Position numbers and translations under genes: made by a program
Notes under the pieces: model-generated
Databases searched by the model: none
What the model saw: only the letters and a program-made list of their open reading frames with translations
What the model was told of the DNA's origin: nothing
Shown here: piece after piece, positions 1 through 48,754 of the stretch
How the letters are laid out: each line of letters starts with the position of its first letter
Position numbering within the stretch: position 1 is the first letter of the stretch
Origin: Candidatus Nanohalarchaeota archaeon
GTDB lineage: Archaea; EX4484-52; B79-G9
Length of the DNA stretch: 48,754 nucleotides
Reading direction: 5' to 3'
NCBI GenBank assembly: GCA_030634545.1
Contig: DAOWAN010000003.1
Span: 1 to 48,754, forward strand

Positions 1-132
1 GAGTGTCTGAGAATAAAAACAAATTTGAATCATTTTGCTCTGAAGGCAAAAATCTATTTGAAAGCTGCAAAAGCAGCTTTTGAAGAATTGCAGGAACTTA
101 AATTGATTCACAAAATTGGAGATTTTGCGTAA
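1..132 (+). mobile_element. C-terminal end of an IS701-family transposase (partial, runs off the window); element end near 138
   Basis: Frame 1 reads ECLRIKTNLNHFALKAKIYLKAAKAAFEELQELKLIHKIGDFA*. The KTNLNHFALKAKIY segment matches my recollection of IS701-type C-termini. Followed by GCGTAAGGTGAG. Confidence 0.7.
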
Positions 133-138
133 GGTGAG

Positions 139-263
139 TTATTATTATTCTTTAACTTCTCTATAAATCCCTTTACAATCTGTGAGGATTCTCTCTGGTG
201 CAGATTGAATTTCTGGTCCACAAAGATATGTCCAAACTCAATATTATAATTCACTTTTTTCAT
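139..263 (-). pseudogene. 5' fragment of a paralog of 273..926, interrupted by the IS
   Basis: Reads MKKVNYNIEFGHIFVDQKFNLHQRESSQIVKGFIEKLKNNN versus MEKVDYNIEFAHIYSDQ in the neighbouring gene; similarity ends at the IS boundary. Confidence 0.75.
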
Positions 264-272
264 AATAAAACC

Positions 273-926
273 TCAGAAGAATTCAGAGCGTATGTTTCTG
301 GTAAGTTCCCCATACTGTGTTGCGGATATAATATTTTTATTTGCAGCTTCTACATCAGCGTATTTTCCTGGAAGGACATTGATTACATTCCTGCCGGCAA
401 AAGGCTTTGGCACAGTCAGACCGGTTAATTCCACTGCATTCTTTGCCTGAATCACTCCGAAGCGTAGCAATACCCATGCGCAGCTCAGCAGCGCGCAGCT
501 ATACCTTGAAAAATGGATTACGTCTCCTCTTGTTTTAATCTTTATTCTTTTTCCGTTTCCTAAAGTCAGGGAAGTTATCTTTTCATTGATTATTATTTTT
601 GGATGAAATCGTATTGTACTTTTCATGTCGTGCGGGATTGACTTCAATAAAAGCCTGGCAGCAGAGACCATTTTAGATTCATAAGCAATATATGTGGGAG
701 GAACGCCCATCTTATCCAGTCTTTTCAGGAATAAATTAAAATTCAGCCTGTGAAATTTCGGGTGATATTCGTCAACCAGGAGCGTGAGCACAAAGGATTT
801 ATTGCTTCCGGCAATTCTTTCTATCAGTTTTTTGGTCGCATTCGCACTTTTAATCTGCTCATCAGTCAGACTCGACTGGTCTGAATAAATATGCGCAAAT
901 TCAATGTTGTAGTCTACTTTTTCCAT
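273..926 (-). CDS. Hypothetical protein, possibly SCO2522-like family
   Basis: 217-aa ORF with motifs IEFAHIY, LVDEY and YSCALLSCAWVLLRFG; family assignment tentative. Confidence 0.7.
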   Translation of the reverse strand: MEKVDYNIEFAHIYSDQSSLTDEQIKSANATKKLIERIAGSNKSFVLTLLVDEYHPKFHRLNFNLFLKRLDKMGVPPTYIAYESKMVSAARLLLKSIPHDMKSTIRFHPKIIINEKITSLTLGNGKRIKIKTRGDVIHFSRYSCALLSCAWVLLRFGVIQAKNAVELTGLTVPKPFAGRNVINVLPGKYADVEAANKNIISATQYGELTRNIRSEFF

Positions 927-1024
927 GATTATAGATATGTATACTGCTCGTATTTAAAGATTGATTTAAACACATAAATCCAAAAAAAAAACGATTTTTA
1001 GCCACTGAAAAGCAACTTCTAAAA

Positions 1025-2251
1025 TCACTTAAGCCGCGACGCAATCAATGCGAAAATGAATAGTATAGGTCCAATCACAAGGAACATTTGCTGTATTCCT
1101 ATTACCAGAATCAGGATTGATGCAAGTATCGGCGCTATCGTATAGCCCATGTACTGGGCGGTCTTAAATATGCCGAAAAAGACATTTACTTTGTGAGGAG
1201 GACAGTGCTTCAGGATATAGGCATCCTTAAACGGCTCAACCATTGCTGCACCGATACAGGCTGTTAAGAATAGCGCAACAATAGCATATTGAGAATAGAA
1301 GAAATAAACCAGGGTCATGGCTGTTGAGGATATTACAAAGCCTGCGACTATAAACCGCTTTGTGGTGATCCGCTTTGACATTCGCGTAAACGGGATTTCC
1401 AGAAAAATCAGTGGCAGTACGAGCGCACCTGTCATCAGACCAATCAATATTTTACTGACCCCGAACCCACTAAGAATTATCGGAAGATAAATCCACTGCG
1501 TTGAAAAAAGCATGTATAGCCCGAAGCTTGCAAAATATACAAGTACAAGATTCCGGTACTGGACAAAATGTTTCACCTCATGTGCAATTGTCTTCACACC
1601 AAAATAATATGTTGCCGGCAGAAATGACTTATTAATCACATGCGCACGGATATAGTGAAAATTAAGATTGCCGTGTATTCTGTGGTCCTTCAGATGGGTC
1701 TTTTCAAGGGATAAGAAAGCAACAGTTGTAAAAAGAGCGGCAATAAGAAAAATAGCGTTCATCCCATACTTCATAAAAACAATACCGCTTATGACGGGGG
1801 CTATAAGCCATGCAACATTTGAAAAAGTATAAAATTTCCCTTCTGAACTTTCGATATCATCTTTTCTTGAAACAGTTTTCACAAGTACTCCAAGAGTGAG
1901 AAATGCACTTGTTGCCATAACCACTCTCATGCTTTCCACAAGCACAAGATCAACTACACTAGTTACAAGAGTCAGGACAACAAAACATACGCAAAGCATA
2001 ATCGTCGCAGTTTTCAATACCAGCACTCTTCCGTACTTCTGCATCAACTCACCTGAAAGCAGGCAGAAGATAAGTCCGAAAAACGAAGTGATACCATAGA
2101 TTACGCCGACCATCGCTTCACTGCCTGTGAGACTTTTCATAAATAGAGGATATACTGGTGCGATAACAGCTGCGGAAAAGGTATACAAAAATACGGAAAT
2201 AGATAAGCGACCAATACGGTTAATGCGCATCTTGTGCCTGTGAAACATCAT
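1025..2251 (-). CDS. MFS transporter
   Basis: About 12 hydrophobic segments; GELMQKYGR motif-A-like loop. Confidence 0.88.
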   Translation of the reverse strand: MMFHRHKMRINRIGRLSISVFLYTFSAAVIAPVYPLFMKSLTGSEAMVGVIYGITSFFGLIFCLLSGELMQKYGRVLVLKTATIMLCVCFVVLTLVTSVVDLVLVESMRVVMATSAFLTLGVLVKTVSRKDDIESSEGKFYTFSNVAWLIAPVISGIVFMKYGMNAIFLIAALFTTVAFLSLEKTHLKDHRIHGNLNFHYIRAHVINKSFLPATYYFGVKTIAHEVKHFVQYRNLVLVYFASFGLYMLFSTQWIYLPIILSGFGVSKILIGLMTGALVLPLIFLEIPFTRMSKRITTKRFIVAGFVISSTAMTLVYFFYSQYAIVALFLTACIGAAMVEPFKDAYILKHCPPHKVNVFFGIFKTAQYMGYTIAPILASILILVIGIQQMFLVIGPILFIFALIASRLK

Positions 2252-2374
2252 AGGCTATTATTAGCTGCCGCAGGATATAAAGATTGTTGGAGAATCAATG
2301 TTCAACGCACAGGTAAATTAGTTTTCATCCTGAAATTGCTTTTCACGATAGAATAAATTATAGCTGCCAGCCCC

Positions 2375-3124
2375 TTAAACATCTTCACAGATATCTGAAA
2401 GGCATGGAAATGCTTCGCGGGTATGCTTTACTTGTTTCAAATCTATTTCTACGTTCAAAACATGTTCATCAGTATCATCTAATATGCCAATCATTTCTCC
2501 TTTTGGATTTACTGCCTGGCTTCTTCCGCCTGAGAAATTACCAATACCATTTACACCAACCACGAAAAACTGGTTCTCTATGGCTCTTGCTCTCAATAAT
2601 ATGTTCCAGTGCTCAATCCTATTTTCTGGCCATTGGGCTGGTAAAAAAACTGCATCGGTCCCATTTTTCATCAATGCTCTCCAAAATTCTGGGAATCTAA
2701 GGTCATAACAGATTGCTATGCTGAGTTTGCCGAAACATGTCTCAAATACAATTACTTCATTACCTCTTGTCAATCCCTTGTCAAATTCACTAATCAGGTG
2801 TGTCTTTCTGTATTTTGCAGCTAAGTTACCTGCTTTATTGAATACCAGGTATGAATTGTATTGTTTTTTATTTTGCTTTTCTAAAAAACCACAACCAATA
2901 AACACGCTGTTATCGCGGGCTATTTTTGATAACTCATCAGAGGTATTTCCATCTATTTCCTGAGCGTATTTATCAAACTCCCCGCTGCAATAGCCGGTTA
3001 CTGCTAATTCCGGGAATAGCACAAAATCCGCATCCCTGTTCTTAAAGACATAATCGCGAATCTTATCTATGTTGTCCTGTATCTTTCCGATTTTTGATTC
3101 CATCTGGACTATAGCAATTTTCAT
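2375..3124 (-). CDS. Carbon-nitrogen hydrolase (nitrilase/amidase superfamily)
   Basis: FPEL, YRKTHL, ICYDLRFPE and RAIENQ motifs (E-K-C triad). Confidence 0.92.
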   Translation of the reverse strand: MKIAIVQMESKIGKIQDNIDKIRDYVFKNRDADFVLFPELAVTGYCSGEFDKYAQEIDGNTSDELSKIARDNSVFIGCGFLEKQNKKQYNSYLVFNKAGNLAAKYRKTHLISEFDKGLTRGNEVIVFETCFGKLSIAICYDLRFPEFWRALMKNGTDAVFLPAQWPENRIEHWNILLRARAIENQFFVVGVNGIGNFSGGRSQAVNPKGEMIGILDDTDEHVLNVEIDLKQVKHTREAFPCLSDICEDV

Positions 3125-3164
3125 TTCTATCACGGCACTTATGTCTGAAACTTAAAACACTGTT

Positions 3165-4214
3165 TCAGACCCTTATCTCACCTACGAAATTTTTCATCAT
3201 CATCTTTCTGATGGTCTTTGGGTCATCGTCGAAATTACCCATTATCCACATTAATTTTACGAGCGCAGTCTCTGTTGTCATGTCATTGCATGGTATTGCC
3301 CCTGCCCTCATTGCTTTCTGCCCTACCTCGTAAAGAGTCATATCAACTTCGCCAAACGGGTTTTGCGTAGTGACGAATACACATACATTTTTCTCTACAA
3401 GCATCTTAATCTTCTTAACAAGAGAATTTTCAATGAATGGAATATTGCCTGGACCGAAGGCTTCAATGACCACACATTTGAAATCAGTTAGTTTATCGAA
3501 TATCTGCGGCCTTAAACCAGGGTAGATTTTTACCAGAAATATACGGTCATCTGCAATTTTAGAGAATGTTTTCGGTTTTTTACAATCTTTTACAGAGCGC
3601 ATACTGTATTTTTCGTTAAAGACTATCTTTCTCTTGTGATTATCCACAAAGCTTCCTATCATTTCACCAACGAGATGATAATTTATGCTTGAATAGACAT
3701 TAAGGTTCTCATTTGTAATCCTTGTCGCTTCATTTGTGACTTTCTTTGCCTTGCATCCTTTGATAATCTTCCCGTGAAAAACTACGCAAACCTCATTTAT
3801 GCCGGAACATGCGACAATCACAGAATCAATAAAATTTTGCTCTGCATCACTTCCTTCTTTTTCAAATGTCTTTACACTGCCTGTCAACACTATGGGCTTG
3901 CCTGTATTCTGCAGCATAAAAGAAAGAGCAGTTGAAGTATAATGCATTGTATCTGTCCCGTGGGTAATCACAAAACCGTCATAGTTGTCATATTGCCTTG
4001 TAATCTCTTCTGCGATCAGAGACCAGTGGTGCGGCTGTATATTCGCACTATCAATATTAAAAAGCATCCTGCCTTCAATATCCGCTATTTTTCTGACTTC
4101 AGGGAAAAAAGAAATTAATTCATCTGTATTATGCACGGGTCTTAATCCATCTTTTGTCTTTACAGATGCTATTGTCCCGCCGGTACCTATTACCAAAATT
4201 TTCTTCTTTGCCAT
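3165..4214 (-). CDS. ansA: Type I L-asparaginase
   Basis: GTGGTIAS and HGTDTM motifs; lacks the GatD N-terminal domain. Confidence 0.85.
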   Translation of the reverse strand: MAKKKILVIGTGGTIASVKTKDGLRPVHNTDELISFFPEVRKIADIEGRMLFNIDSANIQPHHWSLIAEEITRQYDNYDGFVITHGTDTMHYTSTALSFMLQNTGKPIVLTGSVKTFEKEGSDAEQNFIDSVIVACSGINEVCVVFHGKIIKGCKAKKVTNEATRITNENLNVYSSINYHLVGEMIGSFVDNHKRKIVFNEKYSMRSVKDCKKPKTFSKIADDRIFLVKIYPGLRPQIFDKLTDFKCVVIEAFGPGNIPFIENSLVKKIKMLVEKNVCVFVTTQNPFGEVDMTLYEVGQKAMRAGAIPCNDMTTETALVKLMWIMGNFDDDPKTIRKMMMKNFVGEIRV

Positions 4215-4371
4215 GAAATCTTCTCCATTATTTAAACTTCACTTAAATGTTGATTTAAACTTCTGTCCTATTGTTCCAAAAGTTTATTCTAATAGATTAG
4301 AAAATCGTCAAAGCAGTAAACTGAATGTAAGTCCAATTCAAAATATGCTTTCAGACTATGCAATTCTAAAA

Positions 4372-4641
4372 TCAATCTTCCATGGCTTCTGGTGCAGAAA
4401 TATGCTTGATTATCGCAATGTCATCTACAGCGCGAATCATCGCATAGGGGATTATAACGCCGCGCTTGCCGCCGACAACACTTGCAAGATAAGAACCTTT
4501 TGCAGCATCAACCACTATCGCCCGCAGTCTGAATTTTGACAGGTCAAATTCAACATCTGCAATTTTCCCGCAATAAGATCCTTTGTCTGTGAAAATATCT
4601 TTTCCCATTACTTCACTCATTTCCTGTTCATTGACAACCAT
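4372..4641 (-). CDS. PRC-barrel protein (CdpB-like)
   Basis: GKDIFTDKGSYCGKIADV and IIPYAMIRAVDDIAII; GAGGTG SD before ATG 4641. Confidence 0.85.
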   Translation of the reverse strand: MVVNEQEMSEVMGKDIFTDKGSYCGKIADVEFDLSKFRLRAIVVDAAKGSYLASVVGGKRGVIIPYAMIRAVDDIAIIKHISAPEAMED

Positions 4642-4761
4642 ATGAAAACACCTCTTGATAAGCAATAATATGCTAATAGCGCTGCAAACTTTATACTATT
4701 AAGTATTATTAGTGGGGGAACATTATTAAAACTTTTGATTTAAACATAACAGATACTCTGC

Positions 4762-4890
4762 GTCAGGGTCGCCTAGCTCGGTATGGCGGTAGCCTGCTAA
4801 GTTACTGTCCGCAAGGACTCGAGGGTTCAAAATAGTTGTATTTGAGGGTCTTTTGATTCTCCGGCTCTGAAAATCCCTTCCCTGACGCCA
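4762..4890 (+). tRNA. tRNA-Ser(GCT) with a 42-nt intron (4832-4873) in the T-loop; CCA encoded
   Basis: Acceptor GTCAGGG/CCCTGAC, discriminator G, then CCA. Anticodon stem GTAGC/GTTAC with GCT at 4796-4798. Variable arm GTCC-GCAA-GGAC. T-stem GAGGG/CCCTT. Central helix TTCA/TGAA with 3-nt bulges. Confidence 0.93.
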
Positions 4891-5049
4891 ATTTTTTCTA
4901 TCAACCTCACTCATTAAAAAAGTTTGGAAATAAACACACAGAACGATAATTTGCATGAAAATCTTCTTCTCTTCTATCTTTTTCTTCCACGACCGATAAG
5001 TTTATAAATGTGCATTACTATTTAATAGTAATAACTGATAGGTAATCCA

Positions 5050-5472
5050 ATGACATTCACATCCGCATTAGCAGGAACTGCGCTGACATCTGTGCTATTC
5101 ATAACGCTTTTCGGCATGGTTGCGCTAATTATGAACAGCGCAATGGCGCATACAGATACTATGCTTGAAAACATGAACAACTACAAGGATAACCCAACTG
5201 AAGAGAACAAACTTGCACTTGAGCAAAGCATAGATGATACGAATACATATATGACAGACATCAGCTCAGTATCAGCAGAATTTCTCAAAAAATACCTTGA
5301 TACTGTAGATTCATCCATCCTGACTGACGACGAGAAAAAATCACTTATAGAAGCCAAAAAAATGCTTGACAAGATAGAGACAAAAGACCCAGAGGATCCT
5401 GATGCAATTGTGTTGAAAAACAGTCTGCAATCCATACTAGATAAACTCGACAGCCCTGCGACTACATCCTGA
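5050..5472 (+). CDS. Hypothetical membrane-anchored helical protein
   Basis: N-terminal hydrophobic helix, acidic helical remainder, AGGT SD-like site. Confidence 0.7.
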   Translation: MTFTSALAGTALTSVLFITLFGMVALIMNSAMAHTDTMLENMNNYKDNPTEENKLALEQSIDDTNTYMTDISSVSAEFLKKYLDTVDSSILTDDEKKSLIEAKKMLDKIETKDPEDPDAIVLKNSLQSILDKLDSPATTS

Positions 5473-6478
5473 ATCTCAGGAATGCGGCAACGCCGCCGAG
5501 GGCATGCAGTTTCTCTCCTGCCTCATGAGTGGTGTTTATAATCATGACTTCTCCTTTCTGTTTCTTCTGCTCATCAATCATCTTTTCAATGTCATTATCG
5601 CGCATAAGCTTATCAGATACCAGAACCAAAGAAACAGCTCCGCATCCTACGGCGTCGATGACATGACTGCGCCCGTAAGTCACAAGTTTGCTGTCTTTTG
5701 CGATATCTGTAAGAAATGATTCTACTTTTGCGGTTTCTGAAGATATCCTGCTCTCTTTCATCACTCTTTCGAGTCCGCCGCGCTTAATGACCTCATTGAT
5801 ACCGGTCTTTCCGGTCACACTTGAGACTTCAAGTGCTATTTTTGCTTTCAGGGCGGCATCTTTTACAGCAGAGTATAGGTTGTCTCTAGTGAAGCCCGGT
5901 CCTGCGACAATTATCTTGTCGCACAGTTCCATGTTTTCTGAAAGATATGCAATGACCTCGTCATAATATACTGACGGGGACTCTCCACCGTACAGTTTTC
6001 CTGCGGATTTAGCAGAAATTGATGCCTTGTTAACTATTTTCACATCACTGGCAAGAGCGAAATCTGCTCGTCTGTCATCCATGACACAAATAAGCACTTT
6101 TGAGCCGCGGCATTTCAAAGAATCATTCAGGCGAAGAATGTCGGTACTTCGCCATGCTTTCTCAACTGAAATTATTGTATTTATATCAACAAGTATGCTG
6201 TGATAGCCGAACTGAATATCATCTGGTCCTGCTATGATCTTGCCATGCACACGCAGATGCACACCCTCCTCATCAAATGATACCTTTTCTACTTTTAGCT
6301 TCAGATAGACTGGCTTTTTCTCGCCCTTATCTGATGCCTGAAGTGTCCGAAGAGTTCTTGCACCTACAATATCCCCTACTGAGAGTATACTTTTCAGGTT
6401 CCACAAATCATCTGCATTTTCCGGCTTAATCTTTGTCTCATGCTTAAAATCCTTTTTTAAGAGCTTCATACAAACCAC
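5462..6478 (-). CDS. pelA: Pelota (Dom34) ribosome-rescue factor
   Basis: PENADDLWNL, IIVAGPGF and HEAGEKLHALGGVAAFLRF motifs. Confidence 0.95.
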   Translation of the reverse strand: MVCMKLLKKDFKHETKIKPENADDLWNLKSILSVGDIVGARTLRTLQASDKGEKKPVYLKLKVEKVSFDEEGVHLRVHGKIIAGPDDIQFGYHSILVDINTIISVEKAWRSTDILRLNDSLKCRGSKVLICVMDDRRADFALASDVKIVNKASISAKSAGKLYGGESPSVYYDEVIAYLSENMELCDKIIVAGPGFTRDNLYSAVKDAALKAKIALEVSSVTGKTGINEVIKRGGLERVMKESRISSETAKVESFLTDIAKDSKLVTYGRSHVIDAVGCGAVSLVLVSDKLMRDNDIEKMIDEQKKQKGEVMIINTTHEAGEKLHALGGVAAFLRFRM

Positions 6479-6519
6479 ACTTATATATATACTGTTACCT
6501 TAAAATAATAAGGATTACT

Positions 6520-7665
6520 ATGGAAGATTTTGTTAAAGTACTGGTAGTGGGACTGTTTATATTTGCACTTGCACTTGTAGTATTCGGGCAACTCCCAGAA
6601 TATACTAAAGACGATAATAAAGAAACAATAGATGAAGACATAATATATTCAACTGAGGCCGTAGGCGATATTGGTCTTATAGCGTCACGAACCAGAACTA
6701 TCTCTCTTGGCACATTTGATGTCGGGTACACAATCGGAAGAGACAAAGAAATAACAGAAGACACAGTGACAATTGAGAACGGATGGTTCAAAAAAACATC
6801 AAAACATATCACATTCTCTGGTGAAGAAGCAGATAAAGCAGTTATTGAATTTGATGTGGCTGATATGAATGAGTACGGCAATCTCACACTGACATTAAAT
6901 ACAGAAGAGATATACTCTAACATAACATACCCACGGAAGTTTGTATTGATAGTGGATGATATTAAGCCAACTAATGATATTGTAATCTCTGCCACAACGT
7001 CGTGTATGCGATTCTGGGCTCCTACAACATACCTGCTGGAAGATCTTAGTGTGATTGTAGAGAAATACAATGATAAGACGAAAGTATTGCCATTTGAAAT
7101 TTTCCTGTATGAATACAAAGGATGGGGTCGCGGAACACTCTCGTTTTCAGTAGATGATACGCAGGGATTTGAAGATCTTATTATATTGATCAATGAAAAA
7201 ATAGTTTACGAAGGAAGACCGTTACCTGGCGACATTATTGAAAAGGAGTTTACAAAAAAGGATATGACTTTAATACCAGGTGAGAATCTTATAACATTTA
7301 AGACCAGAAAAGGAGTTACTTATAATCTTGAAAATGTTGAGTTGATGGTTTCTTATTACGGCAGCGGCGAATCTAATATTAAGGTAATCAATTTTGATGC
7401 TGACCCGTGGTGGACTATATTAGGTCAAACAGCAAATGTGACTGGTGAGATTAAATTCTTTACAGAAAAAGTAAATATCGACAGTGGAATTACAGTTTAT
7501 CTGAATGATAAGACATACTATATACCAAGTCTAGAGGAAAACGAATGGTTTACAGTTGAGTTTACGTCTGATGACCTGAAAGAAAAAGATAATGAGTTAA
7601 AATTCTCTGCTACGGGTAGCTATAGGATAAGCAGTCTTGAGATAGATGTTGCGGCTACGGAATGA
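6520..7665 (+). CDS. Hypothetical secreted or surface beta-rich protein
   Basis: N-terminal signal/TM segment; acidic, beta-strand-like repeats. Confidence 0.8.
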   Translation: MEDFVKVLVVGLFIFALALVVFGQLPEYTKDDNKETIDEDIIYSTEAVGDIGLIASRTRTISLGTFDVGYTIGRDKEITEDTVTIENGWFKKTSKHITFSGEEADKAVIEFDVADMNEYGNLTLTLNTEEIYSNITYPRKFVLIVDDIKPTNDIVISATTSCMRFWAPTTYLLEDLSVIVEKYNDKTKVLPFEIFLYEYKGWGRGTLSFSVDDTQGFEDLIILINEKIVYEGRPLPGDIIEKEFTKKDMTLIPGENLITFKTRKGVTYNLENVELMVSYYGSGESNIKVINFDADPWWTILGQTANVTGEIKFFTEKVNIDSGITVYLNDKTYYIPSLEENEWFTVEFTSDDLKEKDNELKFSATGSYRISSLEIDVAATE

Positions 7666-7857
7666 TGCCATGAAAATCCTGATATTATCGCAGGTAATAC
7701 TTATTTCAGCATAGGATATTATCAAGAACCCTTAACTGCTTTAAGAATTCTTTTTTCATCTGAGAGCAAATGGGTTTTACTGAAGTGCTAAATGACGCAC
7801 ATAACCCCATAGTCTGTAACGACCAGAAGCATAATAAATATTAAAGAACAATTATGC

Positions 7858-8532
7858 ATGAAAGATATGAATACAAAAAAAGGATGTCTTCTATTCCCTT
7901 GCTTTGACACACTTACAGGGGCGATTTTTGAAAGAAATGCGCGCGGTCATGTAACTTTTGCGTGCAGGGAGTGCCAGAGATCATGCAATTCGGAGTCAAA
8001 AACATCTCCTGAAACGCCAGTAGAGACATTATACTTTCAAAAAATTAGTCTCTTAAAACCTGAATTCAATGCATTTTCTGATGGTGTAAAAGTAATTGAC
8101 TGCCTGAAAAATACTGACGGCATCTGCAAACAGAGTGTCGTGATACTATCTCAAGAAGAAAAAAAAGAGGCTATGGAAATAGAGAAGCAGGATAATTACG
8201 AAAATATAGGTATCTATTCCAGCTTAACGAGAGATATCACAATTGCCTGCGCACATGACTCGCTTCTGAGACCTCCTCCTATGCCTGTTGTCCTTCTTGT
8301 GAAAGATAGAGAAATTGTTGGTGAGATGACTTGTGATGGGAGAAAGTTCTATGAGGGTGTGTCTGAATGCGCTTGCGTTTTTCCACCAATAGATTTCCCG
8401 GAAATTGATAGATTCGGTGAAAATATTGTGTCTGCTTCTCCTGGAATCATGCTTGATAAGTGGCTAAGAGAAAAAATGAAGATAAGACCAACAGATGCGA
8501 CTCTTCTGATTGGACTTAACCGGATGCGATAA
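7858..8532 (+). CDS. Hypothetical Cys-rich protein
   Basis: 224-aa ORF with CRECQRSC and CAC motifs. Confidence 0.7.
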   Translation: MKDMNTKKGCLLFPCFDTLTGAIFERNARGHVTFACRECQRSCNSESKTSPETPVETLYFQKISLLKPEFNAFSDGVKVIDCLKNTDGICKQSVVILSQEEKKEAMEIEKQDNYENIGIYSSLTRDITIACAHDSLLRPPPMPVVLLVKDREIVGEMTCDGRKFYEGVSECACVFPPIDFPEIDRFGENIVSASPGIMLDKWLREKMKIRPTDATLLIGLNRMR

Positions 8533-8674
8533 TCAAAACAATAATAACTGCAAGAATGAATAAAAGAATAGTAAATAAATTCAGACCAACTATACCCGGA
8601 ACAAAATAAATCTTGGCAAGAAAAACAGAAATAAAAAGTATTGCTCCGAGGGTAACAGCAATATACAGATTCAT
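8516..8674 (-). CDS. Small two-TM membrane protein (52 aa)
   Basis: MNLYIAVTLGAILFISVFLAKIYFVPGIVGLNLFTILLFILAVIIVLIIASG*; TTATAA about 27 nt upstream. Confidence 0.6.
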   Translation of the reverse strand: MNLYIAVTLGAILFISVFLAKIYFVPGIVGLNLFTILLFILAVIIVLIIASG

Positions 8675-8724
8675 ACTCTTTCTCTTGTATCACCAGAAAT
8701 TTATAATTATGCATCATGACCACC

Positions 8725-8865
8725 GGGTTGTGCGTAGGTTGTGTACACAGGTCGTTGTGTTCGAAAACACCCTAGTTTGAACACCCGGTGAGTTCGTGTG
8801 GAATGAGGATACGGAAGTCTCTGCAAACCGGTTTTACGCAGTCCAGTTGAAATATCAGGCAACCC
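8725..8865 (+). ncRNA. Candidate structured ncRNA of unknown class (141 nt)
   Basis: GC-enriched intergenic segment. Stems GGGTTG/CAACCC, TGCGTAGG/TTTACGCA, GTGTT-CGAA-AACAC, CCGGT/ACCGG and AC-GGAA-GT. TATA at 8700-8707. Confidence 0.55.
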
Positions 8866-8900
8866 AATAATATTTATAGAATCATGCCAAATAACAGACT

Positions 8901-10031
8901 ATGACCAAAGTATCTATTGTAAAATGCCAGAATTATGATTATGTAAAAGTAAAAGCTGCGGTTGACAAATCTATTGCGCTTGCAGGAGGTCTTAAAAAAA
9001 CAGTTAAAAAAGGAGATAGGGTTCTTCTTAAAGTGAACCTCCTCAAAGCTGCAAAACCAGGACATGCGATAACAACGCATCCGTCAATCGTAAAAGCAGT
9101 ATGCGAACAGGTACTGGACCTTGGCGCAATACCAATTGTCGGCGATGCCCAAAACATCCAGATGGATAAAGGAATGAGCAGTCTTGATGTCTGCGGCATA
9201 AAAGCGGTCTGCGATGAGCTAAAAGTAAAGGCAATCGATTTCAAGGACAATGGATTCAGAAAAGTCAAAGTCTCAAAACCAGTACAGATGAAAAACATAT
9301 GGATTGCAAAAGATGTGCTTAGCGCAGATACTATCATAGCTCTCCCTAAAATGAAAACCCATATGCTGACAAGCTATACTGGCGCAGTCAAGAACTTCTT
9401 CGGATGCATCCCTTTTGGCGAGCGAATGAAAGCACATGTACTTGGCAAAGATGAGATGTTCGCAGAAGTATTGTCTGATATTTATTCGGTAATTAAACCT
9501 TCTTTTTGTGTAATGGATGGTATAATCGGTATGGAAGGCGATGGTCCTACACACGGTCCAAAAAGAAGATACAATATGATTGCAGCATCTACTGACTGCG
9601 TGTCACTTGATGCAGTATGCTCTAATCTCATGGGATTCAAGAACCTGAACACTGTCGTCGCAGCAGAGAAAAGAGGGCTTGGTGTCGCGGATTTGAATAA
9701 AATACAGATCATTGGCGATAAAATAGCGCCATTCACGATTAAAATGCCCAACCAGAACATGAGAAAATCACAAAACATAGTTGCGCTGCTTCCAAAATCA
9801 ATCCGTGAGTATATTGCAAAAACATTGCTAATATTCGAGCCAAGAGTAGATGAATCAAAGTGTAAAAAATGCGCAATATGTAAAAATGCATGTCCGGTCA
9901 AGGCGATAAGTATGGATCCTTATCCGGTGTTTGACCGCGAAAGATGTATAAAATGTTTCTGCTGCCATGAGTTGTGTCCTGATGGCGCGATTTACACCCA
10001 TAAATCATGGCTTGCAAAACAATGGAGATGA
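8901..10031 (+). CDS. DUF362 protein with C-terminal 2x[4Fe-4S] ferredoxin domain
   Basis: LLKVN, TTHP, PKMKTH and DGIIGMEGDGP motifs; CKKCAICKNACP and CIKCFCCHELCP. Confidence 0.9.
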   Translation: MTKVSIVKCQNYDYVKVKAAVDKSIALAGGLKKTVKKGDRVLLKVNLLKAAKPGHAITTHPSIVKAVCEQVLDLGAIPIVGDAQNIQMDKGMSSLDVCGIKAVCDELKVKAIDFKDNGFRKVKVSKPVQMKNIWIAKDVLSADTIIALPKMKTHMLTSYTGAVKNFFGCIPFGERMKAHVLGKDEMFAEVLSDIYSVIKPSFCVMDGIIGMEGDGPTHGPKRRYNMIAASTDCVSLDAVCSNLMGFKNLNTVVAAEKRGLGVADLNKIQIIGDKIAPFTIKMPNQNMRKSQNIVALLPKSIREYIAKTLLIFEPRVDESKCKKCAICKNACPVKAISMDPYPVFDRERCIKCFCCHELCPDGAIYTHKSWLAKQWR

Positions 10032-10345
10032 GTATGGAGCTTAAAAAAGCCCAAAAAAAAGTTGATGAATGGATAAACCTATTCGATGATGGATATTGGT
10101 CACCATTGGCGCAGTTGGCTGCTCTTACTGAGGAGACTGGTGAGCTTGCGCGTGAAATCAATCACGCAGAAAGTATGAAAAAGAAAAGAGATAGGTCCGG
10201 CAACCTGAAAACTGAAATGGGTGACGTTCTCTTTGCACTTATCTGTATAGCTAATTCCTATGACATATCGCTTGAAGAAGCTCTGAATGAGACACTAGCC
10301 AAATATAAGAAAAGGGATAAAGACAGATGGCAGAAAAAATCGTGA
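10028..10345 (+). CDS. MazG-like nucleotide pyrophosphohydrolase (YpjD-like)
   Basis: LTEETGELAREIN and EMGDVLF motifs; ATGA overlap with the upstream gene. Confidence 0.9.
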   Translation: MSMELKKAQKKVDEWINLFDDGYWSPLAQLAALTEETGELAREINHAESMKKKRDRSGNLKTEMGDVLFALICIANSYDISLEEALNETLAKYKKRDKDRWQKKS

Positions 10346-10362
10346 TAGACAATAAAAAACAG

Positions 10363-10455
10363 TCAAATCCTGCTTAATATGTCTCTGATATCATCTCTTT
10401 TGTAGCGCTCAATCAACCCTTTTTTAAATACACTATTTACATCACTTTTGTTCAT
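10363..10455 (-). CDS. Candidate 30-aa peptide
   Basis: MNKSDVNSVFKKGLIERYKRDDIRDILSRI* preceded by GAGGTGG; TTATAA at 10501. Confidence 0.4.
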   Translation of the reverse strand: MNKSDVNSVFKKGLIERYKRDDIRDILSRI

Positions 10456-10772
10456 AAGACCACCTCGCTGTTTGATTAAGAACTCTTTTACTGTGGCGAC
10501 TTATAAGCAATTCCTATACATGCCCTGCCGATATATGGCTGAGGAATGAAATATCTTTAGAAAATTATTCAAAAAAAAGCACCTACAGAACAGATAATAC
10601 TAGCGCAGAGAGAATATGTCGTGGCTTTGAAAAATGCCGATAAAAATACAAAGACATGGAGAGTTACAAAATAAATTCTGTAATTCTCCATGTTAGATGT
10701 TGCAAAATACGCAGTCAATCGCGGCAGTTAATATCAGCAATACTTTCTGATTCTTTATTTATCTTCGCCGAA

Positions 10773-11255
10773 TTATTTAAACAATACCTGATCGCTTCCA
10801 GTGAATGTATAAATTGTCAAATCACCAGCATCAGTATATACCTCAAAATCGCCTTTAATTGTTACATCGACGTTTTTTCCAACAAGATTATTAGCAATAG
10901 CATACTTCTGGATTGCAGTTCTGTCAAAGCTCACTTCCATGTGTGTCCATGCCCAGATTATTGAATCTGCTTTAACAACAACATCGTCCCCGATAATAAA
11001 AGATATATCAGGCTCACCAATATCCCTGTATAATGTAATGAATCCGAGGTTAGCCTTTATATTTTGTTGTGTTCCGGTATTTTGGCTATTCAAGCTAATT
11101 ACCTGCGGCACAACTTTGACACCTGTTTCTATTACATCCGTTTCGATTACACCTGTAACAGAATCCTCGCTGTAAGCCATACTGAAAAGTGCATAGACGA
11201 CTAGGATGCCGCACAATGCAACACCTATCTTTTTACTCATATTTAGATGCTTCAT
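10773..11255 (-). CDS. Hypothetical secreted protein
   Basis: Signal peptide; GAGGTGG SD. Confidence 0.75.
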   Translation of the reverse strand: MKHLNMSKKIGVALCGILVVYALFSMAYSEDSVTGVIETDVIETGVKVVPQVISLNSQNTGTQQNIKANLGFITLYRDIGEPDISFIIGDDVVVKADSIIWAWTHMEVSFDRTAIQKYAIANNLVGKNVDVTIKGDFEVYTDAGDLTIYTFTGSDQVLFK

Positions 11256-11297
11256 GTTTTTTCCACCTCGTAGTTATATAATAGACTAATTAAGCTA

Positions 11298-11330
11298 TGA
11301 AACCGTATATATATGTTTACTGAAACCGTA
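11298..11330. promoter_or_regulatory. Direct repeat TGAAACCGTA x2 flanking a TATA box
   Basis: Exact 10-mers at 11298 and 11321 around TATATAT, upstream of 10773..11255. Confidence 0.45.
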
Positions 11331-11375
11331 ATTCCATAGTTGATGCAAGGAATAATATAATAAACTTCAACAAAA

Positions 11376-11698
11376 TATAGCCAAAGACATAACTCTCCAG
11401 ACCATATGTCTTTGTCATCTGATTAACAATCTTCGAGATTTATCATTTTGAAAATTGGTACCCAATTTCCAATTTTCGAAATCACTAAAAATCCACTTCA
11501 CATAGTGGATTTTTGTGATAACAAAAATCGAGTCTCTCGATTTTTAGTTATTTGAAATGGGTGACCATTTCGAAAATCCAGCAAATCCCGGATTTGCCCG
11601 GATCCTAAAAATCACGATGTGATTTTTAAGGACACATAAATCGCGGGATGTGATTAAGTATGTTTATATTTGTCAATCCGGTAACGGCGTGAAATATA
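11376..11698. repeat. MITE-like hairpin-array element, copy 1 (about 7 modules)
   Basis: Left stem TATAG-C-CAAAGACATA..TATGTCTTTG; modules shared with copy 2; ends GTAACGGCGTGAAATATA. Confidence 0.75.
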
Positions 11699-11727
11699 GA
11701 AATATACCTCAGCTTAACTCACGCCAG

Positions 11728-12303
11728 TTATGACTCTTTCTCAAGCAGGATATCCTTAATCTGATCTTCCAGAACTATGCGATTAGTCTTTCCGTATTTT
11801 TCAGTCCGAATTATTCCTTTTATTTTTAGACTATTTACCGCCCTATGGGTTTTCAGTTTATCCATATAGTTCTCTCTTGTTATTTCAGACTGCAATACAT
11901 CTCCCTTATTCTCAATTAATTTTTTCAGTACAATCCTTTCATCAGGGTTTGAAAATCTTAAAATTGTGTTTATGTAATTTGTGTCTTTGGAACTTGTTTT
12001 TATCGTATTATCTTCATCTATTGTTTTTGAAAGCAGTTCCATTTCTTGTTTCAGTTTTGTCTCACTTATTTTTGAGATGAAATAGTATGAAACCGGAACT
12101 ATTGCAAGAATCAGGAGTACGATAGTTACCCACAAGATCCGGTTTGGTATCATGTGTTTGCATTCAGATGCCCAGGGAATATTTTTGAGTCCCTCATGAT
12201 TAAAAGCACTATAAAAAAGAATGATTAAAATGCCGGTCATTGATGTTGATGATACCAGCAAAAGCAGTTTTTCGATTTTTTTGTTCATGGTAATATTCCG
12301 CAT
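11728..12303 (-). CDS. Membrane-bound winged-HTH regulator
   Basis: Two TM helices followed by ERIVLKKL..QSEI..GII..KYGKTNRI. Confidence 0.8.
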   Translation of the reverse strand: MRNITMNKKIEKLLLLVSSTSMTGILIILFYSAFNHEGLKNIPWASECKHMIPNRILWVTIVLLILAIVPVSYYFISKISETKLKQEMELLSKTIDEDNTIKTSSKDTNYINTILRFSNPDERIVLKKLIENKGDVLQSEITRENYMDKLKTHRAVNSLKIKGIIRTEKYGKTNRIVLEDQIKDILLEKES

Positions 12304-12436
12304 TTTGAAATATATATATCATTATAAAAAACACATCACATCAACAATATGAATATTCTGATGCACAACTATAGCCACCAATTGCTGCTCTGACAGAGAC
12401 AACATCATATGTTCATGGGAGCAAAGAAAAATAAAT

Positions 12437-13465
12437 TTAATCAGAAATTGGAGTACTGCCATGAATTCTCTCAAAGTCATCTGTAAACTTATCTGCAATT
12501 TCCTTATCGTGAATTATCAGAATGTTCTCATCATTTTTGGTGTCTCCTGCTTTTGTAGGGTTAAATGAGCCTGTAACAACAATAGTTTTATCTATAATAA
12601 ATACCTTATTGTGCATATTCTTAGGATTGCTATCCCAAATCACAGGTACGTCATTCTCTAGAAGTTTTTCATATTCACACCATTTACTTTTCTGGAATTT
12701 CTCAAAAACACCGCGCACCTGTACGCCACGATTATGCGCATCAACCAGCGCATCCCCTATCCCGTCATGCGTGAATGTAAAGCACATAAAATCTATTGAG
12801 TCGGTTGCTCCTGAAATCAGTTCTATGATATGCTCTGCGCACTTGTCTTCAGGACAGAAATAATTCTCATAACGGATATCGTTAAGATAGATCACAGGAT
12901 TGCGCACTGTGTCTCCACTTCCAAATACCCTGCTTTCCAGTTCTGAAAACTCATCCTCGTAATTAGAAGAGAGGTATTTTGAATATATTACAAGCATATT
13001 GTTGTCATTTTTCATGCCGGTGATTGTAGGATTGTACGAACCCATAAATACAATCTCACTGTCTATGATGCAGAATTTATCGTGCATCAGCTGGTGCGTA
13101 CCGATATTAGATACATAATCAATCCCGTAAAGGTGTTTGGTGTTATCTTTATCTGTCACAAGTTGTACATCGATATCTTTTGCCTTTGCTTTAAGTGCAT
13201 CAACAATTCCCTCTAGTTCAACGTCATATAAAGCGCAATGGATAGATACATTCGCGCTTTCAATCAGGGTCCTTAGCCGGGTCTCGCAGCCATCCGCAGG
13301 ACAGAACAGTACTTCCGGCGCTAAATTTGTCTCACGGATATCCCCGTCGGGTAAAATCACATTGCTGACAATAGAGGTATCCTGCATGAACACAAACCCT
13401 GCAATTAAAACCAGTATGAAAAAAATATTCCACTTCTTAACTCTTCTCTTTCGCCTGCCCATCAT
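12437..13465 (-). CDS. Membrane-anchored phospholipase D-family protein (two HKD motifs), probable nuclease
   Basis: MHDKFCIID..GSYN and MHNKVFIID..GSFN; N-terminal TM helix. Confidence 0.88.
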   Translation of the reverse strand: MMGRRKRRVKKWNIFFILVLIAGFVFMQDTSIVSNVILPDGDIRETNLAPEVLFCPADGCETRLRTLIESANVSIHCALYDVELEGIVDALKAKAKDIDVQLVTDKDNTKHLYGIDYVSNIGTHQLMHDKFCIIDSEIVFMGSYNPTITGMKNDNNMLVIYSKYLSSNYEDEFSELESRVFGSGDTVRNPVIYLNDIRYENYFCPEDKCAEHIIELISGATDSIDFMCFTFTHDGIGDALVDAHNRGVQVRGVFEKFQKSKWCEYEKLLENDVPVIWDSNPKNMHNKVFIIDKTIVVTGSFNPTKAGDTKNDENILIIHDKEIADKFTDDFERIHGSTPISD

Positions 13466-14646
13466 TCTCCCTCCTTCTTTTTACTTAAACTTACTTTATG
13501 ACTTGTCTCTTCACTACTGAAAGCCTTTATCTTTTCGGCGACCCTGTTGTCAAGCAGAGTCTCTTTCATGACGCGCTTAAGAGCAAATACATCAAGACCT
13601 GATGCCTTATCCCATAATCCGGTCTTCTTTAGATAAGCTTCCAGTTCTTTTCGCTTTTCATCTCCTGCTTTAGGGTATTTTACGTCTATGCTCTCTGTGA
13701 CTTTCGCAATATAGTCATTGCTTTCAACTGCGCTCATGTGGTTCTTGGTGCAATACTCAATGAGCGCATCACGAATATCATCCAGCTCATCACTTATCGT
13801 TTTTTTGCGCAGCTTCAAAAGAGCATATTTATCGACCAGCTCAACCCCGGATCCGTAGATATCATTTTTTTTATTTTCTGCACTGAACTTATGCTTGTGT
13901 ACAGGGCATATTGCCTGATACTCGCACCACGAGCATAATTTTGATGCATTGGGAAGAAAGTCACCTTTGTCTTTTGCATCTTCAATTATTCCAATCTTTT
14001 TGATTATGCTGTTTTTGACGTCTTTTAGTTCCTTTTCAGTGCGCAGATAGCTGAATTCCTTGTTGAATGCAAGATAATGCCATATTACGCGTATGTTTTT
14101 TGCGTCAGCATACATATCCCTGACTGCAAGAGCGTACAATGATAGCTGTTCATCTCTTTTCAGGACTGCCTGTGGCGGCAGGCTTCCCGAGGTCTTGTAA
14201 TCGTGTATCTCATATATGGAGTCTTTTGCTGTAGCGAGTCTGTCTATGTAGCCTATGATAGTATGCCCGTCCAGCTTCAGATTGACTTTCTGCTCAAGGC
14301 TTACGGTTGTGCCTGATGTAAACGGGAAATTCTTCTTATAGTAATCTGCGATATATTTTCTGCCCATATCAAGATAATTTTCTTTACAATAGCCTTTCTT
14401 GATTATACGGATAGCGTCACTATACTTCTTATTCCATCTGTCCTCATAGTACGTATTCAGATTGTCTGCGCTGTTCTCTTTATGGCGCTTGAGGTCTGAG
14501 TAGAGCATCTCAAGTGTCTCATGTACGCGCTTGCCGAGAAATGCTTCGATGCCTTCAAAGCGCTCTACTTTCACTTTGTCAATATAGCGGTACCTGAACA
14601 TCAGAGGGCAGTTGAAATAAGTGTTTATCTTTGAATAAGAATACAT
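13462..14646 (-). CDS. PD-(D/E)xK nuclease (RecB/AddB/Cas4-like) with four-Cys cluster and C-terminal extension; start uncertain
   Basis: SYSKINTYFNCP, GYIDRL, IHDYKT, QLSLY and CSWCEYQAICP motifs. Confidence 0.88.
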   Translation of the reverse strand: MYSYSKINTYFNCPLMFRYRYIDKVKVERFEGIEAFLGKRVHETLEMLYSDLKRHKENSADNLNTYYEDRWNKKYSDAIRIIKKGYCKENYLDMGRKYIADYYKKNFPFTSGTTVSLEQKVNLKLDGHTIIGYIDRLATAKDSIYEIHDYKTSGSLPPQAVLKRDEQLSLYALAVRDMYADAKNIRVIWHYLAFNKEFSYLRTEKELKDVKNSIIKKIGIIEDAKDKGDFLPNASKLCSWCEYQAICPVHKHKFSAENKKNDIYGSGVELVDKYALLKLRKKTISDELDDIRDALIEYCTKNHMSAVESNDYIAKVTESIDVKYPKAGDEKRKELEAYLKKTGLWDKASGLDVFALKRVMKETLLDNRVAEKIKAFSSEETSHKVSLSKKKEGE

Positions 14647-14730
14647 GGGGTGTAATTTACGGGCAAGATTCATATTTCTTTGCCTGCAGCCAAGATATTT
14701 CTTTTCTATGCTTCTGGTAGCGAGCATACC

Positions 14731-15288
14731 CTAGAATAAAAAGAAGGATACGCCTATCAGTATAAATAATATCCCGGAAAATTTTGTAATCGCACGTTCG
14801 TCTATTCTGTCTGAGAGATATTTTCCTAAATAGATTGTCATCAATGACAATAAAGTCAATGCGGTCATGACTCCTGCAAAAACCATAAACCCGTTGTATT
14901 TTGCTGCAAACAATGCAGAAGCTATTTGCGTCTTATCTCCCCATTCAGATAAAAAAATCAGGGCAAATCCCGAATAGAATGGGGTTTTGAAATAAGAGAT
15001 ACTTTTGAGTTCTTCTTTTTTGCTTACCAGTACCAATACTCCAAAAATTATGAAAACAGCACCAGATAGGGGTTTTATTAAGCCTGCATCAAAAATAGTT
15101 GTAATCCATCCACCTGCCAGAATAGCAATCCCGTCAACCACTAAAAATGCCAGTATCACACCTGCCAATAACTCACGATGTTTTTTTGTTTTCGAGGATA
15201 AGAGTAAAATAGACAGCTGGGTTTTGTCACCCAGTTCTGCAAGACCAACTACAATCAAAGGAATCAATATCTCTTCTAACATAATCAT
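14731..15288 (-). CDS. TMEM165/GDT1 (UPF0016) cation transporter
   Basis: ELGDKTQ and EWGDKTQ signature motifs. Confidence 0.93.
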   Translation of the reverse strand: MIMLEEILIPLIVVGLAELGDKTQLSILLLSSKTKKHRELLAGVILAFLVVDGIAILAGGWITTIFDAGLIKPLSGAVFIIFGVLVLVSKKEELKSISYFKTPFYSGFALIFLSEWGDKTQIASALFAAKYNGFMVFAGVMTALTLLSLMTIYLGKYLSDRIDERAITKFSGILFILIGVSFFLF

Positions 15289-15419
15289 ACCTCACAGGAA
15301 ATTCATTGAGGATATTAATATTTGTTTGCCTGTGGTGGCTTTGTGTAAAAAGTCCCGAAAGTGTGTAAAATCGGCTATTTCAGACTTCATACACAAAGCC
15401 AGCAGATAGCAATCATACA

Positions 15420-17663
15420 TCACCCAAAACGCTTCTGCGCTTTCAACCCATCCACATCCTCCCCGACCTTCTTCTTAAGCGCTTCTGCGCTTTTCTGTCC
15501 CACTGCGCGGACAAGGTCAGCGAATGAAACATCGCGAATAGAGGTCAAATCTGTAACACCAATCTTAAAAAGGGCGCGCGCCTTCACTCTGCCAATCCCG
15601 CGGATCTTTACAAGATTTATCAACTCTGAGCGCACCCCATACTTCAGTCTTACTCTAAGTTTGTCGATAACGGGGCGCAGACTCGTTACATTGCAGATGA
15701 AAGAGATTTCTGAGACTGCGTATAAAAGCCAGTCGCAATTGTCAAGCTTTGCACGAAGTTCGCCGGGGCTCATCCGGAATCTATCCATCAGAAAATCTTC
15801 GCTTTTTTCATGTATCCATGCATCAAGCGCCATTGCGGTCTTAAATGCGCTAAGATTTGTGTCCTCATCGGCTTTGGCAAAGTCAGGGACTATCAGTTTT
15901 GCTGAGGATTTCTCTATTTCCTCGTAAATCCACTCATATTCTGCTTTTCCAATCCTTAAGCGTGGTCTCATCTCAAGTGCAGAACAGACAAGATGCATCA
16001 GACCAAGGTCTGAAGCTTTTATTGGTGCGCATTTTCGAATGGCATGTACAAAGAGCCAGGAGGTCACAGGATCAATGTATAGTTCTGCAACGCGCTTGCC
16101 TAGTACTGTTGCTTTCATCTTTTTGACGGCATGATATGAATCTGCGCTTTGGAAAAGCGACGGGCTTGATATATCTCCTTCTTCATTCCATTCTACCAGC
16201 TTATAATCGCCTAGCATGTCAACAACCTTACTTACATTACGTTCAAGTTCAAAAAGGTCATTGTACTGGAATGCATAAAATGTCTTTTCCATAAATGCCA
16301 TCAAATGTTTGTCACTATAGACGTGTCCTGTGGCTATCAGGGAAAGGATGTGCGAGCGGAGGACCGGCTCAAGCGAAAGTTTTGAAAAGATCTTCTCGCA
16401 TTCGGCATTGACATATTCATCCATTACGCGGTCAACGTCATATTCGCTTTTAGCGCATGCAAGTGCAATGCCTTTAGAATCATACTTCGGTCTGCCTGCT
16501 CTTCCTGCCATCTGCTGGAATTCAAGTACTGGAATAGGGCGCATCCCATATCCGCCCATGTATCTTGTGAGGTCTCTTACAATCACATACGCTGCAGGGA
16601 GGTTTACTCCGGCGGCAAGCGTCGGGGTGGCGCAAATTACCTTTATCTTTCCACTCTTAAAATTCTCCTCGATAATGTCTTTCTGCTTTGGCGCAAGTCC
16701 GGCATGATGGAATGCAGCGCCATCTGATACTATTCTTGAAAGCCTTCTGCACTGTTTTGTGGGATGTGCAATTGCTGAGAGAACTGAAGAAGAGACCTTA
16801 TCCATACCTTTAGAAAATTTTTTTGTTACTGCACCTGCTTTTTCAGCCTGGCTTTCGGCACTGGGTCTTGAATTTACAAATACAATCGCCTGCTTACCTG
16901 AGGAGACAATGTGCTCAATCAATGCAAGCAGACTATCTGTTCTCTTATCTACTGCCTGTGTTTTTTCTTTAAAATGCATCTTACAGCCATGATAAGCACC
17001 TACTGCAAGGTCTACGGGTCTGTAATCGGATTTCACAAGTTCTGCGGAAAGCCACCCTGCAAGTTCTTCACTATTGTTGATTGTAGCAGACAGACCGAGT
17101 ATCTGGAATTTTGTGAGGTCCCGCAGGCGGGTGATTGTGACTTCCAGTGTCGGTCCTCTTGAAACATCGTTTAAAAGATGTATCTCATCGCAGACCACCA
17201 GCCCTATATCGCGCACCCACTCTATGCCGTGCCGGATGAGGCTGTCAAGTTTTTCGCAGGTGACAATTATCACATCATATTCTGCAAGCCACATCTCTTT
17301 TGAATCGTGCCCGCCCATTGAGAGCGCTATTTTGATACCCATTCCCTCGTATTTCTCTTTGAACTCCTTATATTTTTCAGATCCAAGCGCCTTGAGGGGC
17401 ACAATATATATTGCTTTTTTCTTGAGGTTCAGTACGGTATTGATGATTGCAAGCTCGGCAATAATCGTTTTCCCGGAAGCGGTGGGGCATGCAACAACCA
17501 GGTTTTTGCTGTCAAGCAGCCCTGAATCTATTGCCTTCTTCTGCGGGGGGTTAAAGCGGGTGATGCCATCTTTTTTAAAAACAGAGACTACCTTTTCAGG
17601 AATACCTAACTTAATGACTTTTGAAACATCCATAAATTCGCTGTCGTCATGCGTAATAGTCAT
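15420..17663 (-). CDS. hel308: Hel308/Hjm Ski2-like DNA helicase
   Basis: PTASGKT, DEIH, SAT, FHHAGL, TPTLAAGVNLPA and QMAGRAGRP motifs; C-terminal HhH. Confidence 0.93.
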   Translation of the reverse strand: MTITHDDSEFMDVSKVIKLGIPEKVVSVFKKDGITRFNPPQKKAIDSGLLDSKNLVVACPTASGKTIIAELAIINTVLNLKKKAIYIVPLKALGSEKYKEFKEKYEGMGIKIALSMGGHDSKEMWLAEYDVIIVTCEKLDSLIRHGIEWVRDIGLVVCDEIHLLNDVSRGPTLEVTITRLRDLTKFQILGLSATINNSEELAGWLSAELVKSDYRPVDLAVGAYHGCKMHFKEKTQAVDKRTDSLLALIEHIVSSGKQAIVFVNSRPSAESQAEKAGAVTKKFSKGMDKVSSSVLSAIAHPTKQCRRLSRIVSDGAAFHHAGLAPKQKDIIEENFKSGKIKVICATPTLAAGVNLPAAYVIVRDLTRYMGGYGMRPIPVLEFQQMAGRAGRPKYDSKGIALACAKSEYDVDRVMDEYVNAECEKIFSKLSLEPVLRSHILSLIATGHVYSDKHLMAFMEKTFYAFQYNDLFELERNVSKVVDMLGDYKLVEWNEEGDISSPSLFQSADSYHAVKKMKATVLGKRVAELYIDPVTSWLFVHAIRKCAPIKASDLGLMHLVCSALEMRPRLRIGKAEYEWIYEEIEKSSAKLIVPDFAKADEDTNLSAFKTAMALDAWIHEKSEDFLMDRFRMSPGELRAKLDNCDWLLYAVSEISFICNVTSLRPVIDKLRVRLKYGVRSELINLVKIRGIGRVKARALFKIGVTDLTSIRDVSFADLVRAVGQKSAEALKKKVGEDVDGLKAQKRFG

Positions 17664-17787
17664 AATAGATGTTCTGCGTATTAATTTAACTTCTTTTCCC
17701 TCCCATAAACCTAGGATGATTTTTTCCCGGGCATTTTATCTTTGGGATACAATAATATTTATATAATTATCTTTACTTTGAAGTAGT

Positions 17788-18519
17788 ATGACTATAGATG
17801 CAGTAATTTTCGATATCAACGGAGTATTGGTGAAAAATTCCCGAACATACAACGAAATCTCTTTCAAAAAATATATCTCAGATAATTATAATGAAAAGAA
17901 CTTAACAGACACCATAATTGATGGATGCCGCAGGCGTCCTCTGATAGAGCAGGTAAAATGCTGGGAAAAAAAACTAAACATCTCTATTGATTATAACCAC
18001 TTCGATAAAGAGACCACAGAAATGCAGTTGGAAATGATGAGAAAAGAGAAAAAAGACCCACAACTAACCCTATTTTTAAAATATCTTCGTATCAATAATA
18101 TTCAAATTGCTGTCGCAACTTCTTCAGGAAGAGCGCGCGCAAAAAAAATTCTTCAAACTCTGGACTATTCCTACGATGTGCTTGTAACCTCGGACGATGT
18201 AGGCGATGGCAGAAGCAAACCCGAACAGGACATCTATTTGGAAGCCGTCAAAAACTTAAATTATCCGACAACTGTTATTGCTGTTGAAGATTCACCTAAA
18301 GGGATAACCTCAGCTAAAAGCGCATCACAACACTTAGAGTCCCTAGGGATAACTCTGAAAGTAATTGGCTATTATCGAAAAGACGATCCAGAACACAGAG
18401 ACATGTTAAGTGACGCGGATGCCACAATAGCTGATTTTTCCGAAATATATGCCTCTATCAACCGATTATTTGCTGAAGACATCCCGATACCTCGTGCGTT
18501 GTCTGAAGCAGTTTCCTGA
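17788..18519 (+). CDS. HAD-family hydrolase
   Basis: FDINGVL, ATSS, KPE and EDSPKG motifs. Confidence 0.85.
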   Translation: MTIDAVIFDINGVLVKNSRTYNEISFKKYISDNYNEKNLTDTIIDGCRRRPLIEQVKCWEKKLNISIDYNHFDKETTEMQLEMMRKEKKDPQLTLFLKYLRINNIQIAVATSSGRARAKKILQTLDYSYDVLVTSDDVGDGRSKPEQDIYLEAVKNLNYPTTVIAVEDSPKGITSAKSASQHLESLGITLKVIGYYRKDDPEHRDMLSDADATIADFSEIYASINRLFAEDIPIPRALSEAVS

Positions 18520-18605
18520 TTTATAATTGATATCAGAATCTTCCAAAAACGAACTCCAAAAACACATCCATAAATATTAATACACTAAAATCCAAAGAGA
18601 TACAC

Positions 18606-19187
18606 ATGACAGCGCCATACATTGTAATAGAAGGAATGGACGGGTCAGGCAAGACCACGCAGGCAAAACTGCTTATCGATTTTTTGAAAAACCATAAATT
18701 CAAGGTCTACCATAATATAGAACCTTCTACAAGCCCTATCGGAAAACACATACAAGAGATGATAAAATCATCTGCATCCCGTGCTGAGACTACTGCGCTT
18801 GCGTTCGCACTTGACCGCATGCTGTCTTATGACCAGAACCTGAAATATGCAAAAGAGAAATATGATTACATAATAGCTGACAGGTCATACCTTTCATCCC
18901 TTGCATACCAGCCACTCCAAGGCTGTCGATATGATTGGATAAAAGAGCTTAATCGCTATGTGGAAAAACCAGACATTGTATTTATCCTCGATATCCCTCC
19001 CGAAGAATTCACAAAACGCAGGGGAAAGACAAAAGTCATCTTTGAAAATGAGGAATTCCAGCGCAAACTAAGACGCTCATATCTATCTCTTAAAGAAAAA
19101 CTTCCGCTTGACATCATTATTCTTGACGGCACAAAACCCAAGTATGAGATTCATGAGCGCATCCGCGAGCTTACTGTAAAATTATAA
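18606..19187 (+). CDS. tmk: Thymidylate kinase
   Basis: IEGMDGSGKTT and DRSYLSSLAYQ motifs. Confidence 0.93.
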   Translation: MTAPYIVIEGMDGSGKTTQAKLLIDFLKNHKFKVYHNIEPSTSPIGKHIQEMIKSSASRAETTALAFALDRMLSYDQNLKYAKEKYDYIIADRSYLSSLAYQPLQGCRYDWIKELNRYVEKPDIVFILDIPPEEFTKRRGKTKVIFENEEFQRKLRRSYLSLKEKLPLDIIILDGTKPKYEIHERIRELTVKL

Positions 19188-19304
19188 TGACGATTCTTAA
19201 TAAACTGGCAATATGCGCAAAACAGAAAAGATAAAGGATTTAACTGTTATCTGGCAGAAAGACTCGTAATCTGAAATATAACCCAAAGAAATAGATGATA
19301 TTCC

Positions 19305-19494
19305 GGACCCGGGGGAGTTGGCGCAATTACTTAAATTCTGATGTGGATTAGTTCCACGGACATCACACACTCATATCCCGGGTCCATCTTTTTTTTACTT
19401 TCATCATATTGTTATATAGTGTCTATCACCCCTTTAGCGTATTATATTGTATTACTTTGTATTACCTCTTATTGTTGTACCCATATATATACTT
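19305..19494 (-). ncRNA. Tandem unit 1: promoter plus about 80-nt structured element (19305-19385)
   Basis: Stem GGACCCGGG/CCCGGGTCC; shares GTTCCACGGACAT, ATCACC, TTGTATTACTTT and TATATATACTT with unit 2. Confidence 0.5.
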
Positions 19495-19770
19495 AACTTA
19501 CCATTTCAACATCCAGTATGCATGATAGATACAAAATAAATGATAAAACGCATAGATAATACAATATTTTTAGAAATAGTGTCGTAAACGACAACCACCA
19601 CAGAATACTAACAAGATATAGACACTGAAAATCATACCCCATGATTATAGATTAAAATCAGGTAAAATATCCCTAAGAACACTGAGTAAATATTACAGAT
19701 CACGCGCTTAAGAACGAGCATACTGACATAGAATAAAAATGAAATCCAGAAGAAGAAGAGGTGATTATAC

Positions 19771-19962
19771 GAATCCGGGTGCTTTTGACCATCAACCAAT
19801 CAATAAGTGGAATTTGTTCCACGGACATAGTACAATAGTCACCCGGATCCTTTAGTTTTAGATTTTTCGAAATGTAGTGGGCATCACCTCATGTTTTTGT
19901 TTGTATTACTTTATATTACACAATGTTATACTACATCTATTGTCTTCTGCCTATATATACTT
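19771..19962 (-). ncRNA. Tandem unit 2: promoter plus about 80-nt structured element (19771-19850)
   Basis: Stem ATCCGGGTG/CACCCGGAT; same conserved blocks, about 465 nt from unit 1. Confidence 0.5.
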
Positions 19963-20257
19963 CCTCCATAGCTCAGAACAATTTTTTGCATACATAATAC
20001 ACTATATTTAAAAAAATACACCCTATAATTCAAAAAATAATAAATTACAATATATAAATACAACTACAGATAAATAACAACGCGTTTGAAAGGCATACGG
20101 ATACTTGTTTCAAAGAACTGAAAATTCTCAATATATAAGGTGAAAAAAGATTTCTGGAAAAAAGAAAAAAACAGAAAAACCAAACGCAATAAAAAATAAA
20201 TTATACAACGACCATGAAAGTCACAAAAGAGGCAAATATTATTAAAGATTCACCCCT

Positions 20258-20902
20258 ATGTGGAAGTATACTGTGATTGTTATGAATTCATATACTCTAG
20301 AGGCAAAAGAAAACATTAATCTCTGCAATGGTCCAGAACTAACTGCATATTTGGAAGAGTTAGGTGACTCACAATATTATAGTGCCACAGTATCTGCAGG
20401 TTCATCCGAGGTTAATCCTCCAAAGCACGAGCTACACTTCATTTTACCCCTCAATGAAAGAGACATTTTATTTTTAGAGGATTCATTTGATTCAAAATAT
20501 AGTTTTTTAGCAGCATATGAAGACATAAAATCAAAAGAAAAAACACACCTCGAATACAATCCTGAAGAACTCAAAGCATCCAGAGTGTCTGAAATTTACG
20601 AAATGGGATTAGACAATATTGAAAGTGAATTACGCAAGCATAGAGTTCAGGCAAAACTAATGGGCGGGCTTTGTAAGATGGGTGCTATAATCCGCCCCTC
20701 AAAAGCAGAAGAGTTTACTGTTCGCAAGGCCATGAATTCCAAATATTTACCTATCTTCATTGAAGAGATACTAAGACAAGATCAAAAGGAGCACCCCGTC
20801 AGCAAGGTTCGTGATTTCATCTGGAATAATGACCCACCATACAAGATATCAGCATATGACCTAGGGCTAAAACCAGAAGTATTTATCCCTCTAAAAATTT
20901 AA
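20258..20902 (+). CDS. Hypothetical protein
   Basis: 214-aa ORF with no recognised motif. Confidence 0.65.
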   Translation: MWKYTVIVMNSYTLEAKENINLCNGPELTAYLEELGDSQYYSATVSAGSSEVNPPKHELHFILPLNERDILFLEDSFDSKYSFLAAYEDIKSKEKTHLEYNPEELKASRVSEIYEMGLDNIESELRKHRVQAKLMGGLCKMGAIIRPSKAEEFTVRKAMNSKYLPIFIEEILRQDQKEHPVSKVRDFIWNNDPPYKISAYDLGLKPEVFIPLKI

Positions 20903-21101
20903 CGACCCCATCTGAAAATAACGTATTTTTTTCTGCACCAGCCCAAGAGTTTTTTCTCAAAATTTTGGAACTTTTCAATAATCAAAAAAAAGAACACAAG
21001 CATCTCAACCATAGAAGAACCACACCCCACCAATTCATATCCCCAACAATATGCCTGCAAAAACCACATACCCAACATTTAAATACTATTAATTCAATAA
21101 T

Positions 21102-21674
21102 ATGCCTATGACTTCTACAGTACCATCTACAACTCTTAAACAGGTCCGTATCCATGGCAGGGGTGGTCAGGGCGCAGTTACATCTGCTGAGCTTCTTGCA
21201 ATAGCGGCTTTCAAGGATGGTAAATATTCACAATCGTTTCCTTTCTTCGGAGTAGCGCGGAGGGGGGCGCCAGTACTTGCATTCACGCGCATTGACGACC
21301 ATTTCATCCGCCTTAGGCAGCAGGTAAAAGACCCAGATTATGTGCTTGTGCTTGATGCAACACTTATTGATGTTGTAAATGTAGCAGAAGGCATTAAAAA
21401 AGGCGGCATGATCATAATCAACTCATCAAAGGCACCTGAAGAATTAGGGGAACTCAAGGGAGATTATACAGTAAAAACTGAAGATATCACGAAAATCGCA
21501 CTTGACATAATCGGCAAGCCGTTTGTAAATACACCTATGCTTGGCGCTTTTTCAAAAGCTACGGGCGAGGTAACAATAGAGTCTATTGAGTCAGCCATTA
21601 AAGAGAAGATGCCGCAAAAGATAGCAGACATAAATGTAAAAGCAGCAAGAGAAGTATATAATAACCTGAAATAG
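21102..21674 (+). CDS. porG: Pyruvate/2-oxoacid:ferredoxin oxidoreductase gamma subunit
   Basis: HGRGGQGAVT and PFFGVARRGAPV motifs. Confidence 0.93.
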   Translation: MPMTSTVPSTTLKQVRIHGRGGQGAVTSAELLAIAAFKDGKYSQSFPFFGVARRGAPVLAFTRIDDHFIRLRQQVKDPDYVLVLDATLIDVVNVAEGIKKGGMIIINSSKAPEELGELKGDYTVKTEDITKIALDIIGKPFVNTPMLGAFSKATGEVTIESIESAIKEKMPQKIADINVKAAREVYNNLK

Positions 21675-21950
21675 ATGATGATCATGACAAAGAAACACAT
21701 ACCAGGCGGAATAATTACGGATGTCGGAAATACCACGATAAATAAGACAGGTACATGGCGCACTTTCAGACCCATAGTAGATAAGGACAAATGTATCGGA
21801 TGCGGCATATGCGAGCGATTCTGTCCTGACGGATGTATCGAGATAATCAACAAGAAATGCGAGATAGATTACGACTATTGCAAAGGATGTTTAATATGCA
21901 TGAATGAATGTCCTGTAAAGGCAATAGATAAAGAGATTGAAAAAAAGTGA
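21675..21950 (+). CDS. porD: POR delta subunit
   Basis: TGTWRTFRP, DYDYCKGC and two CxxCxxCxxxCP motifs. Confidence 0.93.
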   Translation: MMIMTKKHIPGGIITDVGNTTINKTGTWRTFRPIVDKDKCIGCGICERFCPDGCIEIINKKCEIDYDYCKGCLICMNECPVKAIDKEIEKK

Positions 21951-21954
21951 GACT

Positions 21955-23103
21955 ATGACTAAAACAGTACTTGAAGGAAGTTTGGCAACAGCACAGGCAG
22001 CAGCATTATGCGAGCCGGATCTGGTGGTTGCATATCCCATAACACCCCAGACACACATCGTTGAGAACCTCGGGAAGATTATCGCATCAGGCAAGTTTAA
22101 AGCAAAACATATTGAAGTAGATTCGGAATTCTCGGCATTATCTGCATGTGTAGGCGGCAGTGCAGCAGGTTCACGCGTCTTCACAGCAACAGCATCACAG
22201 GGATTAGCGCTTATGAATGAGGTTCTTTTCGCTGCGTCAGGCATGAGATTGCCAATAGTCATGGTAGTTGCCAATCGCGCACTTTCTGCGCCTATCAACA
22301 TCTGGAATGACTGGCAGGATTCAATCAGCGCTAGGGATTCAGGATGGATTCAGCTATATTGTGAAACTGTTCAGGAAGTAGTAGATACAATCATACAGGC
22401 ATATAAGATTGCAGAGGATAAAGATGTGCTTCTGCCAGTAATGGTCTGCATGGATGGTTTCTTTCTGACTCATGTGGTTGAGCCTCTGGATATGCCGGAC
22501 GATATCTCAAAATACCTTAAGAAATACAAACCAGAACATGCATTTCTTGACCCGGAAAAACCACAGACACAGGGTCCTTTCGCATTTCCAAAGCCTTATG
22601 CGGAGTTAAGAAAAGATCTTTCTGACACAATTGATGCATCTTCTGAGATAATCAAAAAGTGCCATGATGACTATGCAGGGATTTTCAAGCGCACATACGG
22701 AAACGGTCTGGTGGAAGAATATAAGACAAAAGGCAAAAAAAACATTATAATCACAATGGGTTCACTTTCAGGCAATGTTAAAGAGGTAATAGACAAACGG
22801 GAGGATACAGGACTTTTAAGAATAAAGAGCTTTCGCCCGTTTCCAAAAAAAGAGATTCTTGAGGCACTGAAAGGCAAGGAGACTGTAATCATACTTGAAA
22901 AGAATATATCATTAGGTACGTCCTGCGGGGCACTATTCGATGAAATCCGGAGCATCCACTGTAATGTGAAAGATACGCCTAAGATTCTTGATTACATTGT
23001 GGGTATCGGAGGCATGGACTGTCGCACAGATGATATAGAGAATATAATCAATGAATCAGGTACAAAGAAAGACGGGCACATAGAGTGGCTTATGGAAAAA
23101 TAG
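21955..23103 (+). CDS. porA: POR alpha subunit
   Basis: AYPITPQT, TATASQGL and NRALSAP motifs. Confidence 0.93.
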   Translation: MTKTVLEGSLATAQAAALCEPDLVVAYPITPQTHIVENLGKIIASGKFKAKHIEVDSEFSALSACVGGSAAGSRVFTATASQGLALMNEVLFAASGMRLPIVMVVANRALSAPINIWNDWQDSISARDSGWIQLYCETVQEVVDTIIQAYKIAEDKDVLLPVMVCMDGFFLTHVVEPLDMPDDISKYLKKYKPEHAFLDPEKPQTQGPFAFPKPYAELRKDLSDTIDASSEIIKKCHDDYAGIFKRTYGNGLVEEYKTKGKKNIIITMGSLSGNVKEVIDKREDTGLLRIKSFRPFPKKEILEALKGKETVIILEKNISLGTSCGALFDEIRSIHCNVKDTPKILDYIVGIGGMDCRTDDIENIINESGTKKDGHIEWLMEK

Positions 23104-23112
23104 GGATGTAAT

Positions 23113-23970
23113 ATGAAAAAAGATGAACTTCTGGCACCAGGACACAGGACATGCGCAGGATGCGGACCGGCAATAGCAATACGGTTGCTCTTAAGAGCCG
23201 CAGGTCCAAACACGGTCATCTGCAACGCAACCGGATGCATTGAAGTGACGACAAGCCAGTATCCTACTACATCATGGAAAGTCCCGTGGATTCATGTCCT
23301 CTTTGAGAATGCAGCATCTGTAGCTTCCGGTATAAGAGAAGCTCTTGATATGCAGGGTAAAGAAGATGTAAATGTTATTGCATTAGGGGGTGACGGAGGC
23401 ATGATGGATATCGGTTTTCGGGCAATTTCCGGTCTATGGGAGAGGGGGCATAATGTACTTGTAATCACTTATGATAATGAAGCTTATGCAAATACAGGGG
23501 TCCAGCGATCCGGCGGTACCCCTTGGCTTGCATCAACTACGACTACACCGGCAGGTCCGGCATCAAAAGGCAAGGAGCAATGGAAGAAAGATATGCCGGC
23601 TATTGCTGCAGCACATCACATACCCTATGTTGCGACGGCGTCAATTGCACAGCCTTTTGATCTTGAGAAAAAGATTAAAAAAGCATTGTCAATCAAAGGT
23701 CCAAAATATATACATATCCACACACCATGCACTATCGGCTGGCGCTACGACGAATCAAAGACTATTGAGATTGCAAAACTGGCAATAGATACAAAAATGT
23801 GGGCATTGTATGAGATAGAGAATCACCAGAAGAAGCTTACTTATAAACCTAAAGGTACACCGGTAAAGGAATATTTAAAGGCGCAGGCAAGGTTCCGCCA
23901 CCTCACAGATGAAGATATTGAGGAATATCAGAAGATGATTGATGAGGTATGGGCGCGGGATTTTGAATGA
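23113..23970 (+). CDS. porB: POR beta subunit
   Basis: GHRTCAGC, GGDGG and DNEAYANTG motifs. Confidence 0.93.
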   Translation: MKKDELLAPGHRTCAGCGPAIAIRLLLRAAGPNTVICNATGCIEVTTSQYPTTSWKVPWIHVLFENAASVASGIREALDMQGKEDVNVIALGGDGGMMDIGFRAISGLWERGHNVLVITYDNEAYANTGVQRSGGTPWLASTTTTPAGPASKGKEQWKKDMPAIAAAHHIPYVATASIAQPFDLEKKIKKALSIKGPKYIHIHTPCTIGWRYDESKTIEIAKLAIDTKMWALYEIENHQKKLTYKPKGTPVKEYLKAQARFRHLTDEDIEEYQKMIDEVWARDFE

Positions 23971-24147
23971 ATCCCATCGCTATTCTACTCATACTTCTTG
24001 TGTTCTATCCCCATATGAAAATCCGTATTCTGATAAATTTAAATAAAATCTTTACATATATTTAGATATAGATATGTTTGAAGATTATTTTACATCAAAA
24101 AAGAGAAGAAAAAAATCGAACAATCTCTTTGGAGAATGCCTGATTCC

Positions 24148-24693
24148 TCATAATTCGATATGTCCGGATAAGGTAATGCCATTTAAAATATCGGACTTGA
24201 GAGTTTGATCTATACTGCTTAAATCTTCATAAAAATTTAGAGATATGAATCTATCCAATCTTTTACTATATACGGTTAAATCAATATCTTTTTCTTTTGA
24301 GTTAATTATTGTAATATCAATATCAGATCCCACTGTATCCTTGCCTGATGAATAAGCGCCAAATAATATGATTGCGCATCCAGGGAATTTCTCATCCAGA
24401 AAAGCACAAAGACCGGAATCATAAATCTGCTCAAGATTATCTATTCTCTTGAATGCCAGCACTTTTGGATTATCATGATTAAGCTGAATAGAAGTAAGGT
24501 TCACAGAACCTACTTTTTCAATGATTACAAATCCTTCGCGTTCCATGTAAGTCATTGCTTTTGCTATTGCAGTAGGTGAAACATTTAATACCCGCGCAAT
24601 CTCTCTCTTGTTAAGGGAGATGCCTGCGGTTATGCATAGTAACCTGAAAATCCTATTCTGCAAGCAGGTAAACATTAGTTTAGATGTATCCAT
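24148..24693 (-). CDS. HTH plus minimal nucleotidyltransferase (MNT) protein
   Basis: REIARVLNVSPTAI HTH; LFGAYSSGKDTVGSDIDI. Confidence 0.85.
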   Translation of the reverse strand: MDTSKLMFTCLQNRIFRLLCITAGISLNKREIARVLNVSPTAIAKAMTYMEREGFVIIEKVGSVNLTSIQLNHDNPKVLAFKRIDNLEQIYDSGLCAFLDEKFPGCAIILFGAYSSGKDTVGSDIDITIINSKEKDIDLTVYSKRLDRFISLNFYEDLSSIDQTLKSDILNGITLSGHIEL

Positions 24694-24941
24694 AATAGTT
24701 TCTATGTGTACACTTGAGTTTATAACTATTTCTGTAATGTGGCGGTATTGACTATAAAATACACTACCAAATAGAATATTTCCTGAACTTTCCATTACAG
24801 AGTAAAACATTTGCGCAAAAGAGTCACTCTACAACGGAAAGATATACTCTAACAGAAAAAACAATTCAATTCTTTCGGCAACCCCCATACACTAATCAAC
24901 TATAAAAACGACACATAACCAGAGGAATTAGGTGATAAACA

Positions 24942-25628
24942 ATGAAACTAAACAAAAATACAGAAAAGCCAATAGACATGCCGAAACTAAAAAGCCCATT
25001 CATAAGAAAGGATATAAACAACCAATACGTCTGCACTCCTGAAATCAATAACGATTATCGGTGGGTATTTACAAAAGAAAGCACGGCAATAGAAAAACTG
25101 GATGGCACAAACATAAGCATAGTCATAGAAAATAAGACAATAACCCAAATATACAACCGCAAAAACCATATAGATGTCTGGAAAAAAGGCAGCAAAATAT
25201 ATGCGCAGGGTCTCTTAGAGACCATAGACCGCCAGTACTTCAAACCAAACCACATGATGGACGGGCAGTATTTTGGCGAACTTATCGGCGCAAGAATCAA
25301 TGGCAACCAGTATAAGCAGGATAATCCAATATGGCTCCCATTCTACTATCTTGAAAAAAACTACCGCTACAAATTCTGGGATGACTTTGTAAAAGAACTC
25401 GACGGTCTTGAAGACAAAGAAATCTATGAAAAAATGCGCAGCCTCTTCAAAGGGCTATGGAGCTTATACAAGCGAAAAAAAGCAATTAAAGGCGAAGTAG
25501 ATGAGACCACTGCGTTTGAAGGTCTTGCAGCAGAAGGCATAGTGTTCTACCGGAAAGGCACAAATGAGATGTGCAAACTAAGGCGCGATATGTTTGACTT
25601 CTATAGAGGGAGGCATCATAAAAACTGA
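24942..25628 (+). CDS. ATP-dependent RNA ligase-like nucleotidyltransferase
   Basis: Ligase motifs EKLDGTN (I), GELIG (III), EGIVF (IV) and KLRR (V); no OB domain. Confidence 0.8.
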   Translation: MKLNKNTEKPIDMPKLKSPFIRKDINNQYVCTPEINNDYRWVFTKESTAIEKLDGTNISIVIENKTITQIYNRKNHIDVWKKGSKIYAQGLLETIDRQYFKPNHMMDGQYFGELIGARINGNQYKQDNPIWLPFYYLEKNYRYKFWDDFVKELDGLEDKEIYEKMRSLFKGLWSLYKRKKAIKGEVDETTAFEGLAAEGIVFYRKGTNEMCKLRRDMFDFYRGRHHKN

Positions 25629-25650
25629 GATATCGCACGAGGAGGATATT

Positions 25651-26679
25651 ATGAGAAGTGAAATTAAGGATATAAATATGGACAAGGTCTACAGGGACAT
25701 AAGAACTGTATTGGAAAAAGCCAGAGGTAATGCATACAGGGCAGTTAATTTTGCAATGGTTACAGCGTACTGGCAGATAGGTAAAGTTATCGTCGAAGAA
25801 GAACAGGAAGGTGTAAAACGTGCAGAATACGGAAAATCACTTATAAAATGTCTTGCACAAAAACTAACACAAGAGTACGGCAAAGGATTTACTGAAAGAA
25901 ATCTGTGGTACATCAGGGATTTTTATATGAAGTTCCGAAAAGTGAACGCACTGCGTTCAGAATTGACATGGACCCATTACAGGATGCTTTTGCGCATCGA
26001 AAAAGAGGAAACAAGACAATTTTATATGGCGGAATCTGTTAATAGTAACTGGAGCACAAGAGAACTTGAAAGGCAAATAAACTCTCTTCTTTATGAGCGA
26101 ATTGCTTTAAGCAAAGATAAAGAAAAGGTAAAAGAATTGTCAGAACAAGGTCAAATTCTCAGGAAACCGGAAGATATTATTAAGAATCCTTACGTTCTTG
26201 AATTTTTGGGATTAAAAGAGAATACTAAATTGCATGAGAGTGATTTGGAGCAATTGCTGATTGATAAGCTACAGGCATTTCTGCTTGAACTTGGGAAAGG
26301 ATTTTCTCTTGTAGCAAGGCAAAAAAGAATATCTGTTGGCGGAGATCATTACTATATTGATTTAGTATTCTATAATTACATTTTGAAGTGTTTCGTTCTT
26401 ATTGACCTGAAAATTGGCAAGCTCACACATCAGGATATAGGGCAAATTGACTTTTATACGCGCTATTATGAAAAAGAAGAAAGGCAGGACAGCGATAATC
26501 CTACAGTTGGCTTGATTCTGTGTTCAGATAAAAATGAATCAATGGTAAAATACACTCTTCTTAATGATAACAAGAGGGTTTTTGCATCAAAATACAAACT
26601 CTGCCTGCCGACAGAAGAAGAACTTAAAAAAGAGATACTCAGGGAGCGTATGCAAATAGAAGAGGAAAAAACTCGCTAA
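25651..26679 (+). CDS. YhcG/DUF1016 PD-(D/E)xK nuclease-domain protein
   Basis: YWQIGK, LTWTHY, WSTRELERQI, PYVLEFL, FLLELGKGF and IDLK motifs; GAGGAGG SD. Confidence 0.93.
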   Translation: MRSEIKDINMDKVYRDIRTVLEKARGNAYRAVNFAMVTAYWQIGKVIVEEEQEGVKRAEYGKSLIKCLAQKLTQEYGKGFTERNLWYIRDFYMKFRKVNALRSELTWTHYRMLLRIEKEETRQFYMAESVNSNWSTRELERQINSLLYERIALSKDKEKVKELSEQGQILRKPEDIIKNPYVLEFLGLKENTKLHESDLEQLLIDKLQAFLLELGKGFSLVARQKRISVGGDHYYIDLVFYNYILKCFVLIDLKIGKLTHQDIGQIDFYTRYYEKEERQDSDNPTVGLILCSDKNESMVKYTLLNDNKRVFASKYKLCLPTEEELKKEILRERMQIEEEKTR

Positions 26680-26751
26680 ACAAAAAACCAGATAATAACA
26701 AGAAAACAAAAAACATGGCTCTTTCTATCAACAATCTGAGACCACCCCCCA

Positions 26752-27636
26752 TTAACTTCCCATCTTCTGCAAAATAGACTGATATGAGCCGTCAAAATCA
26801 AAACTCGGCAGATATCCCGAAGTTACAAAAAAGAAAACCGCTACTGCAAAAGCCAGCGAAAGCATGTTAACAATAAACCCCTTCCAAAGATCTTCCCGCT
26901 CATCTGCTTTGAGCAGAAACATTGTAACTGTGATGGATAAGAAACCACCGATATGTGCAAAATGCGCTATCCCATCATTCACCTGCCCCAAAATCCCTGC
27001 AATGTCTGCATAAATCACAAGCCACCCACTTACAATATTCGGCAGCGGAACAACAGACTGGTAAGTAATCCCGAAAGGTTCAATCAGCATTGCTGCGGCA
27101 ACCACACCCATCAATGCACCGGAGGCGCCAATCGCACCGGCATCAGATCCGGTAATAAAAAGAGATACAAGAGAGTAAAATAAACTGCTGATAATCAAAG
27201 CTCCGAAATAAATCATAGCAGTCTTACTGCTACCAAGCCTTCGCTCAACTGTTCTTCCGAAAACAAAAATGCCCAGCATATTTCCAAACAGGTGCACAAG
27301 ACTGCCATGCAGAAATCCGCAGGTCACAAGCGTATAATAACTCCCGAAATCATACAGGTTGCCCGGGTAATTTACAAAAGACATGAATAGCTCTTCACTA
27401 AAAAACAGACTGGCAAACATAATTACGATATTCAGAATAATTATCGTGATAGTAAATTTTGCCTCAAACATAAACCTGTGCATATAAGAAAATGGCTCAA
27501 ATAAATCATTCCAATTCCTCTTTCCTATGAGAATCAGCAGAAAAGTTACGGGCGTAAGCAATATATCTATAAAAAACTTCCAAAGAAATCGTGATTCAGA
27601 TTCAATCTCTTTTTCTTTATCTTTAGCATTGCCCAT
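26752..27636 (-). CDS. Rhomboid intramembrane protease
   Basis: HLFGNM, GASGA and AHFAHIGG motifs. Confidence 0.92.
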   Translation of the reverse strand: MGNAKDKEKEIESESRFLWKFFIDILLTPVTFLLILIGKRNWNDLFEPFSYMHRFMFEAKFTITIIILNIVIMFASLFFSEELFMSFVNYPGNLYDFGSYYTLVTCGFLHGSLVHLFGNMLGIFVFGRTVERRLGSSKTAMIYFGALIISSLFYSLVSLFITGSDAGAIGASGALMGVVAAAMLIEPFGITYQSVVPLPNIVSGWLVIYADIAGILGQVNDGIAHFAHIGGFLSITVTMFLLKADEREDLWKGFIVNMLSLAFAVAVFFFVTSGYLPSFDFDGSYQSILQKMGS

Positions 27637-27757
27637 AATATCACTTAGACTATATTAACATATATAATTTTAAAGTGTTTTAGATAAATACAGGGAATAA
27701 CGGGCACATAGAATGCATATTTCTCTTAACCGAACACGTATGCAGTGAAAATACACT

Positions 27758-28157
27758 TATAGTAAAAGCCATAACTATTTTGACTGAATGGCTTTTCTAT
27801 ATGCTTAAAATTGCGATGCAATTTTAGCATCCAACAAATCAATGTGATTTGTTCGGATCATTAAAAATCGTTTTACGATGTTTATGATTGCGGAATTGCG
27901 ACCCAATTCCTAATTTCGCAATAAGCAATTCAGTATGAATTGCGAAATTTTGAAAATTTGTACCAAATTTCCAATTTTCGAAATTTGAAATGGGTGACCA
28001 TTTCGAAAATCCAGGAAATCTTTGATTTCCCCGGATAGATTGACGCCTCTAGGTTTTTTCTAGAGTTTGTCCATTTTTTATCGTATATGAAAATAAAAAA
28101 GCTTGGAATTCTCCAATTGTACATATCTTCCATGATTTAGTAACGGCGTCAACTATA
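27758..28157. repeat. MITE-like hairpin-array element, copy 2 (about 8 modules)
   Basis: Left stem TATAGT-AAAAGCCAT..ATGGCTTTT; right stem TTGACGCC..GGCGTCAA-CTATA. Confidence 0.8.
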
Positions 28158-28187
28158 CATTAATATTTATGCGCATAATTAGTTCCT

Positions 28188-29738
28188 ATGGAGAAGATAG
28201 ATGAGGGGAAGAAGGATATGGATGAAGTTGGTGAAGTTATTTCGTGTCTGAGGAAGAAGGGGCTTATTGTTGATACCGGGGCGCTTGAGTTCATCAAGGA
28301 GAAGAATCTGGGATGCTCTGATGTTGAGTCTATACGTGTGGAGTCGCTGTTTCTTACTAAGGAGATGATTGAGGCGCATATTGGGAAGGTTAAAGTGAGT
28401 GAGACTAAGGAAGTAGAGGTCGCTTTGGAGGATGAAGATGAGCTATGCACGGATCCTGAGATGCAAGATACTAATGAAGAGGAGAGTCCTGAAGTGAATG
28501 GTACCGGAGAGAGGTCTCCTTGTGTGAGGGTTGAAAGTCCTCTGTGCGATGAGCCGAGGGAGAGGCGTATTGATTCGTTTGTAGGGTATTTCAATGCGCG
28601 ATATAATGCGATGAAGAATCTGCTTTTGCGCAGGCAGGAGCTTAAGAATCTTGTGTCTCTCGGAAGGTTTACCAAGTATAGTAATGACAGGAATGTCTCT
28701 GTTATCGGGATTGTGACGGGTGTCTCGAAGAGCAAGGCAGGGAATACTGTTGTAAATCTTGAGGACCCGACTGGCAAAATTATGGTGATCATAAAGGACC
28801 AGAAAGGGATTGGCGAGGATGAGCTTCTGAATGATGTGGTTATTGGAGTATGCGGCAGTACGTTTAATGGGTTTTTCTATGCGGATTCTATTGTGCTTGC
28901 AGATGTGCCTATACTGAATAATGCTAAGACTGTTTCAGATCATGTTTCGGGTGTGTTTCTTTCGGATCTGCATTTTGGCAGCAAGTATTTTAATAAGGGG
29001 ATTGAGGAGAGGTTTTTGAAGTGGATTATGTCTCCTTCAGGGGCGCAGGTCAGGTATCTGTTTATTTGCGGGGATAATGTTGACGGGGTCGGGATATACC
29101 CGGGGCAGGATTCTGAGCTTGTTGAGACTGATATTTTTGCGCAGTACAGGCTTTTTGAGGAGTTTGTACTAAAGATCCCGCGGCATATACAGATCATAAT
29201 ATGCCCGGGGAACCATGATGCTGTGAGGATAGGTGAGCCACAGCCGGCGCTTGGGAGGGATCTTGTCCCGAATATATGTGATGCAGAGAATGTGCATCTT
29301 GTGGGGAATCCAGCGTATGTAAATGTACATGGTGGTGATTCTGCGGATGGTATCAATGTCCTTATGTATCACGGGTATAGTTTTACGAGTATTGTTGATG
29401 CGATTCCTTATCTTAGGCAGAAGGGGCTTGTCAATCCGCAGTATGTGATGGAGTATGTGCTGAAGAGGAGGCATCTTGCGCCGCCTTACGGTGTGACTGT
29501 GGGTATGCCTGAGAAGCAGGATGCTCTTGTGATCAGCAAGATCCCGGATATTTTCCAGACAGGGGATCTTCATTCGCATGCGATTGATGATTACAGGGGG
29601 ATCACTCTTATATCGTCCAGTACGTTTCAGGACCAGACTCCGTTTATGGATCGCGTGGGGCATGTCGCTAATCCCGGGAAGGTCAGTGTTGTTGATTTTC
29701 ATACAAGGGAGGCAAAGTCTATTGATTTTAGTTCCTAG
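28188..29738 (+). CDS. polB: DNA polymerase D small subunit DP1
   Basis: OB fold (LEDPTG); phosphoesterase motifs SDLHFGS, GDNVDG, PGNHD, YHG and GDLH. Confidence 0.93.
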   Translation: MEKIDEGKKDMDEVGEVISCLRKKGLIVDTGALEFIKEKNLGCSDVESIRVESLFLTKEMIEAHIGKVKVSETKEVEVALEDEDELCTDPEMQDTNEEESPEVNGTGERSPCVRVESPLCDEPRERRIDSFVGYFNARYNAMKNLLLRRQELKNLVSLGRFTKYSNDRNVSVIGIVTGVSKSKAGNTVVNLEDPTGKIMVIIKDQKGIGEDELLNDVVIGVCGSTFNGFFYADSIVLADVPILNNAKTVSDHVSGVFLSDLHFGSKYFNKGIEERFLKWIMSPSGAQVRYLFICGDNVDGVGIYPGQDSELVETDIFAQYRLFEEFVLKIPRHIQIIICPGNHDAVRIGEPQPALGRDLVPNICDAENVHLVGNPAYVNVHGGDSADGINVLMYHGYSFTSIVDAIPYLRQKGLVNPQYVMEYVLKRRHLAPPYGVTVGMPEKQDALVISKIPDIFQTGDLHSHAIDDYRGITLISSSTFQDQTPFMDRVGHVANPGKVSVVDFHTREAKSIDFSS

Positions 29739-30910
29739 GGTTTTCTTGCGAGTGAGAGGAGTATGTTTATTGTTAACAGGAGGATGGCGCATAGCATGAA
29801 TGTGTGGGTGAGGGTGTATGCGTCTGTTATGTAGCCTGTGAGGGGGAGTATTATTGCGGCTGCTATGCTTGCTGCAAGTGAGTTTACTGATAGGATGGTT
29901 GCACGGTTGTGGGATGCGATATGGCGGTTTATGTAGTCGTTTATTACAGGGTCGCTGTAGCCCCATGCGAATTGTCCGAGGATTATTGCGATTATGCCGA
30001 GGGCAAGGCTGCCTGTTGAGAGGAGCAGGAGGGCGATTATTGTGAGGGCAGGTATAATTATAAGAGATGATTTTTCTCCGATGATGTTTTCTATGCGGTT
30101 GGCAGAGTATGCGCCGAGGGCTACGAGCAGGTTCACTAATGCAAAGACGGCGCCGATGTAGATTATGCTTAAGCCCGCAGATATGAGGAATGGCTGGTAG
30201 AGCCAGAACATCGCAAATGAGAATGCAGAGTATACTGAGGAGTAGAGTATGAGCCATCTTACGTGTTTGTGGGTTTTTGCGAATATTATGCCTTCTTTTA
30301 TGAGGTGAGTTGTTTCGCGGAGGGTTGCGCTTTTGGTGTGCAGTGGCTCGCGCATGGAGAGTGCCAGCGGGATTGTCAGAGTATAGGGAATTGCTGCTAC
30401 CAGGATTGGGAGGGATGGGGATATTGTGTATAGCCAGCTTCCGATTATGGATGCTGCGGCTGCGCATGTGAAGCCCATGGCGTTTGCGTTGCCTTGTATT
30501 TTCTTGAAGCGGCTTTCTTTTTTTAGTGATTTTAGTGTGTCGTAGAGGATTGCTGTGTCTGCGCCGGAGATGAAGACTGTGCCGAGGGCAAGGATGGCTT
30601 CTGCGATTAGGAAACCTGTGAAGGTGGATGCATAGGCGTATGAGAGGAGACCAATTGCGCCTAGTGCTGAGCCTAAGGCTATTGTTTTTTTCCGGCCTAG
30701 CTGATCTGCTATGGCTCCAGTGGGTATCTCTAGTGCAAACATTAATAGCGAATATATTCCCTGGAGAATCATTATCTGTGTCAGGGTGAGACCTTTGCTT
30801 GTGAGGTATATTATGAATATGGGGACGAAGAAGAAGGCGGCGTATCTTAGGGTCATGAAGACGTAGTATTTCGGGATGTTTTTTTCCAGTTGTTGTGTTG
30901 GTGTTTTCAT
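29735..30910 (-). CDS. MFS transporter
   Basis: EIPTGAIADQLGRK and SGADTAILYD motifs. Confidence 0.92.
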   Translation of the reverse strand: MKTPTQQLEKNIPKYYVFMTLRYAAFFFVPIFIIYLTSKGLTLTQIMILQGIYSLLMFALEIPTGAIADQLGRKKTIALGSALGAIGLLSYAYASTFTGFLIAEAILALGTVFISGADTAILYDTLKSLKKESRFKKIQGNANAMGFTCAAAASIIGSWLYTISPSLPILVAAIPYTLTIPLALSMREPLHTKSATLRETTHLIKEGIIFAKTHKHVRWLILYSSVYSAFSFAMFWLYQPFLISAGLSIIYIGAVFALVNLLVALGAYSANRIENIIGEKSSLIIIPALTIIALLLLSTGSLALGIIAIILGQFAWGYSDPVINDYINRHIASHNRATILSVNSLAASIAAAIILPLTGYITDAYTLTHTFMLCAILLLTINILLSLARKP

Positions 30911-31012
30911 TTTATTGGCACCTTATGATATGTTGTTTAGATAGATATATACAGAGCAATATAATATGATTCATAGGGTTAAATATCTTAAAGACAAGCA
31001 ACAAACCAGAGT

Positions 31013-31170
31013 TATAGTCAAGGCACTAATAAATTGAGTACGGTGCCTTGCCATATCATTAAAATTGCTCTGCAATTTTAGGATCCGGAAAATCAAAGAT
31101 TTTCCAGGATAGACGAAGGCATATTGGTTTTTTTGTGATGTTTGCTCATTTATTTCATGCCTTCACTATA
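31013..31170. repeat. MITE-like hairpin-array element, copy 3 (2 modules)
   Basis: Termini TATAGTCAAGGCAC and ATGCCTTCACTATA form a 12/14 inverted repeat. Confidence 0.8.
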
Positions 31171-31266
31171 GAATGGGAGGCGGTCAGAAGTTCAGGGTTA
31201 ATATGTAAATGCCCTTAAAGATATAAATGAGAATATTGATAGAAAGGAATAGCAGAGGGCGATGGA

Positions 31267-31491
31267 TTATTCTGTGGATTTTTTTGTCTTGCAGTCACCG
31301 AGAAGCTCGTGGAGCTTGTCTGGGAGGTAGCGCACATCAATCTGGTTTTTGAATATTATCATTACGTCTTTCCTGTTGTCTGTCTTGTCCAGGTCTTCTA
31401 TGTCAAAGTCGTCTATGTCGTCGTTTTTTAGTTTGGATTCAAGGACTGAGCGCTTTTCGTCAACCATGATTCCGACACTTGTTACATCCAT
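31267..31491 (-). CDS. Small acidic hypothetical protein
   Basis: 74 aa; AGGTGA SD. Confidence 0.65.
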   Translation of the reverse strand: MDVTSVGIMVDEKRSVLESKLKNDDIDDFDIEDLDKTDNRKDVMIIFKNQIDVRYLPDKLHELLGDCKTKKSTE

Positions 31492-31699
31492 TTTTTTCAC
31501 CTGTGAATTGTATTAAAGTGTTAATTTTTTAAAGATATATGTGTGCGAGCCGGCAATCAAAAAAGTGACCGTTAAATATTTAAATGATGGAGAACATATA
31601 GTGACATTCTGGAAAACTTGGGCTCGGATGGGTGGAAGTCAGAATTTTCTTGTTTCGGGATTTTTCCCAGAGGCAATCTTCCTCCCTCTACCGGGACTT

Positions 31700-32779
31700 T
31701 TACATTTCGAAGCGGTTTAGGCGTTCGATTCCTTTGGTTTTCAGGACGACGGTGTCTTCTATTCTTATGCCGAATCTTCCTTTTACGTAGATTGCGGGTT
31801 CTATTGTGAATACCATGTTTTTTTTCAGGATGAATGATGTGTGTGATGATAGTGTCGGGTATTCATGGACTTCGAGTCCTACGCCGTGACCCAGACCGTG
31901 AAAGTTTGAGTAGTTTGTGTTTTTGTGTCCTTTTTTTTCGAGGAATTCTTTTGCAATCATGTCTATTGAGTTTGAGGTCATGCCGGGCACTATCTCGTCT
32001 TCCAGTTTTCTGTGCAGTTCTATTAGGTCGGTGTGTGCTTTTTCTATTTCAGGGTCGTGACCTAAGATGAATGTCCTTGAGGTGTCGGAGTTGTAGTGGT
32101 TGCTTTTTACGCCCATGTCTATCAGTATGAGTTTTGATGGCTTTCTTGTGGTGGGTGTGCCGTGGATGTAGGATGAGCCTTCGTCGCCTGCGACGAGTAT
32201 CGGGAAGCTCCATTCTTTGCCGCAGCCGACTACCATCTGTTTTATTCGTTCTGCGAGTTGTTTTTCTGATCTGTCTTTTAGCCCTTCTGATTCGAGGTTG
32301 GTTAAGATACGGTCTGAGAGCAGGCATGCGTTTTTTATTTCGGTGATTTCTGCGTCGTCTTTTATTGATCTTATAGCTGAGATCTCTTTGCTTATGTCGA
32401 TTAGCTGGCACTGCGGTAGTTTTTTCTGGAGGGCGGTGTAATAGTTGTAGTCTACTGTGCCGTCTATACCTATTTTCATTTTGTGCGCGTTCATGTCTTT
32501 TAGATAGTCTGAGATTTTCTGGGATTTGATGTCGATTATGGATCTTATGCCTGTGGTGGCTTCTGCTTTTTCTTTTTCAAATGTGAAGAGGGTGTCGTTT
32601 GCTTTTGTCAAGAGAAGGCATGTAGGCCAGAGGTCGTAGAAGCCGGTGAAGTAGTAGATGTTCGGGAGGGTTGTGGTTTCGGGGTAGTTTTGCGCGCAGA
32701 GGAGTATGATGTCGAGGTCTTTTTCGTATAGGAGTTTTCTTAGTTGCTGCATGCGTTTTGAGGGGGGCATAGGTGTCAT
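31700..32779 (-). CDS. Xaa-Pro peptidase (M24 family)
   Basis: DMG..YNSDTSRT, HGLGHGVGLEVHE, TIEP and GIRIED motifs. Confidence 0.92.
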   Translation of the reverse strand: MTPMPPSKRMQQLRKLLYEKDLDIILLCAQNYPETTTLPNIYYFTGFYDLWPTCLLLTKANDTLFTFEKEKAEATTGIRSIIDIKSQKISDYLKDMNAHKMKIGIDGTVDYNYYTALQKKLPQCQLIDISKEISAIRSIKDDAEITEIKNACLLSDRILTNLESEGLKDRSEKQLAERIKQMVVGCGKEWSFPILVAGDEGSSYIHGTPTTRKPSKLILIDMGVKSNHYNSDTSRTFILGHDPEIEKAHTDLIELHRKLEDEIVPGMTSNSIDMIAKEFLEKKGHKNTNYSNFHGLGHGVGLEVHEYPTLSSHTSFILKKNMVFTIEPAIYVKGRFGIRIEDTVVLKTKGIERLNRFEM

Positions 32780-32950
32780 CTTTGTTTTGTAAATTGGGGT
32801 GTTGAATGGGTTTGGTTGGTTTTGGTTGTTTTTAGAAGTCATCATCTCGTGTGTTTTGTATTTGCATGGATTGTGAACGAAATTATTTATAGCTTCGTGT
32901 GAATTATGTGTCTTTTCGTTCAAATCACATAATAAATAAGAAAAAATGAA

Positions 32951-33376
32951 TTATTCTGGATGATTGATTGCTCCAGATTTACTTAGTGATTTATCATGGC
33001 GCAATATATCTTCTGCTTTGAGATGGATTAAGTCTTTTTTCACTTTTTCAATAGTTCCATTTAATTTAGATATTCTTGCCATTGCCTTATCGTCTTTAAA
33101 TTTCAAAATATTTGCATATTCCTTTTTTTTCTTATATCTAAACGTTGTTAGTTGAGTTGTTAATTTGTGTGCTTTAGATTGAAGGATTTTATCTTTTATT
33201 TTAAGTTCTTGGACCCATTTTTCCTTTTCTTTTCCCGTAGTAGTTGCCACTTTCATCTGGAGATACCTTACTCGATTCACTGCAATATCTTTCTTGGTTA
33301 CAGTATTTCTTCTTTTACCATTATAAACGACTCCAGATCCTAAACGATAATTTTCATATGAAATGTCATACCCCAT
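32951..33376 (-). CDS. Basic coiled-coil hypothetical protein
   Basis: 141 aa, Lys-rich; GGTGA SD. Confidence 0.7.
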   Translation of the reverse strand: MGYDISYENYRLGSGVVYNGKRRNTVTKKDIAVNRVRYLQMKVATTTGKEKEKWVQELKIKDKILQSKAHKLTTQLTTFRYKKKKEYANILKFKDDKAMARISKLNGTIEKVKKDLIHLKAEDILRHDKSLSKSGAINHPE

Positions 33377-33465
33377 AAAATCACCAGATATTTTTGTTAT
33401 TATATTGATATCTTACGCAACCAATAAATTTAAAATATCTCAACATAATAATACGTTTGAGATTC

Positions 33466-34974
33466 ATGTTTGAAAAAGACTCCTGTTTTCTGGTTGACCT
33501 CCGTAGATGTAGAGACCTCAAATTTAAAGATTTAGTAGAATTACAAGAGTTTCAACAAAAACTTGATTATTTTAGGATATCAAACCCCAAACACCTCAAT
33601 TTTTCAATAAACAAATTGCCAATAGTTCTCAAAATACATTCTACAACGATGGATAAATTCCACAATAGCACTATTGGTTCAAAAATTACGGTGGATGGCT
33701 ACTTAGAGCCATATTTCCCTAAAAAAATGGAAACAAGAACAATTTTAAAATATCTAGAGACACATGGTTTTCAAGTAAATGAGGGATTTAGAACTTATGC
33801 ATTTTATGCCGTATCTTCAAAGATACCAACAGAGGTCATAATAATTGCCCCCAGAGAATATGAATTTGTTATAAACTCTGAAATGCCACACACACTAAAA
33901 ATCATAAATCTAAAGCGAATAAAATATCAAACAATAGCGTTGCTGCAAGATGTTCCTGAACCGATAACACTAAAAATACCCCCAATTGAGACACCATATC
34001 CCGTATTGACTTTAAAAGAGATAAGAAAGTGTATAACACAAATATCTTCACTAGATTCTCCTGATAAACAAATAATTGATGCGCTAATTGCACCCAATAT
34101 TGGTTCAGATTTTGTTAAAAAACATGTTGAAACCGACGGCATTGGTTCTTCATATGTTCACAATAAAACTGTTGAGCAAGATGTAACTCTGCTTAATAAT
34201 ATGTTAAAAGAATCTAGTTCGGGCTTATCTCTACAAGATTATGGCATCATTAATATTTCAAATAAACATAATTCCCATTTACTTAACATAAAACGAAGAG
34301 ATCCTTTAGTCCTTAAAATGTGTAATGTTTTCTCATGGGATATCCCATCCTCATTAAATAGAAACAATTTACCGCTATCAGAATATAGAATGAATCCAGA
34401 GGGTATTAATATTATAGATACAAAAGACATACAGAATAACACCGCACTCCAATATTCCATTTTACATTATGGTCTACTTAGAAAAGGTCTAGTTAGTACA
34501 ACAACACATGACATGATTTGTAAAAAATTGATAGATAACGTATCTGAGTTAATGCAAGATAAAACAAATAGTATCAACAAAATCATGGACATCAATTCAC
34601 TACCCAAACAAGCAGGCAGAGTAGTTTCTTTTTACAAGAAGTTCAATATCCCAAACGCACTAGATGTAGCATATAAAAGTATAGATGACGGTATTGATTC
34701 AATACTTCAGGATGATGTCTTTTTAATGAACTGTAAAGAGTCACATCAATTATCTACAGAAAATATACCTATAGATATAATGAAAGCTTATCATTCATGC
34801 CCAAAAAAAACAAAGGATAATATTATTGAGCATATTATGGAAAGAACGGGATGGTCTGAAAAACGTGCTGAAAAGGCATTTGACGAATTAGTTGAGAATG
34901 GTACATTTACAGCATATGATAATGTACATTATCGTTTTACCCACGATGCTAATTATGAACTTACAGAAGCATAA
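33466..34974 (+). CDS. Hypothetical protein with C-terminal winged helix, possibly a degenerate MCM-like protein
   Basis: IGSKITVDGYL resembles the start of the MCM OB fold; WH-like C-terminus; no Walker A. Confidence 0.7.
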   Translation: MFEKDSCFLVDLRRCRDLKFKDLVELQEFQQKLDYFRISNPKHLNFSINKLPIVLKIHSTTMDKFHNSTIGSKITVDGYLEPYFPKKMETRTILKYLETHGFQVNEGFRTYAFYAVSSKIPTEVIIIAPREYEFVINSEMPHTLKIINLKRIKYQTIALLQDVPEPITLKIPPIETPYPVLTLKEIRKCITQISSLDSPDKQIIDALIAPNIGSDFVKKHVETDGIGSSYVHNKTVEQDVTLLNNMLKESSSGLSLQDYGIINISNKHNSHLLNIKRRDPLVLKMCNVFSWDIPSSLNRNNLPLSEYRMNPEGINIIDTKDIQNNTALQYSILHYGLLRKGLVSTTTHDMICKKLIDNVSELMQDKTNSINKIMDINSLPKQAGRVVSFYKKFNIPNALDVAYKSIDDGIDSILQDDVFLMNCKESHQLSTENIPIDIMKAYHSCPKKTKDNIIEHIMERTGWSEKRAEKAFDELVENGTFTAYDNVHYRFTHDANYELTEA

Positions 34975-35051
34975 CATATTCATATAAATCTTACAACACA
35001 ATAAAAATAGAGAAACAATAACCATTGAATCAATATTACATAAAGATGAAA

Positions 35052-35261
35052 TTAAAAATCAAACTTAAACCCCAAATCTTTTGCTACATCTTTAAGTTTT
35101 CTCACTTTACCTTCTCTTACTTGCATTTTTCCTTCGATAACTTCTTTTTTCAGTTTAGGATTATAAAGTATTTCTAATGTTGATTTCATAGAATTATATT
35201 CATCAGTAGTTATTGTTATCCATTCAGTTTCATGTCTACCACTAATCATTGCTTCGCTCAT
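35052..35261 (-). CDS. Antitoxin-like protein (similar to the Phd/YefM C-terminal half)
   Basis: DEYNSMKSTLEIL..GKVRKLKDV. Confidence 0.7.
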   Translation of the reverse strand: MSEAMISGRHETEWITITTDEYNSMKSTLEILYNPKLKKEVIEGKMQVREGKVRKLKDVAKDLGFKFDF

Positions 35262-35367
35262 TATTTAATATTAAATCTTAAATTTTATAAAATTAGATTT
35301 ACTTTCTAACCTGAAAATTAAAAACAGTTGGATAAGGGTTATCCATTTTTTATAAAAACCTTCTCCT

Positions 35368-35895
35368 TTAATTGAATTTTAATTTCTTTTTATAATCTTT
35401 AATATCATCTTCATGTCTCAAACATGTGAAATGTGGAATATACACTAGTTTTACATCTTTCAGTTCTTCTTTGATATCTTTTTCAAGATATTTAGAAAAG
35501 AGTTCTTCTGCATTTCTACCCATGAGAAATATCTTTTTTAGCTTTTCTTTTCCTATTTCCCACTTGATAATTTCCAGATACAATATCATTTCTTTTATTA
35601 TTTCTGGATCTGAGTTTTTCTTATATTTGCGGTAGTATTCTTCTGCTTCTTTTGCAGTCATCCTTTTTTTGATGAAATCAGTTAAATGCGCACCAGATAG
35701 ATGTGCTTCTTCTAGATGTTTATAATGTTTGTCAAGCTGTTTTGTTCGTGTCCTGTTTTTGTTTGGACAGAATGATATTATCATTACGTCTCTCCACCCA
35801 TAAAATCCTTTGATGATCTTATCTGTTGGGTACATCCCGTCTTTTTTGTAATCCCCTATTATTTTCTTTTGTTGCATATTTAATTTGTGCATCAT
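35368..35895 (-). CDS. Possible uracil-DNA-glycosylase-fold protein
   Basis: LTDFIK, IFLMGRNAE and YIPHFT motifs; TAATG coupling to the upstream gene. Confidence 0.6.
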   Translation of the reverse strand: MMHKLNMQQKKIIGDYKKDGMYPTDKIIKGFYGWRDVMIISFCPNKNRTRTKQLDKHYKHLEEAHLSGAHLTDFIKKRMTAKEAEEYYRKYKKNSDPEIIKEMILYLEIIKWEIGKEKLKKIFLMGRNAEELFSKYLEKDIKEELKDVKLVYIPHFTCLRHEDDIKDYKKKLKFN

Positions 35896-36590
35896 TATAC
35901 TCTCCTAATATAAGCATGTCTGGGTTCGAACAGTTCACCTTCCCGCTTTAACTTTTTGATTATTTCTTCTGCATCTTCAATACCCTGTTCCTCAGCACAC
36001 ACTTTCACATCTTCTATAAGCACAGACTTATCCTCTCTTTCACCTTGCATTTCTTTAACTAGTTTACAGATGATACGCATTTTATTATTTATGGTTTTAC
36101 CTTCATCGGTATCGTAATCAATTACATCATCATCTAATATTACAAGTTCTAATTTTTCGGCAATTATTGTCGGATTTATCTTTCTTGTGTTCCTTGCGAA
36201 TTCTATATTGATTTTGCCTTCTATATGTACTAGGTTTTCTTCTTTGACAATATCTTTTTTTGAAATAAATTTCTCAGGAATTATAACATCAACATGAATG
36301 GAACGATATAGACTATTACCCCATTCAAGTATTATCCTCTGTGTAACTTCTGTTACGACATTTTTTATCTCAAAACTTGTTTTATTACCACAATCGCAAA
36401 ATGGTTTTTTCAATTTTTCAGATTCTTGTAATTCTGTTAGTTTTTTACCACATTCTTTACACTCAAATGTGACTTCTATTGCATGCTGTTCGATATTATC
36501 AATACGTGTAATCACACCATTTATTCCTACTATATCACCATTATTATGATGAGTAGATAAGAAATCATAATAATTTTCGAAGAACTTCAT
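35895..36590 (-). CDS. MCM-derived protein: OB/Zn-finger fused to the C-terminal winged helix, no AAA+ domain
   Basis: GDIVGINGVITR, FECKECG..CDCG, QRIILE and EEIIKKLKREGELFEPRHAYIRRV. Confidence 0.8.
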   Translation of the reverse strand: MKFFENYYDFLSTHHNNGDIVGINGVITRIDNIEQHAIEVTFECKECGKKLTELQESEKLKKPFCDCGNKTSFEIKNVVTEVTQRIILEWGNSLYRSIHVDVIIPEKFISKKDIVKEENLVHIEGKINIEFARNTRKINPTIIAEKLELVILDDDVIDYDTDEGKTINNKMRIICKLVKEMQGEREDKSVLIEDVKVCAEEQGIEDAEEIIKKLKREGELFEPRHAYIRRV

Positions 36591-36833
36591 GTTATTTCTT
36601 AAAAAAAGAAAATTAATAAACTTATAGTCCAAATTATGCACGCTTTTGCAAAAGATTATTTTTGTAGCGCAAGTGAAAAAAAACAATATTCTCAGCCCAC
36701 ATATTCTAATGAGTCTTTGCAGGTTGATGAAAACAATATTAACAACACATTACTATCAAACTCAGTCAACCTATAAAAAGTGATATTGTTTCTGCGTTAT
36801 ATTTTTATAGTACACCTACCAATAAATCATATT

Positions 36834-37199
36834 ATGACAGCCAATATTGTAGCGCCTAACAAATCAATATTTTCATCAAGACCAGAACCCATGTGGTTTG
36901 TTAAAATTGAAAAGATACTTGCTCACCGAGTAAAAATCAAATTCTTACAGAAAGTGCTTGTCTCTGGGAAAGAAGAAAATGATAAACTAACAATTAACAT
37001 CTTTCCGAAAGAAATAGAGGATAAAACAACTTGCAGTATAAAAGTAACAATCCATCAATATGATAATATTGTAAATAATATTGATGTGAAATATTACATT
37101 GGATACACAATCAAAGGACATTTTATTTTTGTATTATCATTTCCTGAATATTCATCTGACATATTAGAAAGTGATAGAATTGAACTTGTACCGAAATAG
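36834..37199 (+). CDS. Hypothetical protein
   Basis: AT-rich 121-aa ORF. Confidence 0.5.
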   Translation: MTANIVAPNKSIFSSRPEPMWFVKIEKILAHRVKIKFLQKVLVSGKEENDKLTINIFPKEIEDKTTCSIKVTIHQYDNIVNNIDVKYYIGYTIKGHFIFVLSFPEYSSDILESDRIELVPK

Positions 37200-37294
37200 A
37201 GTTGTTCTCAGAATTCTCCATAAATAGATTTTAATTCATCGCACATAATCCCGTTCATCTATTATTCAGATTCATACGTTACATTTATGGCGAG

Positions 37295-37376
37295 AATTTA
37301 TGTTTTTTCTTAGGGTTTTTGTTAGGGCGTCAAGCAGTCTGCGCTCTGTCAATTGGGTCTTTTGGTTGTCTTTGAA
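37295..37376. repeat. 82-bp direct repeat, orphan copy of the 3' end of the radical SAM gene
   Basis: 71/82 identical to 42498-42579 by manual alignment. Confidence 0.9.
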
Positions 37377-37380
37377 TGTG

Positions 37381-40300
37381 TTAGTGTTTTTTGTTTTTCG
37401 GGACATGCTTTTTATATTTTATTGGTTCTGCGCGGTTCTTTTTCATGAAGATTGCCCTTAAAAATATGCCTACAATTATGGCTATCAACACAATCATGAT
37501 GCTGTCTAAACCAGGGGCGTATTTTGATATTGTCGAGGCTGCAAGTCCTGTCGGTCCCATGTCTTCCTGCGCAGTACGGTCTGATGAGGTTAGCACTCTC
37601 TTTTCTTCATCTTCTTTTGTGTCGGGGATGTCATGTGCGGATATGTATTTTGGGGTTTTTGGTTCTATTTCACATGTTTGGGATTCTGCTGATTTGTTTT
37701 CTTCTGTGGCGCAAACATTGCGGTCTGTACAGGTTCGGGTCTGCCTGTTGTTTTCGCATGAGGACCATTCTGTACATGTCCAATCTTCTGTGCAGGCTGC
37801 GCTTTGTATTATTGCTGGAGCGGGGGTCCTGCTGCTTGTGCTGCTGCCGATGTTGTTGTTATCTTCTTCGGGCGGGTCCTCGCCTTGGATGCTTGCGAAT
37901 GAACCGTAATGGCTGAAGTGTGTAACATTTGCCCATACATAGTTGTCTATTACATTTACTCCGGTGTTTTCACATGCTGTCCATTCATTTAGGGTTTCGT
38001 TCAGATAGTACATCTTTAGTGTGTTTTCGTCTATCCCGGCAGCGCTTAGTTCGCTGTCATTGTAGTGCATCTTTATCATTGCCCAGTTCATATTGCCTTC
38101 AAGGTCGTCATTTACTTCTATCTGGATGAATCTATTCCAATCTGTCATTCCTGAAGGGGTTGTGTTACCGGGGTTGTTTAAGTGTTCTATCAGGTTTACT
38201 GAGGCGTTTGTTGAATCTCCTACTTTTATCTGTAAGGTCAGTTCACCTTCAGTTATGTTAATGGAACTGTCTTTTGGTATATTTACGTTTACTAAAGCCA
38301 CGTTGAATTGCTTTGATGCTTCTGCGGTCCAATTTTTACCAGAATAGTCTGTATAATTGTAGAGCAGGGTGAGGATGTAATCACCGGGTTTCAATATATT
38401 TGCTCTCCAGTTTTGAGCAAGATCAATGCTTTCACCACCGGAGATATGAACATTCTCTATCTTTGATATTATCGTTGTATGGTTCTCATATGCTACCTGC
38501 CAGAATACTGTGCCGGTGGTCTGTTTATACAGATACTCTTCAGTGTTCGTCAATTGCGCTTTTGCAATAACTTCTTCTGTCGGGCTATATTCCTGTTTAT
38601 CAATATCAAGTGAGATGTCAACCATAGGCTTTACAAGAGATATCATAAGCGGGATAGTGTCTGACCAGGAACCTTCTAATACCTCATGATTTTCACCACT
38701 ATACCAATCACCTGTCAAATACAGAGTAGCAGAATAGGTTTCTGATGTTGCGTTATCCGGCAGTCTTATACTTAGTGATATGTTTTCTGTATCTGTGAAA
38801 TAATCGGTTGGTCTATTGATTACAGAAATCCAGTCACATTCTGCTTCACTCACTACCCAGATGTTCAGATCAAAAGGATATTCCTCATAATACAGACCTT
38901 CGCCTACCAGCACGATTGTCCATAGTCCTGATTCATAATTCTCTGTCAAATAGAGGTATCCGGAAATATCACTGCCATAAGTATTCATTGATTGTTCAAC
39001 CAATGTTCCATTCCCATCGAAAATATATAATTCGAAAGTATTCAAATAGGCAAGAGAATCCAGATGCGCCTCAAACTTTAGATGTTCATCATTATTCAAT
39101 TGCTCCTGTGTTATGTTGAAATTATAGTAGCGGTATGAATTACTGAACGGTCCTAAGGTATTGTTTTTATCAATATCGGAGGCAGGGACAATGTCCAGAG
39201 GAGTTTCAACCCAGACATTGCTTTCAGTGGAGTTTAGAAGAAAATCTGAATCCAGGAAATTTGTCAGGTTTATGGTCACGTTGGTGGTTTCGTTTGGCTC
39301 TAAAGTAATCCTGGAGCTTTTTAGATTGGCAGTCATGCCAGGATACCAAATCTCACCTGAAAATTGAAGACCTGCATCATCTTCCAGGTATAAGTTCTCT
39401 GACTCAATAACCACTGTCCAATTGCCTTCTAAAGGTTCGCGTAGGTATGAGTTCTCTATACTACCTTCAAGATCTGATGCATCATATTCTTTTCCTGCCG
39501 GGTCATATACGAATAGTCTCAAGTCATTATAACTTCCGGGAGCGTAATCTCTTATCCAAAGAGATATCTTCAGATAAGGTATTTGGGGCAGCACTTCAAA
39601 GGAAAATGCTCTTCTTTCATTTGAACTACAGAAATATCCGTCAAATGATGCTATTCTGTTAGTGTATCCCATAGATGAACCAGAACCTCCAGAGGAAGGC
39701 GGTTGTGCATAATTACCCGTACCACAAATATTACTTCCAAAATACTCATGTGTCGCATATGATTTAAATTCTATTGGTTCTGAAACTATGATCGATGCAG
39801 GAATCATAACATCTTCATCAATTGAATTTAGTTTTATCTTTCCTGCATATAATCCGGATATATCTGCATCAGGTATTATTGTAAGTCCGTTTTCTGAATA
39901 ATTGAACCAGTCCCACGTTTCAGGTTTATATGTTTTCAAAGTGATTGTAACATTTACTTCTCCGGAAACACTATATGGGTAAACATACAGGCGCCAAAGA
40001 CCATCTTTGGGCTTGTAGACAAATATGCTTTCTGAGTCAATTATGCCATAAGACCCGGAATAGTGCATATTCACTGGATCATATAGAGTCATGTCAATAT
40101 CATTGGAACTATTGTTCCAATTTATGGAGATATTAAATGAGTAGGCATCGTCAGGCATATAAAAGGTGTAATTAAATCCGATTGTAGAATTTACTGTATC
40201 GTAATCTGTTATCAGATCTATGATTTGCGTACCATCTTTAATGGCAGATAAAGCAGGATCAGTTAATGTCGTATTTAGAGTGATTGTTGTCTGCCTGCCA

Positions 40301-42324
40301 TTTTGAATGATAAGATTTAACAGGGACGGTGTCGCAAGAATTTTTGACTCCTCTGCTAATTCATGAGCATCTGAAACATTGATTAAACCTGCTCCCTGAA
40401 CAAATACTCTTTCACCAAAATCTTCGGCTGTATTCATTAAAATCTCTTTTATCTCATCCGGAGTCAGGTCGGAATCTGTCTGTTTCAATAGTGCTACTGC
40501 GCCTGCGACGTGCGGGGCGGCCATACTTGTGCCGCTAGCAGAGGTATAATGCGGAGTGTATAAAATACCCATATCAGTGCTACCTGACCTTGCTGAAATT
40601 ATTGAAACACCGGGGGCAACTAATTCCGGTTTTATTCTGCCGTCTGATGTGGGACCGATACTGCTGAAAGATGCAATCTGTCCTGATTGCGCATATTTGT
40701 ATGAAGCACCAACAGTAATCACTTTTTTTGCACAGCCGGGAGTAAGGATTGTTTCATTACCCCACCAGCCATAATTTCCTGCTGCTATAACTACCACTGT
40801 ACCCATATCCCATGCTTTTTCTGCTGCCTGCGCCAAAGGATCATTTCCATCACAAATGTTTTGCCCACCACCTAAACTCATAGAGATCACATCTGCTCCA
40901 CTTAGTACAGCCCATTCTATGCCCGCTATTATCCCTGAATCATATCCATAGCCATCATCACTTAGGATCTTGCCATTCAATAGCTGAGCGCCGGGCGCTA
41001 CACCTTTAAAAATATCCGGCTGATAATCCAAATTGATATCCAATCCTATTGTCAGATTATTGTCTTCTGAATCGATTTGAGAGACAAGATATTCTGTAGA
41101 ACCCCAAGAACCATAACATACCCCCCAATAATCACATACAGAATAATATTTTTTAAAATGCTCATTCTCAAATGCTTTCATCTGGTCGAGCATTGTGTTG
41201 AAGTCCCCGTCTTCATCAAGATAAATTAAACTGTAATCGGAGGTGATTTCTACGAAACCATTTATGCCTGTGCTGAAATTAAATGTAACATTACCCCAAT
41301 CTTGTGTCCCTGTGCCAGTTATCCATGATTTCCCACCATCAATACTGAAATCGTAAATATGTGTCTCATTTCTATTAATGTCCAATGTATAATTCTCATT
41401 TTCCTGGACCATCAATACATAATCATCTGTATCGTATCCCCACCAACCGGATGGGATGTCATAATTAGATACCTTAGAATCAGGGGTTATCTTAAATATC
41501 CATTTTGTGAGAAGTACATTATACATATCAACTAATTCGACTATTCCTACATGCGGTGTCTGTTCCGGATTCGGTATGTTTGTCAAACCGCTTGTATCTG
41601 TAGAGATTGTGTCTACAAAGATTGTGGAGCCAGCACCGCTCCCGGCAATTATGCCTGCGCAGTGTGTTCCGTGCCCGTAGCCATCTGATGCGTCTAATCT
41701 GTTATCGAATAAAGTGAAATCTCTTTCTAAAATAATCTTATCTTTCAGTCCGGGATGATCTTTGTCGATTCCTGTGTCTAAAACCGCTATCTTTACCCCT
41801 GTACCATCAATGCCATTGTCCCAGACAAATGGTGCGCCAATCGCTTTTGTGCTTTCACTGAGAAGAGGAGTGAATTTTCCTTTTTCTCTCAATTCCTGCA
41901 TTTCCTGTTCAAAGCCTTCATCCGGTTTTGGTATCTGTACTTTTTTGTCTAAATAGATTCCTTTAATGTTGGTATCTGAAGCTATGTTTTGGATGTTTTC
42001 GTGAGGGATGTCCAGGGCGATTGCGCCTATCAGTTCATAGATGTATTTTATCTTTGCATTATTCTGGTTTAAAAAATTGATGACTTCGTCCTTGTGTTTG
42101 ATGTCAGTTAAAGTAACTATCACCGGTACGTCTATTGGTGTCGGTTGACTCAATTGAGTATTTAGGGTGGATACTGCGGTCTGCGGTTGTTGTGATGTTT
42201 TTTCAGATATTTCCTGTAAATGTTCTACAAGAGCAGGGCCAATTATTGTTGGCTCTGAGTGTACTGAATTTGCGAGAAGCATTAAAAAGAACACACATGA
42301 CCAGATTAGAGTTAACTTTTTCAT
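37381..42324 (-). CDS. Large membrane-anchored S8 subtilase
   Basis: Signal peptide and propeptide; VLDTG, HGTHCAG and GTSMAAPH motifs; CTEDWTCTEWSSC motif; C-terminal TM helix. Confidence 0.93.
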   Translation of the reverse strand: MKKLTLIWSCVFFLMLLANSVHSEPTIIGPALVEHLQEISEKTSQQPQTAVSTLNTQLSQPTPIDVPVIVTLTDIKHKDEVINFLNQNNAKIKYIYELIGAIALDIPHENIQNIASDTNIKGIYLDKKVQIPKPDEGFEQEMQELREKGKFTPLLSESTKAIGAPFVWDNGIDGTGVKIAVLDTGIDKDHPGLKDKIILERDFTLFDNRLDASDGYGHGTHCAGIIAGSGAGSTIFVDTISTDTSGLTNIPNPEQTPHVGIVELVDMYNVLLTKWIFKITPDSKVSNYDIPSGWWGYDTDDYVLMVQENENYTLDINRNETHIYDFSIDGGKSWITGTGTQDWGNVTFNFSTGINGFVEITSDYSLIYLDEDGDFNTMLDQMKAFENEHFKKYYSVCDYWGVCYGSWGSTEYLVSQIDSEDNNLTIGLDINLDYQPDIFKGVAPGAQLLNGKILSDDGYGYDSGIIAGIEWAVLSGADVISMSLGGGQNICDGNDPLAQAAEKAWDMGTVVVIAAGNYGWWGNETILTPGCAKKVITVGASYKYAQSGQIASFSSIGPTSDGRIKPELVAPGVSIISARSGSTDMGILYTPHYTSASGTSMAAPHVAGAVALLKQTDSDLTPDEIKEILMNTAEDFGERVFVQGAGLINVSDAHELAEESKILATPSLLNLIIQNGRQTTITLNTTLTDPALSAIKDGTQIIDLITDYDTVNSTIGFNYTFYMPDDAYSFNISINWNNSSNDIDMTLYDPVNMHYSGSYGIIDSESIFVYKPKDGLWRLYVYPYSVSGEVNVTITLKTYKPETWDWFNYSENGLTIIPDADISGLYAGKIKLNSIDEDVMIPASIIVSEPIEFKSYATHEYFGSNICGTGNYAQPPSSGGSGSSMGYTNRIASFDGYFCSSNERRAFSFEVLPQIPYLKISLWIRDYAPGSYNDLRLFVYDPAGKEYDASDLEGSIENSYLREPLEGNWTVVIESENLYLEDDAGLQFSGEIWYPGMTANLKSSRITLEPNETTNVTINLTNFLDSDFLLNSTESNVWVETPLDIVPASDIDKNNTLGPFSNSYRYYNFNITQEQLNNDEHLKFEAHLDSLAYLNTFELYIFDGNGTLVEQSMNTYGSDISGYLYLTENYESGLWTIVLVGEGLYYEEYPFDLNIWVVSEAECDWISVINRPTDYFTDTENISLSIRLPDNATSETYSATLYLTGDWYSGENHEVLEGSWSDTIPLMISLVKPMVDISLDIDKQEYSPTEEVIAKAQLTNTEEYLYKQTTGTVFWQVAYENHTTIISKIENVHISGGESIDLAQNWRANILKPGDYILTLLYNYTDYSGKNWTAEASKQFNVALVNVNIPKDSSINITEGELTLQIKVGDSTNASVNLIEHLNNPGNTTPSGMTDWNRFIQIEVNDDLEGNMNWAMIKMHYNDSELSAAGIDENTLKMYYLNETLNEWTACENTGVNVIDNYVWANVTHFSHYGSFASIQGEDPPEEDNNNIGSSTSSRTPAPAIIQSAACTEDWTCTEWSSCENNRQTRTCTDRNVCATEENKSAESQTCEIEPKTPKYISAHDIPDTKEDEEKRVLTSSDRTAQEDMGPTGLAASTISKYAPGLDSIMIVLIAIIVGIFLRAIFMKKNRAEPIKYKKHVPKNKKH

Positions 42325-42495
42325 TGAATTACCACCTTAAATATATAATTTAGTGGAAGAATGGTTAACACACACCTTTATATATGTTACTCTTTGTGAA
42401 TGATTAAAATAGATTTTAGGTTTTTTGTGTATGGCTATAATTCAGGTGAGTTATCTTTGAATCGATTACTTAGAATCCTGCTTATATCCCACTGG

Positions 42496-43818
42496 TTAAT
42501 TTGTGTTTTTTCTTAGGGTTTTTATTAGGGCGTCAAGTAATCTGCGCTCGGTGAGTGGGGATTTTGGGTTGTCTTTGAAGTCTTTGTATGTGTTTTTGTC
42601 CAGACAGGAGATGAGAGGGAGGTTTTGTTTTTTGCATGCGTTTTTTAGGGCAGTGTAGCTTTCTGAATCGGGTTTGAAGTATGCGAAGAGCTTTTCGTAT
42701 CTGTGGGATTTCAGGTAGTTTTCGATTCTATCTTGTGTTGTTTTTAGGTATTGTTTTTTTATCTCGGGGGTCTCTTCCCATTCGGGCCAGTCGTAGTGGG
42801 CGAAGGGGTATTTGGTCTCGAATTCGCGGGGGATTATGCCTGGATTTGAGATCATGAGATGGTGGAGGTTTGCGTAGGCGGACAGGGATTTTAGGCGCCT
42901 CGTGATTTCTTTGTGAGTTTTTGAGTATGAGTAGGGTTTGCGGTATGCGCAGGGGAGGAAGAGAGCGTATTTTTTTATTTCGGGTTTTTCGTAGAAGCGC
43001 ACTATGTAGTCCTGCCAGAGGTCGTAGATTGGGTTTTCAAGGTTTTCTTTTGTCGCGCCGATCAGAGGGGTCTGGTCTTTGAAGCGTGGGTATGAGATGT
43101 AGTCGTCATAGTAGATGTCGATTTTTTTGTCTGCGCGGTGCTTTTTTACGAGGGTGTTGAATTCGCTTTTGTTTAGTGGGCGCCATGTTTTTTTCAGCCA
43201 TAGATTGAAGAGTGGGGCGTAGCCGTATGGGTAGGTGTTTATGATTGCGATTGTGTCTGAGTGTTTTTGCGCGAATTCTACGGAGTCGTCGAGGGAGCTT
43301 TGGATGTCTTTTGTGTATGGGAGGTTTGCCATGAGGTATGTCCGTATGTAGAAGCCTTGTTTTTTCAGGAGGGATGCGGCGTTTTGGTAGTCTTTTGTTG
43401 TGAAGCCTTTGCAGATTTTTTTTAGTATGCTGTTGTCGGATGTTTCGAGTCCGAGTGCGAAGTATATTTTTAGTCTGTTGTTTTTGTTTGCGTCTTTTAG
43501 GATTTTTAGGTTTTGGGGGGTTATGTGGTCCGGGCGGCTTTCGATTATTAGTTGTTTTATGTCTAAGTCGATGCATTTTTGGATGAGGTATTTTTGGAAG
43601 TCTTCAGGGATTTGGTTTTTGTCCAGGAATGAGCCGGAGTTCAGGTATTTTAGGGTGTGGTAGGTTTTGGTCAGTCTTGCGTCCAGCTGGTGCTTTAGGC
43701 GGTTGAAGTCAGGCTCTGGGAGGTCGGGTTTTTTGCTGAAGCTGCAGAAGATACAGCGCGCCCATGAGCAGCGACCTGATTCGGTTATGATGGTCAGTTC
43801 TGTTTTGTCTGTCGGCAT
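42496..43818 (-). CDS. Radical SAM (RaSEA-like) fused to an ArcS/DUF5591-like domain; putative archaeosine synthesis protein
   Basis: CSWARCIFC, NSGSFLD, IESRP and GLET in the N-terminal part; LFLPCAYRKPYSYSKTH and YPFAHYD in the C-terminal part. Confidence 0.75.
   Translation of the reverse strand: MPTDKTELTIITESGRCSWARCIFCSFSKKPDLPEPDFNRLKHQLDARLTKTYHTLKYLNSGSFLDKNQIPEDFQKYLIQKCIDLDIKQLIIESRPDHITPQNLKILKDANKNNRLKIYFALGLETSDNSILKKICKGFTTKDYQNAASLLKKQGFYIRTYLMANLPYTKDIQSSLDDSVEFAQKHSDTIAIINTYPYGYAPLFNLWLKKTWRPLNKSEFNTLVKKHRADKKIDIYYDDYISYPRFKDQTPLIGATKENLENPIYDLWQDYIVRFYEKPEIKKYALFLPCAYRKPYSYSKTHKEITRRLKSLSAYANLHHLMISNPGIIPREFETKYPFAHYDWPEWEETPEIKKQYLKTTQDRIENYLKSHRYEKLFAYFKPDSESYTALKNACKKQNLPLISCLDKNTYKDFKDNPKSPLTERRLLDALIKTLRKNTN
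42498..42579. repeat. 82-bp direct repeat, in-gene copy
   Basis: Matches 37295-37376. Confidence 0.9.
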
Positions 43819-43886
43819 GGGTATCACTAACAGTTCTATAATGAGGATAGAAATATAAATTGTGGGGTGTTTTGTTTTTGGTTTAG

Positions 43887-43919
43887 TATACCAGTTGGCA
43901 TATATACCATACGGTATAT
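43887..43919. promoter_or_regulatory. Degenerate copy of the tandem TATACCA-NN-TGGTATA palindrome
   Basis: TATACCAGTTGGCATATATACCATACGGTATAT. Confidence 0.55.
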
Positions 43920-43932
43920 CTCGTGTTTTGTT

Positions 43933-44089
43933 TATAGTAAAAGCCATAACTATTTGGACTGATGGCTTTTCCATATCCTTAAAATTGCTATGCAATTTTA
44001 GGATCCAGGAAATCTTCGATTTCCCCGGATAGATTAACGCCTATTGTTTTATTGGTTCTATTTGTCCAGTTATTATCGGCGTTAACTAT
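43933..44089. repeat. MITE-like hairpin-array element, copy 4 (2 modules)
   Basis: Left arm nearly identical to copy 2; right stem TTAACGCC..GGCGTTAA-CTAT. Confidence 0.8.
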
Positions 44090-44138
44090 GATGAGAAATT
44101 GTGATGGACCAATATATGAATCGCATACCTGCGCCTGC

Positions 44139-45680
44139 TTACGGCAGATCAAGTACCTGTATATGGTTGTCGTTTAGAAACTGTTTTGCAGTTTCTGTGA
44201 ATCCAGATTTTGAAATGAAGAATAATTTTTTGTTTTTGTTCTTAAGTTCAGGGGTTTTTGTTTTTTTTAGAAAGTTCGCTGTTTCCTTGTAATCTGTGGG
44301 CTTGTTTTTCCATTTTATTTCTACAATGTATGTGATGCCTTCACTAATGCCGATGGCATCAAGTTCTATGTTGTTTTTCAGATATCTTCTGAATTCAAAG
44401 CCGAAGTGATCTTTTAGTTTTTCCCTGAATTCATATTCTTTGGCTATTCCAAGTTCGGTTTTTGCTTTTAGGAATTCCTGCTCTATCTGCTTTAACCGGG
44501 ATTTGCGTATTCGTTCAAAGTCTCCTCCTTCAAGAAGTATGTTTCTTATCCAAAACCGAAGTATTGGGTCACATATCCTGTATTGGTGAGCAACTTTTTC
44601 AATGAGGTCAACTTCTGTTAATCTCAGTAGAGAGATATTTACTGTTGGGATAGGCATTCTCGTGGCTTTACTTATTTCAATCATTGAAGATAAACTGTTC
44701 TCTGAAAGATATTCAAGTATGCGCTTTATTGATGAGCGCCCTCTTGCTTTTTCTATGGATGTGTCAAATACGTATTTGCAATGGTCATAAATTCTTGCAT
44801 TAGGTGTCAGAACTTCTTCAAATATTGAAGATGTCAAATCTTTTAAGGTTGGCTGATTGGTTATGGAACACAGGCGGTCTGCGATGCAAAAGGTATAAAA
44901 CGGGTGTCCTCTGGTGAATGTAAATATCCTGTATTTTATCTGTATGTCTGTTTTTATGTCATACATCTTTTCTGTTTTGGCTATGAGTTTCAGTGTGTTT
45001 TGCCTGCTGAAAAAGTCCAGATTTATGTTTGTAAAAAGCTCAAAGAGTGGGGAAGATGAACCGGAAGTTATGCTGTGCATCAGAGATATTGCTGATCCGG
45101 ATATTATCCACATAATATTTTCTGTGTGTTCAAAAGAGCTTCTTGTGGCTGCGAGAATGTTTTTTATTTCCGGGTAATTGTTTAGGTCATTGATTGCCTG
45201 AAATTCATCGAGGATCAGGATTAATTTTATGTCTTGTTCTTTTGCGAGTGTGCCCGGCAATTCAAATGCTTTTTGAATCAGCAGTAGACGATCAGGTTTT
45301 GTTTTTTCGTATTCTTCTATGAATAAACTTACGATTTCGTCTGCGGATTTTGATTTGGGCTTTATTTTGATTAGCCCGGATAGTGAGGGTGAATAGGGAA
45401 TTTGCTGGTCCAGTGAGTAAAATACAGCATAAACAAATCTCAGGGCAAAGTCTTCGGGCGGTGAAGAGTTGTTTTCTATGTTGAAAAAGACAACTTTCGC
45501 TTTTTTTGTGTCTTCGGCAATCTTTCTTAAGAGGAGAGTCTTTCCTGTTTTTCTTAATCCCAATAATGAATAGTTTCGGGGATATCCTTTCGCAAGGAGT
45601 TCTATTCCCTTGTTTATGTGCGTGATTTCAGCTTCCCTGTTTGTGAAGAGGGCTTTTTCTTTTTTTGTCAGATATACCAT
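44139..45680 (-). CDS. Archaeal P-loop ATPase with wHTH and C-terminal restriction-endonuclease-like domain
   Basis: FTNREAE, GLRKTGKT, LDEFQ, GHPFY and ELDAIG..VEIKW motifs. Confidence 0.9.
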   Translation of the reverse strand: MVYLTKKEKALFTNREAEITHINKGIELLAKGYPRNYSLLGLRKTGKTLLLRKIAEDTKKAKVVFFNIENNSSPPEDFALRFVYAVFYSLDQQIPYSPSLSGLIKIKPKSKSADEIVSLFIEEYEKTKPDRLLLIQKAFELPGTLAKEQDIKLILILDEFQAINDLNNYPEIKNILAATRSSFEHTENIMWIISGSAISLMHSITSGSSSPLFELFTNINLDFFSRQNTLKLIAKTEKMYDIKTDIQIKYRIFTFTRGHPFYTFCIADRLCSITNQPTLKDLTSSIFEEVLTPNARIYDHCKYVFDTSIEKARGRSSIKRILEYLSENSLSSMIEISKATRMPIPTVNISLLRLTEVDLIEKVAHQYRICDPILRFWIRNILLEGGDFERIRKSRLKQIEQEFLKAKTELGIAKEYEFREKLKDHFGFEFRRYLKNNIELDAIGISEGITYIVEIKWKNKPTDYKETANFLKKTKTPELKNKNKKLFFISKSGFTETAKQFLNDNHIQVLDLP

Positions 45681-45705
45681 GTGGTATATATACCAAGTGG
45701 TATAT
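45672..45705. promoter_or_regulatory. Tandem palindromic operator overlapping the ATPase start codon
   Basis: ATATACCA-TG-TGGTATAT overlapping ATATACCA-AG-TGGTATAT, next to TTTAAA. Confidence 0.65.
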
Positions 45706-45719
45706 TTAAATGTTTCGTT

Positions 45720-45818
45720 TGATATTTTCCATGAAATGGTATGGTTGTGGTTCTGCCATCAGGATGATGATAAAATACACGGCTTTCTTTTTGGAGAAAT
45801 TAGTATCTAACGGCTCAA
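45720..45818 (-). pseudogene. hicA: HicA toxin remnant
   Basis: TTG overlaps the hicB stop. Reads MSR*ILISPK, then in another frame KESRVFYHHPDGRTTTIPFHG; internal deletion and loss of the catalytic GSH. Confidence 0.75.
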
Positions 45819-46036
45819 GATGAGACCTCTATTTGCTGTACGCCTACAAATTTCGGTAATTCGTGCGCTTCTTCTTTTTCTGTCTCTAAGCAAAGTTCAA
45901 TGACTTCCTGCATGTTTTTCATTAGTTCATCTATTGTTTTTCCATGGGTGCGACATCCGGAAAGCCCGGGCACTTCGCCAATGTACATGTCTGCGCTTTC
46001 GTCTTTTTCTATTATAACTGTGAAATGTCGTTTCAT
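45815..46036 (-). CDS. hicB: HicB-family antitoxin
   Basis: FTVIIEKDE..VPGLSGCRTHGKTIDEL..EVIELCLE. Confidence 0.88.
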   Translation of the reverse strand: MKRHFTVIIEKDESADMYIGEVPGLSGCRTHGKTIDELMKNMQEVIELCLETEKEEAHELPKFVGVQQIEVSS

Positions 46037-46085
46037 AGTATGTTGTTGTTGATATGATTTTATAAAAATAGACGCGCTGTTTTTG

Positions 46086-46177
46086 AATTTCGTATGATAT
46101 CTTGCATGTTTACGACGTGCGACCGAAGGGCGCAATGTGGCTTCAGCCCTTGCGTAAACACGCCGCTATCTGAAGTT
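46086..46177 (-). other. Degenerate attC-like imperfect palindrome
   Basis: Inner arms GCATGTTTACG/CGTAAACACGC, weaker outer arms, internal GC hairpins. Confidence 0.4.
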
Positions 46178-46207
46178 GCACAAGTCGTAAGTTTCTTAAT
46201 ACAATAC

Positions 46208-47134
46208 TTATAATTCTTTTTCAAACCACACATCATTATGTATAAAACCAGTATTGCCTAATGGTTTTTTTATTCTTTTAAATCCAAATTCACGATATAA
46301 ATTGCAAGCTAAACTCATTTCTTTAATGGTTTCTATATAACATTTTTTATATCCTTTTTCTTTTGCCTTATTTAAACATAACAGTAATAATTTTCTTCCT
46401 ATTCCTATCCCTCTAAACTCAGGTAACAAGTACATTTTTTGTAATTCACATATTTTATCTTTAGTTCCTTTTAATGGAGCAATGCCCGCTCCCCCTACTA
46501 TTCGATTGTCTTTTTCAACCACATAAAATTCTGATTTTCTTTTACTAAATGCACCATACATATTCTTGGTATTGCTATCAGATAATGAGTACCTATATAT
46601 TTTATTGCCACCAAACTCTTTTCTAACCGTATGGATGATATACTCTAAAGGCTTATTATCTTCTCGTTTTATTTTTCTGATGTTTAATTTAGCTTGGTTA
46701 TTAACATATTTGATTACTTTTGCATACTTTTTTAGACCATTTATTATGACTTTTTTATCATCTTCATTTAATAGCTGTAAAGCATCTTTCACAATATTAT
46801 CAGCATCATCATTAATCTTTTGAATTATCTTAAAAGATCTATTTGTTAAACAAATCAATTTTTCTCTGCTATCAAATGAGTTGGGGCTAATCGTAACTAG
46901 ATTTAAATTAGATAATTGTTTGATTGTGCGACTTATAGTAGATTTATCCAATTTTAAAAATTTAGAAATACTTGAAATTGTTAAATAATTATATTTCTGT
47001 AATTCAATTAGTATATGACACTGTGTGATTGATAAATTTGTTGATTTTTGTTTCCAAGATAAAATCCCTAATTCTCTAACAATCTGTCTTGAAGCTTCCC
47101 TTACTTCTTGTATTTCGTTTGAAATCATAAGCAT
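46208..47134 (-). CDS. MarR-HTH plus GNAT acetyltransferase fusion (low GC)
   Basis: LDKSTISRTI..DSREK; GGAGIAPL..CELQKMYLLPEFRGIGIG. Confidence 0.92.
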   Translation of the reverse strand: MLMISNEIQEVREASRQIVRELGILSWKQKSTNLSITQCHILIELQKYNYLTISSISKFLKLDKSTISRTIKQLSNLNLVTISPNSFDSREKLICLTNRSFKIIQKINDDADNIVKDALQLLNEDDKKVIINGLKKYAKVIKYVNNQAKLNIRKIKREDNKPLEYIIHTVRKEFGGNKIYRYSLSDSNTKNMYGAFSKRKSEFYVVEKDNRIVGGAGIAPLKGTKDKICELQKMYLLPEFRGIGIGRKLLLLCLNKAKEKGYKKCYIETIKEMSLACNLYREFGFKRIKKPLGNTGFIHNDVWFEKEL

Positions 47135-47141
47135 CTCATTT

Positions 47142-47177
47142 ATTGCTTCATACAATTAGTTAGTTGTATTATACAAC
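47142..47177. promoter_or_regulatory. Probable MarR operator pair
   Basis: Perfect palindrome GTTGTAT-T-ATACAAC (47163-47177) and imperfect ATTGCTTCATACAAT (47142-47156), between the TATA box and the start codon. Confidence 0.65.
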
Positions 47178-47450
47178 CAATATTATATAATAGTATGCAT
47201 TTGCCAAATTAGACATAAGTGAATTATTTTAAAAAAAGCTCGGAGTAATACTTGTATTTACGGTCACTGCAACAGTTTCCTGTGTTTTTGTAATCAAATC
47301 ACATATTTCAAAAAACAGCTGATTGGATTGTAATTGTTTATCTGTCATACATAAAACCCAGTGTTTTTGGTCATTAGTTCGTTGTTTTCAGGTAGATATC
47401 TCTCTGTGTGTATGTTCGCCGTTAGAAGACCTCTTCCGATTACGAATTTT

Positions 47451-48623
47451 TCAGTATTCCCTGGAGACAATCTTGTATGCGTCCCTGAATGGAGTGCCTT
47501 TCTTTACTAGCGCGTATGCTTTCTCTGCTGCGTAGAGTTCTTCTGTCATTGCGCTTTTGCAGCGCTCTTCATTCACTTCCAGGTTCCGGAATAGCAGGGT
47601 CATGATGGATAAAGTCTCTTTTGTGATGTCGAGGGCTTTCATCGGTGGTTCTTTTGTTAGCTGGAGGTCGCGGTGGTAGCCGGAGATTAGGTTTGAGGTC
47701 ATTGTCTTTAGCTGGAATTCGCATGAGAGTACTATGTGGTATTTTGCGCGGACTAATTCCAAAATGTCCGGGTTTTTTTTGTGGGGCATTATTGAGCTTC
47801 CGGTGCAGAGTTCGTCTGGGAGTCTGAAATAGGCGAATTCTGGCATTGAGAATGTTATGAGGTCGGATGCGATTTTGTTTAGGTCGTACATTATCTGTGT
47901 CAGGGTGTGGATGATTGTTGATTCGAATTTGCCTCTGCTGTTTTGCACATATATCGGGTTTTGGAGGGTTTTGAATCCGAGTAATTTTCTTGTGTAGTCG
48001 CGGTCTATTTCAAGCGGGATGCCGTATCCTGCGCCGGTTCCATGAGGGGACTGGTCTATGAGGTCTAATGTGTGTGTCAGTAGTTTTATGTTGTCTTTCA
48101 TGGAGTCGATGAATGAGTCTGTCCAGAGTGGGATTGATGAGGGCATTGCTTTTCTTGTGTGGGTGTAGCCGGGGAGAGGGGTTTTTTTATGTTGTTTTTT
48201 GAATTTTGAGAGAGTTTTTATGAAGGTCTCTGCTTTGGTTTTGCAGTCGTTCAGCTCGTCTTTGTAGTAGAGTCTTGTGGCGGTCTGTATCTGGTCGTTT
48301 CTTGATCTTGCGGTGTGGATCTTTTTTCCTGTGTCGCCAAGTGCTTTTGTGAGGTGGGCTTCGATGGCTGTGTGGCAGTCTTCCTGTTCTTTTTTGATTT
48401 TGAATTTGCCTTTTTTTTCGAGGGCTATTATGCTTTTGAGTTCTTTGACTATGTCTTTGAGTTCCTGCTCGTTTAGTATGCCTGCTTTTTTTAGTGTTTT
48501 CGCGTGGGCAATTGAGGCTGTGCAGTCGTATCTTATCAGGCGCTGGTCGAGAAGATAGTCATTTCCAACTGTGTAGTTTTCTATGTCTTTGTTTAGTGTG
48601 TATTTTTTTTGCCATAGTTTCAT
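47451..48623 (-). CDS. argH: Argininosuccinate lyase
   Basis: HTARSRNDQ, PGYTH and GSSIMPHKKNPD motifs. Confidence 0.95.
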   Translation of the reverse strand: MKLWQKKYTLNKDIENYTVGNDYLLDQRLIRYDCTASIAHAKTLKKAGILNEQELKDIVKELKSIIALEKKGKFKIKKEQEDCHTAIEAHLTKALGDTGKKIHTARSRNDQIQTATRLYYKDELNDCKTKAETFIKTLSKFKKQHKKTPLPGYTHTRKAMPSSIPLWTDSFIDSMKDNIKLLTHTLDLIDQSPHGTGAGYGIPLEIDRDYTRKLLGFKTLQNPIYVQNSRGKFESTIIHTLTQIMYDLNKIASDLITFSMPEFAYFRLPDELCTGSSIMPHKKNPDILELVRAKYHIVLSCEFQLKTMTSNLISGYHRDLQLTKEPPMKALDITKETLSIMTLLFRNLEVNEERCKSAMTEELYAAEKAYALVKKGTPFRDAYKIVSREY

Positions 48624-48631
48624 GTGGGGTG

Positions 48632-48754
48632 TCAACTCTTTTTGGATTTTCTTTTGTCCAGGATTAGCTTGTGTGCTATCAGTCTTATCGCATTTATGTT
48701 TATGAAGCCTTTTGAGTCGGTCTGGTCGAAGCCGCCTTCTATGTCCATGCTTGA
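48632..48754 (-). CDS. argG: Argininosuccinate synthase, C-terminal end (partial)
   Basis: [25 protein letters not shown] directly upstream of argH. Confidence 0.85.

Follow-up and report, generated by a model that had tools for sequence, protein, structure and literature searches.

What are the four intergenic elements in this stretch of an archaeal genome (48,754 nt; hereafter the window), and how do they come to carry different numbers of hairpins? A first-pass annotation proposed a two-tier system in which a mobile shell accumulates and reshuffles single hairpin cassettes. The four elements (E1 to E4; Table 1) are where it placed them, with TATAG(T/C)...(A)CTATA ends, and all four belong to one repeat family with about 100 loci in the 2.18-Mb MAG (G000). 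(BLAST with the four elements against G000 gave 311 HSPs, which merged into 100 loci.) Profiles of the left (L) and right (R) arms gave 170 matches in G000 (75 L and 95 R), or 69 L-R pairs and 32 unpaired arms. The elements are 103-430 bp long and are exclusively intergenic. They are short, non-coding, and multi-copy, like MITEs in general.

Related MAGs, mostly labelled Ca. Nanohalarchaeota, also carry the family. Besides G000, the shell is present in at least 11 of the 15 genomes of the host's taxonomic family and in all three genera; these MAGs are 59-91% complete, so absence from them is weak evidence. We found no copies in viral contigs (by pattern scan) or in phage and plasmid records (by BLAST). 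We read the family as lineage-specific, non-coding selfish DNA in an uncultivated DPANN-type archaeon. We worked throughout with MAG contigs assembled from short reads. Many arrays are found at contig ends, so the family breaks short-read assemblies.

Table 1. Parts of the four elements, with positions in the window and the basis for each assignment.
Feature	Position	Strand	Basis
E1 left arm (L)	11376..11420	+	TATAGC, 10-bp stem hairpin, divergent junction TCATCT; below profile threshold, assigned by eye and fold
E1 module A, decayed short A variant	11421..11446	+	weak hairpin in fold
E1 module C2, tier-2 opener	11447..11482	+	CD2 profile positions 1-37, E 6e-8
E1 modules G+H, tier-3 twin hairpin between C2 and D2	11483..11551	+	GH profile E 4e-11; fold
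E1 module D2, tier-2 closer	11552..11577	+	CD2 profile positions 23-60
E1 modules B, A', J (the set within the C49 R-arm loop)	11578..11662	+	~88% local alignment
E1 right arm, distal half, end AAATATA; proximal half absent	11663..11698	+	C49 alignment
E2 left arm	27758..27802	+	L profile E 1.5e-8
E2 first A+B unit, tier 1	27803..27858	+	AB profile positions 1-54, E 7e-11
E2 second A, opens second tier-1 unit	27859..27888	+	parsing and fold
E2 C1+D1 unit, tier 2	27889..27948	+	CD1 profile E 4e-17
E2 C2+D2 unit, tier 2, in tandem with C1+D1	27949..28010	+	CD2 profile E 5e-20
E2 B, closes second tier-1 unit	28011..28036	+	AB profile positions 26-54
E2 right arm, proximal part	28037..28076	+	R profile positions 1-40
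62-bp foreign insert in E2 right-arm loop, other small repeat family	28077..28138	+	copies at C10:17189, C12:1077, C178:1164
E2 right arm, distal part, end ACTATA	28139..28157	+	sequence reading
E3 left arm	31013..31056	+	L profile E 2e-9
E3 A+B unit	31057..31110	+	AB profile E 5.5e-14
E3 right arm	31111..31170	+	R profile E 1.3e-12
E4 left arm	43933..43976	+	L profile E 2.6e-12
E4 A+B unit	43977..44030	+	AB profile E 2.6e-16
E4 right arm, end reads ACTATG	44031..44089	+	R profile E 2.8e-12

Parsing gave 9 hairpins for E1 (from the L arm to the distal R arm), 8 for E2, and 2 each for E3 and E4; among the earlier counts (about 7, 8, 2 and 2), only that for E1 differs. The hairpins are joined via AT, as had been noticed: a shared AT lies at most 3 nt from 82 of the 95 internal hairpin boundaries. 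The R arm of E1 had been described as decayed, which is too simple. Positions 11578-11675 align at ~88% to the modules inserted in the R-arm loop of another copy (C49) and to its distal R arm, so the R arm of E1 is one that took up a loop insertion and whose proximal half is gone.

The shell itself (tier 0) is a two-hairpin MITE of 103 bp (99-101 bp plus a duplicated TA). Its terminal inverted repeats are short (TAGTnnAnGnC...), with TATAGT and another 7-8 partly matching nucleotides at both ends. That the shell is mobile is supported by TA duplication at three clean empty sites (L061 filled versus C169 empty; L023 versus C99; and L036 and L038 versus C31, where the empty site reads TG) and by copies at unrelated loci that are 100% identical (3 of 406 pairs of empty shells, with unrelated flanks). 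A fourth filled/empty case (L051 versus C97) is rougher. Searching with both flanks, we found no empty sites in G000 alone; they emerged once loci from other MAGs were included. The shell has spread recently, and empty shells are the commonest class and include the youngest copies. Intergenic insertion at TA is a signature of IS630/Tc1-mariner-type transposition. In 61 of 80 copies there is an A at 3 nt before the left TA, with no mirror image on the right side, which is unexpected for a palindromic TA target. The TA on both sides can also be read as the target plus the element's own end, so that insertion next to a fixed tetra- or pentanucleotide without duplication, as in IS200/IS605 elements, would also be conceivable. 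In the spacer orthologous to that of E3, four of five congeners have no element, and the fifth carries, at another position, an empty shell from a different subfamily; these spacers are too diverged between congeners for an exact empty site to be obtained there.

Both arms fold into stems of their own, and the compensatory changes reported by the first-pass annotation are far above what shuffling gives. Pairing holds in 587 of 599 cells of the L stem (429 ± 8 in shuffles), where one pair occurs as AT (19), TA (15), GC (13), or CG (13), and in 659 of 698 cells of the R stem (526 ± 7 in shuffles). Folded as single-stranded DNA, E4, E2, and E1 have z-scores of -6.0, -9.2, and -11.7 relative to shuffles, and no shuffle was as good. 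The shell has subterminal hairpins at both ends, as do IS200/IS605-type elements. DDE transposition does not require self-folding arms with covarying stems, and such arms resemble the ends of single-strand (HUH) transposons.

Cargo and shell have separate histories. The first tier of cargo, A+B, is a twin-hairpin unit of 52-54 nt with AT on either side, and the only place where we saw it is the shell junction CCAT-AT-AGAT between the two hairpins. The orthologous shells L036 and L038 have arms and flanks that are ~90-95% identical and differ by exactly one 54-nt A+B unit, so hairpin cargo is gained or lost in place, as had been proposed, and it varies among strains at one site. (The direction of this change is not settable from two orthologues.) L019 versus L011 is a second, less clean case. 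Across 153 pairs of two-module elements, the identities of the L and R arms correlate (rho = 0.68); interior identity hardly tracks that of the arms (rho = 0.14 and 0.18). The 54-nt interior is identical in three pairs, two of which have arms that are just 73-80% alike. Conversely, interiors that are only 80% alike lie within arms that are at least 93% and 98% alike.

A+B is on the same strand as the nearest arm in 54 of 54 full matches. Of 104 matches to A+B, 65 lie between two arms, and another 32 have one arm no more than 450 bp away. For the remaining 7, no arm was detected; four of them are within arrays that we inspected (E1, whose divergent arms are below the profile threshold, and C178), and the rest are on C59 and C155. 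Among the arrays that we inspected, no A+B unit was found away from shells. A and B variants combine in many ways, so recombination also acts on the arrays. In Logan contigs, some joints leave out exactly 54 nt of E3 and E4 and overlap by 2 nt; we set these aside, as they come from short contigs of a multi-copy repeat and cannot be assigned to these loci.

Longer interiors grow by hairpin pairs of ~55-60 nt. For the 69 L-R pairs in G000, interiors are 0-5 nt (37 pairs), 52-60 (16), 112-121 (8), 170-184 (4), or 234-314 nt (4). For 54 pairs from 67 loci in other MAGs, they are 0-6 nt (33), 52-61 (11), 109-122 (8), or 171-176 nt (2). The steps are therefore at 0, ~54, ~115, ~172, and at least 234 nt. 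Automatic tiling divided 29 of 32 interiors in G000 into 2, 4, 6, or 8 hairpins; the three longest were tiled as 9, 11, and 11, but by profile annotation one of them has 10, and the other two include part of a loop-inserted R arm. In the relatives, 17 of 18 interiors have an even number of hairpins, and the single odd one is an arm-boundary artefact.

According to both parsing and profile annotation, module order is not free. Instead, the pairs nest strictly, as L[A[C[EF]D]B]R, and some are repeated in tandem. There are at least four tiers (the shell, then A+B, then C+D, then E+F or G+H), and each was seen only within the tier above. By profile annotation, matches to E+F are mostly between the two halves of C1+D1, and matches to G+H either follow the first half of C2+D2 or come last in the annotated array or contig. 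So the unit of change is a hairpin pair in a system of at least four tiers, rather than a single cassette in a system of two. The arms have a median pairwise identity of 0.72-0.77, against 0.77-0.78 for A+B, 0.83-0.90 for C+D, 0.93 for E+F, and 0.88 for G+H. Few seeds went into the inner profiles, which biases this comparison.

The first-pass annotation suggested looking for an IS630 or HUH transposase flanked by these sequences, and we found none in G000 or its relatives. Nor did we find any autonomous element with shell-like ends in G000, at the 67 loci of related MAGs, or among transposases related to the resident IS630-like one. That resident IS (C139:2820-3940), whose ends are TA followed by TAGCAATCC..., shares only TA and the adjoining TAG with the shell, and has no BLAST match to shells. 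The ends of L078 are those of this IS, and a metagenome scan with the IS630-like protein found one locus, which carries that IS's own ends. By eye, the IS ends look like module D1, a likeness that we dropped as it had no BLAST support. DDE_3 was found in just 3 of the 16 genomes of the taxonomic family, all from one genus, although the shell is in all three genera; the two do not track each other across genomes (absence from these incomplete MAGs is weak evidence). Y1_Tnp was also found in 3 of the 16. On C145 and C164, the hairpins that flank the Y1_Tnp genes are GC-rich and resemble none of the modules, and no Y1 (RAYT) gene flanked by the family's palindromes was found. A search for TnpB found none. 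None of the IS110, resolvase-like, or IS4-type genes of G000 has shell-like ends or modules; the IS4-like gene that adjoins the C59 array has its own unrelated ends.

The family is a multi-tier variant of known MITE/REP-type selfish repeats. We found no archaeal description of such elements in the literature we searched, whose scope left out the supplementary MITE catalogues of PMC11602168. The analogues suggested at first pass (Correia/IS630-type ends and REP/BIME) point in the right direction. Like our family, the Correia/NEMIS elements (CREE) of Neisseria are intergenic and multi-copy, with TATAG-type ends, TA duplication, and no identified cognate transposase. Correia elements are described as one long hairpin, while each arm here folds alone; also, the host here is an archaeon. 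Both have two size classes ~50 bp apart (103 and 157 bp here; ~104 to 157 bp for Correia elements in excerpts of PMC3184786). Unlike in Correia elements, the additional 54 nt here form a discrete unit of two hairpins whose history is separate from that of the shell, and further tiers nest inside it.

For Anabaena variabilis, excerpts of Di Nocera et al. 2013 (PMC3733652) describe REP dimers of the GTAG-15 family inside TATAGGA...TCCTATA palindromes. As here, pairs of small palindromes are centred in a longer palindrome with TATAG/CTATA ends, and according to the same excerpts, that genome has no copies of the target palindrome that lack an insert and stand away from REPs, which parallels the context dependence here. 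Those REPs are bacterial, GTAG-tagged, and linked to RAYT-type Y1 transposases (PMC3733652, same excerpts). In contrast, our units have no conserved GTAG or CGTC tag (their termini are AT-CC..GG-AT, ATTG.., TTTG.., and similar), empty shells are the majority, and nesting reaches at least three levels. Palindromic units of 20-40 nt do occur here as doublets, and in REPINs and BIMEs the replicating unit is likewise a palindrome doublet (excerpts of Bertels and Rainey 2011, PMC3116915). There, two inverted REPs form one hairpin and are tied to a REP-flanked RAYT gene; here, the two hairpins differ in sequence, and the hairpins at the resident Y1 genes are unrelated. The BOX elements of Streptococcus pneumoniae (boxA-boxB(n)-boxC) are also modular and MITE-like: their ends are constant, and the number of modules between them varies (67-637 bp, in excerpts of PMC3184786). 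BOX varies by tandem copies of one module, as opposed to nested pairs of different modules. In heterocyst-forming cyanobacteria, Elhai and colleagues reportedly described, in 2008, tiny mobile repeats whose insertion sites include other repeats; these bacterial repeats are said to be single units of ~24 bp.

We propose that the arrays are nested-tier selfish DNA, with a TA-inserting MITE shell that hosts A+B, then C+D, then E+F or G+H units (probability roughly 0.6). The shell would be moved in trans by an IS630-family transposase, and the inner units by a different activity that may be site- or structure-specific. The hairpin junction of the shell would receive A+B, the junction of A+B would receive C+D, and the junction of C+D would receive E+F or G+H. 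Nested insertion, together with tandem units, would give arrays with even numbers of hairpins and a bracket-like grammar. A bolder idea, which we consider doubtful, is that every tier is mobile in its own right and parasitic on the one above it, and that a structure-guided non-DDE recombinase inserts twin hairpins in one orientation. Insertion would occur at the foot between two hairpins, with strand exchange at the AT dinucleotide. Most of these tiny genomes show no transposase, so the recombinase might be a conserved cellular enzyme. If this is true, it would be a so far undescribed mode of transposition, with a target that is defined by DNA shape.

Alternatively, the inner units might not be transposable, and copying guided by homology might spread them from shell to shell, through gene conversion or through template switching where hairpins stall. 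The flanking homology would then be supplied by the conserved junctions of the upper tier, so each unit would be seen only inside its host tier. This could explain the strict context dependence, the fixed orientation, the mixed combinations of A and B variants, and why we did not find a cognate enzyme. The C module of C91, which is a chimaera of C1 and C2, and E1, which resembles a deletion between two B copies, also fit with copying. However, identity stops sharply at the edges of units, identical 54-nt units lie next to differing stems, and the shared junction of just ~6 nt per side is too short for ordinary homologous recombination. Copying also leaves the first origin of each unit type at hairpin junctions unexplained, and we think it unlikely. 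Another possibility is that the ancestor was long and composite (L A B A C E F D C G H D B R), that successive precise internal deletions trimmed it, and that empty shells are the end products. Central deletions would yield nested subsets, and E1 shows that deletions happen. The short form of Correia elements is an internal deletion of the long form. Their size classes (~104 to 157 bp, in excerpts of PMC3184786) also fit such a series. But slippage at hairpins should often drop single hairpins, and the counts are nearly always even; identical A+B units are found within diverged shells; and empty shells include the youngest copies. The inner tiers are also more uniform than the outer ones, subject to the few-seed bias given above. 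We consider a deletion series improbable.

It is more improbable still that the host keeps the arrays as structured RNA, as terminators or stabilisers, or as binding sites for nucleoid- or topoisomerase-type proteins, as has been proposed for BIMEs. Strong covariation that preserves every stem, folding z-scores of -6 to -12, and exclusively intergenic locations could be taken as signs of such a role. But palindromes can be kept symmetric by DNA-level correction, without selection on RNA, and no Rfam family matches at the gathering score anywhere in the window. The intergenic contexts of the elements (26 tandem, 10 divergent, and 10 convergent) match the background (713, 275, and 177), and their orientation relative to genes is unbiased (12 same, 14 opposite). 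Also, the element is absent from the orthologous spacers of four of the five congeners, and cargo differs among strains at one site. We see no sign of a host function.

DPANN genomes are very small, yet in this lineage they hold about a hundred selfish copies each, and these host further selfish elements. To insert only pairs, in one orientation, and at one exact landing point per tier is unusually strict for small repeats, and points to a very specific insertion activity, which might have appeal as a tool for site-specific insertion. The arrays are also sharp markers for separating related strains. Copies that bracket genes by chance can mislead readings of gene clusters. The 18 proteins encoded between neighbouring copies include no recurrent nuclease or recombinase; they are mostly from ordinary housekeeping families or have no match, and one pair is a toxin-antitoxin.

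The four elements of the window (E1-E4) match their description in the first-pass annotation, and a genome-wide BLAST search with them as queries found a multi-locus family: 311 HSPs in the window's own MAG (G000) merged into 100 loci, several of which lie at contig ends. G000 is a 2.18-Mb MAG with 180 contigs and 39% G+C, and the window is its complete contig C143. The shortest members of the family are 103 bp and read TATAGT, stem, 16-nt loop, stem', CCATAT / AGAT, stem, 33-nt loop, stem', ACTATA. Profiles of the left and right hairpin arms (L, 44 nt; R, 59 nt) found 170 arms in G000, which comprise 69 L-R pairs and 32 unpaired arms. The family is real and well defined. Its outer layer, which we call the shell, is of an ordinary kind, a TA-duplicating MITE. 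The unusual part is the interior (the stretch between the arms), with orientation-fixed pairs of hairpins that are nested hierarchically and have independent histories. No Rfam family matched the window.

Locations and content of the elements and other features. Contigs (C) without a genome label are from G000; A to J are hairpin modules, and brackets mark nesting.
Feature	Location	Content
E1	window 11376-11698	A[C2[G H]D2]B, then directly B, A', J, then distal R arm
E2	window 27758-28157	A B A[C1 D1][C2 D2]B; extra 62-bp insert, from another small repeat family, in R-arm loop
E3	window 31013-31170	shell with one A+B unit
E4	window 43933-44089	shell with one A+B unit
Repeat in R-arm loop of E2	window 28077-28138	contains ...AAGCTTGG..CCATGATTT
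Further copies of this repeat	C10:17189-17235; C12:1077-1123; C178:1164-1210	
Radical-SAM/DUF5591 gene	window 42496-43995 (- strand)	longest ORF begins at TTG within E4 (43933-43995)
Largest array	C53:1609-2020	A B A[C1[E F]D1][C2[G H]D2]B
IS630-family element	C139:2820-3940	1120 bp; 346-aa DDE_3 transposase
Gene pair between two inverted shells	C127:14436-15669	nucleotidyltransferase-HEPN (toxin-antitoxin type)
Match to E4 in genome G012	G012:C88:2418-2489	72 nt, 100% identical to left arm and module A of E4

The genes next to E1-E4 are ordinary archaeal genes (PolD small subunit, Hel308-type helicase, rhomboid protease, MFS transporter, and others). The real start of the radical-SAM/DUF5591 gene is probably further downstream than that of its longest ORF, so the overlap with E4 is probably an artefact of ORF listing. 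As single strands, E4, E2, and E1 fold far more strongly than shuffled sequence does (z = -6.0, -9.2, and -11.7, respectively). The modules B, A', and J of E1 are ones that other copies carry within the loop of the R arm, and E1 is best read as having lost its proximal R arm by a deletion between two copies of B.

The compensatory changes that were reported in the arm stems are real, as pairing is well above that of column shuffles in both arms: 587 of 599 stem cells are paired in 60 distinct L arms (429 +/- 8 in shuffles), and 659 of 698 in 70 distinct R arms (526 +/- 7). At one position of the L stem, all four Watson-Crick pairs are represented, and the position is paired in 60 of 60 sequences. 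Across copies, the identity of L tracks that of R (rho 0.68), which indicates subfamilies.

We sought filled and empty versions of the same site by comparing flanks across G000 and loci (L numbers) that were fetched from other MAGs. The empty sites with TA duplication that the first-pass annotation proposed as a check were found, at three clean sites and a rougher fourth. For L061 versus C169, the empty site is ...CGC TA AACGG... and the filled site is ...CGC TA TAGTT...ACTA TA AACGG...; L023 versus C99 is another clean pair; C31 is the empty counterpart of both L036 and L038, and reads TG; and L051 versus C97 is a consistent fourth pair with a poor alignment. Thus, the shell is a MITE that duplicates TA. 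In the left flank, 61 of 80 copies have an A 3 nt upstream of the TA, and the right flank does not mirror this bias. The family is old and diverse, yet recently mobile: the 29 empty shells in G000 with complete arms have a median pairwise identity of 0.74, and among their 406 pairs, 3 are at 100% identity and 5 are at 98% or above, with unrelated flanks. Copies are intergenic (of 50 complete arm pairs: tandem 26, divergent 10, convergent 10, contig edge 4), and compared to the background of gene spacers (713, 275, and 177 for the first three classes), the shells show no preference. Nor do they have a favored orientation relative to the genes (same 12, opposite 14).

The lengths of the interiors are quantised. 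In G000, they are 0-5 nt (n=37), 52-60 nt (n=16), 112-121 nt (n=8), or 170-184 nt (n=4), plus single cases of 234, 289, 307, and 314 nt; in other MAGs, they are 0-6 nt (n=33), 52-61 nt (n=11), 109-122 nt (n=8), or 171-176 nt (n=2). Automatic tiling with hairpins gave an even number in 29 of 32 interiors from G000 (2 in 16 cases, 4 in 8, 6 in 4, and 8 in one). The three longest tile as 9, 11, and 11 hairpins; one of these has 10 by profile annotation, and the other two take in part of an R arm that has an insertion in its own loop. Filled interiors from the relatives have even tilings in 17 of 18 cases, and the sole odd one (L036) is an arm-boundary artefact from an insert in the L-arm loop. 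The interior grows by pairs of hairpins, and these are nested. An interior with two hairpins is invariably A followed by B. With four hairpins, the order is A[C1 D1]B, A[C2 D2]B, or A B A B; with six, it is A[C1[E F]D1]B, A[C2[G H]D2]B, or A B A[C2 D2]B. This grammar does not support the earlier proposal of reshuffled modules. Hairpin joints with a shared AT were also proposed, and 82 of 95 internal boundaries have an AT at a distance of 3 nt or less. The unfilled junction is CCAT-AT-AGAT and the filled one is CCAT-AT-unit-AT-AGAT; the same rule holds for C+D within A+B and for G+H within C2+D2, while E+F has AC at its left. Inner tiers tend to be more similar across copies (pairwise identity 0.72-0.77 for arms, 0.77-0.78 for A+B, 0.83-0.90 for C+D, 0.93 for E+F, and 0.88 for G+H), which fits with later arrival of the inner tiers, but this comparison is biased, as each inner profile started from just one to three seeds.

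The A+B unit behaves independently of the shell. L036 and L038, which are orthologous shells from two MAGs, differ by exactly one 54-nt A+B, with flanks and arms that are about 90-95% identical; G000 is empty at this site. L019 versus L011 is a second, less clean case. In 18 elements with two modules (153 pairs), the identity of the interior is nearly uncoupled from that of the arms (rho 0.14 and 0.18). Identical interiors occur in three pairs, and in two of these the arms are only 73-80% alike; conversely, interiors that are 80% alike lie inside arms that are 93% and 98% alike. Sequence identity ends within about 6 nt of A+B on both sides, and all 54 full-length hits to A+B have the same orientation as the nearest arm. 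Of 104 hits to A+B, 65 have an arm on both sides, 32 have one arm nearby, and for 7 no arm was detected (four in the arrays of E1 and C178, the others on C59 and C155). Contigs C106 and C150 carry the same site from two co-assembled strains: the left flank is identical for 65 nt and the arms are about 80% alike, and one strain has six modules where the other has two and an insert in the L loop.

What might move these elements? The TA duplication suggests IS630/Tc1-type movement of the shell. A single-strand mechanism that recognizes hairpins is also open, because the arms fold on themselves and the flank preference is asymmetric. The TA rule does not extend to the inner units. The IS630- or HUH/RAYT-like transposase flanked by shell sequences that the first-pass annotation suggested looking for was not found in G000 or in the loci from related MAGs. 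G000 contains one IS630-family element, on C139, which is single-copy and apparently intact, with TA flanks and imperfect inverted ends of ~30 bp that read TA, then TAGCAATCC... It has nothing in common with the shell beyond TA followed by TAG, and BLAST found no match between it and any copy; its ends recur unchanged in its relatives, which are in G006 and on one metagenome contig. DDE_3 and Y1_Tnp were each detected in 3 of the 16 genomes of the family, all from the window's genus. The hairpins that flank the Y1 genes are GC-rich and unlike every module. No link to the family emerged for an IS110-type gene, for several IS4-type genes, or for a weak match to a resolvase; a search for TnpB found none; and there was no recurrent recombinase among 18 genes between neighboring copies. 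The gene pair on C127 that is flanked by inverted shells has a layout like that of a composite transposon.

Correia elements resemble the shell: their ends are of the TATAG type, they duplicate TA, and their size classes differ by about 50 bp; sizes of about 104 to 157 bp are described (PMC3184786). The closest precedent for its cargo is in Anabaena variabilis, where REP dimers are reported within TATAGGA...TCCTATA palindromes (PMC3733652). REPINs are described as able to insert into, or beside, REPINs (PMC3116915), and BOX elements share the combination of constant ends and variable modules. Two hallmarks define REP/RAYT systems, a tag (GTAG or CGTC) and a RAYT gene with flanking repeats, and neither was found for this family. 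A census of prokaryotic MITEs includes some DPANN genomes with high MITE densities (PMC11602168), and its supplementary sequence lists might include this family. In the literature that our searches returned, nested twin-hairpin units are not described for archaea.

When 185,579 species genomes were scanned for an exact pattern, 60 loci were found, exclusively in archaeal MAGs and mostly labelled Ca. Nanohalarchaeota. The others are labelled as a Methanosarcinales MAG (four contigs; L015, L019, L028, and L048), a Bathyarchaeota MAG (L031), and an Aenigmatarchaeota MAG (L025). L019 has a flank whose orthologue is on a contig (L011) of a MAG labelled Nanohalarchaeota, which suggests mis-binning more than transfer. 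Across the order, matches to E4 (E <= 1e-5) occur in 14 of 42 genomes, a count that includes G000. In the window's own family, 11 of 15 genomes have matches, among them all seven congeners (13 to 24 matches each); two other families have matches in 1 of 1 and in 1 of 10 genomes, and the remaining five families in 0 of 15. The identity in G012, which is from another genus of the same family, is unexpectedly close and could be due to a binning error or to transfer between co-resident archaea. Viral contigs and the records of phages and plasmids yielded no copies.

Self-BLAST of G000 gave kilobase-long contig pairs at 77-95% identity (such as C16/C17, C150/C106, and C10/C125), and G000 is 2.18 Mb versus 0.9-1.6 Mb in relatives, with 7.4% contamination. 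Together, these suggest that G000 is a mixture of two related strains or species. C150, L036, and L038 have inserts in the loop of the L arm that are related to the repeat in the R-arm loop of E2. The inner stems of these L-arm inserts vary among orthologues, yet their pairing is kept.

Follow-up and report, generated by a model that had tools for sequence, protein, structure and literature searches.

The winged helix (WH) of MCM is the handle by which Orc1/Cdc6 recruits the helicase to origins. Passages of two reports describe the archaeal MCM WH as a truncated winged helix without wings (PMC4357721) that restrains both the ATPase and helicase activities of the enzyme and its assembly into hexamers (PMC4357721, PMC13049513). 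Binding of ssDNA involves the MSSB arginines, R124 and R186 in PfMCM (PMC3970758). Extra MCM copies in archaea often derive from integrated elements, according to parts of PMC3914693 (citing Krupovic et al. 2010) and PMC3307487. Full-text searches for AAA+-less MCMs found, in the passages they returned, no description of an MCM with its N-domain and WH but with the motor excised.

A protein of this kind, P0001 (the mini-MCM, 231 aa), is encoded at 35895..36590 on the reverse strand of the window, by which we mean the whole 48,754-nt stretch of Candidatus Nanohalarchaeota DNA that was analyzed. Its frame is stop-free. The Zn-finger/OB module (B/C subdomains; residues ~17-150, from the alignment and AF2 model; 36141..36542, reverse strand) is followed by a linker and an MCM-type WH (residues 164-231; 35898..36101, reverse strand), while subdomain A, AAA+ and lid are missing. 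In Pfam searches, residues 16-80 matched MCM_OB (PF17207; 32.0 bits, curated cut-off 24.8) and residues 170-229 matched MCM_WH_arc (PF21120; 28.5 bits, curated cut-off 26.1). Neither the MCM P-loop (PF00493), the lid (PF17855) nor MCM_N (PF14551) was matched, whereas the host MCM scored 311.8 bits for PF00493 and 93.7 bits for PF17855. The NCBIfam whole-MCM model aligned with P0001 over two stretches only (39.9 bits vs. a cut-off of 940). Weak Pfam matches to Zn_ribbon_8 and DUF5817_CT were also seen.

Only ~16 residues precede the OB domain, leaving no room for helical subdomain A (PF14551). Alignment with 12 full MCMs showed a clean in-frame loss, in which the N-C linker passes into an ‘IDxD’ linker before the WH. 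The AF2 model, built from a 44-row alignment, had a mean pLDDT of 86.7. It shows the OB/Zn module in full, disorder in the linker at residues 155-162, and a WH at 164-231 with pLDDT ~96. In Foldseek, the best 50 PDB matches to this model were all MCM subunits (1ltl_A, rmsd 3.3 Å over 138 columns), and the mini-MCM family profile aligned with residues 99-265 of 1LTL (E 6.6e-19). The Zn ligand positions are Cys44, Cys47, Cys65 and Cys67, and the N-terminal hairpin is shortened by 5 residues relative to MCMs. Thus, the preliminary description was right that an MCM N-terminal OB/Zn region is joined, in an intact frame, to an archaeal MCM WH with no motor between them: P0001 is a genuine derivative of the archaeal MCM helicase that is under selection and has no motor. 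Because the motor is absent, helicase activity is excluded by anatomy.

We next consider how the two halves of P0001 relate to the replicative MCM of the host, a 671-aa protein encoded on another contig (C64). The two WHs share 47 of 66 residues (71%). Across the MCMs of the host genus (g1), identity was 71-79% in the WH, 30-33% in Zn/OB1 and 10-15% in OB2; for any MCM of the phylum, the last two ranged over 30-41% and 10-18%, compared with 55-100% in the same N-domain columns among real MCM orthologs. The N-domain showed no host gradient, its best identities (40-41%) being to genera g2 and g5, so P0001 may, to judge from these alignments, be a chimera. The N-domain tree did not resolve the topology and contained a branch of length 6.2. 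In the WH tree, P0001 nested within genus g1 (support 92/90), while two related mini-MCMs, P0007 and P0008, nested within genus g6 of the same phylum (support 100/98). A single clade for these three WHs was rejected (delta-lnL 46.3, p-AU 6e-5) in an AU test run without the long branches of P0106, P0132, P0150 and P0151, on a group chosen after inspection of the WH tree. P0007 (WH 75-85%, OB1 58-59% and OB2 40-45% identical to g6 MCMs) and P0008 (64-66%, 42-44% and 20%, respectively) repeat the pattern of P0001, with a WH matched to another genus.

Substitution patterns told the same two halves apart. In the P0001 WH, pN was 0.13-0.19 at a saturated pS of 0.85-0.95, which shows strong purifying selection on this domain; in OB2, pN was 0.60-0.63, near saturation. 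We give pN and pS instead of a dN/dS ratio because the synonymous sites are saturated. Judged by these comparisons, constraint on P0001 runs opposite to that on real MCMs: its WH stays matched to the WH of host-genus MCMs, and its OB surface has drifted far. The first MSSB arginine, present in 22/22 MCMs of the phylum, is Glu34 in P0001, and this position is R or K in only 3/7 mini-MCMs; the second is ambiguous, as R96 lies two residues off. These replacements weaken an earlier proposal that P0001 is an ssDNA sensor.

P0001 was a singleton in a search of 5.8 billion proteins. Among the best 150 of 194 matches in a set of 1.84 billion representatives, however, there were at least six further AAA+-less proteins with N-domain and WH (222-333 aa), and none of these six (0/6) matched PF00493. 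We compared seven mini-MCMs (P0001, P0007, P0008, P0106, P0132, P0150 and P0151). All seven keep the four Zn cysteines, only P0007 keeps subdomain A (PF14551), and P0106 gave a weak match to RPA_C (E 0.0037). Searches of the other 41 genomes of the phylum turned up no homolog of the mini-MCM or of its neighbor P0002, and locus searches based on P0008 in viral contigs (39 pattern matches) and on P0150 in genome contigs (44) yielded none that could be confirmed. Two further candidates, G039:C133 and G040:C58, were rejected as full MCMs ended by the contig edge. In genome G013, a WH-only protein adjoins an ORF with a SIR2_2 domain.

The recurrence bears on whether P0001 is simply a mobile-element MCM in decay that no longer has a function. 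Extra archaeal MCMs often come from integrated elements, as parts of PMC3914693 and PMC3307487 report, and the near-saturated OB2 and the singleton result are what a decaying gene would be expected to show. A gene in decay would not, however, be expected to keep an intact frame, a confidently predicted fold, invariant Zn cysteines and a WH with such low pN at saturated pS, nor would the same domain-exact deletion recur in seven sequences with 21-32% identity to P0001. We therefore regard a remnant as very improbable. The same recurrence, together with the purifying selection on the WH, also answers the concern that P0001 might be a one-off deletion allele.

Upstream of the mini-MCM ATG, by 23-30 nt, lies a TATA-like TTTATTAA (36613..36620, reverse strand), a candidate archaeal promoter whose position would suggest a transcript with a short or absent leader. 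A TTG at 36686 would give a longer ORF and is the less likely start, because TTTATTAA precedes the ATG and relatives begin near that point. A scan for sigma-70 promoters and terminators, which is uninformative for an archaeon, returned 30 sites against 28.8 expected. Standing first in a small operon behind its own TATA-like box, and built from a Zn-ribbon and a wHTH, both common regulator parts (with the weak Zn_ribbon_8 and DUF5817_CT matches besides), P0001 could be read as an island-specific DNA-binding regulator, either a transcription factor or a binder of partition sites or replication origins, for which MCM ancestry is irrelevant. A regulator would not need 71-79% WH identity or repeated matching to different host genera, and the archaeal MCM WH, as described in part of PMC4357721, is truncated and wingless. 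The regulator reading is accordingly of low probability.

The gene lies in an AT-rich, strain-specific island of ~4.4 kb with six ORFs (island A, 32893..37295), with a GC content of 29-32% and GC3 of 0.17-0.30 in its ORFs, compared with 0.35-0.55 in the flanks. The mini-MCM gene itself has a GC3 of 0.22, vs. 0.53 for the host MCM. Besides P0001 and P0002, the island encodes a 141-aa ORF of no family (32951..33376, reverse strand), a 505-aa protein with a WH-like C-terminus and no known family (33457..34974, forward strand), a 69-aa ORF downstream of P0002 that matches phrog_10078, of unknown function (35052..35261, reverse strand; E 3e-5), and a 139-aa ORF of no family, oriented divergently to the mini-MCM gene (36780..37199, forward strand). 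In a sister genome (G003) the island is absent and the two flanking genes are ~160 bp apart. Contigs of co-occurring relatives in X1 and X3 join 32892 to 37296, skipping the island, and one contig in X4 joins 32892 to 42504. The island itself was recovered in an independent X1 contig of 5783 nt, which covers 32833-38615 with 1 difference. Run X2, which contains a minor fraction of the words sampled, gave contigs over parts of the island, one of them joining 32951 to 35041. None of the runs listed for the stretch was an RNA run, which says nothing about expression.

Island A is thus polymorphic for presence and absence and foreign in composition, both marks of a mobile element. Its six ORFs contained no integrase or recombinase and no virus or plasmid hallmark in Pfam and PHROG searches, and no att repeats were found around it. 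The only long direct repeat brackets the neighboring subtilase segment, not island A. It consists of an 82-nt copy (37295..37376; 87% identical) of the 3′ end of the radical-SAM gene, with a second copy at 42498-42579; the copy at 37295..37376 marks where island A ends on the right and where a 5.2-kb subtilase insertion starts on the left. From its composition and indel polymorphism, island A is likely a mobile-element remnant.

The 505-aa protein occurs in 7/42 genomes of the phylum. In G020 and G034 a gene of this family follows immediately after the replicative MCM gene, overlapping it in G020, a link to MCM biology that we count toward the mimic reading developed below. The idea that it is itself a degenerate MCM was rejected: the one hhalign match, WH-like and confined to the C-terminus, was weak (E 0.039, probability 1.3%), and hmmsearch gave ~0 bits with all filters off. 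It matched nothing in PDB or Pfam and reached only 0.82-0.85 against MCM clusters of the ESM Atlas; its relationship to MCM is a lead only.

Location on a variable island invites comparison with defense systems, and the preliminary description had suggested a defense module. In such an abortive-infection scheme, the mini-MCM would be a decoy that detects viral proteins directed against the tail of the host MCM and then triggers P0002 as effector. A host-matched WH would suit a decoy, and the WH-only protein beside the SIR2_2-domain ORF in G013 also counts in its favor. PADLOC-DB 2.0, however, returned 0 matches for the six island proteins, no toxin-like effector was recognized, and the composition of the island is foreign rather than host-like. 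The suggestion found no support in these searches, and we consider it improbable.

P0002 (175 aa; 35368..35895, reverse strand) is tied closely to the mini-MCM, the stop TAA of one and the start ATG of the other having 1 nt in common (TAATG), as described earlier. The two genes are predicted to be co-transcribed, and their translation is probably coupled. P0002 belongs to a rare family of five members and carries the motifs VMIISFCPN, HLTDFIKxR, KIFLMGR and IPHF. Its assignment to the UDG superfamily, made in the preliminary description, is moderately supported. P0002 itself matched no Pfam family and no PDB sequence, but 3/5 family members matched PF03167 (best E 8.2e-5); one member, P0003, reached 18.4 bits, below the cut-off of 24.3. 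Against the ESM Atlas, the top score for P0002 was 0.95, and 15/30 matches fell in the UDG set. Alignment of the family with 11 family-4 UDGs of the same phylum by hhalign was weak (E 0.044, probability 1.2%), pairing VMIISFCPN with IMLIGEAPG, HLTDFIKxR with YITxxVKCRP, and KIFLMGR with xIVPLGR. P0002 has its core motifs in the same order and at the same spacing as these UDGs. In contrast to the GEAPG, HPS and 4Fe-4S cysteines of the family-4 enzymes, P0002 has SFCPN and PHF and no such cysteines. Across all five family members, motif A is S[FY]CPN and motif B is IPHF in place of the canonical GEAPG/GQDPY and HPS, and none has the 4Fe-4S cysteines present in all 11 family-4 UDGs. From these sequence features, P0002 is probably a divergent UDG-superfamily member; with the canonical motifs replaced, it is uncertain whether it would act as the base-excision-like effector that was proposed.

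A single-sequence AF2 model of P0002 was unusable (pLDDT 49), and two complex predictions of P0001 with P0002, both without controls, scored 0.00, which is evidence neither way. Locus searches with the P0002 alignment gave 587 pattern matches in viral contigs and 483 in genome contigs, of which 0 were confirmed in either set, and metagenome contigs gave no match to a degenerate DVMIISFCPN pattern. The host genome lacks a PF03167 UDG, whereas 13/42 genomes of the phylum have one.

In eukaryotes, the WH of RPA32 binds UNG2. By analogy, P0001 might bind ssDNA, alone or as a ring, while its WH recruits P0002, making a self-contained pair for repair or for scanning of modifications. Like RPA32, P0001 combines OB and WH in partnership with a uracil-glycosylase-type protein, here through a gene overlap of 1 nt, and the absence of a PF03167 UDG from the host is in line with this reading. 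In a viral structure library, the named rows from rank 5 down were mostly SSBs, and rank 2 was an uncharacterised 218-aa archaeal-virus protein (222 columns, E 5.8e-5); the weak RPA_C match of P0106 points the same way. P0001, however, has no RPA family match and no sequence relationship to RPA32, its domains being MCM-derived with a Zn finger. Glu34, the presence of R or K at this position in only 3/7 mini-MCMs, and an OB surface that is the least constrained part of the protein all sit poorly with ssDNA binding, and the genus-by-genus match of the WH to the host MCM would be left unexplained. We consider an SSB-like platform unlikely.

The tail of P0001 closely copies that of the host helicase, so the protein probably either takes part in DNA replication of the host or disturbs it. 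The reading we prefer, although we put it slightly short of an even chance, is that P0001 is an island-borne, motor-less MCM mimic whose host-matched WH modulates or exploits the loading or activity of the host MCM. It would act through the WH by imitating the tail of the host MCM: a free, host-matched WH, carried on a Zn/OB module, could compete with that tail for its partner or bind the partner itself, whether the Orc1/Cdc6 loader or the AAA+ tier of MCM. Such docking could let the island damp or redirect helicase loading or, alternatively, could bring the co-encoded UDG-like enzyme to origins or forks. The decoy or inhibitor of the host helicase that was first proposed would fit the host-tracking WH; an effect on the helicase is a candidate only. 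A bolder version, which we regard as fairly unlikely, is that mini-MCMs are recurrent, element-encoded ‘MCM-tail mimics’ of small-genome archaea, motor-less and with a WH kept in step with that of the host MCM, that compete for Orc1/Cdc6 or clamp the host helicase in auto-inhibition, and so shut down or hijack replication of the host chromosome.

If this were true, mini-MCMs would be the first inhibitors or adaptors known in nature to act in trans on the archaeal replicative helicase, with a non-canonical DNA glycosylase as partner in the present case. What the archaeal MCM WH does is still being worked out: it auto-inhibits the helicase, impedes assembly and may contact the loader. A selected, motor-less protein with a host-matched WH is therefore a ready-made probe of WH partners in trans, and supplying the WH in excess as P0001 would show its effects on loading and unwinding. 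Should P0001 inhibit, mobile elements would have a new route to control host replication in archaea, and the orphan UDG-like partner flags a possible new DNA glycosylase specificity.

Among known systems, the archaeal replicative MCM (1LTL, 4FDG, 8X7T; WH 2M45/2MA3) shares with P0001 the B/C Zn-finger/OB and the truncated winged helix, but possesses the subdomain A, AAA+ P-loop and lid that P0001 lacks, and has the MSSB Arg where P0001 has Glu. Extra or outlier MCMs and C-terminally truncated MCMs of haloarchaea, as described in portions of PMC3972481 and PMC3914693, resemble P0001 in being accessory genes that derive from MCM and are located on DNA that is mobile or variable. The phage/prophage ‘MCM-like’ helicase of Bacillus cereus is likewise, according to parts of PMC2715239, a shortened relative of MCM carried by a mobile element; there, however, the cut is the opposite one, the AAA+ motor being kept and the MCM N-terminus lost.

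The 231-aa mini-MCM (P0001) is encoded by an uninterrupted ORF (35895-36590, minus strand) whose stop codon shares one base with the ATG of the ORF for its 175-aa neighbour P0002 (35368-35895, minus strand; TAATG). Pfam MCM_OB matched residues 16-80 (32.0 bits; curated cut-off 24.8) and MCM_WH_arc residues 170-229 (28.5 bits; curated cut-off 26.1); the Pfam P-loop, lid and MCM_N models had no match, and the NCBIfam whole-MCM model recovered two pieces only (39.9 bits against a cut-off of 940). When aligned to solved MCM structures, a profile built from P0001 together with six relatives spanned the full B/C part of the N-domain (1LTL residues 99-265, E = 6.6e-19; best match 8X7T, E = 1.6e-24) and also aligned with the solved winged-helix (WH) domains 2M45 and 2MA3. 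The AF2 model (mean pLDDT 86.7), made from a 44-row alignment that is misaligned around residues 129-160, shows the OB/Zn module in full, followed by a disordered linker (155-162) and a WH predicted with confidence, and the PDB entries listed by Foldseek at ranks 1-50 were all MCM subunits. Compared with 12 full-length MCMs, P0001 has an N-terminal hairpin 5 residues shorter, begins shortly before the OB, continues through the rest of the N-domain and resumes at the 'IDxD' linker preceding the WH. Because the alignment skips all that lies between, and in keeping with the Pfam and structural matches, the anatomy proposed in the preliminary description, an MCM N part joined to a WH without the AAA+ motor, is correct.

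The window corresponds to contig C143 in an assembly of 2.18 Mb (completeness 88%, contamination 7.4%), and its flanking genes are 73-88% identical to same-genus counterparts; the contig therefore belongs to the host genus. A 671-aa MCM with the full set of five domains is encoded on another contig, C64. We aligned P0001 with MCMs from 22 genomes of the phylum, which in this collection comprises 42 species genomes of 0.5-2.2 Mb. The WH (residues 166-231) is 71-79% identical to MCMs of the host genus, 59-64% to those of the two other genera of the family and 33-61% to the rest. The Zn/OB1 region (residues 17-90) is 30-41% identical to every MCM, with no gradient, and OB2 (residues 91-150) is 10-18% identical. 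Between real MCM orthologs, N-domain columns are 55-100% identical, and in most comparisons the N-domain is at least as conserved as the WH. Synonymous sites in the WH are saturated between P0001 and any MCM (pS 0.77-0.95), and pN is 0.13-0.19 against the host genus (Zn/OB1, 0.41-0.46; OB2, 0.57-0.63, against MCMs); the P0001 WH is therefore under strong purifying selection. Judged from these substitutions, its divergence from the MCM WHs is old, not the product of recent gene conversion.

In the WH tree, P0001 falls inside the host genus (support 92/90), beside the MCM of G003, another genome of that genus, and two further mini-MCMs, P0007 and P0008, fall inside a different genus, g6 (100/98). 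Forcing the three WHs into one clade cost 46.3 log-likelihood units (p-AU 6e-5), in a test whose group was chosen after the tree was seen and which left out four long-branch mini-MCMs. The N-domain tree had no resolution (P0001 branch length 6.2). P0007 (WH 75-85%, Zn/OB1 58-59%, OB2 40-45%) and P0008 (64-66%, 42-44%, 20%) repeat the conservation order WH > Zn/OB1 > OB2 against g6 MCMs. Mini-MCMs may have been derived repeatedly from host MCMs, or may form a single lineage that exchanges its WH with the host.

A word-indexed search of 5.8 billion proteins returned P0001 alone. An exhaustive HMMER scan of 1.84 billion representatives yielded 194 proteins at E <= 0.001; the best 150 were nearly all full MCMs, many with inteins, or fragments, and included six short proteins with both an N part and a WH: P0007 (333 aa), P0008 (222 aa), P0106 (238 aa), P0132 (260 aa), P0151 (233 aa) and P0150 (296 aa, matched in two stretches). 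Each forms a cluster by itself; one, from a Nanoarchaeota MAG, carries the annotation 'hypothetical protein'. By Pfam, all six lack PF00493, four have MCM_OB above cut-off and four match MCM_WH_arc (above cut-off in P0008 only); P0150 has no Pfam match at all. Every one of the seven mini-MCMs retains all four Zn cysteines. P0001 is hence no one-off deletion allele, the alternative raised in the preliminary description, given six more AAA+-less N+WH proteins and a WH under purifying selection. The same recurrence and selection contradict a decaying relic, the least probable of the explanations we weighed.

OB-only (P0126, P0141) and WH-only proteins also occur (HMMER and Pfam). In G013, a 146-aa protein (C45, L027:894-1334, minus) has at its C-terminus an MCM-type WH (40% identity to that of P0001) and at its N-terminus a piece weakly similar to the end of Mrr_cat; it adjoins a SIR2_2-domain ORF (L027:5-832, plus), possibly a defence-island context. 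Metagenomic P0112 (230 aa), in which a ribulose-phosphate 3-epimerase domain runs into the final ~25 residues of an MCM WH, probably reflects a chimeric gene call or assembly. BFVD A0A1S5Y340, an uncharacterised protein (218 aa) from an uncultured archaeal virus, matches the entire mini-MCM model in structural alignment (222 columns, E = 5.8e-5) and could be a viral equivalent of the OB+WH form.

Searches turned up four relatives of P0002, at 44-55% identity, each encoded on a short metagenomic contig. Three of the five family members matched Pfam UDG (best E = 8.2e-5); P0002 itself had no Pfam match, and a PDB sequence search found nothing. By its ESM Atlas features P0002 resembles UDG-superfamily clusters (score 0.95; 15 of 30 matches), and hhalign against 11 canonical family-4 UDGs of the phylum gave a weak alignment (E = 0.044) with the motif blocks in order. 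There is thus modest support for P0002 as a putative UDG-superfamily member. The family has replaced or lost the canonical GEAPG, HPS and Fe-S cysteines, and its new motifs are invariant in all five members, which suggests an enzyme with a changed pocket. A PF03167 family-4 UDG occurs in 13 of 42 phylum genomes and three of seven others of the genus; none was found in the host assembly, which at 88% completeness may have missed one.

P0001 might serve as an RPA32/SSB-like platform for the glycosylase-like P0002. This is unlikely, and is weakened by the loss of the arginine of the MCM ssDNA-binding motif (PfMCM R124; PMC3970758), which is kept in 22/22 phylum MCMs and is Glu34 in P0001; only three of the seven mini-MCMs have R or K there.

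Six ORFs (32951-37199) have GC of 29-32% and GC3 of 0.17-0.30 (flanking genes, 0.35-0.55; host MCM, 0.53). In G003, ~160 bp separate the M24 peptidase and radical-SAM/DUF5591 orthologs, so ~32.9-42.5 kb of the window is extra; G007 has two unrelated ORFs at the site. Among contigs from public runs, compared at at least 80% likeness, those of X1 and X3 join 32892 to 37296 (skipping 4403 bases), one of X4 joins 32892 to 42504 (skipping 9611), and an independent 5783-nt X1 contig covers 32833-38615 with one difference; related strains therefore differ by the presence or absence of the island (32893-37295), a discrete indel. Pfam and PHROG found neither integrase nor virus hallmark in its six ORFs. 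That P0001 is a defence decoy seems improbable, with no PADLOC match among the six island proteins; we hold a role as island regulator to be just as improbable.

Just downstream of P0002, a 69-aa ORF (35052-35261, minus) with its own AT-rich upstream region matches phrog_10078 (function unknown; E = 3e-5) and may belong to the same island module. The island's 505-aa protein (33457-34974, plus) has family members in 7 of 42 phylum genomes, including loci L028:2005-3465 (minus) and L034; in G020 and G034 the encoding gene immediately follows the replicative MCM gene, and in G020 the two overlap. Its family has a WH-like C-terminus (hhalign) and no Pfam or PDB match; hhalign and hmmsearch did not support MCM homology, and in ESM features the hint of a likeness to MCM or MCM-binding protein clusters reaches only 0.82-0.85. 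Directly upstream of the G020 full MCM is a 260-aa N-domain-only gene (C7, L028:5545-6327, minus; MCM_N weak, MCM_OB 48.6 bits). Over its first ~65 residues its product is almost the same as the adjacent MCM, which makes it a tandem partial duplication.

An 82-nt direct repeat (37295-37376 and 42498-42579; 87% identical), the duplicated 3' end of the radical-SAM/DUF5591 gene, brackets not the island but an adjoining 5.2-kb segment, whose sole gene encodes a 1647-aa subtilase-type surface protein (37381-42324). The segment is missing from G003 and one X4 contig, and X1 and X3 contigs go back from 42490 to 37294; it seems to have arisen at this hot spot through an insertion or duplication of its own. 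Elsewhere, overlapping genes at 12437-14727 (minus) for a PD-(D/E)XK nuclease (421 aa) and a double PLD-domain protein (342 aa) are a possible nuclease pair. A MarR-GNAT fusion gene (46208-47155, minus; GC 27%, GC3 0.20), among host-like genes and beside HicB-like antitoxin and archaeal ATPase_2 genes, may mark another foreign patch.

Because the constraint is inverted, we tentatively read P0001, with somewhat less than even confidence, as a protein without a motor that mimics the tail of the host MCM and whose function centres on the WH. The MCM WH may act as the handle for recruitment to origins. The P0001 WH would compete for, or dock onto, a partner of the host tail, and either host helicase loading would be damped or redirected, or the co-encoded glycosylase-like P0002 would be delivered. 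Removal of the WH from archaeal MCM increases ATPase activity 3-5 fold (PMC4357721), the WH of a mesophilic MCM impedes oligomerisation and slows assembly (PMC13049513), and ATP-bound Orc1-1 recruits MCM to origins (PMC12141716).

Neither the N+WH form nor a host-tracking MCM WH was found in the openly available main texts on AAA+-less, truncated or 'mini' MCMs. What these texts do describe is additional archaeal MCM copies that stem from integrated elements, and haloarchaeal MCMs truncated at the C-terminus (PMC3972481, PMC3307487, PMC3914693).
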